In this document: positions 1-62,894 of the stretch, one piece after another | Position numbering within the stretch: position 1 is the stretch's first letter | How the letters are laid out: every line of letters begins with the position of its first letter | From: a virus | Lineage: Duplodnaviria > Caudoviricetes | Reading direction: 5' to 3' (one strand) | DNA length: 62,894 bases | Virus record (IMG/VR): IMGVR_UViG_3300032295_002704 | Location: 1 to 62,894 of that record | Program-made: the position numbers and the translations under genes | Notes under the pieces: model-generated | Told to the model about the DNA's origin: nothing | Database searches by the model: none | Seen by the model: the letters and a program-made list of their open reading frames with translations, nothing else

Positions 1-111
1 GTTAGTGCCTATGAAAAGATTAACCAAATCCTGTATATGATTAACAATGGATTAAAAGAACCAATTAACGTCGAGAAATTTGAAGAAGACGATGAAGGAA
101 CAGAGTCATGA
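1..111 (+). CDS. Partial hypothetical protein (3' end)
   Basis: Frame 1 is open from base 1 (VSAYEKINQILY...EEDDEGTES*) to TGA at 109-111, overlapping the next ATG (ATGA). Confidence 0.55.
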   Translation, partial: VSAYEKINQILYMINNGLKEPINVEKFEEDDEGTES

Positions 112-332
112 TTATAACCCACCAGACAACGAATGACGGTTTTGTAACAATGTGTTGGAGATACTTGGAAAACCCAAGTATTGTTGATGATGACACAGAT
201 TTTCAAATGGTAAATCCATATTGGGAGCTTGTTGCCTTGCAACAAGTAGAGCCGTCAGAAACTATATTCATAGTTGACAAAAAAGAAATTACCAGTGGCG
301 AACGAGTAGAACTCTATGAATTTAGCATGTAA
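108..332 (+). CDS. Hypothetical protein
   Basis: 74-aa ORF coupled to its neighbours, AAGGA SD upstream. Confidence 0.6.
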   Translation: MIITHQTTNDGFVTMCWRYLENPSIVDDDTDFQMVNPYWELVALQQVEPSETIFIVDKKEITSGERVELYEFSM

Positions 333-663
333 TGATATGTTTGGAGAACTGATCAAACCGGGTGATACCGTTTGGTCTTTAGAAGTTAACCAAGAGTTTG
401 AAATAAACATTTATCAGTGGCTACTTGAGCAAGTACACGGCCCTATGTCTGTTTCCGTCATATTTACTGATGGAAAAGAAAAGCGAAGAAGTGTCAAAAG
501 CACAAGAATATTGGCAAAAGATAAAAGTCGTCTTGTAAATTATATGATAGATAATTTAAACAAGCAAAAAACCAAGTACGAAGAAAATTTGCAAAAATTA
601 GAATCAATTTTGGAACAAAACGAAATTGCAATTGCAATTAACAATACAGAAGAGGAAATATGA
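316..663 (+). CDS. Hypothetical phage protein with C-terminal coiled coil
   Basis: 115 aa; N-terminal DMFGELIKPGDTV motif common in small phage proteins. Confidence 0.65.
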   Translation: MNLACNDMFGELIKPGDTVWSLEVNQEFEINIYQWLLEQVHGPMSVSVIFTDGKEKRRSVKSTRILAKDKSRLVNYMIDNLNKQKTKYEENLQKLESILEQNEIAIAINNTEEEI

Positions 664-1343
664 ACAATCGCGTTTTTATCGTGACAGATACCGAGACTAC
701 GGGTACTGATCCCTCATTGGGTCATGAAATTACCCAGTTGTCGGCCATAGCCTTAAATCCAATTACATTGGAAGAGCACCATGTTGGGCGATTCAACATG
801 TTCATTAAGCCAAAGAATCCCGAAAGGGCCGACCCTAAAGCAATTCAAATTGCTAAAAAGGCATATGATACCGCAATGCGGGAGGGGCTTGACACCAAGA
901 CCGTTCTAACGCGGTATCATGATTGGGTGCAGAAATCCAACCCCAGTGGTAAAGCCATGACTTTGCCTCTGTTCACGGGTTTTAATGCTGGCTTTGACTG
1001 GGACATGATTAGCTATTACATGTACAAGGAAGGGGTTTGGAAAACTAAGGAAGATTCGCCCTTTGCCGGTATGAAATACGATGTTTGGCAGTCTTGTTTT
1101 AACATCTTTGAAAGCTGCCCCGATACCAAGTTAATGAATTTGGGAGCAATGCTTGAGAAGTTTGGCTTGCAGCGGGCAACTAACGATCACGACGCTCTTG
1201 AAGATATTGTACTCACCTGTAACTTACTCCGTAGAATTCAATTCTTTAACAGACGTAACCGAACCAAAATGAAGTTACTTTCTACCGAAGAAAGTCTTGA
1301 ACTAATGAAGAAAGAAATTACCGAACAAAAGCGATATGAATAA
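660..1343 (+). CDS. DEDDh 3'-5' exonuclease (DnaQ/Pol III epsilon-like)
   Basis: ExoI TDTETTG, ExoII FNAGFDW, ExoIII HDALED motifs. Confidence 0.88.
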   Translation: MNNRVFIVTDTETTGTDPSLGHEITQLSAIALNPITLEEHHVGRFNMFIKPKNPERADPKAIQIAKKAYDTAMREGLDTKTVLTRYHDWVQKSNPSGKAMTLPLFTGFNAGFDWDMISYYMYKEGVWKTKEDSPFAGMKYDVWQSCFNIFESCPDTKLMNLGAMLEKFGLQRATNDHDALEDIVLTCNLLRRIQFFNRRNRTKMKLLSTEESLELMKKEITEQKRYE

Positions 1344-1857
1344 CAACAATAACAAAAAAGACTACAGATTTGACCACAGAACAAAAGAAGAGTTTGCTGC
1401 CGACATTGCCAAGTTTACGGCCATTGAAAAAGAATTAATGATTGACTATGTCAACTGGTTAAATTCTAAATTAAAAGACAAAACTCAAAAATACATTTAT
1501 TATGACAATGGCATTGACAATAGCGGTAAATACTTGGAAAGTGACGAAGTAGATTCCCGACCAGACTTTATTCTATTGACTCCTTCTGGCAAGAGCCGTC
1601 TTATTGAGATTAAGTTCTCAAGAAATGAACACGACAAGTTTCATATCAAGCTCACTCACGTAAAGCGGTGTATCGCCGAAGACATTTGCCTTGTGATGTG
1701 GATGGCGACAGAGACACCCAACAAAAGATTCTGTATCCTGACACCTGAAAAATTGCGAATACTGGCACAGGACTTGGATAGAATCGTTAAGTTCAAGCCA
1801 TGGGGCTACAAAGAGTGCCTTAGAATTACCGATAAGGATGTTGATTGGAACAAGTAA
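1336..1857 (+). CDS. PD-(D/E)XK nuclease-fold protein
   Basis: RPDFILL...LIEIK catalytic pattern. Confidence 0.6.
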   Translation: MNNNNNKKDYRFDHRTKEEFAADIAKFTAIEKELMIDYVNWLNSKLKDKTQKYIYYDNGIDNSGKYLESDEVDSRPDFILLTPSGKSRLIEIKFSRNEHDKFHIKLTHVKRCIAEDICLVMWMATETPNKRFCILTPEKLRILAQDLDRIVKFKPWGYKECLRITDKDVDWNK

Positions 1858-3431
1858 GTCTTAAAAACATCTCGTTAAATGACCAGAAAACATGGAGTTT
1901 GTTCCACGAAGGTAGAACCCGTGGCGTTTTCCAATGTGAAAGTAAACTTGTGCAGCACTGGCTTAAAAAGATTAAGCCAGTTAATCTATGGGAACTGTCA
2001 GCGGTAATTGCAATTGTACGTCCCGGTGCCCTTGAATCCGGCTTCGCAGAAATGTATGTTGAAAACAAAAGCAAAGACGAGAGTGAGATTGAGTCTTTTG
2101 GTCACCCCGTTATTGACGAAGTCTTTGCGGTTAACAACCACGTTCTTCTTTATCAAGAAAATTTGATTAGTTTGGCTCGTAAACTCGCGTGGCCTCATCT
2201 TCCAGAGAATGAAAACCTTCTTAAGGCCGATTTGCTCCGCAAAGCGGTAGGTAAAAAGGATCAGGCCAAAATTCTTGCTATTGGTAAAGAATTCGTTGAA
2301 GGCTGCTTGCAAAACGGAGTTACCCAAGAGGTTGCCGACAAGCTCTTTGAAGTCATCAAGAATTGCGGAAGATATCTTTTCAATCTAAGTCACAGTTTTC
2401 AATACGCTACTGTTGCGTACTTTACCGCCTATTTGAAGGTCCATCACACATTACAATTCTACAGTGTCTACCAGTCATACGCAAAGCATAAGCAGTCTAT
2501 CAAAAGAAACGGTAAGGAAATTGGTTCTAAGTTCATTGAAATCAAAGAACTAGCAAACGATGCCAAAAAGATGGGCATTACCCTCGTTGGCCCTAACATT
2601 AACTACAAAAACCAGCATTTTAAAATTGCTGATTTTAACGGTACAGAATTACTATATGGGCTAACGTCGATTAAGTGGTGTACCAGTCTGGGTACCAAGT
2701 TAGATAATTTCCCCAATATTACCAATTGGCAACAGTTCTTGCTGCTTACACAAAGCAAGCACTATGGGTTTACTATTAACAAGACCTGTGCCGAATCCCT
2801 TGTTCGTGTTGGGGCATTCAAGGATGTGGGTTTAAACCGTTCGCTTCTCATTAATCTATCAAACTTTTATAGATTCTTTACCGACACAGAGTTACAAGAT
2901 TTTAATGTTTGGCTGGTAAACAACAAAGATGCTAAAATTGACATTAAAGATCTGGCGGGTATTGTCAAGGAAAAGATTGAGGGGCATGTCACATCTCGTA
3001 GAATAGAAAAAGTGAAAGAACACTTTATGCTATGGGAACAAGACATTAAGGTCGAAGATCACCCAGCAGCCATTGAAGAATGGGAAATTGACCTGCTTGG
3101 CATAGCCATTTCTGCCTCAGCCTTGGATACCAAGGAATATAGCACGCACACCTGCGATGAATGCACGCCAGAAATTAATGAAAAGTGGGCACGTAAAGTG
3201 CTACATGTCAAGCTCAATGCGATCAAGTTTACACAGACTAAAACAGGCCAAAATCCCGGTCAAAGGATGGCTATTCTCGATGTGAGTGACTACACGGGCA
3301 CTCAACAATTTCCAGTGTTCCCAGAGCAATTCACTCTCTACGAAGAATTACTAATGGAAGGAAATACAGTTAAACTACTAGTCGTCAACGGGAAGAAAGG
3401 ATTTTTTGTTGAAGAAATCGAACAGCTTTAA
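1845..3431 (+). CDS. dnaE: DNA polymerase III alpha, C-terminal half only (fingers, HhH, OB fold)
   Basis: GVFQCES, AIVRPG, LLYQE, ADLLRKAVGKK, YLFNLSHS..Y..VAY.TAYLK and C-terminal MA...V.D.TG..VFP..F motifs; PHP domain and catalytic Asp motifs absent. Confidence 0.9.
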   Translation: MEQVSLKNISLNDQKTWSLFHEGRTRGVFQCESKLVQHWLKKIKPVNLWELSAVIAIVRPGALESGFAEMYVENKSKDESEIESFGHPVIDEVFAVNNHVLLYQENLISLARKLAWPHLPENENLLKADLLRKAVGKKDQAKILAIGKEFVEGCLQNGVTQEVADKLFEVIKNCGRYLFNLSHSFQYATVAYFTAYLKVHHTLQFYSVYQSYAKHKQSIKRNGKEIGSKFIEIKELANDAKKMGITLVGPNINYKNQHFKIADFNGTELLYGLTSIKWCTSLGTKLDNFPNITNWQQFLLLTQSKHYGFTINKTCAESLVRVGAFKDVGLNRSLLINLSNFYRFFTDTELQDFNVWLVNNKDAKIDIKDLAGIVKEKIEGHVTSRRIEKVKEHFMLWEQDIKVEDHPAAIEEWEIDLLGIAISASALDTKEYSTHTCDECTPEINEKWARKVLHVKLNAIKFTQTKTGQNPGQRMAILDVSDYTGTQQFPVFPEQFTLYEELLMEGNTVKLLVVNGKKGFFVEEIEQL

Positions 3432-3915
3432 AGAACAAAACCTGCAAATCCGTAAGATTTTAGAAGACAACAACTACTACATTAAGTATAACTTTGACAC
3501 TAAAAAGGAAGAAGCCACCGTCTTCGTCAGCTTCACTAAAAAAGAATACAAAATTAGTTACAATAGGGAAATAGGTCTTGTTTACTGTAACTGGCTAAAA
3601 GCTCCTATATTCTGCCCCGAGTCTTACAGAGTGCCGGGGACAATTCACATGATCGTTCACAAGATTTGTGAGCAAAGCCGATATCCGTTTCATAGAGTCA
3701 TCTATGTAATAGACACTTATAAATACGTGAATGAACTTCGTTTCTTGATGCCAGAAATGAAAGATGAGAATTTAGCATATAAAGCTCTAAATTTTTACGA
3801 ATTATGCGAAGAAGTCAGTCGATACGGTATTCAATTGGATAAACTAACTGATCAAAAGAAAGCGGACATAGTATACCTCTTAGAAAACTTCTATGATTTT
3901 AACTTCACTGTCTGA
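3406..3915 (+). CDS. Hypothetical protein
   Basis: 169-aa ORF in operon. Confidence 0.6.
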   Translation: MLKKSNSFKEQNLQIRKILEDNNYYIKYNFDTKKEEATVFVSFTKKEYKISYNREIGLVYCNWLKAPIFCPESYRVPGTIHMIVHKICEQSRYPFHRVIYVIDTYKYVNELRFLMPEMKDENLAYKALNFYELCEEVSRYGIQLDKLTDQKKADIVYLLENFYDFNFTV

Positions 3916-4363
3916 ACAAGACAAACACATAATTAAAAACTTGTCCTTAAGATTTAAACATAAGTATCCACACTCATACAACGAAGTTGACGACTTAATA
4001 CAAGAATGTTATTTGCAATTTGACTACATTAAAACAAAACACGATGATTCCAAGTCTAATTGGAATAATTTTCTGACAAGTTGCTTGTGGAATCACCTTA
4101 ACAAACTTTGTATGTCAACCAGTTCTCCCCTGTCTTTAAGACCCCAAACTGCCAAAAACGCACTTAAAAAGATGGGGAATGTCTTCAACAGAGAACCTTT
4201 GGCAGAATTGCCCCGGAGTATACCTATTGATACCTTTATTGATCTATCAGAAAAAGAACGGGATCTGTTAAACAAATTTTCGTTTAGAAGAAATGAGAAT
4301 ACTAAGTTAAAAAAGCGTCACAAGAAAATCATAAAGCAAATAAAGGAAAAATTAAGTGAGTAA
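3893..4363 (+). CDS. Sigma70-like factor (region 2, short C-terminus)
   Basis: EVDDLIQECYLQF...HDDSKSNWNNFLTSCLWNHL resembles sigma region 2. Confidence 0.6.
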   Translation: MILTSLSEQDKHIIKNLSLRFKHKYPHSYNEVDDLIQECYLQFDYIKTKHDDSKSNWNNFLTSCLWNHLNKLCMSTSSPLSLRPQTAKNALKKMGNVFNREPLAELPRSIPIDTFIDLSEKERDLLNKFSFRRNENTKLKKRHKKIIKQIKEKLSE

Positions 4364-6032
4364 GCGTAAACCAAACGTTTTGATTGTCGGCGAATATTCT
4401 CAGTTTAATACTGGCTTTGCCACGTATTTCTATTATTTGCTTCCAAAACTATTTAAAACCGACAAATACAATTTAGCGGAATTAGCCGTCTATCTACACC
4501 CAATGCATCCCAAGATGGAAGAAACTCCATGGATGGTTTATCCAAACGAACCTTCTCCAAGGGATCCAGAAGAGGTACATCGGTCATATCAATCAGACCC
4601 AATTAACCAATTTGGTAAATTCCGTTTTAATCAAGTCTGCTTGGATTTTAAGCCAGACATTGTCATTAACATTGCAGACCCTTGGATGGCATCATGGATC
4701 AATGAATCTCCGTACCGTAAATTCTTTCACTACATTCACATGCCAACCGTTGACGGGCAGGTGCAAAAAGCAGAGTGGGTTGAAGACTATGCCAAGTGCG
4801 ACAGCCTTTTCACTTACAGTGAATTCGGTAAGTACACTGTTGAAACCCAAAGTGGTGGCAAAATTAAGGTTTCTGCGGTGGCAAGCCCAGCAGCAGACAC
4901 CACCGTGTTTAAGCCTTCGGAAAACAAAGAACAAGTAAAAGCTGCCCTTGGTTTACCAACCAATTCGGTAATTGTACAAACAGTTATGCGTAATCAACCA
5001 CGCAAACTTTTCCCAGAAATACTAAAAACATTTAACATCTTGCTACGCAAGATGGAAGAAAACGGAGAATCTACAGACAATGTCTATCTGCACTTTCATA
5101 CTAGCAATCCGGATATGGGCTGGGACTTGCCAGCGGAAGTTAAAAACCACGGACTTAGCCACAAAGTATTCTTTACGTACATGTGCGACCACTGCGGGTT
5201 AATCAAGTGTTTCCGCTATCGTCAAGATAAAACCGTATGCCCAGCCTGTGGTAATTCATCACTAAGATTACCGAATACTTCGGCTGGCTGCACCAGAGAG
5301 CAATTAGCCTACATTATGTCGGCTGCTGATGTCTATTTACAGTACAGCATTTGCGAAGGCTTTGGTATGCCCATTGTTGACGCTAAAGCCTGTGGAGTGC
5401 CCACAGTGGTCGTCAACTACTCAGCCATGGCTGAACTCGGTACAGAAGAGTCTGGTGGCTGCCAAGTGCCCCTACTTAAGTTGTGGCAAGAACCGGCGAC
5501 CAACACCAACCAGTTGCGGGCTGTCCCTGACAACGATGCCTGTGCCAATATCTTGTACCGTTTAACAACTGACACTGCGTGGCGGGAATACCTTAGTAAA
5601 AACGCTCGTCAGTGGGCATTAAAGTATTACAATTGGGATAGAACTGCTAACATTTGGGAAAACCACATCGACTCGATTGAAATCGAAGAAAATCCAAAGT
5701 GGTACACCCCGGTTAACCTGTTACAGCCAATGGGTGAAGCACCTCAACAAGTAGATGATCCTGCTCACTTTGTGGGATGGGTATGCCAAAACGTCTTCAA
5801 GAATCCTCAAATGTTTTACTCTAATGAGGTTAAAAATTGGATAACATGGCTCAACCAAGGATTCCTCGTCAATCAAGACCAACACGGACGTAAGTACACT
5901 CAACAATTCGGAATCCGGGAGTTTTGTAATCTTGTTAACAACAGGATTCAACACCACAATCATTATGAAATGTTGCGTCATAACACCATGAATCCTGTTG
6001 AGAGAAAACCAAAGATTGGAGTTACTTTATGA
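4356..6032 (+). CDS. GT-B glycosyltransferase (GT4-like) with zinc-ribbon insertion
   Basis: RNQPRK, YLHFHT, ADVYLQYSICEGFGMPIVDAKACGVP; CDHCG...CPACG insert. Confidence 0.88.
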   Translation: MSKRKPNVLIVGEYSQFNTGFATYFYYLLPKLFKTDKYNLAELAVYLHPMHPKMEETPWMVYPNEPSPRDPEEVHRSYQSDPINQFGKFRFNQVCLDFKPDIVINIADPWMASWINESPYRKFFHYIHMPTVDGQVQKAEWVEDYAKCDSLFTYSEFGKYTVETQSGGKIKVSAVASPAADTTVFKPSENKEQVKAALGLPTNSVIVQTVMRNQPRKLFPEILKTFNILLRKMEENGESTDNVYLHFHTSNPDMGWDLPAEVKNHGLSHKVFFTYMCDHCGLIKCFRYRQDKTVCPACGNSSLRLPNTSAGCTREQLAYIMSAADVYLQYSICEGFGMPIVDAKACGVPTVVVNYSAMAELGTEESGGCQVPLLKLWQEPATNTNQLRAVPDNDACANILYRLTTDTAWREYLSKNARQWALKYYNWDRTANIWENHIDSIEIEENPKWYTPVNLLQPMGEAPQQVDDPAHFVGWVCQNVFKNPQMFYSNEVKNWITWLNQGFLVNQDQHGRKYTQQFGIREFCNLVNNRIQHHNHYEMLRHNTMNPVERKPKIGVTL

Positions 6033-7186
6033 AGACAATCCTATACATAGCCCCCATCTACGACGGTACTGGTTATGCTCACATGGCTAATAGCACAATA
6101 TTGGCTTTGGATGCTGCTGGTTATCACGTAGTGGTTAGACAGGTCAAACTTTGCGGACAAGTCGTACAACCTCCCGACAGAGTCAAGGCTTTGGAACAAC
6201 GGCCTCTGCCAGAGAAAATTGATATCGTGGTACAAAACGTATTGCCACCAATGATGACTCGGTACGAGGGTGCCAAGAATATTGGTTACTTTTATTGCGA
6301 AACCTCAAACTTTAAAGCAAGTAATTGGCAATACTGGCTCAATCTCATGGATGAGGTTTGGGTATGTGCCGGAGGTAATCGCGATGCTTGCATTGAATCC
6401 GGAGTTACCGTCCCGGTAAATGTGGTTCATGCCCCGATTACCAAAGACTTTAAGGGTGTTCCGCCTCTAAACCTTGAAACCAATAAGATTGGGCCAAACA
6501 CGGTAGTGTTCTATAACATTGGTGACTTTTCGTACCGAAAGGGTATGGAAGACCTTATCAAGGTTTACTTGCAGACTTTCAATGAAAATTCAGATGTCCA
6601 CCTTGTACTGAAAACCTACGTCGATTCCGTTTCGCCAGAAGAATCATTCAGGATCATTAAGGACTCTATCGACCGGATTAAGCGAAACATCAGAACAAAC
6701 GTAGATGGTTACTGGCCAGCAATTACCATTATTCCCGGCTATGTTGGTGAAGAAACCATCGACCAGTTACATGTGCTTGGCGACTGTTATGTAAGTATGG
6801 AGCGAGGGGCTGCGTGGAATATTCCATTCTTTGAGGCTCTTAGTTGTGGCAACAGAGCGATTGTTGGCGAGTCACATGGTCCAATGGAAATTACCAGTCT
6901 TAACTTCTACAATGATCACGGAATGACCGAAGTAATTGAAAAAGCCAGTAGCACGCCGGTATTTGGCATGGAAAGATGCTCATATCCGGGTCTATACACC
7001 GGTAATGAAGAGTGGTCGGCTTTCAACGAAACAGACTTTATGAAGCGTATAGATGACGTTTACTACGAAGTTAATGACAACAAACAAAAGGGAGTTCATC
7101 AAAAGTATGTTCATCCATGGTTTAAAGCAAGTTTCCTCATGGAAAATGTTGCAAAGAGAATGCGAGACATTATAGATGCAAAATAA
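6029..7186 (+). CDS. GT-B glycosyltransferase (GT4-like)
   Basis: TGYA, FYNIG...RKG, DCYVSMERGAAWNIPFFEALSCG. Confidence 0.85.
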   Translation: MKTILYIAPIYDGTGYAHMANSTILALDAAGYHVVVRQVKLCGQVVQPPDRVKALEQRPLPEKIDIVVQNVLPPMMTRYEGAKNIGYFYCETSNFKASNWQYWLNLMDEVWVCAGGNRDACIESGVTVPVNVVHAPITKDFKGVPPLNLETNKIGPNTVVFYNIGDFSYRKGMEDLIKVYLQTFNENSDVHLVLKTYVDSVSPEESFRIIKDSIDRIKRNIRTNVDGYWPAITIIPGYVGEETIDQLHVLGDCYVSMERGAAWNIPFFEALSCGNRAIVGESHGPMEITSLNFYNDHGMTEVIEKASSTPVFGMERCSYPGLYTGNEEWSAFNETDFMKRIDDVYYEVNDNKQKGVHQKYVHPWFKASFLMENVAKRMRDIIDAK

Positions 7187-8171
7187 ACTATCTGCTATTC
7201 TAAATAGAATTGGCATTAAAGATCGTAAGTTACGTGTTCTTACTATGCCAACACACGAGGGTTACCAGTCCCTCTTGGATAAAACCGGCCATACTTTTTA
7301 CATGTTGACTGGTCCCCAAATTAAGGGATGGGATCATCATACTAGGGTATTACCACCTAATCACTTTCTATTACCACATGACTCCAAAAACGGCAACTGC
7401 CTAATGCCACCTTCATTTGATTTGGTGTTGTGTCAAAATAGGCAATACTTTGATCTGATGAATAGAATTGCCAATGATTTTGGCGTACCTATTCTAACAT
7501 TAGATCACACAGAACCGCCACCCAACATGAAACCTTCACAAAGAGAGGGTTGGATGAATGCCCGTGCCAGCACCGCTGTCTACATTACAAATCATAATCG
7601 CATTACCTGTGGTGGTAAAGATACTGACATAGTCATTCCACACGGCATCGACACCGATATTTTTAACGGTTACACCGGCGAAAACAAAGAAGTCATTTCT
7701 GTGGTAAACCACTACAAGGCAAGAGAAGTATTCTGTGGATATTCAATTTGGGAGAAAATAACTAAGTTAGGTGTTCCTACGAAAGTTGTTGGCGACAACC
7801 CCGGCTGGACACAATCGATCAACAATTCTGTAGAGTTAGCCCAAACTCTTGCACGGGCAAGAGTGTATCTCAACACTAGTTTGTACTCGCCAGTCCCTCT
7901 TTCGATGTTGGAAGCAATGAGCGTGGGTTTGCCTGTCGTCAGTACTGCCTGTCAGGAAGTACCCAGAATCATCAAGCATGGCGTAAATGGTTATTTGAGC
8001 AACGATCCAGTCGAATTGGCAGAATACTGCACTGCATTACTTAATAATCCGGAGCACGCCAAGTTAATGGGTGAAAATGCTAGAAAGACCATTTTGGAAA
8101 AATTTAGCCTGAATCAGTTTGTTAACAATTGGAACAATGTATTATACCAAACAGTGGAGAATTACCGTTGA
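7176..8171 (+). CDS. GT-B glycosyltransferase (GT4-like)
   Basis: IPHGIDT, YLNTS...PLSMLEAMSVGLPVVST...HGVNGYL. Confidence 0.9.
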   Translation: MQNKLSAILNRIGIKDRKLRVLTMPTHEGYQSLLDKTGHTFYMLTGPQIKGWDHHTRVLPPNHFLLPHDSKNGNCLMPPSFDLVLCQNRQYFDLMNRIANDFGVPILTLDHTEPPPNMKPSQREGWMNARASTAVYITNHNRITCGGKDTDIVIPHGIDTDIFNGYTGENKEVISVVNHYKAREVFCGYSIWEKITKLGVPTKVVGDNPGWTQSINNSVELAQTLARARVYLNTSLYSPVPLSMLEAMSVGLPVVSTACQEVPRIIKHGVNGYLSNDPVELAEYCTALLNNPEHAKLMGENARKTILEKFSLNQFVNNWNNVLYQTVENYR

Positions 8172-8584
8172 AAACCGTTCACTTTGTAAATAAAAACACG
8201 CCTCAAAACGAAAAGTCAAACATTACTTTTTGTACAACTGCCTTGCAATTTGCTAAAGAAGTCGAAAACGCACAGAGCGTACAGTTAGACTATGTCTTAG
8301 AAACTAACTTTGATTGGAAACAAGTTCCCGGATACCTCAAGTTTGTCTTTGACAAGATGGCTCTGGGCGGGGAATTGGTAATTAACTGCGATGACACCGG
8401 CATGTTACTTAACTTGGCTTCAAACCGTCAAGTGGATATTGAAGCACTTAACGGTAGGCTCGTAGGTAAAAAGTGCTATTTGACATTGCCATATCTTCGT
8501 AAGGTTTTGGAAGAGGTTGGTTTTAGACCTGTCAGTTTCACTTATATGCAGAATTGCACAATGTGCATTAAGGTGCAGAAATAA
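8168..8584 (+). CDS. Degenerate class I methyltransferase-like protein
   Basis: LKFVFDKMALGGELVI and LRKVLEEVGF resemble the C-terminal half of Methyltransf_11; no glycine SAM loop; TTG start at 8168 overlaps the upstream stop. Confidence 0.45.
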   Translation: MKTVHFVNKNTPQNEKSNITFCTTALQFAKEVENAQSVQLDYVLETNFDWKQVPGYLKFVFDKMALGGELVINCDDTGMLLNLASNRQVDIEALNGRLVGKKCYLTLPYLRKVLEEVGFRPVSFTYMQNCTMCIKVQK

Positions 8585-9282
8585 TGTTTATTACCGCAAT
8601 TATCCCAAATTTTAACCAAGGCAAGTTTATTCACTTCGCTTTGCAAAGTTTGGAAAACCAAACTATCAAGCCAGATGAAATCATTGTTGTCGATGACAAA
8701 TCGACGGATAACTCTGTCGAGTTAATTGAAAAGGCTCTTAAGAATGTGCGGATACCGCATCGTTTTATCAAACGCGAAACGAATGGCTATCCGGCTGCTG
8801 CCAAAAATTCAGCCTTGAAAGTCCTCAATAAAGAAACTGACATTATCGCTTTTTTGGATGCTGACGATTGGTATGAACCTGCCAAGATTGAAGAGTCACT
8901 TAAAATTTTCACTGGTTACCCCGAAATAGGACTTGTCTACAGTGACTACTACATGGTTGACAAAACCGGTCAACGCAAGTTAGAACCTAAATTCGCGTAC
9001 AATGTCCAACACCTGTGGCAGCAATGTATTGTAAGTACGAACTCGCTCGTCAAAGCAAGCGTGATTGAGCAAGTAGGTCTTTTTGACGAAAGAAAAGACT
9101 ACAAAGGTGTCTTTGAAGACTACAACCTTTGGCTGAGAATTAGCAAAAGATTCCCCATGTATCACATCGCAAAACCCCTGTTTACCTACAGAGTACACGG
9201 GGAAAACATTACGCTACGAGAAGGTCAAAATATGATTCCTCGTTTGCCCGAACTTATTAAGGAGACTTATCTTCATGGATAA
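8584..9282 (+). CDS. GT-A glycosyltransferase family 2
   Basis: IIPNFNQ, VDDKSTD, AFLDADD, EDYNLWLR, YRVHGEN. Confidence 0.92.
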   Translation: MFITAIIPNFNQGKFIHFALQSLENQTIKPDEIIVVDDKSTDNSVELIEKALKNVRIPHRFIKRETNGYPAAAKNSALKVLNKETDIIAFLDADDWYEPAKIEESLKIFTGYPEIGLVYSDYYMVDKTGQRKLEPKFAYNVQHLWQQCIVSTNSLVKASVIEQVGLFDERKDYKGVFEDYNLWLRISKRFPMYHIAKPLFTYRVHGENITLREGQNMIPRLPELIKETYLHG

Positions 9283-9829
9283 TCTACAACATGCCCCGGC
9301 AACGGTAAATGCGGGTAGTCACAACGTATATGGTGCTTTTGGCAATCCGCAAAGCCTTTATTTCGTTTTGCAACGCATTAATCAATCGCAGATCGCCCAT
9401 AATTTAATGCACAAAGCCCAAACATGGCGGAAAAGTGACATCAGCATATATTCTGTAGGAAATGAATTACCTTTTATTCCTAACACGAATTTAGCAATTT
9501 ATCCGGCTTCTTCGATTAACACCCACCTTACCGGCACACTGATTGCCACCTGTCCAGAAACTTTAAAACTCGTCCATGAAGCTGTAACCCCTGCTACAAA
9601 GGCGTTTTACATGTACGATGTGGCGTGGATGAACTTTGCCGAGAATAATTGGCTCATTGACCTAGTGAGTGATATAATTCCGCACATGCACTGTGTCATG
9701 TTTAGAAGTTATGAGCATGCCCAGTTTGCTACCAACAAGCTAAAATGCACTGGATATACATATACTTCTGTTGGAGATTTCAATCTCTCAATAATGCACG
9801 ATTTTATCTATAGAGGAAAAAATGGCTAA
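9275..9829 (+). CDS. Hypothetical protein (possible degenerate GT-B half domain)
   Basis: 184 aa within the glycan cluster; LIAT...KAFYMYD pattern. Confidence 0.45.
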   Translation: MDNLQHAPATVNAGSHNVYGAFGNPQSLYFVLQRINQSQIAHNLMHKAQTWRKSDISIYSVGNELPFIPNTNLAIYPASSINTHLTGTLIATCPETLKLVHEAVTPATKAFYMYDVAWMNFAENNWLIDLVSDIIPHMHCVMFRSYEHAQFATNKLKCTGYTYTSVGDFNLSIMHDFIYRGKNG

Positions 9830-10553
9830 GAAACCAAAAGAACCGGCAGCACCAATCGAATTACCTCCGGCAAATGACATCAAAACTGCAATTCCGACAG
9901 AAGAGCAGATTATGGCTTTACTCGATCCTAAAAAGGAATTGCAGGAGGGAAGACCAACTGCCAACGGGCTTCGTCGTGTAATCAAGTATTACACTTCGTT
10001 TGATATCGTCGGTACAGAAGTTAACGTGGTGCAGTCACCCAATCCCGAAAATAGAAATAGAACCACTGTAACGTGCAAGATAAGTTACATTGACAGAAAT
10101 AACAATCCTGAATTTGTTAGAACATTGCAGGATGCTGCTGACTGTAACTATGAAAACACCAAGGCTCCTTTTAACAAATTCCCAACGGCTACCGCTTCTA
10201 CAATGGCAGAAGGTCGTTGCTACCGTAAGTTGCTGAATCTCAACACTATTACTGCCGAAGAAAGTATCGATCAAGATCCGCAAATTCTTAAGCAAATAGA
10301 AGATGAAGAAAACTCTGTAAAGTCAGCAAATGACAACCAGATAACCACTATTAAGAACATGTGTGCTAAGTTTAAGATCCATCCACACAAGATTCTGGAA
10401 GTCTTTGAAAAGACCGAAGTGCCAGAAGACCTCAAACAGTGGAACGCTAAATGGGCACATGACACAATCCAGTACCTTTGGAAATTCAACAGAAACACTA
10501 AGCCGGGCGATAAAGACTACTTGGCAATTCCAGACGAAATAAAAATCAAATGA
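9822..10553 (+). CDS. Rad52/Sak-like single-strand annealing protein
   Basis: GLRR...TVTCKISY...DAAD...ATASTMAEGRCYRKLLNL...AEE core plus helical C-terminal domain. Confidence 0.6.
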   Translation: MAKKPKEPAAPIELPPANDIKTAIPTEEQIMALLDPKKELQEGRPTANGLRRVIKYYTSFDIVGTEVNVVQSPNPENRNRTTVTCKISYIDRNNNPEFVRTLQDAADCNYENTKAPFNKFPTATASTMAEGRCYRKLLNLNTITAEESIDQDPQILKQIEDEENSVKSANDNQITTIKNMCAKFKIHPHKILEVFEKTEVPEDLKQWNAKWAHDTIQYLWKFNRNTKPGDKDYLAIPDEIKIK

Positions 10554-11299
10554 GCCGTAAAGTAATACAATGCACTACACTTGGTAATAATGGCAGGTTC
10601 GGAAACCAGCTTTGGCAATATTGTTTTGCTAAAGCACTTGCTACAAGAAATGGAGCAGAGCTACAAATCCCAGAAGACTGGGTTGGTCGCAAAATCTTCA
10701 ACATAGTAGATGAACCCATCAAGCAATGGTTGCCTCAAACCTCTCTTGACCAAGTATCTATTAATGACGTAAACGTGGATCTTTTTGGCTATTTCCAAGA
10801 TCCGGCGTTTCACACTATTCTAAATGATAAAGATATCCGTTCGTGGCTGACATTTCAGCCTAAATGGTTATCGCTATATGACCACTTTAAACAGGCACCT
10901 TACACGGCACTGCACATGCGAAAGGGTGACTACAAGAACCTACAACACGTTTTCTGCTTGGTCAGTGACGAATCCTACTACAAGGCAGCCGAAGATAACG
11001 GGCACTTTGATCTTAATTTACAAATAATGACGGAAGAAAATCCAACTCCGTGCCAGCATGCAGAAGAAATTGGTGCCGGATTCCTGCCGGATTTCTTCAA
11101 ACTCATGTACGCCACCCATTTATATCGTTCTAATTCCACATTCAGTTGGTGGGCTGGTTACTTGGGTAATAACGATGTATATAGCCCCGTTGTCGATAAC
11201 CTCGTAGGATTACAAACCGTACCCTTCGTGAAGGGTAATCACCCAAAGATATTTGCTGGTCACTCTGGCGATATTTACATTAAAGGATACAATTCTTGA
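10550..11299 (+). CDS. GT11 alpha-1,2-fucosyltransferase-like protein
   Basis: GRFGNQLWQY, GYFQ, LHMRKGDY, SNSTFSWWAGYL hallmark motifs. Confidence 0.9.
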   Translation: MSRKVIQCTTLGNNGRFGNQLWQYCFAKALATRNGAELQIPEDWVGRKIFNIVDEPIKQWLPQTSLDQVSINDVNVDLFGYFQDPAFHTILNDKDIRSWLTFQPKWLSLYDHFKQAPYTALHMRKGDYKNLQHVFCLVSDESYYKAAEDNGHFDLNLQIMTEENPTPCQHAEEIGAGFLPDFFKLMYATHLYRSNSTFSWWAGYLGNNDVYSPVVDNLVGLQTVPFVKGNHPKIFAGHSGDIYIKGYNS

Positions 11300-12087
11300 A
11301 AACTTCTATTGCTGATAAAACTCCGTATGCTTATGCTGCTTTTGAAGCAGCCCTTTCTGATGAGGCATTTGCCAATTTTAAACAAAACCCTCATTACCAA
11401 CAAGTGTTGGAACACATGTCCAAAGAGGATGGACAGAAAATCCTTGATTACATTGCGGGATTAGGAAATCCCATAGTAAATTCATGGATTAATAAATTAT
11501 CGCAAAATCTGCATATTAATGACCAGTTTGGATCACCTACTTTAGTTTCGTATGACAAGGGTTACCATTTTAAGAGGGTTTCTCCCTCAACCCTGCGATA
11601 TCTCAAGGTCATGATTGATTTGGAAACAATGGGTCTACTGCACAGTGGCTATAAAATCGTCGAAATCGGTGGTGGCTACGGTGGACAGGCCACTGTGCTT
11701 TGGGATTGGAATAACTCTTTAGAATTCACGATGATTGATCTTAAAGAAGCGGTTGCTTTGCAACGCAAATACTTACGTAACACGATTCCCAACGCCAAAG
11801 TAGATTATATCAGTCCGAAAGAAACAGAGTTTCTGCGGGAATCAAAGTTTGATCTAGTCATTAGCAACTACGCTTTCAGCGAATGTACCCGTGAAATTCA
11901 AATTCAATACATCCAAGATGTAATTAAGAACTGCAAGCACGGCTATATTACTTGGAATTTCATCAGCGAACAGCATGGTGTAAATAGCATTTCCATAGAT
12001 GAATTTAAGTCTCTGGTACCGTTTAACGTTCAAATTATGGAAGAAAAACCCACAACAAACTTCAATAACAAGATTGTGTGGTGGTGA
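11296..12087 (+). CDS. Putative sugar O-methyltransferase
   Basis: TLRY, IVEIGGGYGG, IDL, DLVISNYAFSEC. Confidence 0.8.
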   Translation: MKTSIADKTPYAYAAFEAALSDEAFANFKQNPHYQQVLEHMSKEDGQKILDYIAGLGNPIVNSWINKLSQNLHINDQFGSPTLVSYDKGYHFKRVSPSTLRYLKVMIDLETMGLLHSGYKIVEIGGGYGGQATVLWDWNNSLEFTMIDLKEAVALQRKYLRNTIPNAKVDYISPKETEFLRESKFDLVISNYAFSECTREIQIQYIQDVIKNCKHGYITWNFISEQHGVNSISIDEFKSLVPFNVQIMEEKPTTNFNNKIVWW

Positions 12088-12089
12088 TT

Positions 12090-12722
12090 ATGAAATTTAC
12101 ATTCGGAATTGTAACAGCAGGTGGTGAAGACCACCGAATCAACCAAATCATTGACTCTATCGAGTCAAATCGAATTCCGGAAGATTCATACGAAATCATC
12201 GTTGTAGGCCCATCAGACGTAAATAGAAGTAACACCAAGGTTTGGAATTTACAATTTGAGCGGTGGGGCTGGATCACCAGAAAAAAGAACATCATTGCTG
12301 AACAAGCTCAATTTGAGAATTTGGTGCTTTTGCACGACTATGTTGCCTTTAAGCACAATTGGTATGATACCATGTGCGAGTTTGGCAACGACTGGGATGT
12401 CTGCATGAACCGTATATTGAATACGGATGGCAAGCGTTTTAGAGATTGGATTAAAGTCAACTCTTTTGAGCCATTTTCCATTGAATTTGCGGACTATAAG
12501 AGTACAGAACACATTCGGGGCACATACGTCAGTGGTACCTACTTTCTCGTAAAGAAACAGTATTTACTTGATAATCCTCTCAACGAGAATCTTTGTTGGG
12601 GTCAGGGCGAAGACGTTGAGTGGTCCAAAAAACTTAACTCCACGTGGAATTATCGCGTAAACCCTAAAAGCGTGGTATACTTTCTTAAAGCTAAGCATCA
12701 CTTTCCAGCGAGTCCAGAATGA
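12090..12722 (+). CDS. GT-A glycosyltransferase (GT2-like)
   Basis: FTFGIVT, EIIVVG, WITRKKN, LLHDY, GEDVEWS. Confidence 0.75.
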   Translation: MKFTFGIVTAGGEDHRINQIIDSIESNRIPEDSYEIIVVGPSDVNRSNTKVWNLQFERWGWITRKKNIIAEQAQFENLVLLHDYVAFKHNWYDTMCEFGNDWDVCMNRILNTDGKRFRDWIKVNSFEPFSIEFADYKSTEHIRGTYVSGTYFLVKKQYLLDNPLNENLCWGQGEDVEWSKKLNSTWNYRVNPKSVVYFLKAKHHFPASPE

Positions 12723-13228
12723 TTTACATTGCACACCGTGGTTTAGTTTCTGGGCCAGACCCAGACATAGAAAACTCTCCGGAGTTGATCGAAAACACCG
12801 TTACCTCTCACGAGGGAGTGTTTATCGAATGCGATATGTGGGTCAAAAACGATAAGTGGTGGCTAGGTCACGACGCACCACAATACCAAGTTAGTGACAA
12901 GTGGTTTGATACTTATCATCCTTGGTTATTTATTCACGCCAAAAACCAGTATTGTGTTCAAAAGTTAACGCTACAGAAAAGCAGCATTTGTTGGTTTTTT
13001 CACGACAAAGAGGCTTTTACTTGGACAAGTAAGGGGCACTTGTGGCAATTCCCACACAATCCTGCCTCACAGGTGATTATTAATCAACCCGAATTGGCTA
13101 TCAAGTTACAAACTAAAACTGAGGAACAAATTAAATACGACATTAGCATGTTAAATAACAAACTTCCGTTTAGGGGTGTATGTTCAAAATACATCAATAT
13201 ATTGCAGAATGTGTATGGTGATGAATGA
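12719..13228 (+). CDS. GDPD-like phosphodiesterase (PLC-like TIM barrel)
   Basis: IAHRG...EN...IECD...LGHD...HAKN. Confidence 0.75.
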   Translation: MIYIAHRGLVSGPDPDIENSPELIENTVTSHEGVFIECDMWVKNDKWWLGHDAPQYQVSDKWFDTYHPWLFIHAKNQYCVQKLTLQKSSICWFFHDKEAFTWTSKGHLWQFPHNPASQVIINQPELAIKLQTKTEEQIKYDISMLNNKLPFRGVCSKYINILQNVYGDE

Positions 13229-13830
13229 TTGACTGCGTTTTATTCGACATGGATGGGGTTTTGGTAGATGCTTGCGAGTGGCACCGCAAAGCCCTCAATA
13301 AAGCTCTTGTGCAACATGGCTATCCAGAGATAAGTCTTTCAGATCATTATCACAAGTACAATGGTCTACCCACTAGAGTTAAATTAAAACTCATGGGGAT
13401 AGATGACTCAGTTGCTACAGAAATCGAAACAGATAAACAGCTTTGCACCCTACTGCTGATAGCAGAAGAATGTCGTCCGCAACAAAATGTCACTGATACG
13501 TTAAAGTATCTCAAAAGTTTAAACATTAAAACTGGTTGTGTGACGAATTCGGTCCCAAAAACAGCTCACCCAATTTTAGGAAGGTCTGGTTTACTTCCAT
13601 ATTTAGATGTCGTTATTACGAATACAGACGTTAAGTATAATAAACCAAGTCCAGATTGTTATTTACTAGCGTGTCAAAAACTAAAAGTTAATCCCAGCAA
13701 CACTCTTGTAGTGGAAGACTCACCCAAAGGAATACAAGCCGGAATAGACTCTGGTTGTAAAGTAAGAGTGCTGTTCAGTATAGAAGATTTAACACCTGAA
13801 TTTATTCAGCAAGAATTGGAGAAATATTGA
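13225..13830 (+). CDS. HAD-superfamily phosphatase
   Basis: FDMDGVL, VTNS, KPSPD, VEDSPKG. Confidence 0.92.
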   Translation: MIDCVLFDMDGVLVDACEWHRKALNKALVQHGYPEISLSDHYHKYNGLPTRVKLKLMGIDDSVATEIETDKQLCTLLLIAEECRPQQNVTDTLKYLKSLNIKTGCVTNSVPKTAHPILGRSGLLPYLDVVITNTDVKYNKPSPDCYLLACQKLKVNPSNTLVVEDSPKGIQAGIDSGCKVRVLFSIEDLTPEFIQQELEKY

Positions 13831-14489
13831 TTACTTTTGAACAAATTGAAAAAGCAGTAGCAGAGGCAAACCTAGGATTTCACCTAGTACGCGATTACCA
13901 CGGTAATTTTGGGATGAGTAACCATATGCATCCTTTGTCAATTTTACCTGCCGAAGCAAAGGTCATCCACGAGGAAATCATTCGTGTTAACGCAAAGCGA
14001 GGCTATGAAATCGCAACCGCCTTCGGTGTGTCAACCGCCGTGATTGGTCATGCTTTGAAACAAAATGGCGGGAAACTAGTTAGTATGGATGCCTACATTG
14101 AAGAACACGTAAACAACTGTTCTAACTACGATGTGAACACTCGCCAAAGTTTTGAAAACGCCGATGGTTATCGCTGTGCCCGTGCTTTACTGCAAAACTT
14201 TGGTCTAGATAACGTCACGTTGGAGGTAGGATGGTCACCTACAGATGTACCTCGGGCACTAGACGGTCAACGATTAGACTTGGTTTTTATTGACGGTGGT
14301 CACACCCAAGAACAAATTACTCTAGATACACAAAGCGTAATACCATATCTAAATCCCGAAAAACACATTATCTTTTACCATGATAGTCACTGTAATGGGC
14401 CAGATATTCACGAGTTTTGGTCAAGCAAAGGTTACAAACATAACGTTTACGGAACAGTTTACAATCTAATTAGCTATGAAAAAATATGA
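13827..14489 (+). CDS. Class I SAM methyltransferase (Methyltransf_24-like)
   Basis: EIATAFGVST, DLVFIDGGH, HD motifs. Confidence 0.8.
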   Translation: MITFEQIEKAVAEANLGFHLVRDYHGNFGMSNHMHPLSILPAEAKVIHEEIIRVNAKRGYEIATAFGVSTAVIGHALKQNGGKLVSMDAYIEEHVNNCSNYDVNTRQSFENADGYRCARALLQNFGLDNVTLEVGWSPTDVPRALDGQRLDLVFIDGGHTQEQITLDTQSVIPYLNPEKHIIFYHDSHCNGPDIHEFWSSKGYKHNVYGTVYNLISYEKI

Positions 14490-15177
14490 ACTTATAATTC
14501 CAATGGCAGGTAAAGGACAGCGTTTTATTGATGCTGGCTACACTACGCCAAAGCCGTTTTTACCCATTCGAACTGGCACAAATATAATTGACCGAATTAT
14601 GTTTGAATTCAGAGTCGTCAATAAAGTACACCTAATTACTAGAGAACCATGCACAACGACCATTTGGTCAGAACAAAACAATATTGTCATTAAAGACAAG
14701 CCTCAATACGGTCAGTTACACACCGTTATGGAGGCCATTCCATTTCTACAGAATGACACGGGCGTGATTATCGCTAATTCTGACAATATCGTCGAAGAGG
14801 CAGAATGGGTTGAAAGATGGCTACAGAAGATTGAAAAAGAAAAACCCGATGGTTCTATTTGCTTAATGTGGGGAGAACACCCAAAATGGTCTTATGCTGA
14901 AATCAAAAACAATACCATTGTTAGAACGGCAGAAAAAGACCCCATCAGCGAGCATGCCACCTGTGGATACTATTATTTCAAAAATAAAGAAATATTGACT
15001 AGGGCAGCCGAGACTGCCGTAAAAGACGAAAATAACAAAATAAACGGAGAGTGGTATGTTTGCCCAATTTACAATTCCATTATCAAGCAGGGCGGGGTCG
15101 TGATGCCTTACTGGTTAAACAACTTCGTAGGATTAGGCACGCCAGAAGATTACGAAAGGTACTTGAATGAAGTTTAA
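14476..15177 (+). CDS. Sugar-phosphate nucleotidyltransferase
   Basis: IPMAGKGQRF...PKP, ANSD, EKDPIS, NGEWYV.P.YN, LGTPED. Confidence 0.88.
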   Translation: MKKYELIIPMAGKGQRFIDAGYTTPKPFLPIRTGTNIIDRIMFEFRVVNKVHLITREPCTTTIWSEQNNIVIKDKPQYGQLHTVMEAIPFLQNDTGVIIANSDNIVEEAEWVERWLQKIEKEKPDGSICLMWGEHPKWSYAEIKNNTIVRTAEKDPISEHATCGYYYFKNKEILTRAAETAVKDENNKINGEWYVCPIYNSIIKQGGVVMPYWLNNFVGLGTPEDYERYLNEV

Positions 15178-15577
15178 TGACCTTCAAACTGTTACGGATA
15201 AAAACAAGGGCTATATAACTGGTCAGTTTGAAGGGGTTTTTCACAAAGCCCCTTTTGAAGTAGCCGTTAAAAAGTACAAAAAGGGAGAATACAACTCCTG
15301 TCACTGCCACTCATATACAAATGAAATTAATGTAATTCTACAAGGTAAGGCGATGATGCGGTGCGACAATGACAAGTCATCGGTGATTCTGTTCTCCGGA
15401 GATATCCTAAAAGTCGAAAAGAATGAGTGGTTTGACTTTATGGCTTTAGAAGATACAACGGTGTTGGTAATTAAAGATACCGCCATTGGTGAGAAATACA
15501 CGAAAGACTCCAAATATTCCGAAGAAACTGTGAAATATTTGAAGCACTTGGGCATAGATGTTGATAAGATAGTGTAA
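15167..15577 (+). CDS. Cupin-fold protein
   Basis: HCH...EINVILQG...GDIL cupin motifs. Confidence 0.78.
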   Translation: MKFNDLQTVTDKNKGYITGQFEGVFHKAPFEVAVKKYKKGEYNSCHCHSYTNEINVILQGKAMMRCDNDKSSVILFSGDILKVEKNEWFDFMALEDTTVLVIKDTAIGEKYTKDSKYSEETVKYLKHLGIDVDKIV

Positions 15578-15604
15578 TAGTGGCACAGCCACAGGAGATT
15601 TGAA

Positions 15605-16276
15605 ATGGGTCAAAAGATTAGTTTTTGGAAGCAGACAGCGGATAACAAGGGTGCGGCAGCACTGTTCAATACTACCCCAGAGGGTTATACCTTCGTGAGA
15701 ATGATGCCTCAGACGGGTGAAAAGTCATTTGACTTTAACTCAAGCGTCAATGTCTCGCTTGGTGAATTTGATATGGGTAGTATGCTTGCTGTACTTAAGC
15801 AGAAGGTTCGTGGTCTTGGTAAGTACAACGAGGACAAGAAGCAGTTCGGTGGTCTTGTTCACAATCCAAATGATGGCGTTTATAGTTTCATCAATATGAG
15901 TTGGATTGATGATACCCGTCTTGTTTTTGGCTTGTCATTCTCTGATAAGGGTCAGGGGATTAATCGTCAGTACCGAATTGGCCTAACTGACGGTGAACAG
16001 GAAGCTCTGATCGTTTTCCTTGAAGAAGCGGTCAAGATGCGTTTTGTTGCCAATCTGAACGCGGAAAACGAGCGGAGAAACAATAATGCCAACGGCGGTG
16101 GCAATGACGGTGGTGGACAGGCTGCCCCGAAACGAGCAGCCCCAGCAGCCACGCCAGCCCCGGCTGCAAACACGGTGCCTAAGCGTCCTACAGTAGGTGC
16201 TAATGCTGCTAAGACAGTCAGCAAGCCACGAGTTGAAACTGTCCAACAGGAAGATGACGAAAACGTCCCGATCTAA
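15605..16276 (+). CDS. Whirly-like ssDNA-binding protein with acidic SSB-type tail
   Basis: KGAAAL (cf. Whirly KGKAAL), FDF...VSLGEFDMGSML, VHNP, IGLTDGEQEAL; Gly/Pro/Ala linker; EDDENVPI C-terminus; AGGAG SD. Confidence 0.6.
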   Translation: MGQKISFWKQTADNKGAAALFNTTPEGYTFVRMMPQTGEKSFDFNSSVNVSLGEFDMGSMLAVLKQKVRGLGKYNEDKKQFGGLVHNPNDGVYSFINMSWIDDTRLVFGLSFSDKGQGINRQYRIGLTDGEQEALIVFLEEAVKMRFVANLNAENERRNNNANGGGNDGGGQAAPKRAAPAATPAPAANTVPKRPTVGANAAKTVSKPRVETVQQEDDENVPI

Positions 16277-16283
16277 CGAATTG

Positions 16284-16312
16284 AAAACCGGGGAAACCCG
16301 GTTTTTTATTTT
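16284..16312 (+). terminator. Rho-independent terminator after the SSB gene
   Basis: AAAACCGGG-GAAA-CCCGGTTTT followed by TTATTTT. Confidence 0.85.
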
Positions 16313-16609
16313 ATGGTTAAAGTGGTCAATATAAACGCGGGGTCATACTACACGGTTTATTGTGGTAGACCCGGTAAGGGGATAACAAACGCCCCATTTG
16401 GTAATCCTTTTACAGTCAATGAATACGGCAGAGGCAATGCCCTCGTTAAATTTAACAGGTGGTTCTGTTCTCCAGAATCAGAAGAATACAGAAATAAAAT
16501 CAAAGAAATTATAAAACCAAACAGTATTCTTGGTTGTTTTTGTAAACCCAACCCGTGTCATTGTGACACTATCGCGTGGTACGTTAATAGAGGTTACACA
16601 TATGAATGA
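16313..16609 (+). CDS. DUF4326-like protein
   Basis: YCGRP...FGNPF...LGCFCKPNPCHCD. Confidence 0.8.
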   Translation: MVKVVNINAGSYYTVYCGRPGKGITNAPFGNPFTVNEYGRGNALVKFNRWFCSPESEEYRNKIKEIIKPNSILGCFCKPNPCHCDTIAWYVNRGYTYE

Positions 16610-17477
16610 ATGGCAAGAAGCACCAATGTTGGCTCATAATTTTGATGCAAGCAGGATTAAAGACTGGTCAATGATTTACAGGCAGCCTAAACTAGACGGC
16701 ATACGTGCCGTCTGGGATGGAAAACGCCTTTGGACAAGAGAACGAAATGAAATCGTCTCCGTACCGCATATTGTGCATGATCTTAAATCATACTGGAATG
16801 ATTTTCCATTAGACGGCGAAATTATAGCCGAAGGCGATTTTGATGAAACTTCGTCACGGGTTCGTAGAACCAAAAACATTATATTGGATAAAAGAACCAA
16901 ATACTTCATATTTGACTCGCCTAGAGTCGGCACTTTTAAGGAAAGATGGGAAACTCTAGCGAGGTTATACAGACCAAGTGACTACGTCAAATTGGTTTCT
17001 ACAGAGTTAATTGATGCCTCTGTCGAGAATTTGGACCGATACTCTCACGAGGGCTACGAAGGAACTATGATTAGGAACGGGAACGGGACTTATGCCTTTG
17101 GAGAACGTTCCTATGATCTTTTGAAGATCAAACAGTTTAAAGACGGGGAATTTACATGTATCGGTTTAGAACCGTTACAAACCTTTGAAAAAATTATCTT
17201 ACCACACAGGGAAAAGGGAGCAAAACAATATGCTGACGGAACATGGTACAAGAATGGGCGATCTACTGAATTGCCTACTTTGGGTAAAATGGTTCTCACT
17301 ACGAGTGACGGTCAAATATTTAGGGTGGGTAGTGGATTTTCTGAGGAAGAAAGAAAGAAAATCTGGAACTCTAAAGATGAGGTCATCGGTCAATTGATTA
17401 CGGTAAAATATCAAGAATTGACGCGAAATGGTATACCAAGGTTCCCAACATTTGTGCGGATTCGGGACTTGTCTTAA
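16602..17477 (+). CDS. ATP-dependent DNA ligase
   Basis: PMLA, QPKLDGIR (adenylated Lys), LDGE, EGYEGTMIR, LLKIK, VGSGF, RFPTF; probable start MNEW at 16602. Confidence 0.93.
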   Translation: MNEWQEAPMLAHNFDASRIKDWSMIYRQPKLDGIRAVWDGKRLWTRERNEIVSVPHIVHDLKSYWNDFPLDGEIIAEGDFDETSSRVRRTKNIILDKRTKYFIFDSPRVGTFKERWETLARLYRPSDYVKLVSTELIDASVENLDRYSHEGYEGTMIRNGNGTYAFGERSYDLLKIKQFKDGEFTCIGLEPLQTFEKIILPHREKGAKQYADGTWYKNGRSTELPTLGKMVLTTSDGQIFRVGSGFSEEERKKIWNSKDEVIGQLITVKYQELTRNGIPRFPTFVRIRDLS

Positions 17478-17859
17478 ATAACCAATCAATTACCTTCGCT
17501 GCTACAGCAACCGTTAAAAAGATAGCAGCAGCCCACAAAATACCAACCTGCATTTTCAATGACTTAACATCAGCAATAAGTTGATTGGTGTCCATTTCTT
17601 TTACTTCGTCTTGGACATTCTGTACTTGGCCAACCAAGCCCTGATCTCTATTGGCAGAACCGTAAAGACGTTCTTCTAATTGCAAAACACGCTCTTCTGC
17701 ACGCTGCTGTCTTTCTGCAATTTCTTCCAATCTGTCAAGAATTTGTTTATCAATATGAGTACGCTCTTGCTCAGATTTGGCAAGAGTTGAACATAATTCT
17801 GCAAGTTTTAAATTCTGATCTAAAAACTTGACCAGTAACTCATTGTTGTCAATACTCAT
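17398..17859 (-). CDS. Coiled-coil membrane protein (holin-like candidate)
   Basis: N-terminal coiled coil, hydrophobic VGILWAAAIFLTVAVAA segment; last gene of the late arm with its own promoter motif. Confidence 0.45.
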   Translation of the reverse strand: MSIDNNELLVKFLDQNLKLAELCSTLAKSEQERTHIDKQILDRLEEIAERQQRAEERVLQLEERLYGSANRDQGLVGQVQNVQDEVKEMDTNQLIADVKSLKMQVGILWAAAIFLTVAVAAKVIDWLFKTSPESAQMLGTLVYHFASILDILP

Positions 17860-17868
17860 ATAGATATT

Positions 17869-17878
17869 TAATACACTT
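17869..17878 (-). promoter_or_regulatory. Late promoter motif copy (AAGTGTATTA)
   Basis: Repeated motif 9 nt upstream of ATG 17859. Confidence 0.7.
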
Positions 17879-17896
17879 CTACAAAATATATAAATA

Positions 17897-18385
17897 TCAA
17901 GTTTGATTAATTGTCAGGCTCGTCCAGCGGTCTAAAGGGCACTTGCCAACCTGTGTTTTACAAAGCACAAAACAGCCACACGGCTGATTATTTTTAGCTG
18001 GATCAGGGGCCATACACTGCGAAAACGTGGTAATTTTGCCGTCTTTTTTTGTTGAGTGCGGGCAATCCTTACATGCTTGTCTGTTTGCCTCTATCTGTTC
18101 CTTAGAATAATCTACGTCGTTGGTGACGCATTTCTTAAGTCCGGTAATACCATCTAAAAACCAAGACACTTTATTTTCTTGAGAAATGGCAGCCTTCGCC
18201 ATATTTACAATTGGCTTTGCCGGAATTGGTCTGTCTGTTACCTGAATTACCTTATCATTAGTTTCTGTAGGATTAGTTTGTAAAACGGGGCTGATGCCCC
18301 CGACAACCGGAGTTTGAAATTGTTTTACTTGAGCCGGATGGAAAGATGGCTTTTCTTTATGAAGTGGATTATTGCAGCAACTCAT
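17897..18385 (-). CDS. Small Cys-rich protein (DUF6171-like C-terminus)
   Basis: Probable start MSCCNN at 18385; R..CKDCP...C...CGC...K....CPLDRW. Confidence 0.6.
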   Translation of the reverse strand: MSCCNNPLHKEKPSFHPAQVKQFQTPVVGGISPVLQTNPTETNDKVIQVTDRPIPAKPIVNMAKAAISQENKVSWFLDGITGLKKCVTNDVDYSKEQIEANRQACKDCPHSTKKDGKITTFSQCMAPDPAKNNQPCGCFVLCKTQVGKCPLDRWTSLTINQT

Positions 18386-18386
18386 T

Positions 18387-21300
18387 TTATGTTCCCGTAC
18401 AAACTGGATCTTTAACTCTTGTATCAAACGGTCCTGTGCTACTAACTATGTTATAGTTAGGATATCCAAAAACAGGCGACTTGTCATCCCAATAATCTCT
18501 TAATTCTGGGATAGTTTTCACAGTTGCGGGTAAGGATGGTGCGGGAGCCGTCCAAACTCGATTACCAACCGCGTAACTTACAGTAGTAGAATTATTTAAG
18601 GTAATTGAGCCATTTTGAATAGCGGAGATATTGGCACCGTACCAGTTAAGTATTGTGCTTGAAGTCAAACTGTAGTTGTAGTTTCCTGCTCCATCGCAAT
18701 CTTCAAAAGTAGAAGTGCAAGTAACATCTAAATCATTTGAGCCGTCCGTTACAAAGGGATGTTGACCAAAGATACCACAGGTACCATTGTAATCTTCTGA
18801 AAAAGTAGAACTTTCGCTTCTATTTTCACAAACTGGTAGCGGGAAAGGATAATTATCACAATTTCCGCACGCAACCGTGCCGTCAGGCGTAGCAGGATTT
18901 ACCAAAGAAATACAACTTGGTCCATCACACAAGATATATGAATATCCGCAATCAGGAGAGTCCGTCACAGTTTCCGTCACACATTGCAAATCCTGCGGAT
19001 TGCAGCCACACGAAGTGCGTTCACTATCTAATGCCCAAGTCATACTTCTAGTGCGTTTACCATTTGTATATATTGGAGGATCATAGCAAACTCCCGGCAA
19101 AGACCCGATGCACAAACCAGCAAAAACTGAGTTAGGACAACTTGGACCACCGGCAGTTACAGCATCACAGCCCAATTGTTCTTCTGTAGAATAAGCATAA
19201 CTATACGAAACACTCTGAGTCCAAGGATGTCTTACGTGCTTGGTGTAATAACCATCATTTGTAGCAGGATCACAAGCAAACCACGATTCGCAACACGCAG
19301 TGGAACAGTCTACGTCAATTCTAGTTAAGCTACCGTTGCCAGCAACGTCATCCACAGTAACTTCGCCAATCGATGCCCTAAACAGGGCACAACCATTGGT
19401 AAACGCCGTGTAATCTCTAAACACAATACCAACACCACACATTCTGTCCCAAGAGTCACATGAAAAACAACTGAAACCCGGACATTCATTTGCGGTCGCA
19501 TAGCGAGAATCAGAAGCCTGAATACTTCCTCCGGGAATAGTAAAATACATTGGGCCATCTGCTAAGGTAACTTCGGCAAAGCCAACTTTGGTAAGTTCTG
19601 GGTCATAATTCCAAGGTTTAGTAGTGCAAAGTGCCCCGCAAGTTCTACCAATAACCAGTGCTTCTGGAGTGTTAGAACGGGGAATTTCTTCTTCACGAAC
19701 CTTAACTTCTGACCAGTCAATATATTGACACCAACCATAAAGATTAGATCTAATTACTAAAGTAGATGTCAGTGAATTACAAAAATCATTACTACCCGGT
19801 AATGTTGGATCTGAACCGGCCTGCAAGAAAAATGTCCCATCAGGGTCTTGAACCAAAAAGGGCACTTTGATAAGTAATGGAACGTCACACGATTTAAAAA
19901 AGTTATATTCACAAATATATAATGTTGGCTGTGAAACGGTGTAACCATCCCAACCGGCCTTTGACCAAGTTTCAGCATTTAAACCGTTACGAGGTTGATT
20001 GTATGGATGAGGTAATTCTTCGGATTCTCCATTGTTGCATCGCGAGACAGTGTCACACGGGCATCTTTGAGCGGGTATATACCACTTCGTGATGCAATTG
20101 TTGCTTGAGCAGCCTTGGCTTAAAACATAACCAAGAACAACTTGTCTATCTCCGTCACAATCTAAATTTTCAGTTGCAATTCTGCTTGCCTCTGGTGGAA
20201 TGCAGTAATCTAAGTATGGGTCTTGATCGTAATCATAACCAACGCCATACCAATTACAACGTCTGCGGTGTAAGCCGGGCAAAGTGACAGAAGTTGCAAA
20301 AGAACCACTAAAATCTAAAAGTTGTTCCTTATATGAATAGTTATACTCCGTGGGATTACTTGTTCCATAGGAATAAACCCCAGCAGTTTCGCTGGTATCA
20401 TCGTCGATCCAGTAGTCATACGGAAGTATGGTATTTGCTACGAAAGGGGTGTGTGTTGTCATTGCCCCCGTGAACGTAATGGCATTAATCTCATTAACGA
20501 GATCTTCGTCAGTGTACTCAAGCCCTCCCCTATTTAAGGGAATTCCGGTAGAGGCCACAAACGAACCGCTTACTGACAACTGCATTCTTCCTGTAGCAAC
20601 TCTAACAGAAGCCGTCGCAAACGCCGGATCATCCAACGAGATTGAAATAATGTCCTTAGTGGTGATGGGCATACTTGTCCACCACATGTTATTTTGATTT
20701 TGGACGTTTCCGGGTAACGAAGAAGGATCTTTTGGCAATCTGTCGGCTAACAAAGTACATGCCGGAGGCACATAGGCAACGACGTTTTTATCAAAGACAG
20801 ACCCGTAATACTGGGTCGGTACGAGGGTGGGACTCCAAGCACTATTTAATTCGCTATTACCGTGATAATATGGATAGGCTTTTGGCATTATAATGTTAGA
20901 AGCACTTTGATAACTTTCGTCACCATCTGGTGTTTCTGTATAACCCAAAGTATTACGATCCATTATTTCGGAACTTACGTTGACTACGGTAGAAGCCGGG
21001 AAGTTCCTAACATATTCGCTAGCGATAGCAAAATTGAAAATTTGTACGCCTGTGTAGTTATAGGCCCTCAAAGCATTAACAGCATCAATAAATTGACCGA
21101 TAGTTTTACCGGAAGTTTCAAAAGAAATGTTAACTGGGGCACATTGAGTAGGGCCACTTACAGAAATGCCATTAGTGCAAGAGGCGGGGTCAATTTGTAA
21201 CAACTGATCAATGTCATCGTAACCAGTGATGGAACCGACGTAGTAAGGCACCGGGGCCTTAATTGCTACATACATCTCAATGATTTCGGTTTTTAACCAT

Positions 21301-22820
21301 GTCCCACGGGTTTTCATGAAACCAAAGGGACGATAATCATACCCTACTCGCGGAGTAAAGTAATCAACTGATAAAACGCTGGCCACACCGCTTGTTTCGG
21401 GGTTTTCCACCGTGTTATATGGATATGTCCATGCCAAGTGTGTTTTGTTTTCTAAGCCATTACAATAAGATCCGAATGGACCCCAAGGAACATCGGCATG
21501 AAATAGTGGCAAGAACAATTCATAACTACAGTTACTTGGCATTATTCCGCTTGGAACACTGACATTAGTAGTGTTTGGAGCAGTATGCTTTAACTTATCG
21601 TAGTAGTAATTCTTGTAAAGTCTTCCTTCCATTCCCATAAGGAAAAAGGACGGACTTAAAGAATAACATTTATCATTGTATTTGATTACGCTATTGAGAT
21701 TGCCAAATCTATTTGCAAAGGAGTTCGCGAAGCGATCATAGCCAGAAATAAACGGATTATTGTATTGTGGATAAACAATCTTTCCGCCTACCTGCGGTAC
21801 GCAGTCAACAAACCCGTCATATGCCGTAGGAAATACACCGAAAATGTCACTGTTTTCCCAACGACAGTTGGTATTAGTTCCCCATTCAAAATAGTTTTTA
21901 CCTGCTGCTACAGGATTGTAATATGAGTAGGCTGGGTCATCACCATATTGAAAAACGTCAGGGAATGGGTTAAACCGATCATGCAGGACATAATCAACTT
22001 CTATTTTTTGGAAAGGACGGCCACAACCTAGTTTTAAATCAAAATGTGTAAAGAACGGGGCGGTATAACCAGTGTTATATATTACATCTCTGGCTGCTAA
22101 ACCAAATGCACTATTCATTACAGAAGCTAATCTATTCACAATTGCGTCTGGATCTAAGTCATTAACCATGACATAAGCGTCGGTGATGCCACTGTATTTC
22201 AGATACACTCCGGGAGTTTTTGTTAAAACAACACCGGAATTGCCGGGAATAAGATTTAAAAACTCTTGTTCTGGCTCTATGCACCTAAACGGGAACGTAT
22301 TAACAAAACTTGCTACGGCGTTGACCGTGAAATGGTTATCATAGAAGGTCGCACTTAAATTAGTAATTCTTCCTAAAGTATCGTTAACCGTACCGGTTGC
22401 AGCAAAACTTCTAACGGTATAAGGACCAAGGGCACCGGTAGTACCAATAGTAATTGTTGGTACACCTGCTACAAGGTTATATTGCAGGAAACCGGTCGTG
22501 GCGGGGTCATCCCACTCGACCGTAAAGGCACTTATTGGAGTTGTGCCGGTGCAGTTTTCTAACAGAAATAAACGAAACCGCTGCGTTTCGCAAATTTCAT
22601 ACTGGGTACCTTCGCAAAAGGAATCGTCTTTGACAAATATTCTGTTTTTAAATAGATTGGCATAATCGCCCGTGTTGCAGGTTTCTGTAGGATTAAGCAT
22701 TGCCCCGCAAGGAATGCCTTCCCAATAAGTACCAGTACTCACGGTTTCACAGCAACAATCTATAAAATATCCGCCCCTAACAATGATTTTGTTATCGGCA
22801 TTAGTCCTAAAATAATTCAT
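18387..22820 (-). CDS. Very large Cys-rich putative tail-tip/receptor-binding protein
   Basis: ~1477 aa, IDCCCE near the N-terminus, dozens of Cys in the C-terminal third; ATG at 22820 overlaps upstream TGA. Confidence 0.6.
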   Translation of the reverse strand: MNYFRTNADNKIIVRGGYFIDCCCETVSTGTYWEGIPCGAMLNPTETCNTGDYANLFKNRIFVKDDSFCEGTQYEICETQRFRLFLLENCTGTTPISAFTVEWDDPATTGFLQYNLVAGVPTITIGTTGALGPYTVRSFAATGTVNDTLGRITNLSATFYDNHFTVNAVASFVNTFPFRCIEPEQEFLNLIPGNSGVVLTKTPGVYLKYSGITDAYVMVNDLDPDAIVNRLASVMNSAFGLAARDVIYNTGYTAPFFTHFDLKLGCGRPFQKIEVDYVLHDRFNPFPDVFQYGDDPAYSYYNPVAAGKNYFEWGTNTNCRWENSDIFGVFPTAYDGFVDCVPQVGGKIVYPQYNNPFISGYDRFANSFANRFGNLNSVIKYNDKCYSLSPSFFLMGMEGRLYKNYYYDKLKHTAPNTTNVSVPSGIMPSNCSYELFLPLFHADVPWGPFGSYCNGLENKTHLAWTYPYNTVENPETSGVASVLSVDYFTPRVGYDYRPFGFMKTRGTWLKTEIIEMYVAIKAPVPYYVGSITGYDDIDQLLQIDPASCTNGISVSGPTQCAPVNISFETSGKTIGQFIDAVNALRAYNYTGVQIFNFAIASEYVRNFPASTVVNVSSEIMDRNTLGYTETPDGDESYQSASNIIMPKAYPYYHGNSELNSAWSPTLVPTQYYGSVFDKNVVAYVPPACTLLADRLPKDPSSLPGNVQNQNNMWWTSMPITTKDIISISLDDPAFATASVRVATGRMQLSVSGSFVASTGIPLNRGGLEYTDEDLVNEINAITFTGAMTTHTPFVANTILPYDYWIDDDTSETAGVYSYGTSNPTEYNYSYKEQLLDFSGSFATSVTLPGLHRRRCNWYGVGYDYDQDPYLDYCIPPEASRIATENLDCDGDRQVVLGYVLSQGCSSNNCITKWYIPAQRCPCDTVSRCNNGESEELPHPYNQPRNGLNAETWSKAGWDGYTVSQPTLYICEYNFFKSCDVPLLIKVPFLVQDPDGTFFLQAGSDPTLPGSNDFCNSLTSTLVIRSNLYGWCQYIDWSEVKVREEEIPRSNTPEALVIGRTCGALCTTKPWNYDPELTKVGFAEVTLADGPMYFTIPGGSIQASDSRYATANECPGFSCFSCDSWDRMCGVGIVFRDYTAFTNGCALFRASIGEVTVDDVAGNGSLTRIDVDCSTACCESWFACDPATNDGYYTKHVRHPWTQSVSYSYAYSTEEQLGCDAVTAGGPSCPNSVFAGLCIGSLPGVCYDPPIYTNGKRTRSMTWALDSERTSCGCNPQDLQCVTETVTDSPDCGYSYILCDGPSCISLVNPATPDGTVACGNCDNYPFPLPVCENRSESSTFSEDYNGTCGIFGQHPFVTDGSNDLDVTCTSTFEDCDGAGNYNYSLTSSTILNWYGANISAIQNGSITLNNSTTVSYAVGNRVWTAPAPSLPATVKTIPELRDYWDDKSPVFGYPNYNIVSSTGPFDTRVKDPVCTGT

Positions 22821-22957
22821 CAAAATATCCTGATAATCTCTTTATTTGGCAAATACAGATAAGTTGAATACTCGCTATATGATATATAGTTGGGACTTTC
22901 ACTATCCTCAACTACTTCCAAAATCATAAAACGAGAATCACTTACAATATCGTCCAT
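22820..22957 (-). CDS. Small hypothetical protein (45 aa, not in ORF track)
   Basis: MDDIVSDSRFMILEVVEDSESPNYISYSEYSTYLYLPNKEIIRIF*; fills the gap exactly, TGATG coupling. Confidence 0.6.
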   Translation of the reverse strand: MDDIVSDSRFMILEVVEDSESPNYISYSEYSTYLYLPNKEIIRIF

Positions 22958-22960
22958 ATA

Positions 22961-25066
22961 TTAAGCCTGTACAAAGGTAAATCTAGCAGTGATACCGCTT
23001 GCCAGCGTGGTTGGCGTATAACGGATATAATTGCCAATTGCATCAGCAGAAGCACTCCAAGAATTCCATGTAGTTCCGTCTGTTGAATACTGCCACGTAC
23101 CGTTCGCTGATGCGGTCACAGTATCATCTAGTAATAGAGTGTTTGTTGCAGCATTGTAGATTAACACTCGTAGATTTGGAATATTTGAACCCCAAGCAGC
23201 AACTTGCCTTGCAGCAAAGATCTTGCTTGCAGCACTGCTTTTTGCTACAGAAGGTTGATAATGGCTGTCCATTGAAGTATCTTCATAGACAACGCCTATT
23301 CCGTGAATCTTAGCAGGTACCCCGGTGTCGCCAAACATTCTAAACTCAATCTTGAATTGAATTGCACTGCCAGAACCGTTGATTGTACCTGTGTCAGGTA
23401 CCAAAGTCCACGAACCCGTGTTATCTGTAATGCCAGTTGTACGATAGTAAACCCTGTACGGGGAGCGTGTCAACGCAAATATATCATTACCTGCAAACAA
23501 CGATGCATTCACAAAAACCTTTCGCAATTTATTACAATTTGGTAATGAGATTGAAGGAGTCAAAACCACTTGGTTTGTAGTGTTTGCATATAGCCAGTCT
23601 ACGCCACATGGAACGGCATATAACTGGTGAGTTGTGAGTGTGGCGGTATTCCGTGTAAAATAGTAGATACCACCCTCAGACCAAACTGAAAACGTACTTG
23701 CGTTTATACTTGGAAAGGGAGTTATATCAGAATCCGCCGTACTTTGATCTGTTTGACGTAATTCATTCAGAAAGATATTATCAAATTGATTACTGTTCGT
23801 ATTATATTGGCAAATATATCCTCTAAAGTTAGATGTTAAAATAATAAAACGATCCATAGAATCTGAATAGTCAATACTATTCATTGCGTTCGTAACAATA
23901 AAAGTATTGGTGCCTCCGGGAGGAATTTCTGCCATTGAATCTGCTAAGAAAGTAGTAGATCCAGTCGTTATGGCAGACTCAATAACCCTATAAACACGGG
24001 TCGTAGTTACAAAGTAAAAACATTTTACTCCACTTCCGGGACCGTGACCTGTCGTAACGATACGACCATTATTGGCAGCACTTAGTGTACCGGTTAAAGT
24101 TGGAGAGGCACCGGTTGAGAAAACAAAAGATGCTACAGAACGACCAGCAGACAAAGATGTTAAACTTGCTCTAATGTCGTATTTAAAAATTCTGGCCGTA
24201 GTAGTACCGTCTAAAACCCACACAAAGTGGCTAGTGTTACTACTTGTAGAGTCAAGACCTATGCCTCTGGCAACAGTGTTAGTATTAGTTACTGCATCAG
24301 CAAGCCAGTAAGTGGCACGAACGTTATCTGTGGTTGTCGCATCAGCAATGTTTAAACCAGAACTGTTAAAGATGTTAATATTACAACCCTTAACAAGGAA
24401 TAAACCACCGTTAGTTGCAGTAGCGTTAGTCATTGAACTAACAAACCGAAGTTCTTCAATAACATATGGCGTACCAGAAGCAACAGTGCCAGCAGTTGTT
24501 CCCAATGTTAAACCGGTATCACTGGCAATGGCTGTGATTTGATACCAAGTAGTAATTTGGGTCGGATCAGTTGAGCCAAAGCCAATTCTAGCACCAACGG
24601 CAATTCTTTCAGATTGGAAACCTGTGCCTGAACCTGTGACGGCGGTGCCTGATGCACCAACAGTACCAGTTGTGTGAAGGCTCCTTACCGCTCTAAAACC
24701 AGTTACGGTTTTGTTACCAGCCAAAGTAAAGTTCATAGTAATAAAACCTAGATAGGTAAAAGTATTACTAGGAATGTCATATTCATAAGCGACGATACGA
24801 CGAGTAACGGCAGCGGCAGCGTTATCTACGCCAAAAACCCAGTGTTTTGTGCTTGAAAAAGGAATAACAGATGGGAAAGTGATTGGAACAGCGGTTGCTG
24901 CTTCGCTTGGTCGGGCAACAGCAATTGGCATGGGACCGACGAATTTATCAGCATCGGTGGCTCCGGTTTTCTGCTGAATCAATGAACCCAAAAGGGTTTT
25001 GGTAGAATCATAACTACTAATAGACTGCGTAGTACCGCTAAATTGATGCTCAACTGCAATTTTCAT
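22961..25066 (-). CDS. Tail fibre/tail-tip structural protein
   Basis: Thr/Ser/Gly-rich beta protein with fibre-type TGTVGASGTAVTGSGTGF motif. Confidence 0.6.
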   Translation of the reverse strand: MKIAVEHQFSGTTQSISSYDSTKTLLGSLIQQKTGATDADKFVGPMPIAVARPSEAATAVPITFPSVIPFSSTKHWVFGVDNAAAAVTRRIVAYEYDIPSNTFTYLGFITMNFTLAGNKTVTGFRAVRSLHTTGTVGASGTAVTGSGTGFQSERIAVGARIGFGSTDPTQITTWYQITAIASDTGLTLGTTAGTVASGTPYVIEELRFVSSMTNATATNGGLFLVKGCNINIFNSSGLNIADATTTDNVRATYWLADAVTNTNTVARGIGLDSTSSNTSHFVWVLDGTTTARIFKYDIRASLTSLSAGRSVASFVFSTGASPTLTGTLSAANNGRIVTTGHGPGSGVKCFYFVTTTRVYRVIESAITTGSTTFLADSMAEIPPGGTNTFIVTNAMNSIDYSDSMDRFIILTSNFRGYICQYNTNSNQFDNIFLNELRQTDQSTADSDITPFPSINASTFSVWSEGGIYYFTRNTATLTTHQLYAVPCGVDWLYANTTNQVVLTPSISLPNCNKLRKVFVNASLFAGNDIFALTRSPYRVYYRTTGITDNTGSWTLVPDTGTINGSGSAIQFKIEFRMFGDTGVPAKIHGIGVVYEDTSMDSHYQPSVAKSSAASKIFAARQVAAWGSNIPNLRVLIYNAATNTLLLDDTVTASANGTWQYSTDGTTWNSWSASADAIGNYIRYTPTTLASGITARFTFVQA

Positions 25067-25537
25067 TTAAATATTCCTAATCAAAAGATTAAAGGTTAAA
25101 TCCCTTATCTGTCCTGATATATTTGATACACCCAAAACAATTCTATCACCCAAAACAACGCCTGTCGAAGACCATCCTGTAAAATTACTTCCAGAAGCAA
25201 AAACGGCGTTGTTTAAGCCCGGAATGACTCCCGTGCCAATCATACTAGTAGATACTCCGGCAGAGTTCAACTTGTTAACAGAAATTTGACAGGTGCCCGA
25301 GACATCTGCGTAACATGACCAACCCTGAATAAATCCCGTTGTTCCAACGTAGTGTGTGCTTTTTACACCAGAAGTTATCGGATCTTCACTCATGGCTTGG
25401 AAACCAATAGGACTAACAAGCCCATTAAAGGTAGAACCACTTCCTCCACCCCCACCGCCACCACCTATATCACCAGATATAGCAGCAATGGGAATAGTGC
25501 CAAGTTGAATTTGATTTCCATGTATTTTAGTAGGCAT
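25067..25537 (-). CDS. Small virion structural protein
   Basis: Poly-Gly linker then beta-sandwich-like domain. Confidence 0.55.
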   Translation of the reverse strand: MPTKIHGNQIQLGTIPIAAISGDIGGGGGGGGSGSTFNGLVSPIGFQAMSEDPITSGVKSTHYVGTTGFIQGWSCYADVSGTCQISVNKLNSAGVSTSMIGTGVIPGLNNAVFASGSNFTGWSSTGVVLGDRIVLGVSNISGQIRDLTFNLLIRNI

Positions 25538-27381
25538 TAATAATTCACCACCGCTTGATAAGCAACTCTAAGTTTATCCACACCACTATTTGGTATTGAC
25601 CCGGTCGTAAACACAATAGTTGTACCGCTGACCGTATAATCCTCACTCGCTCCGTAAGATTGTAAAATACCGTTCCTAAACAACATCAATGTACCACTCG
25701 TAAGAGGGGTTCTAGCAAGACCAAAATTAACATTTACTCCGTTAACCAACCCGCTTGGAATTTCGTTCCAAACAAAAGACTGCTGTAAATAACTTGTGTT
25801 AACAACGGTTCCACCGCTTGGAAGCGTTAATACGTTGGTACCAGATGCCGTAGTTATCAGACTAATTGTGGTGGACCCACTCGGGCTATATAGCCTGCAA
25901 CCAGACGTACCAGCACTGAAATGAACAACGCCCGTGGCATCTTTTACTACAAAGGGGTTGCTTGTGCCACCAAATACTTCTTGAACAATTAAAGAGGCAT
26001 CCCCGGTAGCTACAACGTTCTGAAACAAGGCTCTGTTGTAAAAAGTAGTTCCTACAGAAGTTAAGCCAAATCCAATATTGCCACTGGCGACTGCTAACAG
26101 GCCACTGGAATTGGTGTGGTGAAAACCGAAATTACCATTTGTTCCGAAAGCAACAGAGGGATTAGAAACGGTGCCATTAGCAAATCTTTGTTGGTTTTGC
26201 CAGACTTTCAAACCGCTCACAGTTTGCGTACCGGTTAAACCAACAAAGGTAATTCCACTGGCACCAGTACCACCTTGACTGATTGACAGTGGAGTTGTCA
26301 GTCCAGACAGCACATTGATGTTTGAGTTTACGCCAGCTACAACCGTGGCAGTTCCACTTAAGTTGACTGTCCAAGTAGTATCTGTGTAACTAACACTAAG
26401 ACCTGTACCGGGAATGAATTCTTTAGAAGTAATCGTCCTTTCACCTGAACCCATTATGAAATAGTTCGGGAAAGTGTCTTCATCCATCGCAACGTTGGGA
26501 GCTTTACCAATAATTGGCGAAATAACTTCGTCAGTACTACAACCAGTTACAGCCAATGCCTCAGTAGCCCAAAGAACAATTCTAGGCATACCACTAATAG
26601 TGGCATTCATTAAGAAGGCCCTACTGCCTGTGGGTAGTGCCTGAACCAAGTAAGTAGCGTTTAAGTGGGGGCCATAATTAGGAATGCCAGTCAGCGATAA
26701 TTTATTGGCTTCGCCGTCTTCCAAACGAACGTCATAACGAATAGTATTTGCTACATAAGCACCATCTGCTGTAGAACCGCTCACAGTGGCGTTTTCCACC
26801 ACACATGGCATCACACCAAAGGGAACGGTCCAAACGCCCCTGTAGGGATCTATACGCAAATCTAGAGGTCCAGCAAAAAAGTTTTCTGCACGAACATCAG
26901 AACCCCTAGTAGAAGGAAATTCTGATTCTAAATTTAAACCCGAGGCTCCTCTAAAGAATCCACTCGGCAAAACCGAACCATACATGCCACTGACATTATA
27001 GCCTGTGCTTGCATTTGGGTAAGGCTGACCATGGATATCATAACCCCATCCTACGAAGGTAGCAGGGTTTTTGTAACCATAATGGCGTACCCCAGTTGGG
27101 TTAATTGTGACAAAAGAACTTGGGTTAGGGGTTGTCCCATGGATAATGCCTTCGCCAAGAGTGTTCTTACCATATGGGTTTAATCCACTGGCGTTTGCAA
27201 AACCACTGTTATTAGCGGTGCGAGGGACAGCATATCTAGCAACGCCAGTGTAATCAATTTGAGTAGTAAAACCCTTATACCACGAATCCACGTTGCCACC
27301 GAATGCGTTGTACCAGTTTCCACTAGTTTGCAACGTATTTCGATAGCCTTTGGAATCTGTAAGACTGGTTTTTAAACTCAT
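25537..27381 (-). CDS. Tail fibre-like protein
   Basis: LSISQGGTGA, GTVSNPSVAF, EIPSGLVNGVNVNF...FRNGILQ...DYTVSGTTIVF fibre/Ig-like motifs. Confidence 0.65.
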   Translation of the reverse strand: MSLKTSLTDSKGYRNTLQTSGNWYNAFGGNVDSWYKGFTTQIDYTGVARYAVPRTANNSGFANASGLNPYGKNTLGEGIIHGTTPNPSSFVTINPTGVRHYGYKNPATFVGWGYDIHGQPYPNASTGYNVSGMYGSVLPSGFFRGASGLNLESEFPSTRGSDVRAENFFAGPLDLRIDPYRGVWTVPFGVMPCVVENATVSGSTADGAYVANTIRYDVRLEDGEANKLSLTGIPNYGPHLNATYLVQALPTGSRAFLMNATISGMPRIVLWATEALAVTGCSTDEVISPIIGKAPNVAMDEDTFPNYFIMGSGERTITSKEFIPGTGLSVSYTDTTWTVNLSGTATVVAGVNSNINVLSGLTTPLSISQGGTGASGITFVGLTGTQTVSGLKVWQNQQRFANGTVSNPSVAFGTNGNFGFHHTNSSGLLAVASGNIGFGLTSVGTTFYNRALFQNVVATGDASLIVQEVFGGTSNPFVVKDATGVVHFSAGTSGCRLYSPSGSTTISLITTASGTNVLTLPSGGTVVNTSYLQQSFVWNEIPSGLVNGVNVNFGLARTPLTSGTLMLFRNGILQSYGASEDYTVSGTTIVFTTGSIPNSGVDKLRVAYQAVVNY

Positions 27382-30008
27382 GCGTTTCTCGTATTATTAA
27401 AACCTATGATTGCATTCTTAGCCGAAGTATCCGCCACATCGTTTTTGTTTTTGGATTTCTTGGCTGCTTTGTCGGCAAATAAGGCAATTTTTTCCTTGTT
27501 TTCTTTTTCTCTTTGTTCCTTTATAAACTTCTTAATTTCTTTGGTTAAATCGCTGGCACCCTTTTCATCAAAGTTATTGAATGTCCCAGTAAAACCCTGC
27601 TTATTCTGTAGTAACTTCGTAAGTTTAATACCCGGTAGATTGTATGTTTTGACAGTATAGTTTGTGGCAACGCCGTCAATTCCAATGTCTAAAGACATGT
27701 TGGTAATTATATTGTTGAAACCAATGGGTTGACCCAAATTAAACTCAGGATAACCTGCTACTCGAACTTGTCCATATTCAGCATACGTAGACACGTTGTT
27801 GGTACGGCCAATGATACCAGAAGCAGCATTTCTCATATTGTTAATACCACCGTAGGTAGACGGACTTAAGGTACTATCTTCGATAATACTGATTGGTGTT
27901 TGTACCGTGCCGGTAGCAATAAATCCTACGTGATTAAGCAGTGTGCTTTGAACAGGAATTGCAAATCCATGCACGCCAGCACTCTGAGGAACAAAACAAC
28001 CTAAACGACGAGGGGCTAATCCATATGGGTTAGAATCACCTTCTAAAGACATTAAATCATAAGCAGCAATCTGATCCTGAGTGATACCTTTAAAACGCAT
28101 AAAATCGTACCACGGACCCATGTAAGGATTCGTAAAACTACCACTAAACATAAATCCAGCAAAGTTACCGTTGATGTAACCGGCCTGATTGGGGAGTGGT
28201 TTTGCTTGCAATTGCGTTGAAAGTGTTACGATTGCTTTAGAAGGAACCTTGTCGTAAACCTTAACTGAAACTGGAATTACCAGTCGGTTTTGATCAATCA
28301 AAAAACTAGACCTGTCAAGGGCAGCGACATCAACCGAGAAAGGCCACTGAGCATCAACCAACTCTTTGTAATTTGGTATGCCCAAAAATGCCGTTACATT
28401 ACCATCATCATCTTTAAAGTTTTGTCTAGAAGTTGCTTGTAAAGCAGGGAAATTGATAGTTGAACCAGATGGCGGAGAAGTATTTGGCTCGCTCCAAGCA
28501 TACTGGACTGGCGTAAATTCTAATTGAGGAACAACCTCAGTAGAACCATATTGACCTTCGGCAAGCCAATTACTACTGCCAACTCTAATGAGGAATTCTT
28601 TTCCATAGTAATTTTTAGCAACGTTTTCTGTTGCTTCGTGAACAGCCTTTGCCAAGTCTTCAATGTAGTAGTTATCAACAACGCCAAAATCTGCTGCTGG
28701 TCGCCAACCAATGTTCATTTTGCGTAACATCGGAATACTCATGAGATTAGCAGCCTGAGTTATACCGGTATTGTCAAAAGCGGGATCAGCATAAATGCCT
28801 AGTTGAGCAGCGAAAGTCGGGTTGTGTTGATACAATACAGACTTCCACGCTTCATATCCATGTCCAGCAGCCCGAAGAATTTCTTCTGTAGCATAATAAC
28901 CGGGATAATCCACGTTGACGAAAACTCTACTAACTTGTGGAGGATAAGCAGTTACGCCAGTAACCTTTTGCAAATACAACTCTGTTACAGTAATTTCACT
29001 GGCAAATGGGGTGCGACCGCTCACCACGATGTGATCTAAAAGAATTGGAATGTTACCAGTCGCCCCCAAATTGGTGGTAATTGGCGTTTGATTAACAGTG
29101 TAACCCCAAACACATTCAATGTCACTGCTGCTAATATTTGGCCAATAAGTAAGAGCGGGGCCAAACAGTACAGAAGATGTGGGGTCAGTGATGAGTTCTT
29201 GCCCATATCGCCATTCTGTAGTAAGACCACTTCCTACCCAACCACTAATGTAGCCACTTAAGGAATTTGGCCCCTGATTTCGGCGAGGAACATCTACTAT
29301 GTCGATTGTTGAAACGCCCGTTGGGTTATAATTGCCCGAAGTCAATATCGCGTAGTAATCAAAAGCAAAGTCATTACTTACTTGGTCCAAAATCTGAGCG
29401 AAACTCATGTTGGTGGCGGGAAGCCTATACCAAGTGGGGATACCTGTAGCGGGTGCATAACCAGTACTATCTAAAAAACCGCTAGAAAAGCGTAATTTGT
29501 ATTTACGATTATAAGCCTGAATTACCCCCGTTTGCTCAATAAATTGGCGAATCTTGCTAAAAGTCATACCTACGCGATTTTGATCAGCAGCAGCAGGATT
29601 CGCGTAATAATCATAAATATTGAAATAATTGGCTGGCTTGGCTACCCCTGTTGGCAGTCCTTGACCATTTAACGCTATGTAGGTACCATTAAAAAGTATC
29701 CGGGGATCTGTCAAATTCAATGTGATCTTTTTGCCAGCACTAGAAGTACTTTTTTCCCAAGATTGTACCAATCCCACGTAATCAAAAGATCCCACGTTTA
29801 CAGAAACAGGAGTACCGGGTAAAGCCCCCGTCATACGAAATCCGGTGGCTCCCCATGAAATATCTTCTGCTGAAATATTATTAGAATCAGGTTCCACCAA
29901 TGTCAAAGACACTGTGGTAGGACTAGAATTTATACCAAAGTTACAAGCAAAATTCTGAACATAAGTGCCTAAAATGATAATAGGCTGGGTAATATCCTGT
30001 AAAGCCAT
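27378..30008 (-). CDS. Tail-tip/baseplate hub-like protein
   Basis: Second gene after the tape measure; N-terminal hub-like pattern (SLTLVE...GLVQSWE...LTDPR). Confidence 0.55.
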   Translation of the reverse strand: MALQDITQPIIILGTYVQNFACNFGINSSPTTVSLTLVEPDSNNISAEDISWGATGFRMTGALPGTPVSVNVGSFDYVGLVQSWEKSTSSAGKKITLNLTDPRILFNGTYIALNGQGLPTGVAKPANYFNIYDYYANPAAADQNRVGMTFSKIRQFIEQTGVIQAYNRKYKLRFSSGFLDSTGYAPATGIPTWYRLPATNMSFAQILDQVSNDFAFDYYAILTSGNYNPTGVSTIDIVDVPRRNQGPNSLSGYISGWVGSGLTTEWRYGQELITDPTSSVLFGPALTYWPNISSSDIECVWGYTVNQTPITTNLGATGNIPILLDHIVVSGRTPFASEITVTELYLQKVTGVTAYPPQVSRVFVNVDYPGYYATEEILRAAGHGYEAWKSVLYQHNPTFAAQLGIYADPAFDNTGITQAANLMSIPMLRKMNIGWRPAADFGVVDNYYIEDLAKAVHEATENVAKNYYGKEFLIRVGSSNWLAEGQYGSTEVVPQLEFTPVQYAWSEPNTSPPSGSTINFPALQATSRQNFKDDDGNVTAFLGIPNYKELVDAQWPFSVDVAALDRSSFLIDQNRLVIPVSVKVYDKVPSKAIVTLSTQLQAKPLPNQAGYINGNFAGFMFSGSFTNPYMGPWYDFMRFKGITQDQIAAYDLMSLEGDSNPYGLAPRRLGCFVPQSAGVHGFAIPVQSTLLNHVGFIATGTVQTPISIIEDSTLSPSTYGGINNMRNAASGIIGRTNNVSTYAEYGQVRVAGYPEFNLGQPIGFNNIITNMSLDIGIDGVATNYTVKTYNLPGIKLTKLLQNKQGFTGTFNNFDEKGASDLTKEIKKFIKEQREKENKEKIALFADKAAKKSKNKNDVADTSAKNAIIGFNNTRNA

Positions 30009-30017
30009 CCTGCATCC

Positions 30018-32117
30018 TTATCTTGCGGTTATATCATACTGGGCAGTATAAGTACCGTTTTTAACATCCCATGATTCACTTTGGTTAGTAATGAACCAGT
30101 TAGTGTTTAATACACCTAAGTCACTTGTGTTAGAAGAAAGGTAACCACTGGCTACATCGCGGGGAGTCGTAATATCAGAATATGCCCAATATGCACGAGA
30201 ACCCTTTGGTGCCATTTTCAAATTAACAGAGATATTACGCGTATACGCCGTGGTAGTACCAATGTCTTGAATTATAGGGCCGGTGATTCTCCCCGGAATA
30301 GGTTGCTGAGCAACCACTCTGCTTTTTGGAGCATTCTGTACAACAACATCTGCTGTGGCAATATCGGTACTGGCCGGTGCTAAAGAGTTGTTATAGGCAA
30401 CACTATAGTTGACTATACCTGCCAATTGGTTATACGAGACAGATTTGCTGACTGGTCTGTTCACTAACGAAGGACTATCATCAAAACTGTATTCAAATAG
30501 ATTGTTGGCTCTGGTATACAACAAACCCCTTACGGTTGTCCAAGCAGCCTGTGCGTTCGCATACTTTTCCAGAGGAAAATCTGAGGTTGAAATACCACGA
30601 ATTGTTCCATTAATGGTAGCAGTACCAAGTAAACCACCGTCGTCTGCACCGATAGAATCGTTGGTTTGACAATCAATTGAGAAAGTTTCCTCATAAGTAG
30701 AACTGGTAGAACCACTTGGATCTTTATAAGGGAAGTTAGCAGAATAAACAATAGAGCCATTGGCTTTATTGAATCCTACAGAACGACTAGAGGGTCTATC
30801 GCTAAATCGCGAGGCGGTAATTCCTGTGGGGAATACGACTCCGTTTGGATAGGCGAATGCCAGCGTTTTAAGGTTAGGCTCTACTAAAGCCCATCCGCTT
30901 ATTACGTTTGACATTCTGTTCTGGTTAGTTTGATAATAACCATCGCGAGTGATACCCTGAATCGTTCCGTTGATGGTAACGCTTGGGGGTGAACTTCCGT
31001 CACTATTGTAACTTACATCGTAAGTATGGGTATAGGTACTGCCAGAATTATTGATAAACGTTACAGAATATTCAAGCGATCCATTTTGCCAATTTTCGCT
31101 TAAATTGTAATTAGTACCAGTACCAAAGGCACCCACTTGGCTGATCATCAAATTGGGATACAAAGTATTCCAATAAGTGTAGGCATTGGCAAGGCGACCG
31201 GAAATTGACCCGGTTCCTAAGCCAGCGATGTTGCCGTTTACCTGAATCGTTTCTATTTGTGTGGGAGCGTTGTCATCATTTAAGCGGAACTGAAACTGTC
31301 TAGAAACTGTTCTGGTTTCGTTATAAGTTACTCCACTCGGCGTAGCCGTTTGAGTTAGCTGTAATGAATACGTTCCAGCAGTTTTATCAATATTTTCCTG
31401 CTGAATAGTATTGTAAAAGCCAGTGACAGGATGCAATCCGGTAATTGGAAAAACACTTTGTTCAACACCGACTCCGCTAACACGACCAAGTACCCAGTTT
31501 CGGGCATTTACCCATGCTTCGGCAATTAAACCGCTAACACCGTAACTTGCTGTTGCAGTTGCAGAAACGGTACGAGAAATGTTATATTGTGGTGTGGCAC
31601 CATCTTGCTGGGCAATCTGCCAAGTGTCACCGGCTGCTGTTAAATAATAACCACTGGTGGAATATGCAAAGGCATTTTCATAACCAGTAATTCCGGCTTT
31701 ATCAACAACTTCGCCAACAAGTTCTACCTGATAATCGGTTCTTTGAACCCAAACTCCGGGATCAAAATTTATGTTCCGTAATTTCCCATAGAAAACTACT
31801 TGCGGATCACCTGACGGAGCATAGGCAATTTTGACAGATTCCCCTTGCGAAAGCAAGTGACGGAGCAATTCCTGCTTAATAAGCAGACTGTTGTGGCGGT
31901 CATTATCATCTGACATGACCTCTGTACCGTTAAAATCTAATTCACTTGCCCACCATCCCGTGGTGAATGGAGAGCCTTTGTCTGGTAACAGAGTACCTCT
32001 CAATGAGAGGGTGTGACTGGTACCAATTGCTTTTCCATCGCCAGCAGTTAATAACTGCTTGCTATGAGTAACAAGTGGTGCGGGAATAATTCTTTTATCG
32101 TTAATCCAAAATGACAT
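30018..32117 (-). CDS. Distal tail-like protein with repeated beta modules
   Basis: First gene after the tape measure; repeated (V/I)TINGTI.G...A...W...L...G..YS units. Confidence 0.55.
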   Translation of the reverse strand: MSFWINDKRIIPAPLVTHSKQLLTAGDGKAIGTSHTLSLRGTLLPDKGSPFTTGWWASELDFNGTEVMSDDNDRHNSLLIKQELLRHLLSQGESVKIAYAPSGDPQVVFYGKLRNINFDPGVWVQRTDYQVELVGEVVDKAGITGYENAFAYSTSGYYLTAAGDTWQIAQQDGATPQYNISRTVSATATASYGVSGLIAEAWVNARNWVLGRVSGVGVEQSVFPITGLHPVTGFYNTIQQENIDKTAGTYSLQLTQTATPSGVTYNETRTVSRQFQFRLNDDNAPTQIETIQVNGNIAGLGTGSISGRLANAYTYWNTLYPNLMISQVGAFGTGTNYNLSENWQNGSLEYSVTFINNSGSTYTHTYDVSYNSDGSSPPSVTINGTIQGITRDGYYQTNQNRMSNVISGWALVEPNLKTLAFAYPNGVVFPTGITASRFSDRPSSRSVGFNKANGSIVYSANFPYKDPSGSTSSTYEETFSIDCQTNDSIGADDGGLLGTATINGTIRGISTSDFPLEKYANAQAAWTTVRGLLYTRANNLFEYSFDDSPSLVNRPVSKSVSYNQLAGIVNYSVAYNNSLAPASTDIATADVVVQNAPKSRVVAQQPIPGRITGPIIQDIGTTTAYTRNISVNLKMAPKGSRAYWAYSDITTPRDVASGYLSSNTSDLGVLNTNWFITNQSESWDVKNGTYTAQYDITAR

Positions 32118-32129
32118 AATAAGTCCTTA

Positions 32130-35100
32130 TTAAGTTATCCTATTAGCTTGAACATTTAACAACTTGACTTTGGCCAGTTTCTCTGGCTCATCAATATATA
32201 GATCAGTTAGAACCTGACCGACTCTATTTAAAGCGTCAGCCACAGCATTCTGACCAAATTGGCTCAGATTTTGAGTATCGAAAGAGACTTTAATGTCGTC
32301 AACTTGAACCTGTAGGTTGGCGTTCAAAATGTTACCAGTACGCTCAGGATCAATCAAATTACTACTCAAATCTTGAACTTGTCTATCCAAAATTTTAGCA
32401 AGATTATCTAATGCCTTGGTATTAGTTTCCAATGAAGTCGTATTTAATCCCAATGCCTTAGCAGTATCCGTGTTAGCAGTCAATAACTGGTTCTGCAACT
32501 CACGCTGCTCTCTTAAGAAAGCATCTTCCTGTTCTCTAGCAATTCTTAAATCTTCTTTTTGACCTTGTATAAGCTCTTCAATTTCAGATCTTCCAGAACT
32601 ACCGCGACCAGAAGCAGTTCCAAAGAAACGTAAACCGATTTCTTCTAAAAGGATATCAATGGCGTTTTGTCCCGTCACGACTCCCTGACTGTCTCTGGCC
32701 AATGGTAAATTGGGCACATTACCCAAAGCATCAATTAATTTTTGTGCCTCTTCTCTGCTTCCCAATCGACCGACAGAATCACGGATGTTTTCATCTAAAG
32801 AACCGCTACCACGAGTAATAAAACGTCTGAATCCTTCTACAAGATTGCCTTGGTTGCGTAATTCGGCTGGATCCGAACTCAACACGGTTTGACCTAAAGA
32901 ACGTAGTCCACTCTTAGTTTCATTTAAAGCGTCTTGGAAAGATGAGACAGCCTTACGTGCTAAATCTAAACCTTTGGCAAGATTATCTTGTTTTTCGTTC
33001 ACTTCACGCAAAGCAGTGTTGTATTTAATCAAATTGTCTGTTACAACTGCCTGCTGTTGTGCTCTTTCACGAGGAGAAGCATTATCTCTTTCGAGTTGAA
33101 TTGATCGTTGCTGAGACTCAATAAGATTTCGATTGGCATTAACCAGTGTACCACCAACTCTTTGAGCGGTGTTCAAAGGTTGACCGGCAAAAAAGCGGTC
33201 ACCAGCAGCACGATTAAACAGGGCACCAGTACGCTCAAAAGTAGATCTGTTTTCTGCTCTAGAAATCTCGGTTTCGCCTGACTGCAACGAAAGATCAAGT
33301 AGAGTTGATTCGATCTGAACTCTTTGTGAGTAAACCTCTTGAAGTTTAGCGTTATTCTCTAAAGTCTTTTGTGTTAAAGCATTGACGTTGTCAACGAATT
33401 TACCAAAAGAATCGCGAAGTGCAGAAGTAAACTTATCTAACTGGAAAGCATTATCAGCAAACTTAGAAGGATCAAAGTCAGCAGATAAAAAAGTCTGTAA
33501 AGCAGACTGTAAATCGCCAGTTGTAGCTTTAATTGTTCCTAAAACATTGACTACAGTAGCACGAACATCATCGTCAAAACCTCCCAATGTGCTGTTTACC
33601 AGATTTTCAATATTTTGGACAACGTCTAACTCCGAAGCAGCACCTTGACTTGGTAATTCAACCTCTTTTAGTGCTTTGATAAGATCGGGAATTTGTTGAC
33701 TTCCCGGTGACGTATCAGAACTGCCAAGCAAGAAATTAGCCTGATCAACGAAGTCATTGCGTCTGTTAACGATATTTGAAAGATTTAAACCAATAGATTC
33801 TCTGAAAGTAGTATCATTTGAAGACAATGACAAATCGCGAACAGATGTAAAATCTGTAACAATTCTATTGATACCTTCTGAAAGTTTTTCGAAACCTTTA
33901 TTGATAATTCCAATATTAACTTCAAAACCGAAAGCAGCACTGCGAAGGTTTTGAAAGACACCTTCTAAAATAGAAGTATCAAAATCCTGCTCACCTTGCT
34001 GATTTTGTCTAATTATATTTGCTTCTGCTCTTCGTTTTGCAATTTCCTTATCCACATCAAAAATCTGAGTTATGAAGTTTTGTGCAAGACCCAAAAGCTC
34101 TTGACCAATCAAGACAGAGTTTTCAGAATTAAAGGCACCATTTAATAATTTAGTGCTTTCTTTCAAGAATCTTTGTTGAAATAACTTAGGATCAGCGATT
34201 TCTTGATCAGAAAAATTAATATCACGGACAGACTGACTTAGTAAATCATTAATAGGATTCTTTTGAGAACGGATGAAATCTAATGCTGTATCCGTAGTAG
34301 AGAATCTCTCATCTTCACCTCGCAGTCCAGCGATAATTTGACTATTGAAAGTATCATTGTTTAATGCGGTTCTATTGATGACTTGTGATCTAAAATCTCT
34401 TGCAAACGCGTTTCTTTCATCAGGATTAAGAATATTCTTTGTTGACAGTATGCCATCTAGTCGATCAGTGTTGGCTCTTAACGCTTCGACATTATTATCG
34501 ACTACGCCTTTAATTGCACCAATAACCGTACCGCCGACTCCACCAACAATACCGCCTACGACGGTGCCAACTACGGGAATAACAGAACCAATCAATGCCC
34601 CGGCTGTTACACCCGTAAGCCCACCAGATAACGCCCCGTTTAAACCAGCCGTAGTGGAAGTTTGTCTACTAGACCCAGAAGATATTGCTGAGGCTGCCAA
34701 AAGACCAACACCGGCCACTGCCCCCGCCCCCACACCAATTCGACGAATGGTGCGACTGTTACGTAAATCAGAGAAAGTTCCAATATTATCTCTTGAAAAG
34801 AAAGGAGAGCCAAGTCTAGATACAGACTGTCCACGAGAGGCAACAGCACCGCCCACAGCACCAATAGATCCGGTTAATGACTGTATGCCACCAACTAAAC
34901 CACTTTGTAAACCACGAGCAAAATCCAAACCCTTCAAAGCAACTGCCACTGCTGCAATAGCAGAAGCCAATTTTACTAGGAAATTGATTATTTCTCTATT
35001 AGCGTTTAAAAATGCCGTGAGTTCCACGACCCCGTCAGCAAACGCTTTAAAGAATGATCTTACAGACTTATCTTGTAACAAAATGTTGATAAGACTTTGG

Positions 35101-37658
35101 AAAGACTGACCAATTCTACCAAATGATCTATTGACATCTTCTTCAACGATTTTTATATCTCTGCCAATTGAGCCAGTAGAGTCGCCAATAACGTCTTGCA
35201 CCGTTCGTTCACGACCTGACTCTTTACCCAATTCACGTAACAACGCTTCACCACGACCAGCTTGCTGGGCACCAAACAAAGCAATGGTTGTGCGAATACG
35301 TTCTGTATCAGACAGTGATTGGAACTGTTGATTCTCTGCCAAATCACGTAATTGATCGATAACGCTTCGGTTTTGACCGGGAGCAGCTACTCCGAATTCA
35401 CTGAAAATCTGCTGTTGGGCACTCTTAGACAAACGACCCAAACCGGTTTTGAAGAACACACCTAATGTTGGGGCAGTTTCACGAGTAGCAGAACGAATCA
35501 AAGTCAGATACTCAATGAATTCTTCAAAAGTGCCACCCAAACCGGCGAACGTTGCACCACCGCGTTTGACAGCTTCAAAGAAGTTACCTGATTCGACGGC
35601 GTATTCTACTGAGACTTGGTTAATCTTGTCTAGCAAACTTCCAGTATCAGATAACTGCAAGTTAAACTGACCTTGAACGGCGATCAAACCTTCGGCAGTT
35701 GATTTAATGTCATCAAATGATGCAGACAACTGAGTATTGGCCAACTGATCTGCAATAAATTGCAAAGCACCTAGCTGTTCGTTACCAGCCTGTGCAATTT
35801 CTACAACGCCTTGAGCGATTTCATTACTGGCAACACCGGTTCGACGGCCAGCCTCAAGAATGGTATCACTCACCGCTAAACCACGAGAACGAGCCTGTTC
35901 TAGGCTATCGTTGAAAACTCGAATGGTTTGGCTAAGACGACCAATTAGACGTTCAAATACAAGAGCTTCTTGGTTTGCGGTAGCAAACGCACTTGTCAGC
36001 CTAGTAATAGCAAACGTACCGAGTAGGAACGCTCCGTAACGCTTGGCTGCCAAGCCTGTTAATTCACCAAATCTCTGGACTAATCCATTAAACTTACCTT
36101 GCTGAGCAACAATGCTACGCAAACGTGTAACGGTTCTGCGAGCAGCATCGTCATCGCCATAGAAATCCTCAGAACCTCCGGTTCCGGGGGGTCTTGGGGG
36201 GCCTCCCCCCGGTGGAGTTCTCGATACAAGGGTTCTTGGGTCAGCATTAGCAAAATTACTTAAAGCAACGAGTTCTTGAGATGGTCTTTCTCTTAAACGA
36301 CTGCCTACAGCAGCAATGGTTTCCTTTGCAAGGGCTTGTCGTTTAATGATGCTTCGCAGTTGCTTTTCATAAATTTCGTTATTACGTTCCTCTAAAACAT
36401 TAAGTCTGCGAGCTGCATCTTCAGATTCTTGTTGAACGGTTTTACGAGCCTCAGCATTTTGCTTCGCTCTAGCCAAAATGTCGAGTAATTCGCGACCTTC
36501 GGTAACTTCTTTGCTAAAACTTGCACCGCTGGTAGTCACACCCGCAATAACTGTTGCATTAGCATCCTTCGCTTTAATGCGATTGATTTCTTGCACTCGC
36601 GTGGTAATGTCAGCAAAGCGACGGTTAATAACATCAAAATCTTCTTTAGAAATGATGCCAGAACGAACTAAAGAACGGGCATCTTTCTTGGCTTCTTGGA
36701 AAATAGAGCGTGCTTCGTTACCACTTGTTAGTGCGACGTTACGGACACCCTCAAGTTGTCTGGCAGCAGCTTCACGCTCTTCACGGTCACGCAGAGAAAT
36801 ACGCTCTTTTATATCATCTTTAAGAGTTCTTGCTCTTTGTTCGTTTTCCTCTTGAGACTTTTTAATATCAAGTTGAGCAGCACTACCGGCCTGCCCTTGA
36901 CGTAAAGTTTCTCTAGCAGCAAAAGCCTTATCTAAATCAGACAACGCCTTACGAACCTGATCTTCGATGAAATTAGTACTTTTGACATAATCATCGGCAG
37001 CCTTTTGCTCTGCTTGAACCTGAGCGTTAAGACGAGAAACAATATCACTTCGCAAATTAGAGACTCTTGGATTGTCAGAAGATCTCTCTCTAAATAAATC
37101 CGAAGATACAGAATCTCCAACAGTCTTTTGTCTTAATGCATCTAAAGCCCTTTTTTGTTTTTTTGCTTCTGACTCCACTTTTTTAGTCAATCTTTCATAA
37201 TCTAAAGCAGCAGCCGTAACAGTACTGTTTACTAAAGAACGAAATGCTTTTGCCGTGTCGGAACTGTCTAGAGGATCCGGCAAAACACGATTATTCAAAA
37301 TTTTGTTAAAAGCATTGGCACTAATTTTGCCGGTTTGAAGTCTATCTATTGCTTTTTGCAACGTAACTAAACGCGTGACAGCTACTTTGCCACCCTCTGT
37401 TAAGGTGTCAAAATACGCTTTAACATTCCGATCCTTAAAAGTAAAACCTTTATTGATCAACCTAGCAACAGCAACGATACGACCGGTAAAAGCATCTGCG
37501 GATGCTGTGGCATCTTTAAATTCTTTTGTCAAATTGCCAGTAAAAGAAACGCTCTTGGCAATATCGTTGGATAGTTGTTTACGAATTTGATCAGAAGCGA
37601 GTTTTTGAAACTCAGCGTTTCTGATCTGAATCGTTACTGGAATGTTGATATTAGCCAA
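32130..37658 (-). CDS. Tape measure protein
   Basis: 1842 aa, helical, phage minor-tail core (EIAQG..EIAQAG, LDKINQVS, GVFFKT), Gly-rich hydrophobic segment. Confidence 0.88.
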   Translation of the reverse strand: MANINIPVTIQIRNAEFQKLASDQIRKQLSNDIAKSVSFTGNLTKEFKDATASADAFTGRIVAVARLINKGFTFKDRNVKAYFDTLTEGGKVAVTRLVTLQKAIDRLQTGKISANAFNKILNNRVLPDPLDSSDTAKAFRSLVNSTVTAAALDYERLTKKVESEAKKQKRALDALRQKTVGDSVSSDLFRERSSDNPRVSNLRSDIVSRLNAQVQAEQKAADDYVKSTNFIEDQVRKALSDLDKAFAARETLRQGQAGSAAQLDIKKSQEENEQRARTLKDDIKERISLRDREEREAAARQLEGVRNVALTSGNEARSIFQEAKKDARSLVRSGIISKEDFDVINRRFADITTRVQEINRIKAKDANATVIAGVTTSGASFSKEVTEGRELLDILARAKQNAEARKTVQQESEDAARRLNVLEERNNEIYEKQLRSIIKRQALAKETIAAVGSRLRERPSQELVALSNFANADPRTLVSRTPPGGGPPRPPGTGGSEDFYGDDDAARRTVTRLRSIVAQQGKFNGLVQRFGELTGLAAKRYGAFLLGTFAITRLTSAFATANQEALVFERLIGRLSQTIRVFNDSLEQARSRGLAVSDTILEAGRRTGVASNEIAQGVVEIAQAGNEQLGALQFIADQLANTQLSASFDDIKSTAEGLIAVQGQFNLQLSDTGSLLDKINQVSVEYAVESGNFFEAVKRGGATFAGLGGTFEEFIEYLTLIRSATRETAPTLGVFFKTGLGRLSKSAQQQIFSEFGVAAPGQNRSVIDQLRDLAENQQFQSLSDTERIRTTIALFGAQQAGRGEALLRELGKESGRERTVQDVIGDSTGSIGRDIKIVEEDVNRSFGRIGQSFQSLINILLQDKSVRSFFKAFADGVVELTAFLNANREIINFLVKLASAIAAVAVALKGLDFARGLQSGLVGGIQSLTGSIGAVGGAVASRGQSVSRLGSPFFSRDNIGTFSDLRNSRTIRRIGVGAGAVAGVGLLAASAISSGSSRQTSTTAGLNGALSGGLTGVTAGALIGSVIPVVGTVVGGIVGGVGGTVIGAIKGVVDNNVEALRANTDRLDGILSTKNILNPDERNAFARDFRSQVINRTALNNDTFNSQIIAGLRGEDERFSTTDTALDFIRSQKNPINDLLSQSVRDINFSDQEIADPKLFQQRFLKESTKLLNGAFNSENSVLIGQELLGLAQNFITQIFDVDKEIAKRRAEANIIRQNQQGEQDFDTSILEGVFQNLRSAAFGFEVNIGIINKGFEKLSEGINRIVTDFTSVRDLSLSSNDTTFRESIGLNLSNIVNRRNDFVDQANFLLGSSDTSPGSQQIPDLIKALKEVELPSQGAASELDVVQNIENLVNSTLGGFDDDVRATVVNVLGTIKATTGDLQSALQTFLSADFDPSKFADNAFQLDKFTSALRDSFGKFVDNVNALTQKTLENNAKLQEVYSQRVQIESTLLDLSLQSGETEISRAENRSTFERTGALFNRAAGDRFFAGQPLNTAQRVGGTLVNANRNLIESQQRSIQLERDNASPRERAQQQAVVTDNLIKYNTALREVNEKQDNLAKGLDLARKAVSSFQDALNETKSGLRSLGQTVLSSDPAELRNQGNLVEGFRRFITRGSGSLDENIRDSVGRLGSREEAQKLIDALGNVPNLPLARDSQGVVTGQNAIDILLEEIGLRFFGTASGRGSSGRSEIEELIQGQKEDLRIAREQEDAFLREQRELQNQLLTANTDTAKALGLNTTSLETNTKALDNLAKILDRQVQDLSSNLIDPERTGNILNANLQVQVDDIKVSFDTQNLSQFGQNAVADALNRVGQVLTDLYIDEPEKLAKVKLLNVQANRIT

Positions 37659-37685
37659 ATCTTAATCCTTGTAGCAGTTCCTAAT

Positions 37686-37714
37686 AAAAAAGATGCCATT
37701 TCTGACATCTTTTT
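37686..37714 (-). terminator. Rho-independent terminator upstream of the tape measure gene
   Basis: - strand AAAAAGATGTCA-GAAA-TGGCATCTTTTTT. Confidence 0.75.
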
Positions 37715-37723
37715 AATACACTT
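37714..37723 (-). promoter_or_regulatory. Late promoter motif copy (AAGTGTATTA)
   Basis: Exact motif abutting the terminator. Confidence 0.7.
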
Positions 37724-37738
37724 CCGTAGAAGATATGA

Positions 37739-38527
37739 TTAATTATCTTGCCAGCCGTCTTCGACAAGAAGATTACCTTCTGCATCTACCAAGTTGCCGT
37801 ATTTATTGACAAATTTACCCTCTTCATTGATATATCGACCGTTTTCGTCAATGAGACGGCCTTCGGCGTTAATGAATCGACCCTTTTCATCAATAAAACG
37901 ACCCTTGTCATCTACAAACTTGTGCTTTTTGAGCCAAATTACTTCAAAATCTTTAGAATCCGCGTTCTCTAGATTGATCTTATACTGATACTTGTAGTAA
38001 CAAGTACTGACATAGTCAATCAAACCGGCAGATGTTTCCATCTCTTGTTCTGACTCCCACATTGGGGTGCCATCTGCCTTTTGAGTTGCACAGTACAAGG
38101 ATGCCACAATTTGGGCAGCGAATGCCATGTTTTCGGCGGTGTTAGAGTAATACCCAGTTAGTTTCTCAACAATCTGGTCTTCTTCACCACGCTTGCGTTT
38201 CATTGCAATTGCCAGTTCTCGGCCTTCTTTCTTAGTCATCTTAGAGCCGTCTGGCTTTTTACCGGACCTAAGTTGAATTTCCATTGCAATGAGTTCTTTG
38301 CGAATTTCTTCGATCTTTTCTTGATCGGCAGCCCGGTCTAAAACGCCCTGATCTTCTAGCATCTTATCGACCGCAACTCGCAGTTTTGCCCCGCCATCTA
38401 AAGCCTCTTTAAAAGCCTTCGCGTAAGCAGAACGAACGTACTGATTGTCCAAAGAAGTCAATTCCTTGAATTTAAATTCAGTAACCTTACCATCTTTTTC
38501 AAACTTGTAAATTTCACTTGTCGCCAT
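37739..38527 (-). CDS. Tail assembly chaperone-like protein with C-terminal 7-aa repeats
   Basis: Probable start MATSE at 38527 (AAGGA SD); sits just before the tape measure; FVDDKGR/FIDEKGR-type repeats. Confidence 0.55.
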   Translation of the reverse strand: MATSEIYKFEKDGKVTEFKFKELTSLDNQYVRSAYAKAFKEALDGGAKLRVAVDKMLEDQGVLDRAADQEKIEEIRKELIAMEIQLRSGKKPDGSKMTKKEGRELAIAMKRKRGEEDQIVEKLTGYYSNTAENMAFAAQIVASLYCATQKADGTPMWESEQEMETSAGLIDYVSTCYYKYQYKINLENADSKDFEVIWLKKHKFVDDKGRFIDEKGRFINAEGRLIDENGRYINEEGKFVNKYGNLVDAEGNLLVEDGWQDN

Positions 38528-38762
38528 AATGATCCTTAACTTCCTTAATGAGTTTACTACGTTGGATGTGAGTATGATCCAAAATCTGACTCCTGACCTT
38601 ATTATATAGTTGATCCAACCGCTTTTCTTCATCTGTCAATTCAGTTTCTTCTTTTGTTTCTCCCCAAAGATCGCCAAAATTGTCCTCCAATAACTGCAAA
38701 ATTCCAACTCCTGTCGTGAGCATCCTTTTATTGATAATCTCAGCCACTCTATCTTTTTTCAT
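38514..38762 (-). CDS. Hypothetical protein
   Basis: 82 aa in the tail operon. Confidence 0.6.
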   Translation of the reverse strand: MKKDRVAEIINKRMLTTGVGILQLLEDNFGDLWGETKEETELTDEEKRLDQLYNKVRSQILDHTHIQRSKLIKEVKDHYGDK

Positions 38763-38765
38763 ATA

Positions 38766-39824
38766 TTACCTTTTATTATTTGCTTTTAACACCATAAGTT
38801 CTTTACTTTGGGGCAAATCTTGTTCCTTAGTAGTGCCACTGTATATGGCCTTTTCATCTTTTGCAATACGATTTTTCTGTACTGGGTCGTTCAACTCAAA
38901 AACTTCTTTTGCATCTTCCGGAGTTTCTACGATAATGTAGGTATCCGTTTTGTCGGCATTTTTCATGGAAGTCGGCACGGGGGCCTTCTTATCTAACTGT
39001 TTCTTTTGCTTTTCTCGCTTACGTTCTTCGCTCTTTTCGACCATCCACGCGTCAAACATATCGTCATTGTTAATTACTTCGTCAGGAGGCGGTTCATAAG
39101 ACTCATAAGCATTGTCGTAGATGTTGGACCAAGTAAACAGTGCTTTTTGCAAATCAGTAGCATGACTAATGGGAGTAGACACTAGCCCGCCCACTTTAAC
39201 GGCAGTTATCCAAGAAGAACGCCAAGGTTCATTGCGGGCTAGGTAACGAATTTCCTTTTCGCCAATATTCTTGGGATAAAAAGAGTGGTTTAGAATGAAC
39301 GATACGAAGGTGTCTGGCTCTTGTAAAAATTTTTCAAAAGAACCCCGCCAATATCTTTGTCCGTCAACAGTGTGGGTCAAAGCATACACAAAGTATTTGT
39401 GTTTATAGATATTGGCTAAATATTCGGCTGATTTACTGGAAATATCGGCGAAAATTTCCTGAACTCTAACTTGCTGCCTTTGAATAGAACGAATTTTGTT
39501 TTTGATCTTTTCGACTTCTGTCTTTTTAAACTTGACGGTGGTCAATTCTTTGTTAAGATCCAAAAGTTGCTTTTTATAAGTCTCATTAAACTTTTTGTGT
39601 TGCTGGGATAAATAGCCCTGCTTTTCATAAGTAAGTTGGACTTCTTTTTGAAGGGGTACCCCTTCTTCCTTGAGCCTCGTCAACTCTTTTTCGTAGTAAA
39701 CAAATCCCATCTGCCTTTCAAAAGGAGTGGGATCGTTAACTACAAATAATTTGTTCTTATATTCAATTATAGATCGACCAGTTACGATGCGATCTGCCAA
39801 TTGAACGGCCTGATCATAATCCAC
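38766..39824 (-). CDS. Tail-associated hypothetical protein (chaperone candidate)
   Basis: 352 aa between tail tube and tape measure. Confidence 0.5.
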   Translation of the reverse strand: MDYDQAVQLADRIVTGRSIIEYKNKLFVVNDPTPFERQMGFVYYEKELTRLKEEGVPLQKEVQLTYEKQGYLSQQHKKFNETYKKQLLDLNKELTTVKFKKTEVEKIKNKIRSIQRQQVRVQEIFADISSKSAEYLANIYKHKYFVYALTHTVDGQRYWRGSFEKFLQEPDTFVSFILNHSFYPKNIGEKEIRYLARNEPWRSSWITAVKVGGLVSTPISHATDLQKALFTWSNIYDNAYESYEPPPDEVINNDDMFDAWMVEKSEERKREKQKKQLDKKAPVPTSMKNADKTDTYIIVETPEDAKEVFELNDPVQKNRIAKDEKAIYSGTTKEQDLPQSKELMVLKANNKR

Positions 39825-39850
39825 AAAATGTATCCTATACTAAACGTCCT

Positions 39851-39881
39851 AAAACTAGGTGGCTCCCTTTCAGAAGCCACC
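39851..39881 (-). terminator. Terminator after the tail tube gene
   Basis: - strand GGTGGCTTCT-GAAA-GGGAGCCACC-TAGTTTT. Confidence 0.6.
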
Positions 39882-39903
39882 CTGAGAAACACGCCCCATC
39901 CCA

Positions 39904-40947
39904 TTATGAGGTTAGACCAGCAGGATCACCGCTTGCGACAACACGCATTGAGTTCAGGTTAAAGTATTCATAACTTACGGTCTGGTTACCACCACCGGTG
40001 TCACCGCCGTTAACGTTAATGCTACGAAGTTTGTTCTTGGTACCAAGGTCAATTGTGATACCTTGATCAAGAGCAACGAAGATTCTTTCGTCAATTAGGT
40101 TTGTGCCTTCTTGAGCAGCGTTTACGCTATCACCGAATTCGTTGGCAGTAACTTCAATTGTGCAGGTAACTTCGACTGGGAAGTTAGCGAAACGGAAGTA
40201 TGGGCCACGACGACCAAGTTCAAACAATTCAGTACGACCAAGGTTCATTGCGATGCTTACGTTCTGGATGTGGGCACCAAGTGAGCCGTCAGCCAATGTT
40301 GGGTTAACACCGCTCAGAGCAAGACCGCTGATACCCGGAACGCTTAGAGGCCAACGTGAACGGGTCATGCTGATGTTTTCACGACGTTGGACACCACCAC
40401 TTGACAGGATTGGTGATTCGTTACCAGTGAACAATGTGCCTGTGGTGAACACGTTACCGTAAGAAGTACCGGTTGACAGGGTCTTATCGTTACCTACAAG
40501 GGTAACTGATTCAGTCATGTTGCCTTCTACAGGAATGTTGAAGTTAATGCTGTTAACATACATGCCTGAGAAAAGGTCAACTGAAAGAGGAACGCCTGAT
40601 GCGAATTCTTGTGTTACGTTGTAGCGAGGAGCAACAACCATGCACTTCGTATTGTTATAACGACCACCCAATGAACTGTTAGTTGCTGTTGGAGTAGCCA
40701 AGTGCTGAATAAGTGGTCTACCGTCGATAACCTTTTCAATCGTCATTTCGACCGAAGGAATACCCTCGACGTTTTCATAAATTTCAAGCTGACCAAGTTG
40801 GCTGATTGCTTCCAGATTGAAGTTAGTAGTTACGCTGTAACTCTGGACACCTTTAGCAGCACGATAACCGCTTACGTTTAAAGGAGTACCTTCTGGGGCA
40901 AAACCGACAGCCAGTGATGGATAGTAGTTACGAGGATTTGTGGGCAT
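39904..40947 (-). CDS. Major tail tube protein
   Basis: GVQS.S.TTNFNLE.ISQLGQ and R.ELFELGRRGPY.R patterns; high-expression codon usage; own promoter and terminator. Confidence 0.7.
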   Translation of the reverse strand: MPTNPRNYYPSLAVGFAPEGTPLNVSGYRAAKGVQSYSVTTNFNLEAISQLGQLEIYENVEGIPSVEMTIEKVIDGRPLIQHLATPTATNSSLGGRYNNTKCMVVAPRYNVTQEFASGVPLSVDLFSGMYVNSINFNIPVEGNMTESVTLVGNDKTLSTGTSYGNVFTTGTLFTGNESPILSSGGVQRRENISMTRSRWPLSVPGISGLALSGVNPTLADGSLGAHIQNVSIAMNLGRTELFELGRRGPYFRFANFPVEVTCTIEVTANEFGDSVNAAQEGTNLIDERIFVALDQGITIDLGTKNKLRSINVNGGDTGGGNQTVSYEYFNLNSMRVVASGDPAGLTS

Positions 40948-40982
40948 ATGTTTTTACCTTTTTCTTTTTAAAACTCTAAATT

Positions 40983-40992
40983 TAATACACTT
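40983..40992 (-). promoter_or_regulatory. Late promoter motif copy (AAGTGTATTA)
   Basis: Intergenic, upstream of the tail tube gene. Confidence 0.7.
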
Positions 40993-41889
40993 TTAGGATG
41001 GATATAAATCAGATTCCATCGTGATGGCGACCCTAGATGCCTTGTAAGGTAGGTCAAATTTGTCATAAACCCTGACACTGAAATTTTCATTAAATCGACC
41101 CTGACCCAAAACCGACGTTGTTTTCCACAAATTCCAGTTGCCTGTCCCGACAGGAACACCACTTACGTTTAGGGGACGTTGAATAACATTATAATTTAAT
41201 AATGGGATATTTTTAGTTTCTAGGAAATAACAGATATCTTGCAAGTTAGATCGTGTAAAATCATCTGTGGCAAAAATGTCAAATGTAAAACGAATATCAG
41301 AAACTTTGCCACGGGTGCCTAAGCCAACACCCCTCTTTGTGTCATAACCTTCTATTCCTACAAAGATACATGGTAAGAATGCCTTTTGCTCCAAACTCAA
41401 CGTAAGGGTGCCGGTAGCGTTAACCCAATCAGAAATTAGGCGAGTATACTCACTAGAACGTCTTGGATAGACAGAAACATAGTTTACTGCGTAAGAAGTT
41501 GCTACAGAAGTTCCAGAGGGCATTCCGCTTGAAAAAACCACTCTTCCGCGAGAATAGTCAAAATGCCAAGTACTTCCGCTCACGGCTGTGCCCGTGGGTA
41601 CAAACGTTCCGTTAAATAAAATCCCGCTTGGGATTAGGGGCAAATTTACCCCTGTTGCCTTTGTAGTAAATCCTGTAGAAAACACCCAGTCATGCTTAAT
41701 TCCAGCAAATTCTGTAAAAGTATTTCCAGTGGAAAGAGGAGTAGAAACAGGGCGTAAATTGCCAGAAGCCACATTGTAGTAAGCACCCAATTCTAAAAAA
41801 CCATAACGTAAGAAATCAATAACACTGTTGACCACGGTGTTTTCTAAATTTCTTTGACCAAAGAATTGAATACCTTCTAAATTAGCCAC
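40993..41889 (-). CDS. Tail completion/terminator-like neck protein
   Basis: LPCIFV...GLG...FDIFA pattern; position before the tube gene. Confidence 0.55.
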   Translation of the reverse strand: MANLEGIQFFGQRNLENTVVNSVIDFLRYGFLELGAYYNVASGNLRPVSTPLSTGNTFTEFAGIKHDWVFSTGFTTKATGVNLPLIPSGILFNGTFVPTGTAVSGSTWHFDYSRGRVVFSSGMPSGTSVATSYAVNYVSVYPRRSSEYTRLISDWVNATGTLTLSLEQKAFLPCIFVGIEGYDTKRGVGLGTRGKVSDIRFTFDIFATDDFTRSNLQDICYFLETKNIPLLNYNVIQRPLNVSGVPVGTGNWNLWKTTSVLGQGRFNENFSVRVYDKFDLPYKASRVAITMESDLYPS

Positions 41890-42571
41890 GAATAACCTTC
41901 CTAAATTCTTTTACAATTATTTCCGGAACTTTCTTGTTGAATATCTCGTCATCAATTGCTTCTTCTACAAAGTTGTTGTATTTACCTTTGGTGAATTTGA
42001 AATAATCTTCTGAATCCCAATCTTTACCTTTTCCTTTGATCATGACCGCTCTTTCAGATCGGCTGTCATAAAATCTTTCATCAAAATCAAACGTAATTGA
42101 ATATCCGGGGGTTGACCAACCTTCGGTAAGGGCTTTTAACCACTCAACCGTGGTTGTCTTGCCAGTTCTTTCGTTGACCGATGGATAGGTACCGCCAATA
42201 GTGGATTCAATAACACTCAAAATGTTTTCTGTAGTAATATCTAATTTTACGTTAAAATTACGAACTTTAATATCTAGATTAGTTAAATCAATTGATTCTT
42301 CGAAAACCTGTTTAATTTGTTCAACCGCATCATTTGATTCTGGATCTAAAAAACCTAGTTGAGCCTGAACGTCTAAGAAGTCATTGCCGGGATTTTGGCC
42401 AAGCAAACCTTGAGCAACTCTTGTTCTCAAAAAGGCTTCGCCAAAAGCCCTTTGTATCTTAGGAGAAGCATTACGAGAAGCCTCGCGAATAAATCCGGGA
42501 ATATAACGCTTGTTAACTTCTTTTGCTAAATCTTTTTTGAAATTGGATAAATCAAAAGAAATACGGCTCAT
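41882..42571 (-). CDS. Neck/tail completion protein (putative)
   Basis: Position in the head-tail block. Confidence 0.45.
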   Translation of the reverse strand: MSRISFDLSNFKKDLAKEVNKRYIPGFIREASRNASPKIQRAFGEAFLRTRVAQGLLGQNPGNDFLDVQAQLGFLDPESNDAVEQIKQVFEESIDLTNLDIKVRNFNVKLDITTENILSVIESTIGGTYPSVNERTGKTTTVEWLKALTEGWSTPGYSITFDFDERFYDSRSERAVMIKGKGKDWDSEDYFKFTKGKYNNFVEEAIDDEIFNKKVPEIIVKEFRKVIRG

Positions 42572-43047
42572 TATTCACCAACTTCTTTGACTTTTCTAGC
42601 ATAACTCTCTGAGTATCTCTTGCCAAAACCATATGGGATTGGTTCTTGAACAATCTTACATTTTACTCCATTTACGTATACAAACGAGCAATTTTGTAAT
42701 TTGCTATTATCTGTAGTGTAGGTTATGATTTTGCAAATGTCTGGGTCGTTTTTAAACTCCAAAGGGAAATTTAAATCTTTGGCATTCCAATAAGCCCTAC
42801 AAGTCACTTCTTGGAAGTTTCCTACATTTTCAACTACTCCCTGTTGGTCGATTCTATTATACATGTTTTCAATGTAGTTGGGGTTTCCAATATTGTCTTC
42901 GGAAAGCCCAAATGGGGTTGAAGTTGGATTAGCAACCGTCCGGTTGTATTCGATACGAAGTGGGGTGGCGTTGACTATCTCAATGAGTTCATCTGCCAAT
43001 TGCGAATATTTTTCTGTTAACATAGACCAATTACTTAGTACTGCCAT
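42571..43047 (-). CDS. Head closure/stopper protein (putative)
   Basis: Size, position and beta-rich C-terminus. Confidence 0.45.
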   Translation of the reverse strand: MAVLSNWSMLTEKYSQLADELIEIVNATPLRIEYNRTVANPTSTPFGLSEDNIGNPNYIENMYNRIDQQGVVENVGNFQEVTCRAYWNAKDLNFPLEFKNDPDICKIITYTTDNSKLQNCSFVYVNGVKCKIVQEPIPYGFGKRYSESYARKVKEVGE

Positions 43048-43057
43048 TTTAAAACCC

Positions 43058-43534
43058 TTATATGTTTGCTTCGCTTATGTTGAATATACCGCATCCGGCG
43101 TATCCATTACCCATTTCAAACTCTCTCAAAGTAGAATTGTATTGGGATTCGAAGGTTAAACCCTGTTTAACTTTAGCAGCAGCAATCTGACCATTAGTAT
43201 CAATAGTAGATTTATTGTCAATAACCTTAATACCCCCACTGACAAGCATAGTTTTCACTTCTTGCCTGTTTATAATAAGTGCTGCATAAAGAGCAATTAA
43301 ATTACTTACGGCAATTGGCACAACTCCGTCAGGATCGGGGGTAATCGTTGGACTTGCGGGAGCAAGATCTACGACAAACGTTCCGTTTATGTCATAAGCC
43401 TCTACCGCTCCAAAAACATATTCTGCTGCTATAGCAATAAAAGTTTGCAACTGAGTATCGGTATAGGTTTGCGTTACACCTATGTCACCTATCAAATAAC
43501 GCAATTTCTTTACGTAAGAAGTGGTCCAAGCCAT
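43058..43534 (-). CDS. Head-tail connector/adaptor
   Basis: LRYLIGD...YTDTQLQTFI adaptor-type N-terminus. Confidence 0.6.
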   Translation of the reverse strand: MAWTTSYVKKLRYLIGDIGVTQTYTDTQLQTFIAIAAEYVFGAVEAYDINGTFVVDLAPASPTITPDPDGVVPIAVSNLIALYAALIINRQEVKTMLVSGGIKVIDNKSTIDTNGQIAAAKVKQGLTFESQYNSTLREFEMGNGYAGCGIFNISEANI

Positions 43535-43544
43535 TTAGTGATCC

Positions 43545-44012
43545 TTATAGGAGATTGGGATATCTGTCAAATCTACCGTAAACGTCGATATTGAAACCTG
43601 ATCCAAGGACACCTATAAAGGAAACAGGACGGTCTGGCTTGTAAGATTCTCCACCGCCCAATCGGATACCACCGCTGGGCGTATTTGCAATACCAAGGCT
43701 TGCATTGAATGAATCGGCATCGTCAATGTAAATGTGGGCAAACAGAGTGCCTGTAGAAGATGCTCTGTTGACGATGGTAACGTCGCCAAAGGCACCGCTG
43801 CCAAAAGTAACGTCATTGTAAAGAACGCCAGTTGAAGTGCGTCCAACAACAGAATAAGCATTATTGCGATAATCAACAAGTAAGCCACTTACAAGAGCAT
43901 AATTGCCGTTGTTTTCTAAAGTAGTGCGAGATTCTGCACCACCACCTTTGCTTACTGTTACCTTAGAGTGGTTAACCGTATTTACATTATAACCCGGTTG
44001 AAATGTGATCAT
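43545..44012 (-). CDS. Virion structural protein
   Basis: Beta-rich, follows the capsid gene with its own promoter motif. Confidence 0.5.
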   Translation of the reverse strand: MITFQPGYNVNTVNHSKVTVSKGGGAESRTTLENNGNYALVSGLLVDYRNNAYSVVGRTSTGVLYNDVTFGSGAFGDVTIVNRASSTGTLFAHIYIDDADSFNASLGIANTPSGGIRLGGGESYKPDRPVSFIGVLGSGFNIDVYGRFDRYPNLL

Positions 44013-44041
44013 GTTCTTATTTCCTTATGGTGATACTATTT

Positions 44042-44051
44042 TAATACACTT
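44042..44051 (-). promoter_or_regulatory. Late promoter motif copy (AAGTGTATTA)
   Basis: Intergenic, just downstream of the capsid terminator. Confidence 0.7.
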
Positions 44052-44068
44052 CAAGGCTTTTTGGCAAT

Positions 44069-44094
44069 AAAAAAGGCTGTCTTTTCAGACAGCC
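44069..44094 (-). terminator. Rho-independent terminator after the major capsid gene
   Basis: - strand GGCTGTCT-GAAA-AGACAGCC-TTTTTT. Confidence 0.88.
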
Positions 44095-44117
44095 CTTTAT
44101 ACTTTTTGTAGAGTAAA

Positions 44118-45116
44118 TTAGATGCTACCAACCAGAATCTTACGAGAATCAAGGACTGCGAAGCCCATGTTCATGCGAGCGTAGAAGCTGATTAGACCGT
44201 GACGATCTGCGGTCAGATCTTCGCGAACAGTCAGGTTTTCCTTATAAGGCATGATGAATGTGTCGCTCTGCTGACGATCAAGACCGATTACGATTTCAAG
44301 GTCACCACCAGCCATACCACCGCCAAGCACGCTTGTGTAGTACTGCTGATATTCTTGGCCTTCACCAAACTCATCAAGAGCGTGGAGATTGACACCGTAA
44401 ACGTTCATGGTGTCACCGTTACCGGCATCATTCCAGATCTGGGTACGGATTTCATCAGGAACATCAACAATGTTCCAAGAACGAATATCCATATGTGCTT
44501 CTGGTGACATATAAACGTCAGTCAACTTATTGCGGTTCTTAGAACCACTGTTACCACCACCCTGACGACGCATAATGGTGCTTAGGGCAGTAATAAGGCG
44601 TGGAGTGAACTGGCCAGCAACCGCGTTAGGATCGCTTACAACGATACCACGGTCACGGGCAGCAGTTAGCAAGGTAGCCCAACCTTCATCGTTACGCTTA
44701 GCAACGATACCTGCTTCAAGAATCTGCATCATACGACCGATGACGTTCCAGCGAGCGTCACGAGCGTGGGTACGCTTAATGTCGATTGCGTTTGCAAGAT
44801 CATAGGTAGGAACCATGACATAGTCACTGGTTACGCGTTTTTCAGGAATTCGACCTTCGCCGGGATAGACGAACGCAACGAATTCTTTTTCCTGTGAAGC
44901 CTGAATCAGGTCAAGGAAGTACTTAGGCTCGCTGCCGTCAGTACGATCTTCGGGGACGAAGATGTTGCTCAGATTGTCGCCAGTAAGAACTACTTCACGA
45001 AGAGGAGTTTCTACTGCCTGTGCGAATTCAACCGCTGCTTCGCGAGAACTAGTGTCGCCCTTCGCCATTGACTTGAAAAGGTCAACCATTACTTGTTCTT
45101 TGTTTTGTGTGCTCAT
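44118..45116 (-). CDS. Major capsid protein (HK97 fold inferred)
   Basis: 332 aa after the decoration gene; YMSPE, C-terminal GFAVLD; strong terminator follows. Confidence 0.8.
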   Translation of the reverse strand: MSTQNKEQVMVDLFKSMAKGDTSSREAAVEFAQAVETPLREVVLTGDNLSNIFVPEDRTDGSEPKYFLDLIQASQEKEFVAFVYPGEGRIPEKRVTSDYVMVPTYDLANAIDIKRTHARDARWNVIGRMMQILEAGIVAKRNDEGWATLLTAARDRGIVVSDPNAVAGQFTPRLITALSTIMRRQGGGNSGSKNRNKLTDVYMSPEAHMDIRSWNIVDVPDEIRTQIWNDAGNGDTMNVYGVNLHALDEFGEGQEYQQYYTSVLGGGMAGGDLEIVIGLDRQQSDTFIMPYKENLTVREDLTADRHGLISFYARMNMGFAVLDSRKILVGSI

Positions 45117-45151
45117 TGTAATAAACCTCGTTTATTTCTTTCTATATTTTA

Positions 45152-45646
45152 TTAGTTACGAAGACCGACACTCAACTTGGCAAAGCCGTCTGAGTCACGA
45201 CCAGTCAGGAACTTACCGACAACTGGGTAACCAGAGCCAGCGAAACCTGCCTGATGGAAGAAGAAACCGCTTGGGCCTGCGTAAGCAGTTGTTGGATAAA
45301 CAACGCCAGTGGCAGGAGCAGCACCAGCACCTAGGCAGTTTGTAACAAACTCACCTTCGGTTGCAATTGAAGCCTTGCTGCCGATTTGAACTTCGTTCTT
45401 GGCAGTATTGAGAGCATACTTGCTTAGGTCGATGTTAACAACGTCGTCTAAAAGAAGACCGACAGGAACGCGACCTGAAACTGAGTTGATGACTTCAACT
45501 CGTGAGTTTGTGTCGTCAAGACCCATGCCAACTGGGGCTGAGCCGGTTGAAGCAAACACAAGCTGGCCTTGCTGACCAGTGCTGGTAATGAAGTAAGCAA
45601 CTTCTACCTTACCGTCTAACTGTGATCTGAATGGTTTAAGTGCCAT
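45152..45646 (-). CDS. Capsid decoration/cement protein
   Basis: 164 aa between scaffold and capsid; PVGLLL.DVV...G.F.TN beta-tulip-type pattern. Confidence 0.65.
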   Translation of the reverse strand: MALKPFRSQLDGKVEVAYFITSTGQQGQLVFASTGSAPVGMGLDDTNSRVEVINSVSGRVPVGLLLDDVVNIDLSKYALNTAKNEVQIGSKASIATEGEFVTNCLGAGAAPATGVVYPTTAYAGPSGFFFHQAGFAGSGYPVVGKFLTGRDSDGFAKLSVGLRN

Positions 45647-45679
45647 ATTTTTAACCCTTTTCTAAATTGATTCTTAATT

Positions 45680-45689
45680 CAATACACTA
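45680..45689 (-). promoter_or_regulatory. Late promoter motif copy (TAGTGTATTG)
   Basis: Intergenic, upstream of the decoration-capsid pair. Confidence 0.65.
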
Positions 45690-45709
45690 TATATTCTTAA
45701 AGTTACAAA

Positions 45710-46324
45710 TTATTTTGCTTTTCTTTTGAAAAGATCACGAGCAGCTTCTTGGATGGTGCTGATCTTGCCGGTGTTGGCAGCAGCAGTGGCCAAATTAGCT
45801 TGTTCGTCAGCCTTAGCCTTTTCAATATCTTCGGCCTTGACTTCATCTTTATTTTCGGTCTTGGCACTAGCAACGGTCTGTTCTGCTTTCTTAACAGCAG
45901 TGAAGATCTTGTTAGCAGCAGCAAAAGTTACATTCCAAACTTCTTCTGACATTTCGCCTAGGCTTGCAACGGCCTTCTGCTCATCTTCGTTAACGAAGGT
46001 AAGCTGATTAATGCTACGAAGTTGTGAAGCACGGCTAGCCATTACTTCCTTCTTCTTCATTGCGGTGACTTCTTCGGTCATCTTAGCGAGTGCTTCGGCA
46101 GTTGCTTTCGCTTCTGATTCGGCTTTCTCTGCCTTAGCTTTGTACTCGTCAGCCATTTTCTTGGCTTCGGCACAATCCTTAGCAACGGCTTCGTGTTCAG
46201 CCTTCATTTTGGCACATTCTTCTTGCATCTTAGCGTGCTCAGCTTTCCACTTAGCACATTCTTCCATGCAATCTTCGCCACACTCTGCTTTTGTTTCTTT
46301 TACTTCTTGTTTGACTTCTGCCAT
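45710..46324 (-). CDS. Nested in-frame scaffold protein (204 aa)
   Basis: Internal ATG (MAEVKQE) preceded by SD AAGGGAG and promoter motif GTGTATTG at 46349-46356. Confidence 0.65.
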   Translation of the reverse strand: MAEVKQEVKETKAECGEDCMEECAKWKAEHAKMQEECAKMKAEHEAVAKDCAEAKKMADEYKAKAEKAESEAKATAEALAKMTEEVTAMKKKEVMASRASQLRSINQLTFVNEDEQKAVASLGEMSEEVWNVTFAAANKIFTAVKKAEQTVASAKTENKDEVKAEDIEKAKADEQANLATAAANTGKISTIQEAARDLFKRKAK

Positions 46325-47164
46325 AATAACTCCCTTGTCTAAAGTATTCAATACACATTCATCTTGGATTTCGTCAACTTTAAAATCATTTAAAGATGCG
46401 GTTACAAACATTGATTCTTTCACACGAATCTTTTGCGGAAACACAATTGACTCTGGATTCGCGGGACGATCTACAAAGGCTACGCCGGTAAAAAGTTGGT
46501 TTTTCAAAACTCTACCGATCTTGTATTTTTGACCGGCAACAGTAACTAATCCCTTACCTTTATAAGCTCGCAAAAAGCGTGTTAGTCTAGAAGTTTCTTC
46601 ATTACGAGGAACGACTAGAGTTTCTTCTTCTACTTTACCATCTTCGTGAACTTTACGAAGACCATAAGCAAAATCGTTAAAATGACATTCCATTGAAACG
46701 AACTGCTTTCCTTCCTTCATCTTTGCTTCAATTGTTTTTACTCTGTCTTCGAAATAGTGATCCCAAAGCAAAGTAGCGATAACTACGTGACGCATTTCTT
46801 CGGCAGAAGAAACGACTTCCAAGTTTTCATTTACTGGATAAGAATCAATAATAACGCCGAAGGTATTGTTCTTGGCGTGATCTTCTTGACCTAGGTGATC
46901 CAAATTAACTGGTTTTAAAATCGGAGTTTTAACCGCTGCAAAAGTGTCTTCTGGAACAAAGATATCATCGTTTAAATTCCAACCAACACTGCAAAGCACG
47001 GCGAATACCAAAGTATTCTTTTCAATATCATACATCGTGTTTGCTGATGCAAACAACTTCTTAGCAGAAGGTACAGAATTTTCACTGAGTTCATAAGCGA
47101 ATTCTGCCTTAGCAAAATTGCCCACATCAGTTACTAGTCCAATTTCATTGTTGTAAATCTTCAT
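45710..47164 (-). CDS. Prohead protease fused to coiled-coil scaffold
   Basis: NLNDD.F, VNLDH, VSMEC (Ser), FTGVAFV.RPA; Ala/Glu/Lys-rich C-terminal coil. Confidence 0.78.
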   Translation of the reverse strand: MKIYNNEIGLVTDVGNFAKAEFAYELSENSVPSAKKLFASANTMYDIEKNTLVFAVLCSVGWNLNDDIFVPEDTFAAVKTPILKPVNLDHLGQEDHAKNNTFGVIIDSYPVNENLEVVSSAEEMRHVVIATLLWDHYFEDRVKTIEAKMKEGKQFVSMECHFNDFAYGLRKVHEDGKVEEETLVVPRNEETSRLTRFLRAYKGKGLVTVAGQKYKIGRVLKNQLFTGVAFVDRPANPESIVFPQKIRVKESMFVTASLNDFKVDEIQDECVLNTLDKGVIMAEVKQEVKETKAECGEDCMEECAKWKAEHAKMQEECAKMKAEHEAVAKDCAEAKKMADEYKAKAEKAESEAKATAEALAKMTEEVTAMKKKEVMASRASQLRSINQLTFVNEDEQKAVASLGEMSEEVWNVTFAAANKIFTAVKKAEQTVASAKTENKDEVKAEDIEKAKADEQANLATAAANTGKISTIQEAARDLFKRKAK

Positions 47165-49052
47165 AATTTTTCACAAATGCTGCTATTAAAGCATTATTTT
47201 TATTTGACTGTGTTAATTTAATACCCGCACCGGTGACCATTTGCTCATAAATAGTCCAAAAGTTCTGGATCTTAGACATGTCGGCCTTGTCAATTTGTGC
47301 TTCCAGAATAGGTTCGGTCACTTCGTCAATTTCTAAAGAAGGATCCATTGCAGCAAAAGCATATGCTTTAATTTGGAATAATTCTTCTTTTTCTTTATTT
47401 GTTAAATTACGCAAGTCTTCTTTTCCTACAGAAGATAGATACTTTGTTTCTGTAAGATCGCTTACTTGCTTAAACCACTGGGAAGCTAAAACAGTCAGTT
47501 CGCCTTGGGTTCTTTGGCGAGGAACGGTATCGTTGGCTCCCTTGGGGCGACCGGGCTTGCTGCTACCAAGTTTCTTCTTGGACTCGTTGTTATAGTTATT
47601 TTCCAGTTCTTGCTCTTTGAACTTGTCCATCATTAACTGAGCAGGATTATGATAAGGACTTGCCTTTTGTGGCAACTCTTCTTTATCACGAAGTGCTTGC
47701 TCTTTGTTAACTCTGGCTTTTTCAATCGCAGGGTTTTCCTTAATCATTTCCAAAACCTTCTGGTCAGAAATGACATTGCGATCTAAAAGTTCAAGCATAA
47801 AGTTGATGTAAGTCTGTTCTGTATAAAAATCAACATATCTAAATTGAACCATCGGATACTTGGTAATACCAAGACCGTCACAAAGATACTTAATCTCTGT
47901 GTTGACAAAATCCAGTAATTGATTACGAACGTACTCAACTCTCTTTACCAAGTCCTTAATGGCAATTGGTGCTGATTCTTTGATCACTTCTTTGGCAAAA
48001 ACTTGAATGCCAAGTCCGTAGAGAATCTTTTCATCACTGTCAACAAGATCCTTCATCTTCTCAATGGGTGGGTAAAGAACCTCAACTTCAATAAGATTAT
48101 CCCATAGAATGTCAGTGCCACCTTCTGTAGAATTGCTGATAATCTTTTCCAATGCTTCACCAGCAGCAGGAGAAGGAACCGCACCATTAACGATGTCACC
48201 GAGTTTAAAAACTCGAAGAGGATTCATCATGCTATCTAAAAGAGCCATCTTAGTGCGTTGTAGTTTTTCATTATAAAGTATATAAGGTAATACGGTATAT
48301 GTGAAAGGAATCGCCCAAACTTCCGAATCATCCTTTTTATAAGAAGCAACATATATCTCATTTTCTGGAATCGGATAGTAATAGGTCGATCCGGTTGTTT
48401 TACCAACGTTGTTTACAGCATCTTTAATTTCTTTTGGCAGACTTTCAAAGATTTGCTGTTCTACATCGTTAAAACGCTGATTGCGATTCAAAACGTTGTA
48501 GATGGGAATCTTGATGGCATAACGACGTTTATCTGGGATGGTACCAAGAAAGTCACCTACCAATTCGATAGTTACGGGGTCATAGAAAACGTATGACAGG
48601 GGAATTCTTTTACGCTTAGAAGTTCCCCAACGTCTACGGACTACAACGTTTCCTGCTTTACCAATCCAACGACAAAACTGCTCGGCAGTTGTCATAAGAC
48701 GAATTCTGTTAGACCAAGCATCAAAAATGGCCTGATCTTTATCATTATCAGCCACAATTTTTAAACCGTCAGTTGCCCATTCAGACATTAAATCAATAAC
48801 AGATCTTACAAGAGCATTCTGCTTGTAGGCCAGATTGCAGTATTCGATAATGTTTTGCTGATCGCCCTGATAACGACCATACGCGGGAATTGCATATTCT
48901 GGACGTTTTTCGTCAACCTTTTGCTTAGTTACATATCTATCGCGATCAATTCTACGCGAGTGAGACATGTTCTTAGAATGATCTACGGCATTACTATGGA
49001 AAATTTCCATAGCAGTTGGTGCGTCTTTAGCTGGCTTATTCTTGTTATCCAT
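47145..49052 (-). CDS. Portal protein
   Basis: 635 aa between terminase and protease; Y..N.LVRS.IDLM helical pattern. Confidence 0.78.
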   Translation of the reverse strand: MDNKNKPAKDAPTAMEIFHSNAVDHSKNMSHSRRIDRDRYVTKQKVDEKRPEYAIPAYGRYQGDQQNIIEYCNLAYKQNALVRSVIDLMSEWATDGLKIVADNDKDQAIFDAWSNRIRLMTTAEQFCRWIGKAGNVVVRRRWGTSKRKRIPLSYVFYDPVTIELVGDFLGTIPDKRRYAIKIPIYNVLNRNQRFNDVEQQIFESLPKEIKDAVNNVGKTTGSTYYYPIPENEIYVASYKKDDSEVWAIPFTYTVLPYILYNEKLQRTKMALLDSMMNPLRVFKLGDIVNGAVPSPAAGEALEKIISNSTEGGTDILWDNLIEVEVLYPPIEKMKDLVDSDEKILYGLGIQVFAKEVIKESAPIAIKDLVKRVEYVRNQLLDFVNTEIKYLCDGLGITKYPMVQFRYVDFYTEQTYINFMLELLDRNVISDQKVLEMIKENPAIEKARVNKEQALRDKEELPQKASPYHNPAQLMMDKFKEQELENNYNNESKKKLGSSKPGRPKGANDTVPRQRTQGELTVLASQWFKQVSDLTETKYLSSVGKEDLRNLTNKEKEELFQIKAYAFAAMDPSLEIDEVTEPILEAQIDKADMSKIQNFWTIYEQMVTGAGIKLTQSNKNNALIAAFVKNYEDLQQ

Positions 49053-49059
49053 ATATGTT

Positions 49060-49068
49060 CAATACACG
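49060..49068 (-). promoter_or_regulatory. Late promoter motif copy (CGTGTATTG)
   Basis: 7 nt upstream of the portal ATG. Confidence 0.6.
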
Positions 49069-49081
49069 ATTGAATCGTGAT

Positions 49082-51193
49082 TTAATCGCGATTTAACCGC
49101 CTGTAAAGACCTTGCATAGGTTGACCGTGCAACTTCTTTAATATTTTGCCTTGGTACATTCCGGCACTGCCGGTTTTCATAGAACTCTTATCATAAATAC
49201 TAGTATAAGTGTTTTCTTTGATACCCTCTACTACTTCCATCTGTTTCTTGCGACCGGCCCAGTTTGCCAACAAAATAGATGTGAATCTATCTCTTTTGAG
49301 CTTTTGTTTTTCGCCTTGTGCGTTGAAAGTCATAGCGTCAGGAACGTCCCATTTTTCTTGGTTATTGCTGGTAAGGCTATACTTGATCATGATCATTTCG
49401 TACTTGCCCTGCTCAATTTCTAAGAAAACGTCTTCAAGAGTTTCTACGTTATGAGTCTGGGGATCAACGAATTTAGTCTTGGCAATTTCAGCCATATCAA
49501 CGTGGGGGAACAGCAAAGTACAATCAGAAATGTCTTTCTGTAAACCGTGATGACTTTCTTTTCGCCACTCAACGCTACTGAAATTAATCATCTCCAAGAT
49601 GTGAGAACCAATTAAATCAGTTTCCTCATCGTCAACTTCCAGAATCAGTTTGTCGTCACTGTCCAATAACTTAGAAGCGTCTTTCAGGAGTTCTCTGATT
49701 GCAAAACCACCACCACCAGTATCTAAGCAGATATGCTGAATATTGAATCTTCTAACAAGAGTTCTTATTTGGTATATACAGTAAGAGTTGTAATCACCAA
49801 ACTCATCTGAAATATCACCGCGTTTTTTACCTTCTTCAAACCGTTTGCGGTTTGATGTCCACATATATCTCAAAACGCGTTTACGACCAACTAGCTCCAT
49901 AATACTGACAGCAAAATTATCTTCTTCGGATGCCGGGTCAATACCCATGACATAATAACCTTCGGCATCACCAATTAAGATTGGATTATAATCTGCTATA
50001 ACATCAGCACCCACCTTAATAGGGCATGTTGATCTTTGAATAGACGATGCCGTATAGAATCCGTTAGAATCCTTGGCAAAGCATGCCCCGAACTCCATCA
50101 TGGCAATGTTGGGATCCATAGTGGCTTTTGCTTGGTTAATAACGACTTCGTCCATCTGACCAAACAATTTGGTTGACGGCAATCTGATAATGCAATAATC
50201 GGCAGGATCAATATATTCCGTATTGGTATATTCTGGAATAATTTTTTTGATTTCTACAGGATCACCTTTGCAAGTTATAATTGCGTGGTATCTTTGAAAG
50301 TATCTGTAAAAATGGTTAAATTCAAAACTTGGGGTACCAGACACAATAATCTGGTTACTATCCATAACGGTTGTTGACTCTGTTTTTACTTCGTCTTTAG
50401 CAATACCGGCTAAGTCCATCAACTTGCGTTGGTGGGCGATTTGAATGTTTTGATAGAAGTTTTGAGTCTTAACTGCTGCGAAGCCGTAAACGACTGTCTC
50501 GAAAACTTCTGGGTCAATGCTGCTAAATTCGTCAGCGATAATGATGTTTGCACGTTGACCACGGATGGTTTCGCCGTCACCCAAAGGTAAGAAAATTGCA
50601 CGAGAAAGACCTACTTCCCACTTACAAGTAGAAGGATCTTTCTTAGGAGCGTTATTACCGCAAATGTCCCTAAGAACAGGAGCATTGTTCCATATCTGCA
50701 TAATGTAGTTAAAAATAACCAAGGACTGTCTCAGTGCAGCACCGACAACAGCGATCTTAATTCCTTGGTTAAGGATCATACGAAGTATGATATAGATGGC
50801 CATGATATAAGACTTGGCAGCACCACGAGAAGCAATGAAAGCCAAGACCTTGTGCCCCCACATTTGTTGTAGAATAGCCAACTGATAAGGTGGCAACTGA
50901 ATATTTAGAATGTGTTCGCATACGAAAGGTATGTTTTCGGGATTCCTACAGAAGTCAACGAGGTTCTCAACAAGATTGTCTCTGCTGTGCCACTTATGAT
51001 GTAAAAGGGGATTGTGTAGATTGTATTTGCGAACGTCGCCTATTTCTAGTTCAAGGTTATTTTTGAATAGATCGGCATCGGCTGGGTTTTTAAGACCATT
51101 TAATAACTCCTGATTATACTCTGTAGTAAATAAATCAGGGATATTAGAAACATCAATATCTTTGTAATTTACTGAAGACTTCGTTCCCAGCAT
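49082..51193 (-). CDS. terL: Terminase large subunit
   Basis: PYQ, Walker A SRGAAKS, IRGQRA, Walker B IIADEF, SGTP coupling motif, nuclease GIDPA and DRFTS. Confidence 0.92.
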   Translation of the reverse strand: MLGTKSSVNYKDIDVSNIPDLFTTEYNQELLNGLKNPADADLFKNNLELEIGDVRKYNLHNPLLHHKWHSRDNLVENLVDFCRNPENIPFVCEHILNIQLPPYQLAILQQMWGHKVLAFIASRGAAKSYIMAIYIILRMILNQGIKIAVVGAALRQSLVIFNYIMQIWNNAPVLRDICGNNAPKKDPSTCKWEVGLSRAIFLPLGDGETIRGQRANIIIADEFSSIDPEVFETVVYGFAAVKTQNFYQNIQIAHQRKLMDLAGIAKDEVKTESTTVMDSNQIIVSGTPSFEFNHFYRYFQRYHAIITCKGDPVEIKKIIPEYTNTEYIDPADYCIIRLPSTKLFGQMDEVVINQAKATMDPNIAMMEFGACFAKDSNGFYTASSIQRSTCPIKVGADVIADYNPILIGDAEGYYVMGIDPASEEDNFAVSIMELVGRKRVLRYMWTSNRKRFEEGKKRGDISDEFGDYNSYCIYQIRTLVRRFNIQHICLDTGGGGFAIRELLKDASKLLDSDDKLILEVDDEETDLIGSHILEMINFSSVEWRKESHHGLQKDISDCTLLFPHVDMAEIAKTKFVDPQTHNVETLEDVFLEIEQGKYEMIMIKYSLTSNNQEKWDVPDAMTFNAQGEKQKLKRDRFTSILLANWAGRKKQMEVVEGIKENTYTSIYDKSSMKTGSAGMYQGKILKKLHGQPMQGLYRRLNRD

Positions 51194-51657
51194 TTTTTAA
51201 ATGTCCTATACATGAATCTTTCAACTGATTGTCTAGAGTCCATAAACATTACAGGAATTCTAAAGTCATTTTGAATAATTTCTAATTTTGCTACGAAAAG
51301 GTTGGGGTGTACTTTTGTAAAACCTTGTTCGTAAAGATACGGAAAAGAATAGGGTCTGCAAACAATTATACAAGGAAATTGATATTTAGCAAGTCCTTGC
51401 AATTCTTGTTCGAAAGTGTCCCACTTAGCAACTAGATTCGTTGCTAACTCTTGACAATCCTTCTTTCTTTCAAATACAACTGAAAAATCGTCACCGGGTC
51501 TGTCTAACCCGGCAACGCTATAATCGCCATAATCTAACTTGTCAGTACCACAAGTAACTTCGGGGAACTCTACAAAGTTTACCGGTTGCTGTTCTCTGGT
51601 ATCAACGATTACCCTAAATGGGTTACTTATCTTTGTTTTGCTTTGCATTGTTCTCAA
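51169..51657 (-). CDS. ERCC4/XPF-type structure-specific nuclease
   Basis: VDTREQ, GDYS, ERK motifs. Confidence 0.85.
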   Translation of the reverse strand: MRTMQSKTKISNPFRVIVDTREQQPVNFVEFPEVTCGTDKLDYGDYSVAGLDRPGDDFSVVFERKKDCQELATNLVAKWDTFEQELQGLAKYQFPCIIVCRPYSFPYLYEQGFTKVHPNLFVAKLEIIQNDFRIPVMFMDSRQSVERFMYRTFKKCWERSLQ

Positions 51658-51946
51658 TCACGATTTTGTAGAGCATCTGTTCAAAATCTTTTTCTTTGCC
51701 AGTAATCGCCTTGTGATGTTGCTTGCATAGGCATATGCCATTGGCCGTGTCATATCGCAAATGAGATTTGTCGGCAAATCTTTTGATATGATGGACTTCG
51801 ATATCATCCTTTGATCCGCAGTTTGGCCACTGGCAAGTTTTTCCGTCTCTTAGCTGAACCGCCCCCATCCAAGCGACATATCTAGGAGAACTTCTGTCTT
51901 GTTTATTAAGTAAGTGTTTATTTATGATTCGCGGTATAAAAGTCAT
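51623..51946 (-). CDS. HNH endonuclease
   Basis: RDG..CQ..CG...HHI...NGICLC..HH. Confidence 0.88.
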   Translation of the reverse strand: MTFIPRIINKHLLNKQDRSSPRYVAWMGAVQLRDGKTCQWPNCGSKDDIEVHHIKRFADKSHLRYDTANGICLCKQHHKAITGKEKDFEQMLYKIVIENNAKQNKDK

Positions 51947-52977
51947 TTTTTATTATTCCTATAATAATTTATATCACTTAATACCATGATTTTAACCAAT
52001 TCTTTGAAAGTAATTTTAGGCGACCAGTTTAATTCTCTCTGTGCCAATGAGGGATCACCCTTCAAATTTTTGACTTCCAGTGGTCTAAAAAGATTAGAAC
52101 AAGTTTCAACAATCACCTTATTGTTTGCCGTGTCAGTATATTTAAAATGGCCGTTATCAAGTTCTACGAAGGTGAAGTTAATTCCGGCACAACGAAGAGC
52201 TTCTTCTAAAAACTCTTTTGGTGTATGGGTTTCGCCCGTGCCAATTAAATAACTCTTTGGAGCCTGCTGCTGTAGCATGAGATGCATTGCTTCGCAGAAG
52301 TCGCGAGAATGTCCCCAATCCCTGCTAGCATGTAGGTTGCCTAGTTTTAGACTGTCTGTAGCATTGGGATTGTTGACGTACTTGCCGATCCAGTCGGTAA
52401 TCTTTCTTGTAACGAATTCTTTACCACGGCGTTCGCTTTCGTGGTTCATTAGCATGCCCACAACAACAAACAAACCATACGCGTCCCTATAGATGTCGCA
52501 GAGATGGTGAGCAAATACCTTCGCCGCCGCATAGGGACTCTTAGGTACTAAAGAAGTGTTTTCGTTTTGTGATTCAGTGATACCACCGAATTCTTCGCTA
52601 GAACCCGCCTGATAGAATTTGGTCTTTGGAGAGAACTGTCTAACTGCTTCTAGTAGTCTTAAAACTCCTAGACCAGTAACGTCAGCACAATATAAAGGCT
52701 GATTAAATGACACGCCAACGTGTGACATTGCTCCTAAGTTATAAAGTTCGTCTGGCTTAATGTCGTTGATAACGTGATTGATACTAGCAGCATCAGAAAG
52801 ATCACCCTCAACAAAAATTACATTTCCCAATCCCATCTGATCAACAAACGACCAATCCCTGTGGGCCGAACGCCTGACCATACAATATACTTTGTAGTTT
52901 TTGCTTAAAAGTATCTGACAAAGATATGGACCATCCTGCCCTGTAGAACCTGTTATTAACGCTGTTTTCTGAACCAT
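51943..52977 (-). CDS. gmd: GDP-mannose 4,6-dehydratase
   Basis: ALITG.TGQDG.YL, YNLGAMSHV.VSF, PKSPYAAAK, NHES.RRG.EFVTRKI, LGNL...RDWG, RP.EV..L.GD. Confidence 0.96.
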   Translation of the reverse strand: MVQKTALITGSTGQDGPYLCQILLSKNYKVYCMVRRSAHRDWSFVDQMGLGNVIFVEGDLSDAASINHVINDIKPDELYNLGAMSHVGVSFNQPLYCADVTGLGVLRLLEAVRQFSPKTKFYQAGSSEEFGGITESQNENTSLVPKSPYAAAKVFAHHLCDIYRDAYGLFVVVGMLMNHESERRGKEFVTRKITDWIGKYVNNPNATDSLKLGNLHASRDWGHSRDFCEAMHLMLQQQAPKSYLIGTGETHTPKEFLEEALRCAGINFTFVELDNGHFKYTDTANNKVIVETCSNLFRPLEVKNLKGDPSLAQRELNWSPKITFKELVKIMVLSDINYYRNNKK

Positions 52978-53237
52978 CTTATAAATTCCTCTATTCCTAT
53001 TCCATGTCCTAATTCATGATAAGCATGGTGGCATTTCGCACACAAAACCACCCCGTTGTTAACATCGTAACGAAATTCCGGGTAATCTCTATATGAATAT
53101 AGATGATGTGCCTGAATATCTTTCTTCGTAAAGCAACAAATGCACTGACCATTGCACTTATCGTATACTTTGTCACGCCATTCACTGCGTAGTTTCTGAT
53201 CCTTTTGAGTTATCTTCCTTTTTGGCATCTTTTCCAC
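52956..53237 (-). CDS. HNH endonuclease
   Basis: CICC...AHHL...RYDVNNGVVLC..CH. Confidence 0.85.
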   Translation of the reverse strand: MEKMPKRKITQKDQKLRSEWRDKVYDKCNGQCICCFTKKDIQAHHLYSYRDYPEFRYDVNNGVVLCAKCHHAYHELGHGIGIEEFIRWFRKQR

Positions 53238-54072
53238 TCATTAAAATTGGGTCTACTGAACCGTCATCATATACTATGGGACGCTTCATTTTATCTATTT
53301 TGTTGACAGTCGCTAGTTTGAGCAATTCGTTTCTATCACCAATGGAGGCTCTAGTATCTCTGTCATTTAGCATTTTAACAACTTTCAAGAACGTATCGCC
53401 TCCGACTTTTTGTTGTTCTTCACGTTGCTCACGAGACATGTTCAAAGATTTTTGAATGACATTTAAATTACTAAGTAATTCACGATATTCTTTATTTACC
53501 GTAGCAATTGTATCTTCAACACCCTTAGACATTTCATACATAGCTTTGTGGGTATCGTTAGCCATGTCTAAAGGGTCTTCTTTTCGAATGTCAGCCAGAA
53601 TTTTACGTTGCTGATCGCGAAGAACCTTTAAAGACTTTTGATTTTCATCCATTCTCAACTTTAAGTCAATCATGGATTCTAGCATATCTTCTTCTGCCAC
53701 AGTCATGTCTGGCAAAGAAAGTTGATAATCAATCCATCTATTGATAAAGATTTCTACGTCTACTGGCTCGTACTTAGTTACTACTTGCTGATAACGGAAA
53801 GAACCGCGAAAAGCATCATAAAGAGCCTTTCTCTTTTCGGCATCACTGTCATAATCGGCGTTTTTCGCCTCATCCATCCCGTTGACAAAATCGGGTTTAT
53901 TGACAATCTTACCGGATTGGTTCTTTTCAATTCCTAGTTCTTTTCGAATCTTTCTAACGGTGGGTACAGAAATTCCAAGTTGTTTTGCAATTTCTGAATC
54001 GCTCATGTTCCTTTCTAAGGTACACTTGCGAATTGTCTCACGCATCGTGCTGTTGACTAATTTTCGCTTCAT
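53182..54072 (-). CDS. HTH + coiled-coil protein (terminase small subunit candidate)
   Basis: SDSEIAKQLGISVPTVRKIR HTH, long coil, upstream of terL. Confidence 0.5.
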   Translation of the reverse strand: MKRKLVNSTMRETIRKCTLERNMSDSEIAKQLGISVPTVRKIRKELGIEKNQSGKIVNKPDFVNGMDEAKNADYDSDAEKRKALYDAFRGSFRYQQVVTKYEPVDVEIFINRWIDYQLSLPDMTVAEEDMLESMIDLKLRMDENQKSLKVLRDQQRKILADIRKEDPLDMANDTHKAMYEMSKGVEDTIATVNKEYRELLSNLNVIQKSLNMSREQREEQQKVGGDTFLKVVKMLNDRDTRASIGDRNELLKLATVNKIDKMKRPIVYDDGSVDPILMSGKDAKKEDNSKGSETTQ

Positions 54073-54589
54073 AAATTTCCATTATTTTCTTTTTTAATCT
54101 ATCTGCATAATATCCTGTAATGTTAATTCCACTCTTTTGTAATAAAAAAACCTCTCGTAAATCGGGAGGTAACTCTGACAAAAGGTTTTCAAAACTGTTC
54201 AAATCAACAAACATTACATCTTCGTGGCCTACTGTAGTTTCAGCAACGGTTAATTCCAAAGGTCTAGATAGATTATATCTAATGATTTTGTCAAAATCGC
54301 TATCACTTGTTTTTTCTTTGTGTTTAACAGTATATTTATCTCGATAGAAGTTCTTTAGTCTTTTACTGACTACAGCATTGAGCCAAGATTCGAAAGCCAA
54401 TTCAGGACTTTTCGCTTTAATTTTTTCACATTCATACTTAGGCAAAGCCTCTATAGCGATAACCCATACTTGCTGCTCGATGTCATCTTCTTCATGACAA
54501 TCAAAAACCTTGCCTTTATGAATTTTTGCTACTTTGGCTATGATTTGGTTTATTACTTCTTCCGTCAGATTGATATTTGGATACGTCAA
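54038..54589 (-). CDS. Sigma70-like factor (late sigma candidate)
   Basis: EDDIEQQVWVIAIEALPKY...FESWLNAVVSKRLKNFYR (region 2); LSELPPDLREVFL start of a truncated region 4. Confidence 0.65.
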   Translation of the reverse strand: MTYPNINLTEEVINQIIAKVAKIHKGKVFDCHEEDDIEQQVWVIAIEALPKYECEKIKAKSPELAFESWLNAVVSKRLKNFYRDKYTVKHKEKTSDSDFDKIIRYNLSRPLELTVAETTVGHEDVMFVDLNSFENLLSELPPDLREVFLLQKSGINITGYYADRLKKKIMEIYEAKISQQHDA

Positions 54590-54704
54590 TGTCTACATCC
54601 TGATCAGGCTCTTTAGAATTGTTTCTTTCTATGTCCAACACTTCTGCTTTAGAAAGTTGAGCCTTGTCTACTATATTATAGTTGATTTTTTGTATGTTTA
54701 ACAT
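54516..54704 (-). CDS. Small hypothetical protein
   Basis: 62 aa, coupled to the upstream ORF. Confidence 0.45.
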   Translation of the reverse strand: MLNIQKINYNIVDKAQLSKAEVLDIERNNSKEPDQDVDIDVSKYQSDGRSNKPNHSQSSKNS

Positions 54705-54705
54705 T

Positions 54706-54870
54706 TTAACCTAACACTCTTAGTGCCTTTAGCGTCTTTAACAGAACCTTCATGTAACCGCCACCACCGGCAGAAGAACCGGCTCCAACAACAGGGGGAG
54801 GGGTATCAACACCTTGGAAAGCAAAGGGATAACCACTTTGTGGGATAGAATTTCTAGCAAATAACTTCAT
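54706..54870 (-). CDS. Small Pro/Gly-rich protein (54 aa, not in ORF track)
   Basis: MKLFARNSIPQSGYPFAFQGVDTPPPVVGAGSSAGGGGYMKVLLKTLKALRVLG*; fills the gap exactly. Confidence 0.6.
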   Translation of the reverse strand: MKLFARNSIPQSGYPFAFQGVDTPPPVVGAGSSAGGGGYMKVLLKTLKALRVLG

Positions 54871-54871
54871 A

Positions 54872-55477
54872 TTACGGTGTCAGTGTTACACTGCTCCTAT
54901 TACCGTTGGTATCAACCGTCATAACCATTCTTGTAGTACCACTGGCATTTGCTGCTCTAAAGGTAATGACACCACTGCTTGGGGTGGCACCACTTACTGT
55001 ACCACAGGCAAATGACAGAAGTAAACGAAGGGCTTGATCTACGCTAAAGCCGTCCACGCCAGTAGCACTTAGAGAGCCGATCTGTGAGTTACTTGCGTTA
55101 AAACCTACGTTTGTAAAGAACAATTCTGAGTTGTCAGCAGCAGTAGAACTACCACTTAAAGAAACAACGTTAACGTCTGGTAAAGTAGATGCTGTCGGGC
55201 AAATTACTACGTCTAAAACAATATCAGAGTTTGACGAAGTAGATGTGAGTATTACTACATCGGCGTTTGTTTCTGCCTGAGTCAAGTTAAAAACATAAAC
55301 ACCATCACCTAAATCGGTGGGGTTTGTATCGTTTGTAGCAACAAAAGCACCGCCATCTTTGGAAATCTGACCAGTGATACCAGCAGCCAAACCAGCCACT
55401 CGTCTGCCTGTACTTAAACTGGTCGCTACAACGTATATATTTTGACCAGCAAAATTCTTATATAAAAAATTACTCAT
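54872..55477 (-). CDS. Virion accessory protein (Ig-like N-terminal domain)
   Basis: ISKDGGAF...GVY.FNLT.AETN and QALRL...G.VSG...R....D.NGNR motifs. Confidence 0.55.
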   Translation of the reverse strand: MSNFLYKNFAGQNIYVVATSLSTGRRVAGLAAGITGQISKDGGAFVATNDTNPTDLGDGVYVFNLTQAETNADVVILTSTSSNSDIVLDVVICPTASTLPDVNVVSLSGSSTAADNSELFFTNVGFNASNSQIGSLSATGVDGFSVDQALRLLLSFACGTVSGATPSSGVITFRAANASGTTRMVMTVDTNGNRSSVTLTP

Positions 55478-57096
55478 TATCTAATCCTTCTAGAGGTTCG
55501 GCGTTCTAATTTATCTAGTTTGTTATTATTTGATACACTTGGGTAAGGTAACAAATCAAAAGCCGTACTATCGCATAAAATGATCGGAACTAGTCCAGCA
55601 GCCTCGGCTTGCAAAACACCACTTACAAAGTTTTGCCTACCAGACAAGGTTGTCGGGTTTGCGTAATCAAACTGATTAATGATGATAAATGCGTCATTGT
55701 TGCCGTATAAACGGTTGGCTAATTCACAACGCAATCCATCCCATTGATTGTATGGGTAGTAGCTGCTAAGACAATAGAAACTTGTTCTGTCGTCTGTATA
55801 GTTTTCGCTGAAAATTACACCATCTGGACGTTTATTACGCATTTCTACCAGTGAACCAGTTACCCATGGGTTACTCAATAAAGATGCCATCGCATCCATA
55901 CCTAAACCATCTGTCCACACCAACCAACCGTTTGTGGTGTTACGACGAATCAGATCATTACCTGTGGCATTAATAGTTGGCTTTCGCAATTGCTGGAAAG
56001 TATAATTAACGTCTAAAATACCACTGTTAACGTTTTGATTATAGATTTGAGGGCTGTCCCAACCAGTTGCGTTGGTATTGTAGGTAGTCCATGTATTTCC
56101 ATGATAACTATATACTTTTATATTATTTGCGATTGACCATTGTTTAATTTGCCATAATCTGTTTATTAGATGATCTGGCATAGCTTCCAAAGAATTACTT
56201 AAGAAGTCGGTATTTGGTTGGTGTCCAGCAGGATTCCAGAACATGATAGAATCAAAGCCTTTGGCCTTAAGTTGCTCAGGACGAGGTAAACCAGAGAATA
56301 TGTCAGCCCAGTTGGTAGTAGTCTCCCAAGGTCTAACAGTTCCACTATTCAATATTCCGTAGTAACGAGGATTACCAGAATTGCCGACAACACCCAAAGC
56401 CATAAAGAAACCGTAAACTCTTCCGTTGCTACGCAACGAATTGCGATAATTTGTGAAGGTAGACTGACACCAATCAATATACGGCTGACAAAGATTTAAT
56501 GAAATACCGGTAGTAACAGGAGAACCAGAGTGCTCTCTTAACCAAACCTTAAAGTTCATTGTTTCGCCAGAAGAGAAGAAGTCTTGGGGAATTACACTGC
56601 CGTAAGCAGGACTTGTTCCGGTTATGAAACCATTAATGTATGCGTGACAGTTAGTACCACTATATGACGTTCGTAATCTGCAAGTGGCAGGATAATTAGT
56701 ACTAATACCAATGGCTCTACCACCGGTATGTTCAAAAACCATGCAAGATGACCACAATCCACGGTTAATGTCAGTCGAAGTAAAATTCCGTGAACCATAG
56801 TAGTTAGCTCTAACATCATCATACCCGGTTACAACTGGGTCACGGTTCCAAGAAGGATCAGCAAGCCAAACATGGGTAGGTAAAGGATTAACACCGCTTT
56901 GGCCCCATCCAATGTCAAAACTAAAGTTAATACCAGATTGGTTGCCACTGGTAAGATTGGTAATGGTTACATCAATGTCAACACCGCTAGTTACAACCGT
57001 AGGTGTGACGACCACGTTCAACACGCCGGTGTTGACGGCAACGGAGTTGAAATGCGTTACGTTAGTTCGGTTGTAAAATCCTGTAGTAAACGGCAT
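55477..57096 (-). CDS. Putative virion-associated glycoside-hydrolase-like protein
   Basis: Beta N-terminal domain then TIM-like GFDSIMFW, DGLGMDA, IFSEN segments. Confidence 0.4.
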   Translation of the reverse strand: MPFTTGFYNRTNVTHFNSVAVNTGVLNVVVTPTVVTSGVDIDVTITNLTSGNQSGINFSFDIGWGQSGVNPLPTHVWLADPSWNRDPVVTGYDDVRANYYGSRNFTSTDINRGLWSSCMVFEHTGGRAIGISTNYPATCRLRTSYSGTNCHAYINGFITGTSPAYGSVIPQDFFSSGETMNFKVWLREHSGSPVTTGISLNLCQPYIDWCQSTFTNYRNSLRSNGRVYGFFMALGVVGNSGNPRYYGILNSGTVRPWETTTNWADIFSGLPRPEQLKAKGFDSIMFWNPAGHQPNTDFLSNSLEAMPDHLINRLWQIKQWSIANNIKVYSYHGNTWTTYNTNATGWDSPQIYNQNVNSGILDVNYTFQQLRKPTINATGNDLIRRNTTNGWLVWTDGLGMDAMASLLSNPWVTGSLVEMRNKRPDGVIFSENYTDDRTSFYCLSSYYPYNQWDGLRCELANRLYGNNDAFIIINQFDYANPTTLSGRQNFVSGVLQAEAAGLVPIILCDSTAFDLLPYPSVSNNNKLDKLERRTSRRIR

Positions 57097-58205
57097 TAAT
57101 AAACCCTTGTTCTATATAGAGGAACATATGTACCCATTGCACCTATGTTGTTATTGAAAAATCTACGATTACCAACACCGCTTGCATCTATGACATAGCG
57201 GAAGTCGTTAGTGCCGGTACTGACAAACATAACGCTGCCAGAACTTGTTGTGTTGTTAAATACAAATTGGGTGTCAATACCTGTTCCAAGAGGAGTGTTT
57301 TCAAAGTGATTATTGAAAATGTGTACCGGGCGAAGACCGGTTGGAGTTTGCTCGACACCGTTACCGTCTGCCTGAGTAATAACTCTTCTGCCGTTCATAA
57401 ATAGACACTCGTTAATATTTACGCGTCCAGTCATGTTAATATCATTTCTGACAGCAATACAATAGCCGGTATTTGAAGCAAACGTACAATGTCTAATCAT
57501 GCCGATACCTTGAGAAGAAGCAGCTAGTAAGACACCTCTTGGAGTCAAAAATAGACAATTGGTGACGGTCGAGTTGTTGTTCAATCCAACACCGATACCG
57601 CTACCGAAAACTATACAGTTATTTAAGTGAGCCTCCGTAGAAGCCAAAGAGAAGGCATACCCACCCTGACTTGATACAACAGAAGTACAGTTTGTAGCTT
57701 GACCTCGAAAACCCACACCAAAAGCAGCCAAAGATGATGAGTTAACACCTGTGTAGTTATGCACATGCACATTGTCGAATATGTTACACTGCCCGTTAAA
57801 ATTGAAAATAGTGGTGTTCGCTGTTCCGGAAACTACTAGATTTGCGAACATCACATATTGTGATGTGGAAGAACCAATAGAAACAGTGTTAGATAAATTG
57901 ATAAGTGGTAATCCAGAAGTATTATAACTTCCGTTAGGATTGAGTCTTACGTTTAAAGGTTCCAGAGTATTAGCATCATACCCTATAATTCTAGCAGGAA
58001 GTAAAAAACTCGTATTGCCAGTTGAAGTAATTGTCGAAGTAATGTTATAAGTACCGTTGTTTAAAACCCGGTATTCCACGCCACCACTTATACTTGCTAA
58101 GGCTTCTGCCATAGTCCAAGCTCGGTTAGCCCCAGCAATGCCAGTAGTAGAACCGTTACCTCCGGTTACTGATAGTGCAGAAATATATCTAATAGTTGTT
58201 GTCAT
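57096..58205 (-). CDS. Right-handed beta-helix (pectin-lyase-like) protein
   Basis: GNG....AW.MAEAL, GTYN; repeated NC/HC/EC Asn-ladder coils; DFR and IGA C-terminus. Confidence 0.7.
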   Translation of the reverse strand: MTTTIRYISALSVTGGNGSTTGIAGANRAWTMAEALASISGGVEYRVLNNGTYNITSTITSTGNTSFLLPARIIGYDANTLEPLNVRLNPNGSYNTSGLPLINLSNTVSIGSSTSQYVMFANLVVSGTANTTIFNFNGQCNIFDNVHVHNYTGVNSSSLAAFGVGFRGQATNCTSVVSSQGGYAFSLASTEAHLNNCIVFGSGIGVGLNNNSTVTNCLFLTPRGVLLAASSQGIGMIRHCTFASNTGYCIAVRNDINMTGRVNINECLFMNGRRVITQADGNGVEQTPTGLRPVHIFNNHFENTPLGTGIDTQFVFNNTTSSGSVMFVSTGTNDFRYVIDASGVGNRRFFNNNIGAMGTYVPLYRTRVY

Positions 58206-58215
58206 TTATGAATCC

Positions 58216-59631
58216 TTAAACTTCTGGTAAACCGCCCCCACCACCGGGATTACTGATAATTCCGCTTCCATCTTGGTACACAGTATTTTTGATATTGTTG
58301 TAATATCTAACTCGTGAAGATATGTATCTTACATGCTCTAACATCTTTGTATAATTTTCAGTATTAACTCCGGCACCATAAAACCATTTCCAGTGGTTAA
58401 TACCACGGCTGGCTCCATAGTTCCAAACAAACTCCAAATCACTTTGAGAAGGAGTAAATGTATTTGAGTTAGCAATGTATTGGCCAGAAGGCTGAGTCCA
58501 AGGTATTACAGGAAGACGGTTACCGCTTACGCACGCATCAAGTAGACGAGTGTTAAAGGTTCGCCAAATCTGAGAGTTTCCAGTACCAAAACCCGCATTG
58601 TCATCCCATCTACCGCCCGTCAATTGAGGACCATATAGGTTTGGTGCTTGGTGGTCCATGTCACTTACCTTAACGTTTCCGGTTGACATAGAGAAAGCAC
58701 TTGCTAAGTTAAAACCGTCATATACAACGTTACCACCTATTTGGGCGGTCTGTTGATAATTACCACAGTTCATTCTTGGGAAAAATTGCTTAAGTGGTTC
58801 GTACAAAGCCTTTGTCATTGCATAATCACGGCTAAGATTACCTAGATAAGTGAAGAATGACATGAAACCAGAGTTACTTGCGTGGAAAACACTTTGTGTA
58901 AGATTTGGAGGAGAACCTCCTCTTGCTAAGTAATCACTATATAGGCCGGACATCGTTCTGTCAACAAATTGCCCGCTAATGGTCACTCGGCCTATAGTTT
59001 CTGTGTTAAATCTAGGATCACCTGTTACAGAAATCCACCAACCAACACCGCTTCCAGTAAGGATTGAATCGATACCATCTTCATAGTCAATATCAACTAA
59101 TTCTGGATAAGCCAAGGTTTCGTAATATATACCGCTACGGGTGTCCAATTCACGCTTTAATCCGCTAGCAAACTCAAGTGTCCAAGCAGACCAAAATTGA
59201 CGGCCAGCAGCAGTGAAGGGAGTGTTTAAAAATCCGCCAATAGCATCCGAGGGGTGATGCATTAAAGAGTAACCAGTACTCCAAGTTCCGCTATTACCCC
59301 AGTTTTGGAGAATTAAAAATCCCCAATAGTTATCATTGTAAAAGGTGTTATAACCTTTGTAGTAACCAAAATATTCTTGCCAGTCTGCTACACGAGAAGC
59401 AGCACCCGAGGGTGTGTTTGTCGTAGTACTAAAACCACTTGGCAAAGATGAAACCTGATATCCAGAAGTCAATGCTGCGTTTATGTTACCTAAGAAAGCT
59501 CTTGCTGGTAACACAACATTGTAGTGGTTGTGTATTTGTGTAGAAGAAGGAGGAACGGCCCACAGGTAGTGAAGGCTTTGTACGTTTGGCTTAGTTGTTC
59601 TTAAGTATCTGTTATTTCTAGAAATTGCCAT
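58216..59631 (-). CDS. Putative virion-associated glycoside-hydrolase-like protein
   Basis: IDYE, P..QFFP...GNY, DHQAPNLY, PVIPW, ASRGI TIM-barrel-like segments. Confidence 0.4.
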   Translation of the reverse strand: MAISRNNRYLRTTKPNVQSLHYLWAVPPSSTQIHNHYNVVLPARAFLGNINAALTSGYQVSSLPSGFSTTTNTPSGAASRVADWQEYFGYYKGYNTFYNDNYWGFLILQNWGNSGTWSTGYSLMHHPSDAIGGFLNTPFTAAGRQFWSAWTLEFASGLKRELDTRSGIYYETLAYPELVDIDYEDGIDSILTGSGVGWWISVTGDPRFNTETIGRVTISGQFVDRTMSGLYSDYLARGGSPPNLTQSVFHASNSGFMSFFTYLGNLSRDYAMTKALYEPLKQFFPRMNCGNYQQTAQIGGNVVYDGFNLASAFSMSTGNVKVSDMDHQAPNLYGPQLTGGRWDDNAGFGTGNSQIWRTFNTRLLDACVSGNRLPVIPWTQPSGQYIANSNTFTPSQSDLEFVWNYGASRGINHWKWFYGAGVNTENYTKMLEHVRYISSRVRYYNNIKNTVYQDGSGIISNPGGGGGLPEV

Positions 59632-59642
59632 GGGTTACTATT

Positions 59643-59652
59643 ATATACACTT
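59643..59652 (-). promoter_or_regulatory. Late promoter motif copy (AAGTGTATAT)
   Basis: About 12 nt upstream of ATG 59631, head of the accessory virion block. Confidence 0.6.
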
Positions 59653-60190
59653 AAAGCCAGCCCCATCGTTGACCGCTACAAATCATACTTATTTGACTTT
59701 TAGAAAGTCCGAAAATTCTTGAGACAGTGTCCAGAGAAACACCATCGGCCCTCATCTTACGGATTTCCAAAACTTTAGACCCGTCAATTTTGTTTTTGAA
59801 GTTATTCTCGCCACGGAATCCCATCCGCTTATGCGGACGAATGGCAAAGTTATCCTTGTGGTACGGGAACTCCGTGTTCACGGGTTCATATACGAGTTTC
59901 ATTTTGTAACGGTCATAATCGTGGAATGCTTCGCCCATTAATTGGGTCATATAGACTGGGCGAAACAATCCCTTTGCCTTGTCAAAAAGTTTAACTACCC
60001 CGTAGTTGTCTAAAAAATACAAGGTTATCACCTTGGGGGTTTTAACATTTTTGTACTTTACGACATGACCACTTTCATATATCTTGTAGTGGGGGTGATT
60101 TTCCAAAACGACAAAACCGCCTTGGGGCGGTTTCTTTTGCCACGACTTATCGTGAGAAATTATGTTATTATCAGGAGTTTCACTCTGCAT
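59651..60190 (-). CDS. Degenerate NUMOD4/HNH-derived protein with C-terminal HTH
   Basis: HPHYKIYESGHV (NUMOD4-like), MTQLMGEAF (cf. HRLVAEAF), GENN..KI...VLEIR...IFGLSKSQIS.I..G..W. Confidence 0.55.
   Translation of the reverse strand: MQSETPDNNIISHDKSWQKKPPQGGFVVLENHPHYKIYESGHVVKYKNVKTPKVITLYFLDNYGVVKLFDKAKGLFRPVYMTQLMGEAFHDYDRYKMKLVYEPVNTEFPYHKDNFAIRPHKRMGFRGENNFKNKIDGSKVLEIRKMRADGVSLDTVSRIFGLSKSQISMICSGQRWGWL
60114..60138. terminator. Bidirectional terminator-like hairpin
   Basis: AAACCGCC-TTGG-GGCGGTTT with A/T runs on both sides. Confidence 0.55.
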
Positions 60191-60196
60191 ACCATT

Positions 60197-60206
60197 CAAT
60201 ACACTC
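60197..60206 (-). promoter_or_regulatory. Late promoter motif copy (GAGTGTATTG)
   Basis: 6 nt upstream of ATG 60190. Confidence 0.55.
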
Positions 60207-60208
60207 GG

Positions 60209-60886
60209 CTACGCCGATTTGATAATCGAATAGTACACTTCCCTTTTCATGTTTTTAATAAACATCCTATCGGGGTTTTCTGGTAATTGTTTTTTTGATT
60301 CTAATTCACGAACGTCTTGTAAAAGAGAATTGTAAACAGATGTAATGTCTTCTGTAGAAGGTGCGTTTGCTCGGATTGATTTTAGCAAAATAATTCGCGA
60401 AGCGTCATTAAAATCAATATTTTGATATTTTAGAATGTCTTTTACTTGGTAAAGCAAACGAATCGCATGATAAGCCGGTTTACTAGTTTGAAGTGATTTA
60501 AATGTAAGAAATGACTGTACAGCAAATCCAATGTGTGCTGACACCCATCTTTGTGAAATAAACTTAGAAGGATTTGACATGACCTGCTTTGCAATGTCAT
60601 CTTGAACCAAGGTGTTCTTGCTTGGAGCAAACAACAATTCAACAATGTTGGGAGAACCACTCTCTAGAAGATTTAAGAACTTCGTATAGTTATAAATAAC
60701 TACGTCAGGATCTTTTGACTCATGCTGCTCAAAATTCTCAAGACCAAGTACCTGATCTGCCGTGGGTAGAGTAAAACCACGATAGTCCATATCAGAGTCT
60801 TCGTTTGCCACCCCGTAGAGATGACTACCAGTTAGTACTACCAAACTAGGATTGTTTGGGTGTTTGTAATTCGTTAGATATTCCAT
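60209..60886 (-). CDS. Pol-beta superfamily nucleotidyltransferase (RlaP/YcgL-like)
   Basis: GSHLYG....SDMDYRG, KF..LL..G.PN.VELLF, YHAIRLL, LPE.PD. Confidence 0.85.
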   Translation of the reverse strand: MEYLTNYKHPNNPSLVVLTGSHLYGVANEDSDMDYRGFTLPTADQVLGLENFEQHESKDPDVVIYNYTKFLNLLESGSPNIVELLFAPSKNTLVQDDIAKQVMSNPSKFISQRWVSAHIGFAVQSFLTFKSLQTSKPAYHAIRLLYQVKDILKYQNIDFNDASRIILLKSIRANAPSTEDITSVYNSLLQDVRELESKKQLPENPDRMFIKNMKREVYYSIIKSA

Positions 60887-61103
60887 TAAGTAGTCCTCTA
60901 AATGTTTCCGTGTCCCATTCGTCTATTTCTGGATTAAATCTTATTAAGCCTTCTTTAAGAGAATCTAAAAACTCTGTGTGTTCCATCATATCATGGGAAG
61001 TATAAATACTTTCCCAAACTCTTTTGTTATTTTCATCAACGATGAAATATTTAATACAACAGCACTCATCCCCGCATCCCCAGTCTTTTAAATAATACTT
61101 CAT
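60846..61103 (-). CDS. Hypothetical protein
   Basis: 85 aa with CGDECCC; AAGGA SD. Confidence 0.55.
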   Translation of the reverse strand: MKYYLKDWGCGDECCCIKYFIVDENNKRVWESIYTSHDMMEHTEFLDSLKEGLIRFNPEIDEWDTETFRGLLNGISNELQTPKQS

Positions 61104-61105
61104 CC

Positions 61106-61495
61106 TTAACTTCTCCGATCACGCCAATCCTTGTCCCATTCCTCTGCTCGTTTAATGACAAGTTCATCCGTAAGTCGATAAGCAGAGGGGTGCGGGGAAA
61201 CTTCCCCGGTTATATCGTAATGCCGTTCACCAATCTTTGTAGTAATGTGTCCGGGGACATCATACCAAATCTCACCCCCAAATTTGCTTTGCAAGATTTT
61301 CGATACTATGAAACATTTACCATTTTGTCCAGCGTATTCTACGTCGGGATGTAACCTGCGAAGCAGGGCAATGAAATCCACCACGGAGTGGTGGAGATCT
61401 TCGGCAAAACGCTTTCTGGCAGCATCCCAAAAACCATCAGGAAAATAATACGGTGAATTCAAGATTTCTTGGGGCCAATTTCCGCTCCGTGGCAT
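61106..61495 (-). CDS. Hypothetical protein (Cys-His-Asp pattern)
   Basis: GKCF...GH...YDITG pattern; SD AAGGA. Confidence 0.6.
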   Translation of the reverse strand: MPRSGNWPQEILNSPYYFPDGFWDAARKRFAEDLHHSVVDFIALLRRLHPDVEYAGQNGKCFIVSKILQSKFGGEIWYDVPGHITTKIGERHYDITGEVSPHPSAYRLTDELVIKRAEEWDKDWRDRRS

Positions 61496-61542
61496 TAATA
61501 TCCTTTCAGTGTCACGTGCGACACGGTTTTGAACGAAACAAT

Positions 61543-61671
61543 TTATTTACGTTTTCTCCATCTGGTATATATGCTTCGATGATAAGTATACCAAAACATC
61601 CAGCATACGAAAATAATTCCAGCGACAAAGAAAGTTGCGTATATCAAACCCATTCCCATAATAGGTGTCAT
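61543..61671 (-). CDS. Small single-pass membrane protein (42 aa, not in ORF track)
   Basis: MTPIMGMGLIYATFFVAGIIFVCWMFWYTYHRSIYTRWRKRK*; TAATG coupling. Confidence 0.6.
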   Translation of the reverse strand: MTPIMGMGLIYATFFVAGIIFVCWMFWYTYHRSIYTRWRKRK

Positions 61672-61844
61672 TAATATCCTTTTAATTTCCTTCTGAAATG
61701 ATCTTTAGGAGGCTTTCTCCCACACACTTTACAAGTATCGCCATATTGAACTGTATTACGATCACATCTACAATCTATACCAGAATGTCTTCTAGTTTTT
61801 GAGTGTAATTTGTTTTGTCTATTAGGGTGGTTAAAGTACCGCAT
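61671..61844 (-). CDS. Basic zinc-finger mini-protein (57 aa, not in ORF track)
   Basis: MRYFNHPNRQ...CRCD...CKVCG...RRKLKGY*. Confidence 0.65.
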   Translation of the reverse strand: MRYFNHPNRQNKLHSKTRRHSGIDCRCDRNTVQYGDTCKVCGRKPPKDHFRRKLKGY

Positions 61845-62002
61845 TAGTAACCCTTCAGTTTTCTCTTTAACTGCGTTTTACCACAATTACGACATTTACC
61901 TATTCGTCCAACTAAGGCACCATCACACTTGCTGCACCAAAATTTGCTTTTATTACCATCGCGTAAGCGATGTTGGCGATTAGGATGATTATCAAACCGC
62001 AT
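61844..62002 (-). CDS. Basic zinc-finger mini-protein (52 aa, not in ORF track)
   Basis: MRFDNHPNRQ...CSKCD...CRNCG...KRKLKGY*. Confidence 0.65.
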   Translation of the reverse strand: MRFDNHPNRQHRLRDGNKSKFWCSKCDGALVGRIGKCRNCGKTQLKRKLKGY

Positions 62003-62322
62003 TACCCGCCCCTTAACATAGTTCCCCCTCCCGGTAAGACCGAAAGCGGAGGGGGACGAGGAACGAAGTCTACGGGGATGGTCTTACCGGTTTTCTTTTC
62101 GTACCGCAATATACGATTACTTGTTACCGAATACGTAATATAGTTATCGGAAATGTCGTCCGTATCCCACGTAGTAACGTTCAGTATACCTTCCCATTCT
62201 GTGACACAGAAACCGGCGTTAGCCGTTTGGAGTTCTACGAGATATGTCAGTTGAGGCACAAACTGCCCCGACACTTTACCTTCTGCAAGAAGGTGGGGCA
62301 AGTCTTTCTTTTTAAATATCAC
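62002..62322 (-). CDS. Hypothetical protein
   Basis: 106 aa, AAGGA SD. Confidence 0.55.
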   Translation of the reverse strand: MIFKKKDLPHLLAEGKVSGQFVPQLTYLVELQTANAGFCVTEWEGILNVTTWDTDDISDNYITYSVTSNRILRYEKKTGKTIPVDFVPRPPPLSVLPGGGTMLRGG

Positions 62323-62333
62323 AGGCGTGTCCT

Positions 62334-62573
62334 TTAATCTACCCTTTTGAGACTACCCTCAAACCAAAAAATATTTTGCGGGGCAGAGGTTTTTGGTTTT
62401 GGCGGAATCGGTCTTGGTCGGCTATTGGTTTCTTGTTCTTTTAAAAATTTGGTGAAAAGTTCTTCTAATGATACTTTTGGTTTTGTCATTAAAGCCAGAT
62501 CTTTGTCGCTTAAATACTCAACTTGGCAGGTGTTTAACTCAAAGACATTCGAAACTATATTGGTGGTAAACAT
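62334..62573 (-). CDS. Hypothetical protein
   Basis: Probable start MFTT at 62573 (TAATG coupling, AGGAG SD). Confidence 0.55.
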   Translation of the reverse strand: MFTTNIVSNVFELNTCQVEYLSDKDLALMTKPKVSLEELFTKFLKEQETNSRPRPIPPKPKTSAPQNIFWFEGSLKRVD

Positions 62574-62812
62574 TAACAACTCCTGTCGCACAGCGAACAA
62601 CCGCATTGCTTGCTGTGATAGCTTCTAATTATTTCATTACTTCGCTTAATAGAAGCAATTCTTTCGTTAAACCATTTTTCTAACTCGGGGTTCCTTTTTA
62701 AAGACTTCTCAAACGTCTTGCGGGTTGCCTCATAAATGGCAACGTTGGAATTAGTTTTCAACTCTAAAAGAGTATAACCTTCAAAGTTGAAAATATTAGA
62801 AACGATATTCAT
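62573..62812 (-). CDS. Hypothetical protein
   Basis: 79 aa, C-terminal H..CGC..C. Confidence 0.55.
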   Translation of the reverse strand: MNIVSNIFNFEGYTLLELKTNSNVAIYEATRKTFEKSLKRNPELEKWFNERIASIKRSNEIIRSYHSKQCGCSLCDRSC

Positions 62813-62894
62813 ACTTCGTTTGATCCCAAAACGCCTCGCGAACTTCTTTCGGAAGCACGCCTATCTAAAGCGTTATTTCTCTTTCAGAGAATTA

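What the first reader, a model, noticed from the sequence alone, without database searches (positions are those of the whole stretch)
4356..15577. 11-kb multi-step glycan assembly cluster inside the replication arm
Seen: translationally coupled run of three GT4-like, two GT2-like and one GT11 glycosyltransferase, two intact and one degenerate methyltransferase, and sugar-nucleotide enzymes. No flippase, polymerase or lipid-carrier transferase is evident, and the GTs look soluble. Inference: six transferases are more than simple DNA glucosylation needs, and the absence of export genes argues against host O-antigen conversion. A cytoplasmic acceptor is favoured: virion protein, or a complex DNA hypermodification.
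Basis: partly seen in the sequence, partly recalled or inferred. Interest (0 to 1): 0.75.

Follow-up and report, generated by a model that had tools for sequence, protein, structure and literature searches.

The report
Phage sugar-chain assembly gene cluster
An uncultured freshwater phage carries about a dozen soluble enzymes that make, methylate and join sugars; hundreds of related phages share the core of this set, which probably coats the virus particle, although the target has not been shown.

Summary
The observation largely holds. Window 4356-15577 is a run of 15 overlapping + strand genes. Five are glycosyltransferases supported by family searches (three GT4, one GT2, one GT11). A sixth is probably a GT-A enzyme. 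There are also two sugar O-methyltransferase-like genes, a HAD enzyme, a sugar nucleotidyltransferase and a cupin. No degenerate methyltransferase was found, and one gene in the run (9822-10553) is a Rad52/Red-beta-like recombinase.

The first three GT4 genes sit directly behind the split DnaE polymerase in every related locus examined (80 kept of 288 IMG/VR relatives). A GDP-mannose 4,6-dehydratase lies just before the terminase gene in the window and in four near-complete relatives. The rest of the sugar gene set varies widely: 5 kb here, about 28 kb in a 143-kb relative.

No encoded protein is membrane-bound. The window and near-complete relatives lack a flippase, a priming transferase, a ThyA-type base hydroxylase and a C5 DNA methylase.

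Best reading (0.4): a self-contained cytoplasmic pathway that puts a methylated deoxyhexose glycan on virion proteins. Remodelling of the host envelope (0.25) and DNA modification (0.1) remain open. This is a new variant of a known kind; the acceptor is unproven.

The parts
4356..6032 (+). GT4 glycosyltransferase of 558 aa ('GT558'), with a 4-Cys zinc-ribbon insert and an extra C-terminal helical domain. It is the lineage-wide anchor gene.
   Evidence: Pfam Glycos_transf_1 1.2e-10; phrog_2170 2.8e-25. Model pLDDT 92. VIA Z 32.0 to 2jjm and Z 31.9 to the chlorovirus NY2A GT 3oy2. E334 and E342 are invariant; C277 is invariant and C280, C295 and C298 nearly so. 288 IMG/VR relatives.
6029..7186 (+). 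Second GT4-like glycosyltransferase (385 aa), conserved across the lineage.
   Evidence: phrog_2170 1.7e-7. Pfam only 3.7e-3, below the cut-off. Its orthologue cluster is present in 76 of 80 loci, and the representative scores Pfam 2.1e-15. dN/dS 0.055.
7176..8171 (+). Third GT4 glycosyltransferase (331 aa), conserved across the lineage.
   Evidence: Pfam Glycos_transf_1 9.5e-18. Cluster 21 occurs in 25 loci and the homologous cluster 15 in 43 loci; hhalign probability 98.9, E 2.9e-17.
8129..8584 (+). Unknown 151-aa protein.
   Evidence: No family hit. 97% identical in L122; dN/dS 0.034.
8584..9282 (+). GT2 (GT-A) glycosyltransferase. Together with the next gene it forms a swapped allelic cassette.
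   Evidence: Pfam Glycos_transf_2 4.3e-25. DAD motif at residue 92. Only 69% aa identity to L122 where neighbouring genes are 95-100%, with dS saturated. Both alleles are seen in lake metagenome contigs.
9275..9829 (+). Unknown 184-aa protein that diverges together with the GT2.
   Evidence: No family hit. 75.5% identity to L122; dS 1.6; dN/dS 0.11.
9822..10553 (+). Rad52/Red-beta-like single-strand annealing protein. It is a recombination gene, not a sugar gene.
   Evidence: Model pLDDT 76. Residues 17-143 match RAD52 8tkq at Z 7.3 and Sak 8pq8 at Z 6.7. Residues 164-230 match the Red-beta C-terminal domain 8tfu at Z 7.4, rmsd 2.5, 67 aa. Present in 63 of 80 loci. 100% identical in L122.
10550..11299 (+). 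GT11-family (fucosyltransferase-type) glycosyltransferase.
   Evidence: Pfam Glyco_transf_11, 28.8 bits against a cut-off of 23.9; phrog_2644 5e-17. H122, R124, G126, D127 and Y128 are invariant. 147 homologues, many carrying PF01531.
11296..12087 (+). Sugar O-methyltransferase-like enzyme (class I SAM methyltransferase).
   Evidence: NCBIfam TIGR04371, 65.1 bits against a cut-off of 44. Pfam MTS and Methyltransf_25 at about 1e-5.
12078..12722 (+). Probable GT-A fold glycosyltransferase (214 aa).
   Evidence: No HMM hit. ESM Atlas nearest clusters score 0.99 (viral, one named a glycosyltransferase) and 0.97 (Glycos_transf_2 in 99% of members; Glyco_transf_7C in 79%). dN/dS 0.055.
12719..13228 (+). 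Virus-only family of unknown function (169 aa), possibly GDPD-like.
   Evidence: phrog_34507 3.6e-21. ESM Atlas hits are viral clusters at 0.96; the nearest cluster with a Pfam family is GDPD (25% of members) at 0.88. N-terminal 'IAHRG'; its reading as a GDPD motif is recalled.
13225..13830 (+). HAD-superfamily enzyme of the beta-phosphoglucomutase family: a sugar-phosphate mutase or phosphatase.
   Evidence: Pfam HAD_2 3.1e-31. TIGR02009 4.2e-29, below its cut-off. Some homologues of the neighbouring NTP transferase are fused to a HAD domain (P0046, P0048, P0086, P0110).
13827..14489 (+). Methyltransf_24 class I methyltransferase (O-methyltransferase type).
   Evidence: Pfam 4e-14. dN/dS 0.018.
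14476..15177 (+). Sugar-1-phosphate nucleotidyltransferase.
   Evidence: Pfam NTP_transf_3 7.7e-8 and NTP_transferase 1.6e-5. phrog_3980 6.2e-41. PDB 4evw 2e-15.
15167..15577 (+). Small cupin: candidate sugar isomerase or epimerase.
   Evidence: Cupin_2 1.9e-5, below the cut-off. phrog_24762 3.7e-18. Only 5 homologues were found, none named.
15605..16276 (+). Probable ssDNA-binding protein with an SSB-like acidic tail. It is the last gene before the terminator-like hairpin.
   Evidence: C-terminus ...EDDENVPI follows a Gly/Ala/Pro-rich linker. Weak Whirly hit, E 0.012. Terminator-like hairpin with a 10-bp stem at 16283-16306.
51943..52977 (-). GDP-mannose 4,6-dehydratase (GMD), in the head and packaging operon just upstream of the terminase gene.
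   Evidence: Pfam GDP_Man_Dehyd 2.9e-104. TIGR01472 1.7e-105, 353 bits, below its cut-off of 415. The order sigma-like, HTH, GMD, HNH, ERCC4, TerL is shared with G006, G001, G003 and G005.

Best explanation
The cluster is the phage's own cytoplasmic glycosylation pathway.

Proposed steps:
- A HAD mutase or phosphatase, a nucleotidyltransferase, a cupin, and the GDP-mannose 4,6-dehydratase encoded beside the terminase gene supply activated sugars, including a GDP-6-deoxyhexose.
- Three conserved soluble GT4 enzymes start a glycan on a soluble acceptor.
- A GT2, a GT11 (fucosyl-type) enzyme and a probable GT-A enzyme extend it.
- Two O-methyltransferases cap its sugars.

The most likely acceptor is one or more virion structural proteins. 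That would give the particle a strain-variable sugar coat, as in chloroviruses and glycosylated mycobacteriophages.

Shown here: the enzyme families, their solubility, purifying selection, conservation of the three GT4 genes and of GMD across the lineage, and the absence of membrane assembly genes and base-hydroxylation genes.

Inferred: the order of the steps, the identity of the sugars, and the acceptor.
For: - Enzyme families.
- No TM-like segment in any of the 15 proteins.
- No Bac_transf and no Polysacc_synt (Wzx) in the window or in G001, G003, G006 and G010, with positive controls. No ORF with more than 4 TM-like segments in G006 or G007.
- GMD is fixed between a sigma-like gene and HNH-ERCC4-TerL-portal-MCP in the window, G006, G001, G003 and G005, although TerL is only 35-37% identical. 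Sugar-nucleotide supply is therefore placed inside the virion assembly operon.
- The three GT4 genes are lineage-wide: GT558 in 80 of 80 loci, the second in 76 of 80, the third in 68 of 80.
- The rest of the sugar gene set is hypervariable. Genes 10550-15577 have no tblastn match in the 80 loci. G006 has a glycan block of about 28 kb with Kdo, dTDP-sugar, GT29-like and C-methyltransferase genes.
- Within the species, the GT2 plus 184-aa cassette is an allelic swap (69-75% aa identity against 95-100% for neighbours, dS saturated). Both alleles are seen in lake metagenome contigs. This is the pattern expected of an exposed glycan.
- GT558's best structural matches, tied, include the chlorovirus NY2A glycosyltransferase 3oy2 (Z 31.9, rmsd 2.7, 375 aa).
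- Base-hydroxylation routes are absent in relatives.
Against: - No acceptor was identified. The window's capsid and tail-tube proteins have no Ser/Thr-rich C-terminal tail of the kind glycosylated in mycobacteriophages, and no structural protein has a striking acceptor tract.
- The GT genes lie in the replication operon, between polymerase, annealing protein, SSB-like protein and ligase, not among the structural genes.
- Many of GT558's tied best structural matches (BshA, MshA, sucrose-phosphate synthase, GlgM) act on small soluble molecules rather than proteins.
- Peripheral GTs could equally act on host lipid-linked intermediates.
- G010 is complete and has the three GT4 genes but no GMD.
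- No phage reductase or epimerase follows GMD in the window, G001, G003 or G005.
- Only 39% of this genome is available.
- There is no protein or glycan chemistry for any member of the lineage.
Confidence: 0.4

Rival explanations
1. Host-envelope remodelling. The soluble GTs act at the inner face of the membrane on the host's own lipid-linked LPS, O-antigen, EPS or cell-wall intermediates. The host's flippase, polymerase and ligase then export the altered glycan. This changes the infected cell's surface, for example to block superinfection or to stop progeny being trapped on debris.
For: The nearest curated families are envelope-glycan enzymes, although all are far below their cut-offs: EpsE, WaaB-type, TuaG, WcaA, PglI. 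GT4, GT2 and GT11 enzymes of such pathways are typically peripheral and lack TM helices (established knowledge; WaaG, PglA and PimA are among the structural matches). The phage seems to meet a polysaccharide-coated host: 57096-58205 looks like a beta-helix protein. The distal block resembles accessory metabolic cassettes and is specific to the window.
Against: No priming transferase, flippase or polytopic membrane protein occurs in the window or in near-complete relatives, even in G006, which has more than 25 sugar genes. The three GT4 genes are fixed in a core operon of every related locus, which is unusual for host-specific accessory genes. GMD is fixed in the head operon. The GT558 family was found only on 9 MAG contigs from unrelated phyla, and in no isolate genome, among 185,579 species genomes.
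Confidence: 0.25
2. DNA hypermodification. The GTs build an oligosaccharide on a modified base of the phage DNA during or after replication, protecting it from host nucleases.
For: The GT genes are embedded in the replication and recombination operon: split DnaE, exonuclease, annealing protein, SSB-like protein and ligase. GMD lies next to the terminase gene, and late pre-packaging DNA glycosylation is known (abstract of PMC13326640). Phage DNA glycans of up to three sugars, some made with HAD-like and nucleotidyltransferase helpers, are known (passages of 10.1101/2023.12.21.572611).
Against: All known routes need a hydroxylated pyrimidine made by a ThyA homologue or by a C5-MT plus TET pair. 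PF00303 is found in 0 of 7 relatives that are at least 95% complete; the one hit, in G007, passes the thymidylate synthase equivalog (247.8 bits against 108.35). PF00145 is found in 0 of 5 records with working controls. The GTs are mostly acidic to neutral: pI 5.5-6.6 for five and 8.15 for one, with a GT558 family median of 6.36. T4 beta-GT is not among the top 50 structural matches. O-methylated and fucosyl-type sugars are not mentioned in the parts that I read. The TET/JBP search was uninformative because its control was silent. 61% of this genome is unseen.
Confidence: 0.1
3. A free cytoplasmic product. The pathway makes a soluble methylated oligo- or polysaccharide, or a glycosylated small molecule, inside the infected cell. 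This would be comparable to mycobacterial polymethylated polysaccharides or to a compatible solute, and is not attached to virion, DNA or envelope.
For: GT558's closest structural and sequence matches include enzymes with small soluble acceptors: BshA, MshA, sucrose-phosphate synthase, GlgM, and the methylmannose-polysaccharide mannosyltransferase 7qsg. The pathway combines soluble GT4 enzymes, O-methyltransferases and a GDP-mannose branch.
Against: I know of no phage precedent (recalled; not searched specifically). The hypervariable gene content and the allelic GT2 swap are hard to explain for an internal metabolite. Placement of GMD in the head operon points to the virion.
Confidence: 0.1

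Closest known systems
Chlorovirus (PBCV-1 / NY-2A) capsid glycosylation machinery
   Same: Both have virus-encoded soluble glycosyltransferases working in the cytoplasm, a virus-encoded GDP-mannose 4,6-dehydratase, sugar O-methyltransferases, fucosyl-type transfer, and no membrane assembly genes. GT558's tied best structural match is the NY-2A glycosyltransferase 3oy2 (Z 31.9, rmsd 2.7, 375 aa). Details of the PBCV-1 enzymes are recalled, not taken from any call.
   Different: This is a tailed bacteriophage, not a eukaryotic giant virus. Sequence identity to 3oy2 is only 12-13%. The GT genes sit in the replication operon. No glycosylated capsid protein is known here. The GTs are single-domain rather than multi-domain.
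Virion O-glycosylation of mycobacteriophages (Che8, Corndog, Myrna; Freeman et al. 2023)
   Same: Both are phage-encoded GT sets thought or shown to decorate capsid and tail tube. This is known to me from a passage in PMC12619734 and from recall. The original paper is not held.
   Different: There, glycans sit on C-terminal extensions of the capsid and tube subunits. The window's capsid and tube proteins lack such tails. Here the set is much larger (6 GTs plus sugar-nucleotide enzymes) and is anchored to the polymerase operon. The lineage is aquatic and uncultured.
Phage DNA glycosylation clusters (T4 alpha/beta-GT; RB69/DLP3 arabinosyl-5hoC; C5-MT/5mYOX-linked GT clusters)
   Same: Both have several phage GTs plus sugar-nucleotide helper enzymes, located among DNA metabolism genes.
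   Different: The defining base-hydroxylating enzyme (a ThyA homologue, or C5-MT plus TET) is missing from near-complete relatives and from the window. GT558 is a classical GT4, not beta-GT-like, within the top 50 matches.
Prophage O-antigen conversion (Gtr and Wzy-type systems)
   Same: Both are phage-borne glycosyltransferases that could alter surface glycans. The GT2 has weak PHROG hits to GtrB-like families (1e-8).
   Different: No GtrA-type, Gtr-type or Wzy-type polytopic membrane protein is present. No integrase was seen in the window. The phage is a large, probably lytic siphovirus.
'Moraphages' (PMC12619734), large aquatic phages with four core GT orthogroups
   Same: Both are uncultured aquatic large phages in which several GTs belong to the core genome, with function unknown.
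   Different: Moraphages are PolB-encoding contractile-tailed phages without a recognised tape measure. This lineage has a split DnaE and a 1842-aa tape measure.

Membership tests
CAZy GT4 / Pfam Glycos_transf_1 (for 4356-6032) | GT-B fold of two Rossmann-like domains | tested here: met
   AlphaFold model pLDDT 92.2. VIA Z 32.0 to 2jjm, 31.9 to 3oy2 and 31.6 to 3mbo over about 350-375 residues.
CAZy GT4 / Pfam Glycos_transf_1 (for 4356-6032) | C-terminal E-x7-E nucleotide-sugar motif, and a family HMM score above the curated cut-off | tested here: met
   E334 and E342 are invariant in 66 sequences within 'CEGFGMPQVEA'. Pfam score 41.6 bits against a cut-off of 26.4. That E-x7-E marks GT4 is recalled.
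GT11 (alpha-1,2-fucosyltransferase family) for 10550-11299 | Family HMM score above the cut-off, and the conserved H-x-R-(R/K)-G-D-(Y/F) donor-binding motif | tested here: met
   28.8 bits against a cut-off of 23.9. H122, R124, G126, D127 and Y128 are invariant in 11 sequences. The meaning of the motif is recalled.
GT11 (alpha-1,2-fucosyltransferase family) for 10550-11299 | Use of GDP-L-fucose, which needs GMD plus a GDP-fucose synthase | tested here: inconclusive
   GMD is present. No second SDR gene occurs in the window. The host, or the unseen 61% of the genome, could supply it. The donor sugar cannot be read from sequence.
Phage DNA glycosylation systems | Enzyme that puts a hydroxyl on a pyrimidine: a ThyA homologue (hmC, hmU or 5hoC synthase) | tested here: not met
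   PF00303 six-frame search: 0 of 7 relatives at least 95% complete (G001-G006, G010). G007's hit is a canonical ThyA. Controls were positive. None among the window's ORFs of 90 aa or more. The window is only 39% of its genome.
Phage DNA glycosylation systems | Alternative route: C5 cytosine methyltransferase plus TET/JBP dioxygenase | tested here: inconclusive
   PF00145: 0 of 5 records with positive controls. PF12851: 0 of 5, but the control rang nowhere.
Phage DNA glycosylation systems | Modified nucleosides in virion DNA | not testable with these tools
   This needs LC-MS of virion DNA.
Mycobacteriophage-type virion glycosylation | Glycan acceptor tails at the C-termini of capsid and tail-tube subunits | tested here: not met
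   The window's MCP (44118-45116) ends ...SRKILVGSI and the tube (39904-40947) ends ...GDPAGLTS. Neither has a Ser/Thr-rich extension. The defining feature is taken from a passage in PMC12619734.
Virus-encoded cytoplasmic virion glycosylation (chlorovirus-like), as a mode of action | Soluble virus-encoded GTs with the virus's own sugar-nucleotide and methylation enzymes, and no membrane assembly genes | tested here: met
Virus-encoded cytoplasmic virion glycosylation (chlorovirus-like), as a mode of action | Glycan covalently bound to a virion protein | not testable with these tools
   No isolate exists. This needs glycoproteomics.
Wzx/Wzy- or Gtr-type surface polysaccharide conversion | Phage-encoded flippase, polymerase, GtrA or priming transferase (polytopic membrane proteins) | tested here: not met
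   PF01943 and PF02397: 0 of 5 records with positive controls. No cluster protein has a TM-like segment. At most 4 TM-like segments in any ORF of G006 or G007.
Rad52/Red-beta superfamily annealing proteins (for 9822-10553) | N-terminal beta-beta-beta-alpha DNA-annealing core plus a Red-beta-type C-terminal three-helix domain | tested here: inconclusive
   Z 7.3 to RAD52, 6.7 to Sak and 6.0 to the Red-beta N-terminal domain for residues 17-143. Z 7.4 and 7.2 to the Red-beta C-terminal domain for residues 164-230. Each Z is in the tool's 'middling' range. Two domains matching the same protein family is what persuades me. There is no HMM hit.

The most novel reading that the evidence does not exclude
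The three GT4 genes, fixed between the DnaE polymerase and the annealing protein in at least 288 uncultured phages, may glycosylate the phage DNA (or a protein packaged with it) by a chemistry that needs no ThyA- or TET-made hydroxyl. That would be a new class of DNA-sugar linkage, with the variable downstream genes diversifying the glycan.
Probability: 0.06. Interest if true: 0.9.

Novelty: new variant of a known kind. Interest (0 to 1): 0.6.

Why it matters
If the best reading holds, a widespread group of uncultured aquatic tailed phages carries a self-contained glycosylation system of the kind so far documented for giant algal viruses and a few actinophages. The group has at least 288 IMG/VR contigs with genomes of 120-230 kb. 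This species recurs in lake metagenomes of 12 studies. The system has three core transferases, a dehydratase wired into the head operon, and a variable 'glycan island' of 5 to 28 kb.

A sugar-coated virion would affect adsorption, stability, grazing and immune or lectin recognition. It could also explain strain-level diversification of these phages.

The cluster offers a defined test bed. Expressing the three core GT4 genes with candidate virion proteins would settle which macromolecule phages of this type glycosylate. Whatever the acceptor, the lineage-wide linkage of GT genes to the replisome operon has, as far as my searches show, not been described.

Tried and rejected
- Megablast of the cluster against isolated phages found no match. 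tblastn of GT558 gave 5 weak hits at 24-28% identity.
- Close relatives of the NTP transferase and of GT11 in IMG/VR: none. The first metagenome scan found none. The second found one locus, L122.
- The 151-kb contig carrying a 65%-identical GT11 (P0124) could not be fetched, so the rest of a closer genome is unseen.
- TET/JBP search: nothing found, but the control was silent, so it is uninformative.
- PDB sequence searches were uninformative. The cupin gave only weak cupin hits. GT11 gave none. The NTP transferase gave one uncharacterised pyrophosphorylase, 4evw.
- An A1 profile hit to 8tzm_A, 'Type I site-specific deoxyribonuclease', for the C-terminal domain (E 4.8e-4) could not be interpreted; the one paper that contains the string '8TZM' is unrelated. 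The C-terminal domain 447-558 was not tested structurally on its own.
- 3893-4363 as a sigma factor is not supported (TIGR02937 E 0.0068; BLASTP against the relatives' sigma E 0.15).
- GT11 against G006's NodZ-like ORF: no similarity.
- 'Degenerate methyltransferase': 12078-12722 against the Methyltransf_24 gene showed no similarity. 9275-9829 against the GT2 showed none.
- Host prediction failed. There is no tRNA. GT558 relatives in species genomes lie on 9 MAG contigs of 8 bins from unrelated phyla.
- No RNA holder was listed among the sequencing runs. In run X8 the stretch 10673-12673 had no cover.
- Promoter-like and terminator-like sites were no more frequent than in shuffles.
- Complex prediction (GT2 with 9275-9829) was never accepted because the queue was full.
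- Moraphages (PMC12619734) were considered as the lineage and rejected, because they are PolB phages with contractile tails.
- Freeman et al. 2023 is not held. Supplementary tables of the papers read were not consulted and may list related contigs.

Full report
WHAT THE RECORD IS. The window is a whole IMG/VR virus record of 62,894 bp. It is linear and CheckV puts it at 39% complete, so about 60% of the genome is unseen. The + strand arm (316-17477) carries replication genes: an RNase T-like exonuclease (660-1343), the C-terminal half of a split DnaE/Pol III alpha (1845-3431) and an ATP-dependent ligase (16530-17477). The - strand carries the tail, head and packaging genes, including a tape measure (32130-37658) and TerL (49082-51193). 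No isolated phage is close. Megablast of the cluster finds nothing, and TerL is at most 26% identical to Bacillus and Microcystis siphoviruses.

CHECK OF THE OBSERVATION. Window 4356-15577 holds 15 + strand ORFs, and all 14 junctions between them overlap by 1-43 nt. The overlapping array actually begins at 316, so the polymerase genes belong to the same tightly packed run (20 of 20 junctions). A terminator-like hairpin with a 10-bp stem follows one gene further on, at 16283-16306.

Family searches support the following:
- GT4 at 4356-6032 (Pfam 1.2e-10; phrog_2170 2.8e-25).
- A weaker GT4 at 6029-7186 (Pfam 3.7e-3, below the cut-off; phrog_2170 1.7e-7; orthologues reach 2e-15).
- GT4 at 7176-8171 (9.5e-18).
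- GT2 at 8584-9282 (4.3e-25).
- GT11 at 10550-11299 (28.8 bits against a cut-off of 23.9; phrog_2644 5e-17; H-x-R-K-G-D-Y invariant in 11 homologues).
- A NanM-type 'putative sugar O-methyltransferase' at 11296-12087 (65 bits against a cut-off of 44).
- A beta-phosphoglucomutase-family HAD at 13225-13830.
- Methyltransf_24 at 13827-14489.
- A sugar nucleotidyltransferase at 14476-15177 (phrog_3980 6e-41).
- A small cupin at 15167-15577.

No HMM finds it, but its nearest ESM-Atlas clusters are viral GT-A/GT2 families (0.97-0.99). No 'degenerate methyltransferase' was found. None of the 15 proteins has a TM-like segment (maximum 19-residue hydropathy 1.34).

A 93%-identical metagenome contig, L122, is colinear with window 4485-16142. 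dN/dS is 0.00-0.13 for 15 of 16 genes, the unknown ones included, so these are real, constrained genes.

There are three points.

First, 9822-10553 is not a sugar gene. Its model (pLDDT 76) matches RAD52, Sak and the Red-beta N-terminal domain with residues 17-143 (Z 7.3, 6.7 and 6.0). It matches the Red-beta C-terminal domain with residues 164-230 (Z 7.4, rmsd 2.5, 67 aa). Each Z is middling. Two domains pointing to one protein family make an annealing protein the best reading. The gene after the cluster (15605-16276) has an SSB-like Gly/Pro-rich linker and an acidic ...EDDENVPI end. The sugar genes are therefore interleaved with replication and recombination genes.

Second, a GDP-mannose 4,6-dehydratase lies at 51943-52977 (-) (Pfam 2.9e-104).

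Third, the cluster is one instance of a lineage-wide feature, described next.

THE LINEAGE. GT558 (4356-6032) has 288 relatives in IMG/VR at 34-41% identity. The 80 loci kept come from contigs of up to 230 kb. Gene clustering of these loci shows a near-invariant order: DnaB, primase, dNMP kinase, PD-(D/E)XK nuclease, DnaE N-half, exonuclease, DnaE C-half, SSB or sigma factor, GT558, second GT4, third GT4, several unknowns, an HNH-like nuclease, the annealing protein, and then convergent structural genes.

- GT558 is matched in 80 of 80 loci.
- The second GT4 is in 76 of 80.
- The third GT4 is in 25 loci (cluster 21) plus 43 loci (cluster 15). The two clusters are homologous (hhalign probability 98.9, E 2.9e-17).
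- Another conserved member, cluster 8, shares the N-terminal G-x-G-x-R...PK-x-L signature with nucleotidyltransferases, but only weakly (hhalign probability 23, E 8.7e-4).

In contrast, genes 10550-15577 of the window have no tblastn match in any of the 80 loci.

G006 (143 kb, 95% complete) is the best near-complete relative I fetched (TerL 37%, MCP 43%, tube 38%, GMD 45% identity). It has a same-strand glycan block of about 28 kb after GT558. That block contains Kdo-8-P synthase-like, CMP-sugar synthetase, GT29-like, RmlA/B/D-like, FdtA-like, C- and O-methyltransferase and aminotransferase genes. More GTs lie elsewhere in the genome. This comes from Pfam on 150 of 177 ORFs of 75 aa or more; 7 ORFs at locus boundaries and the last 20 were not scanned.

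The GT558 family has no close homologue in isolated phages. Among 185,579 species genomes it occurs only on 9 MAG contigs of 8 bins from unrelated phyla, which are most simply mis-binned phage DNA.

GMD IN THE HEAD OPERON. In the window, G006, G001, G003 and G005 the order is sigma-like gene, HTH-like gene, GMD, HNH, ERCC4 nuclease, TerL, portal, and on to MCP. This holds although TerL is only 35-37% identical to the window's. GMD is absent from G010 (complete) and G007 (79% complete). It is the only SDR epimerase-family gene in the window, G001, G003 and G005. The phages therefore supply only the committed step towards GDP-6-deoxyhexoses.

TESTS OF THE THREE ACCEPTOR HYPOTHESES.

(a) Membrane route. 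Bac_transf and Polysacc_synt (Wzx) are absent from the window, G001, G003, G006 and G010, with positive controls. No ORF of G006 or G007 has more than 4 TM-like segments. The phages therefore bring no lipid-carrier or export machinery. Peripheral GTs could still use the host's.

(b) DNA route. The papers I read state that known phage DNA glycans start from a hydroxyl made by a ThyA homologue (hmC, hmU or 5hoC) or by a C5-MT plus TET pair. I read the abstract of PMC13326640 and the abstract and passages of 10.1101/2023.12.21.572611.
- PF00303 is absent from all 7 relatives that are at least 95% complete. The one hit, in G007, passes NCBI's thymidylate synthase equivalog.
- PF00145 is absent from 5 of 5 records.
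- The TET/JBP search was uninformative.
- The GTs are mostly acidic to neutral.
- GT558 is a classical GT4 (Z about 32 to BA1558/BshA, chlorovirus 3oy2, SPS and MshA), with no T4 beta-GT among the top 50 matches.

(c) Virion route. There is no direct evidence. The window's MCP and tube lack the Ser/Thr-rich C-terminal tails used in mycobacteriophages.

Indirect support for a surface-exposed product comes from three observations:
- GMD is placed in the head operon.
- The gene content is hypervariable between relatives.
- Within the species there is an allelic swap. The GT2 and the adjoining 184-aa gene are 69% and 75% identical to L122, while 13 of the 16 compared proteins are at least 95% identical, and dS is saturated there. 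Contigs of three lake runs carry the diverged form of 8588-9643 and one carries the window's form.

The species, or near relatives, is held by 20 runs of 12 studies. Nearly all are freshwater or lake metagenomes, and one may be the source.

MECHANISM PROPOSED. The HAD enzyme and the nucleotidyltransferase activate a hexose phosphate; the two are found fused in some homologues (4 of the 120 listed). The cupin may isomerise or epimerise a sugar. GMD converts GDP-mannose to GDP-4-keto-6-deoxymannose. The host, the unseen part of the genome, or a bifunctional GMD would finish the deoxyhexose; bifunctional GMDs are recalled from the chlorovirus literature. The three core GT4 enzymes lay down the conserved inner part of the glycan on a soluble acceptor. 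The GT2, GT11 and the probable GT-A enzyme add variable outer sugars, and two O-methyltransferases cap them. The families, solubility, conservation and selection are shown. The order of steps, the sugars and the acceptor are inferred.

I put 0.4 on virion proteins, 0.25 on host lipid-linked envelope glycans, 0.1 on DNA, 0.1 on a free cytoplasmic glycan or small molecule, and the rest on something else.

COMPARISON AND NOVELTY. By mode of action the closest known system is chlorovirus capsid glycosylation: soluble viral GTs, a viral GMD, O-methylated deoxyhexoses and fucose. Those details are recalled. The next closest is mycobacteriophage virion glycosylation (passage in PMC12619734; the original paper is not held). 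The present cluster differs from both in four ways: it belongs to an uncultured aquatic siphovirus lineage; its core GTs are fixed to the replisome operon; it has a zinc-ribbon-bearing 558-aa GT4; and it has a variable glycan island of 5 to 28 kb. 'Moraphages' also have core GTs but are PolB myoviruses. Four full-text searches found no description of this lineage or arrangement. Two earlier notes of this scan describe GDP-mannose-derived sugar cassettes with GTs in soil actinophages, also read as virion glycosylation without proof. They are parallel leads, not evidence.

VERDICT. The finding is a new variant of a known kind of system, and its target is still open.

Noticed in passing
window 660-3431 (+); relatives L002-L081: The DnaE polymerase is split, with an RNase T-like exonuclease gene between the halves. 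In relatives the order is N-half, exonuclease, C-half. The window starts after the N-half, so only the exonuclease (660-1343) and the C-half (1845-3431) are present.
   Followed up: partly
window 51623-53237 (-): GMD is flanked by two small HNH endonuclease genes (51623-51946 and 52956-53237). One HNH between GMD and ERCC4/TerL is conserved in G006, G001, G003 and G005.
   Followed up: partly
window 16313-16609 (+): The DUF4326 gene is missing in one lake population. Contigs of run X2 join 16314 to 16602 with 27 other letters between, so it is a dispensable insert between the SSB-like gene and the ligase.
   Followed up: no
window 14611-14701 (+): A 90-nt patch inside the nucleotidyltransferase gene is diverged at the same length in contigs of three runs. 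This matches the lower identity (92.7%) and higher dN/dS (0.13) of this gene against L122.
   Followed up: no
window 54872-59631 (-): Four unannotated Ser/Thr/Asn-rich proteins lie here. 57096-58205 has 4.3 N-x-S/T per 100 aa and repeats that look like a right-handed beta-helix, so it may be a tailspike or depolymerase. This hints at a polysaccharide-coated host.
   Followed up: no
G006 (L099-L106), about 43.4-71.3 kb and 93-106 kb: A 143-kb relative devotes roughly 28 kb plus a second region to sugar genes: Kdo-8-P synthase-like, CMP-sugar synthetase, GT29 sialyltransferase-like, dTDP-sugar enzymes, C-methyltransferase, and two radical SAM/SPASM genes next to GMD. This is an unusually large glycan repertoire for a phage.
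   Followed up: partly
L113-L121 (GTDB MAG contigs): GT558-bearing contigs are binned into MAGs of Alphaproteobacteria, Dehalococcoidia, Balneolaceae, Chitinophagia, Phycisphaerales, Thermoplasmatales, Promethearchaeota (2 contigs) and Gammaproteobacteria. These are probably phage contigs mis-binned into unrelated genomes.
   Followed up: no
window 4356-6032, residues 277-298 and 447-558: GT558 carries a conserved 4-Cys zinc-ribbon insert in its C-terminal Rossmann domain and an extra helical C-terminal domain. The profile of that domain weakly matches PDB chain 8tzm_A ('Type I site-specific deoxyribonuclease', E 4.8e-4). Its meaning is unknown.
   Followed up: partly
window 60209-60886 (-) and 61106-61495 (-): An RlaP-family (RNA repair pathway) nucleotidyltransferase and a YunG-like protein lie at the far end of the record.
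   Followed up: no

What the first reader, a model, noticed from the sequence alone, without database searches (positions are those of the whole stretch)
18387..59631. Ser/Thr-Gly signature restricted to predicted surface virion proteins: candidate sequon of a phage-encoded virion O-glycosylation system
Seen, from approximate hand counts of SG+TG dipeptides: ~35 in the 614-aa fibre (25537-27381), ~10 in 156 aa (25067-25537), ~12 in the 298-aa neck protein, ~11 in the 347-aa tail tube, ~7 in the 164-aa decoration protein and ~22 in the 539-aa accessory protein. Capsid (332 aa) has ~2, portal (635 aa) ~2 and terminase (703 aa) ~3. The dipeptides are spread singly through unrelated folds, often as A/V/P/T-(S/T)-G-hydrophobic (ASGV, VSGL, PTGV, TTGF), rather than in tandem repeats. 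Known: Ser-Gly is the O-xylosylation site of proteoglycans, and some mycobacteriophages glycosylate virion proteins with their own GTs. Inference: the glycan cluster at 4356-15577, plus gmd, builds a methylated, 6-deoxyhexose-containing glycan coat on S/T-G sites of exposed virion proteins.
Basis: partly seen in the sequence, partly recalled or inferred. Interest (0 to 1): 0.9.

Follow-up and report, generated by a model that had tools for sequence, protein, structure and literature searches.

The report
Ser/Thr-Gly excess in phage tail proteins
The outer tail, fibre and decoration proteins of this large uncultured water phage really do carry far more Ser-Gly and Thr-Gly pairs than chance predicts, and the phage carries a big sugar-building gene cluster, but nothing yet shows that these pairs are where sugars are attached; they look more like a favoured structural turn.

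Summary
After composition correction, 14 tail/fibre/decoration proteins hold 228 [ST]G against 128.7 expected (z 10.4). Capsid, portal, terminase and adaptors hold 17 against 20.1. SG and TG are the two most enriched of 400 dipeptides. Sites are conserved in a 53-79% identical relative: 78 of 93.

Part of this is generic. Ser/Thr/Gly-rich ORFs of 10 unrelated phages give SG 1.28 and TG 1.02; the window gives 1.96 and 1.56.

The glycan cluster is real: GT4-type, GT2 and GT11 transferases, a sugar O-methyltransferase, nucleotide-sugar enzymes and GMD. It belongs to the core of a family of 140-180 kb phages with T5-type tail tubes. All 15 near-complete genomes have GMD, GT1 and GT2. No GT-less relative exists to test.

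Across the family only SG is enriched (1.80; TG 0.95), although every member has the cluster.

The glycan chemistry is plausible. The link between sequon and glycan is unsupported. A lineage-amplified turn motif is the better reading (about 0.5); the sequon reading sits near 0.15.

The parts
4356..6032 (+). 558-aa soluble GT4/GT1-type glycosyltransferase with extra C-terminal sequence
   Evidence: Pfam Glycos_transf_1, 41.6 bits. 23-28% identical to glycosyltransferases of the cultured siphophages S-CBS4, S-EIVl, Mae-JY09, TJE1 and phiPsal1. No membrane segment.
6029..7186 (+). 385-aa possible GT1-type glycosyltransferase (weak)
   Evidence: Pfam Glycos_transf_1, 17.2 bits, below the cut-off. 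In family genomes three GT1 ORFs lie side by side.
7176..8171 (+). 331-aa GT1/GT4 glycosyltransferase
   Evidence: Pfam Glycos_transf_1, 64.8 bits.
8584..9282 (+). 232-aa GT2 glycosyltransferase
   Evidence: Pfam Glycos_transf_2, 89 bits.
10550..11299 (+). 249-aa GT11-like (fucosyltransferase family) protein
   Evidence: Pfam Glyco_transf_11, 28.8 bits against a cut-off of 23.9.
11296..12087 (+). 263-aa sugar O-methyltransferase candidate
   Evidence: NCBIfam TIGR04371 'putative sugar O-methyltransferase', 65.1 bits against a cut-off of 44. Pfam methyltransferase domains.
13225..13830 (+). 201-aa HAD hydrolase, beta-phosphoglucomutase family
   Evidence: Pfam HAD_2, 109 bits. TIGR02009, 102 bits, below its cut-off.
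13827..14489 (+). 220-aa methyltransferase
   Evidence: Pfam Methyltransf_24, 53.8 bits.
14476..15177 (+). 233-aa sugar-1-phosphate nucleotidyltransferase
   Evidence: Pfam NTP_transf_3 and NTP_transferase. Weak RmlA/GlmU-type NCBIfam matches.
15167..15577 (+). 136-aa cupin, possibly a sugar isomerase or epimerase
   Evidence: Pfam Cupin_2, 24.7 bits, below the cut-off. The function is inferred from its neighbours only.
51943..52977 (-). GDP-mannose 4,6-dehydratase in the late structural strand
   Evidence: Pfam GDP_Man_Dehyd, 349.6 bits. TIGR01472, 353 bits, under the equivalog cut-off of 415. Same position next to the terminase region in L002, L003 and L004.
18387..22823 (-). 1478-aa protein of unknown function at the distal end of the tail module; no [ST]G excess
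   Evidence: 23 observed against 19.5 expected. No Pfam or PHROG match.
22961..25066 (-). 701-aa tail-fibre-like protein
   Evidence: phrog_1591 tail fiber, E 2e-4. [ST]G 22 against 14.1, O/E 1.55.
25067..25537 (-). 156-aa Gly-rich protein
   Evidence: [ST]G 10 against 5.9.
25537..27381 (-). 614-aa fibre/baseplate-like protein with the highest site count
   Evidence: [ST]G 35 against 16.5, z 5.5. The protein atlas gives only leads to viral baseplate/fibre clusters, score 0.88.
27378..30008 (-). 876-aa tail protein
   Evidence: [ST]G 21 against 11.3, z 3.3.
30018..32117 (-). 699-aa tail protein
   Evidence: [ST]G 18 against 12.5.
32130..37658 (-). Tape measure protein, 1842 aa
   Evidence: Pfam PhageMin_Tail, 69.9 bits. 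PHROG tape-measure families. [ST]G 28 against 20.6; extended motif 0; [ND]G 5 against 18.1.
39904..40947 (-). Major tail tube protein of the T5 pb6 / P74-26 duplicated-domain type
   Evidence: AlphaFold model pLDDT 81.8. Foldseek top hits are T5, DT57C and P74-26 tube proteins, E 2e-11 to 6e-9. [ST]G 11 against 6.8. More than 3500 homologues.
40993..41889 (-). 298-aa protein upstream of the tube gene ('neck' by position only)
   Evidence: [ST]G 12 against 5.3, z 3.5. No family or PDB match.
43545..44012 (-). 155-aa Gly-rich protein next to the capsid gene
   Evidence: [ST]G 6 against 3.8. All 6 sites are kept in L002.
44118..45116 (-). Major capsid protein; no excess
   Evidence: PDB 6wkk_A 'Gp27 major capsid protein', E 4.4e-7. 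[ST]G 2 against 3.3.
45152..45646 (-). 164-aa protein ('decoration' by position only)
   Evidence: [ST]G 7 against 3.4. No family or PDB match.
47145..49052 (-). 635-aa protein ('portal' by position only); no excess
   Evidence: [ST]G 2 against 2.5. No Pfam, PHROG or PDB match.
49082..51193 (-). Terminase large subunit; no excess
   Evidence: phrog_2, E 2.7e-23. tblastn to annotated terminases, about 26% identity. [ST]G 3 against 4.2.
54872..59631 (-). Four adjacent Ser/Thr/Gly-rich proteins of unknown function (201, 539, 369 and 471 aa)
   Evidence: [ST]G 7 against 4.7, 22 against 8.1, 15 against 8.7 and 19 against 8.9. No Pfam or PHROG match. The 539-aa model failed (pLDDT 42.4). That they are virion proteins is inferred, not shown.

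Best explanation
The Ser/Thr-Gly excess is real, and selection maintains it. It most likely marks a structural element, not a glycosylation sequon.

The element would be a tight turn or bulge. A small residue (Pro, Ala or Val) ends one beta-strand. The hydroxyl of Ser or Thr caps the backbone. Gly takes the conformation that only Gly takes easily. A hydrophobic residue then starts the next strand. Beta-rich tail, fibre and decoration proteins of all tailed phages use this element somewhat more than chance predicts. This phage lineage uses it much more, partly where other phages have Asn-Gly or Asp-Gly.

Separately, the phage encodes a soluble, cytoplasmic, multi-enzyme pathway for a methylated glycan containing a 6-deoxyhexose. 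This pathway is a core trait of its whole family. Virion proteins are a reasonable target for it, but the acceptor site cannot be read from the [ST]G pattern.

Shown: the enrichment, its distribution, its conservation, the baseline in controls, the family-wide cluster and the tube fold. Inferred: the turn geometry and the reason for the amplification.
For: 1. A baseline exists in unrelated phages. Ser/Thr/Gly-rich ORFs of 10 control phages (34,644 aa) give SG 403 against 314 (1.28) and TG 322 against 315 (1.02). Combined per-phage values run 0.99-1.44, leaving aside SPP1, whose 135 aa give 1.86. The extended motif gives 56 against 37.1 (1.51).

2. The signal is graded, not all-or-none. The extended motif O/E is 1.51 in controls, 2.55 in the family (443 against 173.9), 2.64 in the outgroup (101 against 38.3), 3.50 in close relatives and 4.71 in the window.

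3. TG is not enriched across the family. In 79 loci (176,792 aa), SG is 3077 against 1705 (1.80) but TG is 1389 against 1458 (0.95). Yet GMD, GT1 and GT2 are each in 15 of 15 near-complete genomes.

4. NG is depleted where SG is enriched. NG is 0.73 in the family and 0.82 in the window, but 0.80-1.92 in nine controls, seven of them above 1 (SPP1, with 135 aa, left aside).

5. In the tube family, at sites 174, 207 and 212 Ser/Thr exchange with Asn/Asp. Gly is kept in 61%, 32% and 93% of 121 sequences.

6. Across 8 orthologue sets, Asn/Asp make up 30% of replacements before a kept Gly, against 21% at other Ser/Thr positions.

7. Ser before Gly uses AGY codons, one step from Asn codons, in 62% of cases against 39% elsewhere in the window (p 7e-6). 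The same trend is weaker in the family and the controls.

8. In the tube model, 8 of 11 sites lie in loop, hairpin or tail positions by DSSP. Two sites (117, 127) are almost invariant in the tube domain, and one of them (127) sits inside a long strand.

9. Density is very high: 34% of all Gly in these proteins follow Ser or Thr.
Against: - The window's excess is well above the control baseline: 207 observed against about 135 baseline-adjusted, Poisson p 6e-9.
- The context is sharper than in controls. Charged residues at -1 are 0.21x in the window, 0.62x in the family and 0.85x in controls. Hydrophobic residues at +2 are 1.47x, 1.08x and 0.84x.
- The extended motif is almost confined to the external set: 40 of 41 occurrences.
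- The Asn/Asp exchange signal is modest.
- Ser/Thr before Gly are kept far more than other Ser/Thr: 81 of 93 against 385 of 628 versus L002, p 4e-7, and 69.7% against 35.4% of cells family-wide. A needed hydroxyl fits a sequon as well as a turn.
- I had no atomic coordinates, so I did not measure turn geometry or exposure.
- The controls are only 10 phages. I picked them, and most are model coliphages.
Confidence: 0.5

Rival explanations
1. [PAV]-[ST]-G-hydrophobic is the acceptor motif of a phage-encoded cytoplasmic O-glycosylation system. The soluble glycosyltransferases would coat exposed tail, fibre and decoration proteins with a methylated glycan containing a 6-deoxyhexose.
For: - The enrichment is strong and confined to the external set: 228 against 128.7, and 40 of 41 extended motifs.
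- Sites are conserved: 78 of 93.
- The glycan cluster holds GT1/GT4, GT2, GT11, a sugar O-methyltransferase and GMD and has no membrane segments.
- The cluster is core to the family: 15 of 15 genomes.
- gmd lies in the late strand next to the packaging genes.
- The nearest cultured homologues of the 558-aa enzyme lie inside morphogenesis modules. In S-CBS4 they sit between portal and head protease, with a galactosyltransferase and a methyltransferase. In TJE1 they sit just upstream of the terminase genes, with a nucleotidyltransferase, an epimerase and a methyltransferase.
- Virion glycosylation by phage enzymes is documented for mycobacteriophages (passages in PMC12619734 and PMC12363180).
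Against: - TG is not enriched family-wide although the cluster is family-wide.
- A weaker version of the same bias occurs in phages with no such cluster, such as lambda, T5, HK97 and Mu.
- There is no BLAST similarity to Che8 gp108-110.
- The reported mycobacteriophage sites are at C-termini, not scattered.
- The 1478-aa distal tail protein shows no excess.
- Some sites are invariant inside the tube domain, one of them inside a strand.
- One site per 17 residues in the fibre would be an extreme load.
- No known bacterial sequon matches.
Confidence: 0.15
2. The amplification is driven by avoidance of Asn-Gly, which deamidates easily (recalled chemistry), in long-lived extracellular particles. 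Turn positions that would be Asn-Gly have been replaced by Ser-Gly, and in this sub-lineage also by Thr-Gly. This is a special case of the structural reading that adds a stated selective reason.
For: - NG O/E is 0.73 in the family's Ser/Thr/Gly-rich ORFs and 0.87 in its other ORFs. It is 0.82 in the window. [ND]G is 0.28 in the tape measure. NG is above 1 in seven of nine controls.
- AGY codons (Asn AAY to Ser AGY is a single transition) are enriched at Ser-Gly.
- Asn/Asp alternate with Ser/Thr before Gly in the tube family.
Against: - Total [STND]G is still raised: window 1.45 against controls 1.19. Replacement alone does not account for the excess.
- The outgroup has SG 1.71 but NG 1.12.
- DG is not depleted in the window's rich set (1.23).
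- There is no direct evidence on particle lifetime.
Confidence: 0.15
3. It is a nucleotide-level or gene-calling artefact, for example a DNA word or a codon-pair bias.
For: Ser before Gly prefers AGC and AGT codons.
Against: - The excess is absent from capsid, portal, terminase and non-structural genes of the same genome and strand.
- It holds across six Ser and four Thr codons.
- It is kept at the protein level in relatives with 53-79% identity.
- The ORFs are confirmed by homologues.
Confidence: 0.03

Closest known systems
Virion glycosylation of mycobacteriophages Che8, Corndog and Myrna (Freeman et al. 2023; the paper is not held, so it is known here only from passages in PMC12619734 and PMC12363180)
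   Same: The phage encodes its own glycosyltransferases. The proposed targets are virion proteins assembled in the cytoplasm. Capsid-side and tail-tube proteins are among the candidates.
   Different: No BLAST similarity between Che8 gp108-110 and any window protein. The reported glycans sit at the C-termini of capsid and tube, not at scattered internal sites. Che8's own Ser/Thr/Gly-rich ORFs show almost no [ST]G excess (1.13). The cluster here is much larger and includes nucleotide-sugar synthesis.
Glycosyltransferase/methyltransferase cassettes in the morphogenesis modules of cultured siphophages S-CBS4 and TJE1
   Same: Their glycosyltransferases align with residues 1-435 of the 558-aa enzyme at 23-24% identity. 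They travel with a methyltransferase and a second transferase or nucleotide-sugar enzymes.
   Different: Their function is untested as far as I could see. They lie between head or packaging genes, whereas the window's cluster lies beyond the distal end of the tail module and only gmd sits among the late genes. S-CBS4 shows SG 1.45 and TG 0.83.
Chlorovirus PBCV-1 capsid glycosylation (recalled from memory; not checked in any call)
   Same: A virus-encoded GMD, several soluble glycosyltransferases and sugar methyltransferases build a methylated, deoxyhexose-rich glycan on a structural protein, independent of host membrane machinery.
   Different: It is a eukaryotic virus with N-linked glycans at atypical sequons. 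No homology was tested here.
ST-turn / Asx-turn followed by Gly in beta-hairpins (textbook structural motif; recalled)
   Same: Ser/Thr before Gly, exchange with Asn/Asp, location in loops between strands, and hydrophobic flanks.
   Different: The frequency here is about 1.5 times that in other phages' tail proteins, and the flanking preferences are sharper. Geometry was not measured.
Phage T5 (Demerecviridae) virion architecture
   Same: The duplicated-domain tail tube protein has T5 pb6-type proteins as its best structural matches. The late-gene order runs terminase, 635-aa, 484-aa and 164-aa proteins, capsid, connector-sized proteins, tube and tape measure. It resembles the T5 order seen.
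   Different: No sequence-level match to any cultured phage for the tube or fibre proteins. The genome is about 160 kb. T5's Ser/Thr/Gly-rich ORFs give [ST]G 1.27.

Membership tests
Phage-encoded virion O-glycosylation system (Che8 type) | The phage encodes glycosyltransferases | tested here: met
   GT1/GT4, GT2 and GT11 domains at 4356-11299.
Phage-encoded virion O-glycosylation system (Che8 type) | Homology to the Che8 glycosyltransferases gp108-110 (gp110 is called essential for capsid glycosylation in the PMC12363180 passage) | tested here: not met
   blastp of Che8 gp108, gp109 and gp110 against all 58 window ORFs: no hit at E <= 0.01. Structure-level similarity was not tested.
Phage-encoded virion O-glycosylation system (Che8 type) | Glycan demonstrably attached to virion proteins | not testable with these tools
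   This needs mass spectrometry or glycan staining. No cultured member was found.
Proteoglycan-type Ser-Gly O-xylosylation | Acidic residues flanking Ser-Gly (recalled) and a xylosyltransferase | tested here: not met
   Charged residues are depleted around the sites: 0.21x at -1 and 0.56x at +2. No such transferase family appears among the Pfam hits.
Bacteroidota general O-glycosylation motif D-[ST]-[AILVMT] (motif recalled) | The motif is enriched in target proteins | tested here: not met
   External set: 15 observed against 23.4 expected, O/E 0.64.
Cytoplasmic N-glycosylation at N-x-[ST] (HMW1C type; recalled) | The sequon is enriched in target proteins | tested here: inconclusive
   External set: 121 against 97.4, z 2.6, with 4 of 500 shuffles reaching it. 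No GT41-type enzyme appears among the Pfam hits.
ST-turn/Asx-turn plus Gly structural motif | Ser/Thr interchange with Asn/Asp while Gly is kept | tested here: inconclusive
   Clear at tube sites 174, 207 and 212. Pooled over 8 orthologue sets, Asn/Asp are 30% of replacements against 21% at other Ser/Thr positions.
ST-turn/Asx-turn plus Gly structural motif | Sites lie in turns or loops between strands | tested here: inconclusive
   Tube model secondary structure: 8 of 11 sites lie in loop, hairpin or tail positions, 1 inside a strand, 1 at a strand end and 1 at an isolated bridge. There were no coordinates, so turn type was not determined. The 539-aa model was too poor to use.
ST-turn/Asx-turn plus Gly structural motif | Present in unrelated proteins without a glycosylation system | tested here: met
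   Controls: SG 1.28 and extended motif 1.51.
T5 pb6-type duplicated tail tube protein (39904-40947) | Two tube domains in one chain, matching solved pb6 / P74-26 tubes | tested here: met
   Model pLDDT 81.8. Foldseek: 7qg9_G E 2.2e-11, 9iny_A (T5 tube) 3.1e-9, 8ed0_A (P74-26) 6.4e-9, probability 1.00.
GDP-mannose 4,6-dehydratase (51943-52977) | Full-length match to the family models | tested here: met
   Pfam PF16363, 349.6 bits over positions 1-332. TIGR01472, 353 bits, which is below NCBI's equivalog cut-off of 415. Family membership is met; the exact product is not proven.

The most novel reading that the evidence does not exclude
A whole family of 140-180 kb aquatic siphophages with T5-type tail tubes coats its tail, fibre and decoration proteins with a self-made methylated deoxyhexose glycan. 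Soluble glycosyltransferases would recognise a minimal motif, small residue then Ser/Thr then Gly then hydrophobic residue, at dozens of sites per protein. That would be a new bacterial-virus O-glycosylation sequon.
Probability: 0.15. Interest if true: 0.85.

Novelty: new variant of a known kind. Interest (0 to 1): 0.5.

Why it matters
If the structural reading holds, the finding is a caution. Short 'sequons' read from counts need a baseline from unrelated proteins of the same class. Here that baseline explains about a third of the raw excess (roughly 17 of 89 extra sites).

The more durable result is a side product. A very large, uncultured family of phages, with more than 3500 tube homologues, always carries a multi-enzyme glycan pathway with soluble transferases and a GMD gene among its late genes. 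A core trait of that kind suggests a function essential to the virus. Virion glycosylation is the leading candidate for that function, with DNA or host-surface modification as the alternatives. Phage glycan coats matter for immune recognition, adsorption and particle stability.

If the sequon reading were right, it would give a site-level, testable rule for phage glycoproteins.

Tried and rejected
- GT-less relatives test: not possible. Inside the family, 25, 28 and 27 of the 29 large records examined have GMD, GT1 and GT2, and 15 of 15 records at least 90% complete have each. I picked these 29 from the 80 loci because their contigs are at least 105 kb.
- The outgroup first looked GT-less: 0 of 5 fragments, including the outgroup records, had GT1, and 0 of 5 outgroup fragments had GT2. 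Its largest record (234 kb, 89% complete) has two GT1 genes and a sugar dehydratase/epimerase-type match. A 77-kb record has GT2 genes.
- Structure mapping: the tube model gave secondary structure only. The 539-aa model failed (pLDDT 42.4, four sequences), so I ran no fold search on it. Solvent exposure was not computed.
- Paralogy or repeats as the source of the counts: rejected.
- Proteoglycan-like, Bacteroidota-like and N-x-S/T sequons: see the membership tests.
- Cultured relatives: none for the DNA, fibre or tube. The terminase is only about 26% identical to those of Bacillus phages.
- PDB sequence searches of the 558-aa transferase gave only generic GT4 enzymes. NCBIfam gave no specific family.
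- Literature: searches found no paper on a Ser/Thr-Gly acceptor motif in phage virions. This covers only the held library. PMC10527164 (Freeman et al. 2023) is not held, so its site data and supplements could bear on the claim and were not seen. PMC13419713 as held had no relevant text. PMC12014285 mentions glycosylation only for animal viruses.
- Complex prediction, sequencing-run tools, the search of protein representatives and the third homologous-protein search were not used.

Rows dropped or duplicated:
- One search used 79 of the 80 loci. L034 was left out because it is the same contig as L002.
- In one search, 5 of 13 proteins were skipped for having fewer than 8 orthologues.
- SPP1 contributed only 135 aa to the controls.
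- The outgroup pool mixes pieces of G003-G005 with loci L122-L194, and some of those come from the same contigs (for example L124 and L180). Its counts therefore contain some duplication.
- The 24% Ser+Thr+Gly threshold and the mechanical ORF calling are my own choices.

Full report
WHAT THE WINDOW IS

The window is an IMG/VR virus record of 62,894 bases that CheckV rates 39% complete. That implies a genome of about 160 kb. No cultured phage matches its DNA, its fibre protein or its tube protein. The large terminase is about 26% identical to terminases of Bacillus phages such as Stills.

The minus strand from 18387 to 59631 is a late module. These parts are identified:
- Terminase: phrog_2, E 2.7e-23.
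- Major capsid protein: PDB 6wkk_A, E 4.4e-7.
- Tape measure: PhageMin_Tail, 69.9 bits.
- Tail tube: the model has pLDDT 81.8, and the best structural matches are the duplicated-domain tubes of T5, DT57C and P74-26.

'Portal', 'decoration' and 'neck' are positional labels only. The four Ser/Thr/Gly-rich proteins at 54872-59631 have no family match. That they are virion proteins is an inference.

THE OBSERVATION

All nine hand counts checked are exact. With composition held fixed by per-protein shuffling:

| Protein | O/E | z |
|---|---|---|
| 614-aa fibre-like | 2.12 | 5.5 |
| 539-aa | 2.72 | 5.6 |
| 471-aa | 2.14 | 4.0 |
| 298-aa | 2.28 | 3.5 |
| 876-aa | 1.86 | 3.3 |
| capsid | 0.61 | |
| portal | 0.80 | |
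| terminase | 0.71 | |

Pooled results:
- 14 external proteins: 228 [ST]G against 128.7, z 10.4, 0 of 500 shuffles reach it.
- Tape measure: 28 against 20.6.
- 10 capsid, portal, terminase, adaptor and chaperone proteins: 17 against 20.1.
- Non-structural proteins: 54 against 43.4.

SG and TG rank first and second among all 400 dipeptides. NG (0.72), GG (0.73) and PG (0.69) are depleted. The reverse pair G[ST] is barely raised (1.16).

There is no paralogy between these proteins and there are no internal repeats. The sites have a context:
- Pro, Ala or Val at -1, at 1.7-2.0 times background.
- Hydrophobic residues at +2, at 1.47 times background.
- Charged residues almost excluded at -1, at 0.21 times background.

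The four-residue form [PAV][ST]G[VILFYWM] occurs 40 times in the external set against 7.9 expected. It occurs once in the remaining 12,928 residues. I derived this motif from the same data, so the window's own figure is inflated by selection.

One exception is the 1478-aa distal protein, which has no excess (23 against 19.5).

CONSERVATION

L002 is a syntenic relative with 53-79% protein identity. Against it:
- 78 of 93 aligned [ST]G sites are kept as [ST]G.
- Ser/Thr before Gly stay Ser/Thr in 81 of 93 cases, against 385 of 628 for other Ser/Thr (p 4e-7).
- Gly after Ser/Thr is kept in 84 of 93 cases, against 215 of 292 for other Gly (p 5e-4).

Across 8 orthologue sets from the family, Ser/Thr before a kept Gly remain Ser/Thr in 69.7% of 987 cells. 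Other Ser/Thr remain so in 35.4% of 11,261 cells. The pairs are therefore under selection.

BASELINE

I called ORFs mechanically and pooled those with at least 24% Ser+Thr+Gly.

| Set | SG | TG |
|---|---|---|
| Ten control phages (34,644 aa) | 1.28 | 1.02 |
| Window | 1.96 | 1.56 |
| Close relatives | 1.98 | 1.53 |

The controls are lambda, T4, HK97, T5, Mu, SPP1, L5, Che8, Stills and S-CBS4. Their combined per-phage values run from 0.99 to 1.44, leaving aside SPP1, whose 135 aa give 1.86. T4 gp34, T4 gp37 and lambda J give 1.01, 1.13 and 0.89.

Against a baseline-adjusted expectation of about 135, the window's 207 sites still stand out (p 6e-9). The bias is therefore partly generic and partly specific to this lineage.

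THE FAMILY

The tube protein has more than 3500 homologues, some on contigs of 150-180 kb. A scan with a tube alignment returned 80 loci. I examined 29 of these, those on records of at least 105 kb:
- GMD is present in 25, GT1 in 28 and GT2 in 27.
- Among records at least 90% complete, each is present in 15 of 15.

The glycan cluster is thus a core trait of the family, and the family holds no GT-less relative.

In 79 family loci (176,792 aa of rich ORFs), SG is 1.80 (3077 against 1705), TG is 0.95 (1389 against 1458) and NG is 0.73. The per-locus [ST]G median is 1.41, with a range of 0.64-2.20. The window (1.75) sits near the top of that range.

An outgroup clade of jumbo phages has terminases 23-26% identical to the window's. 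It shows SG 1.71 and TG 1.07. It first looked GT-less, but its largest records do carry glycosyltransferases.

The extended motif is graded:

| Set | O/E |
|---|---|
| Controls | 1.51 |
| Family | 2.55 |
| Outgroup | 2.64 |
| Close relatives | 3.50 |
| Window | 4.71 |

THE GLYCAN CLUSTER

The genes at 4356-15577 encode:
- three GT1/GT4-type proteins, one of them weak
- a GT2
- a GT11-like protein
- a sugar O-methyltransferase candidate (TIGR04371, above its cut-off)
- a second methyltransferase
- a beta-phosphoglucomutase-family HAD enzyme
- a sugar-1-phosphate nucleotidyltransferase
- a cupin

GMD lies at 51943-52977 on the late strand. The same position is seen in L002, L003 and L004.

None of the cluster's proteins has a predicted membrane segment. 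The window shows no flippase, polymerase or oligosaccharyltransferase. This fits a cytoplasmic acceptor.

The 558-aa enzyme's nearest cultured homologues lie in morphogenesis modules of siphophages S-CBS4 and TJE1, together with methyltransferases and sugar enzymes. It has no BLAST similarity to the Che8 virion glycosyltransferases.

Its target is unknown.

SEQUON OR STRUCTURE

Points against the sequon reading:
- The cluster is family-wide, but the TG excess is not.
- Unrelated phages share a weaker form of the bias.
- The effect is graded.
- NG is depleted where SG is raised.
- In the 121-sequence tube alignment, Ser/Thr alternate with Asn/Asp at sites 174, 207 and 212, and Gly is kept in 61%, 32% and 93% of sequences.
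- Ser before Gly prefers AGY codons, which are one step from Asn codons: 62% against 39% elsewhere.
- Two tube sites are almost invariant within the tube domain, and one of them lies inside a strand.
- The mycobacteriophage precedent places glycans at C-termini.

Points for the sequon reading:
- The size of the excess.
- The sharper flanking context compared with controls.
- The near-exclusive placement of the extended motif in external proteins.
- The strong retention of the hydroxyl residue.
- The soluble, core, partly late-encoded pathway.

The Asn/Asp exchange is only modest when pooled: 30% against 21% of replacements. I had no coordinates, so exposure and turn type remain unmeasured.

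I put the structural turn reading at about 0.5. Asn-Gly avoidance as its possible driver gets 0.15, the sequon reading 0.15 and an artefact 0.03. The remainder is unexplained.

LIMITS
- The controls are few, and I chose them.
- ORF calling and the 24% threshold are mechanical.
- Family and outgroup loci are phylogenetically related to one another, and the outgroup pool contains some duplicate contigs.
- Freeman et al. 2023 and all supplements were out of reach.

Noticed in passing
window 4356-15577 and 51943-52977; records G006-G034: The glycan cluster is a core trait of a very large uncultured phage family with genomes of 140-181 kb, some with direct terminal repeats. GMD, GT1 and GT2 are each found in 15 of 15 records that are at least 90% complete. 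Three GT1 ORFs and a GT2 usually lie side by side.
   Followed up: partly
G018:C1:14158-16179 (record behind L060): The GMD match is split into two pieces, model positions 1-191 and 179-332. They lie about 1 kb apart inside one 714-aa open frame. This looks like an in-frame insertion in gmd, possibly an intein. I did not examine it.
   Followed up: no
records G014, G015, G016, G020, G022 and others: The counterpart of the 558-aa glycosyltransferase lies in open frames of 920-1336 aa in several family members. This suggests fusion with a further domain.
   Followed up: no
window 51169-51946: An ERCC4-type nuclease (phrog_3490, E 7e-18) and an HNH endonuclease (phrog_119, E 1e-10) lie between gmd and the large terminase. 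The 162-aa ORF is therefore not an obvious small terminase.
   Followed up: partly
window 32130-37658: The tape measure protein strongly avoids Asn-Gly and Asp-Gly: 5 observed against 18.1 expected, z -3.4.
   Followed up: no
L032 5051-5872 and 7613-8422 (Che8 capsid and major tail protein): Both Che8 proteins reported as glycosylated at their C-termini end in Gly-Ser. The capsid's last 15 residues hold PTGV and KTGS. This is a lead only, because I could not read the paper that gives the true sites.
   Followed up: no
window 57096-58205: This 369-aa Ser/Thr/Gly-rich gene has no counterpart in the syntenic relative L002, where its two neighbours are adjacent. It is an insertion here or a loss there.
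   Followed up: no
window 1845-3431 and 60209-60886: A 528-aa ORF matches only the finger and HHH parts of DNA polymerase III alpha. This suggests a split or truncated polymerase gene. A 225-aa ORF matches the RlaP nucleotidyltransferase family of the RNA repair pathway. No tRNA genes are present in the window.
   Followed up: no
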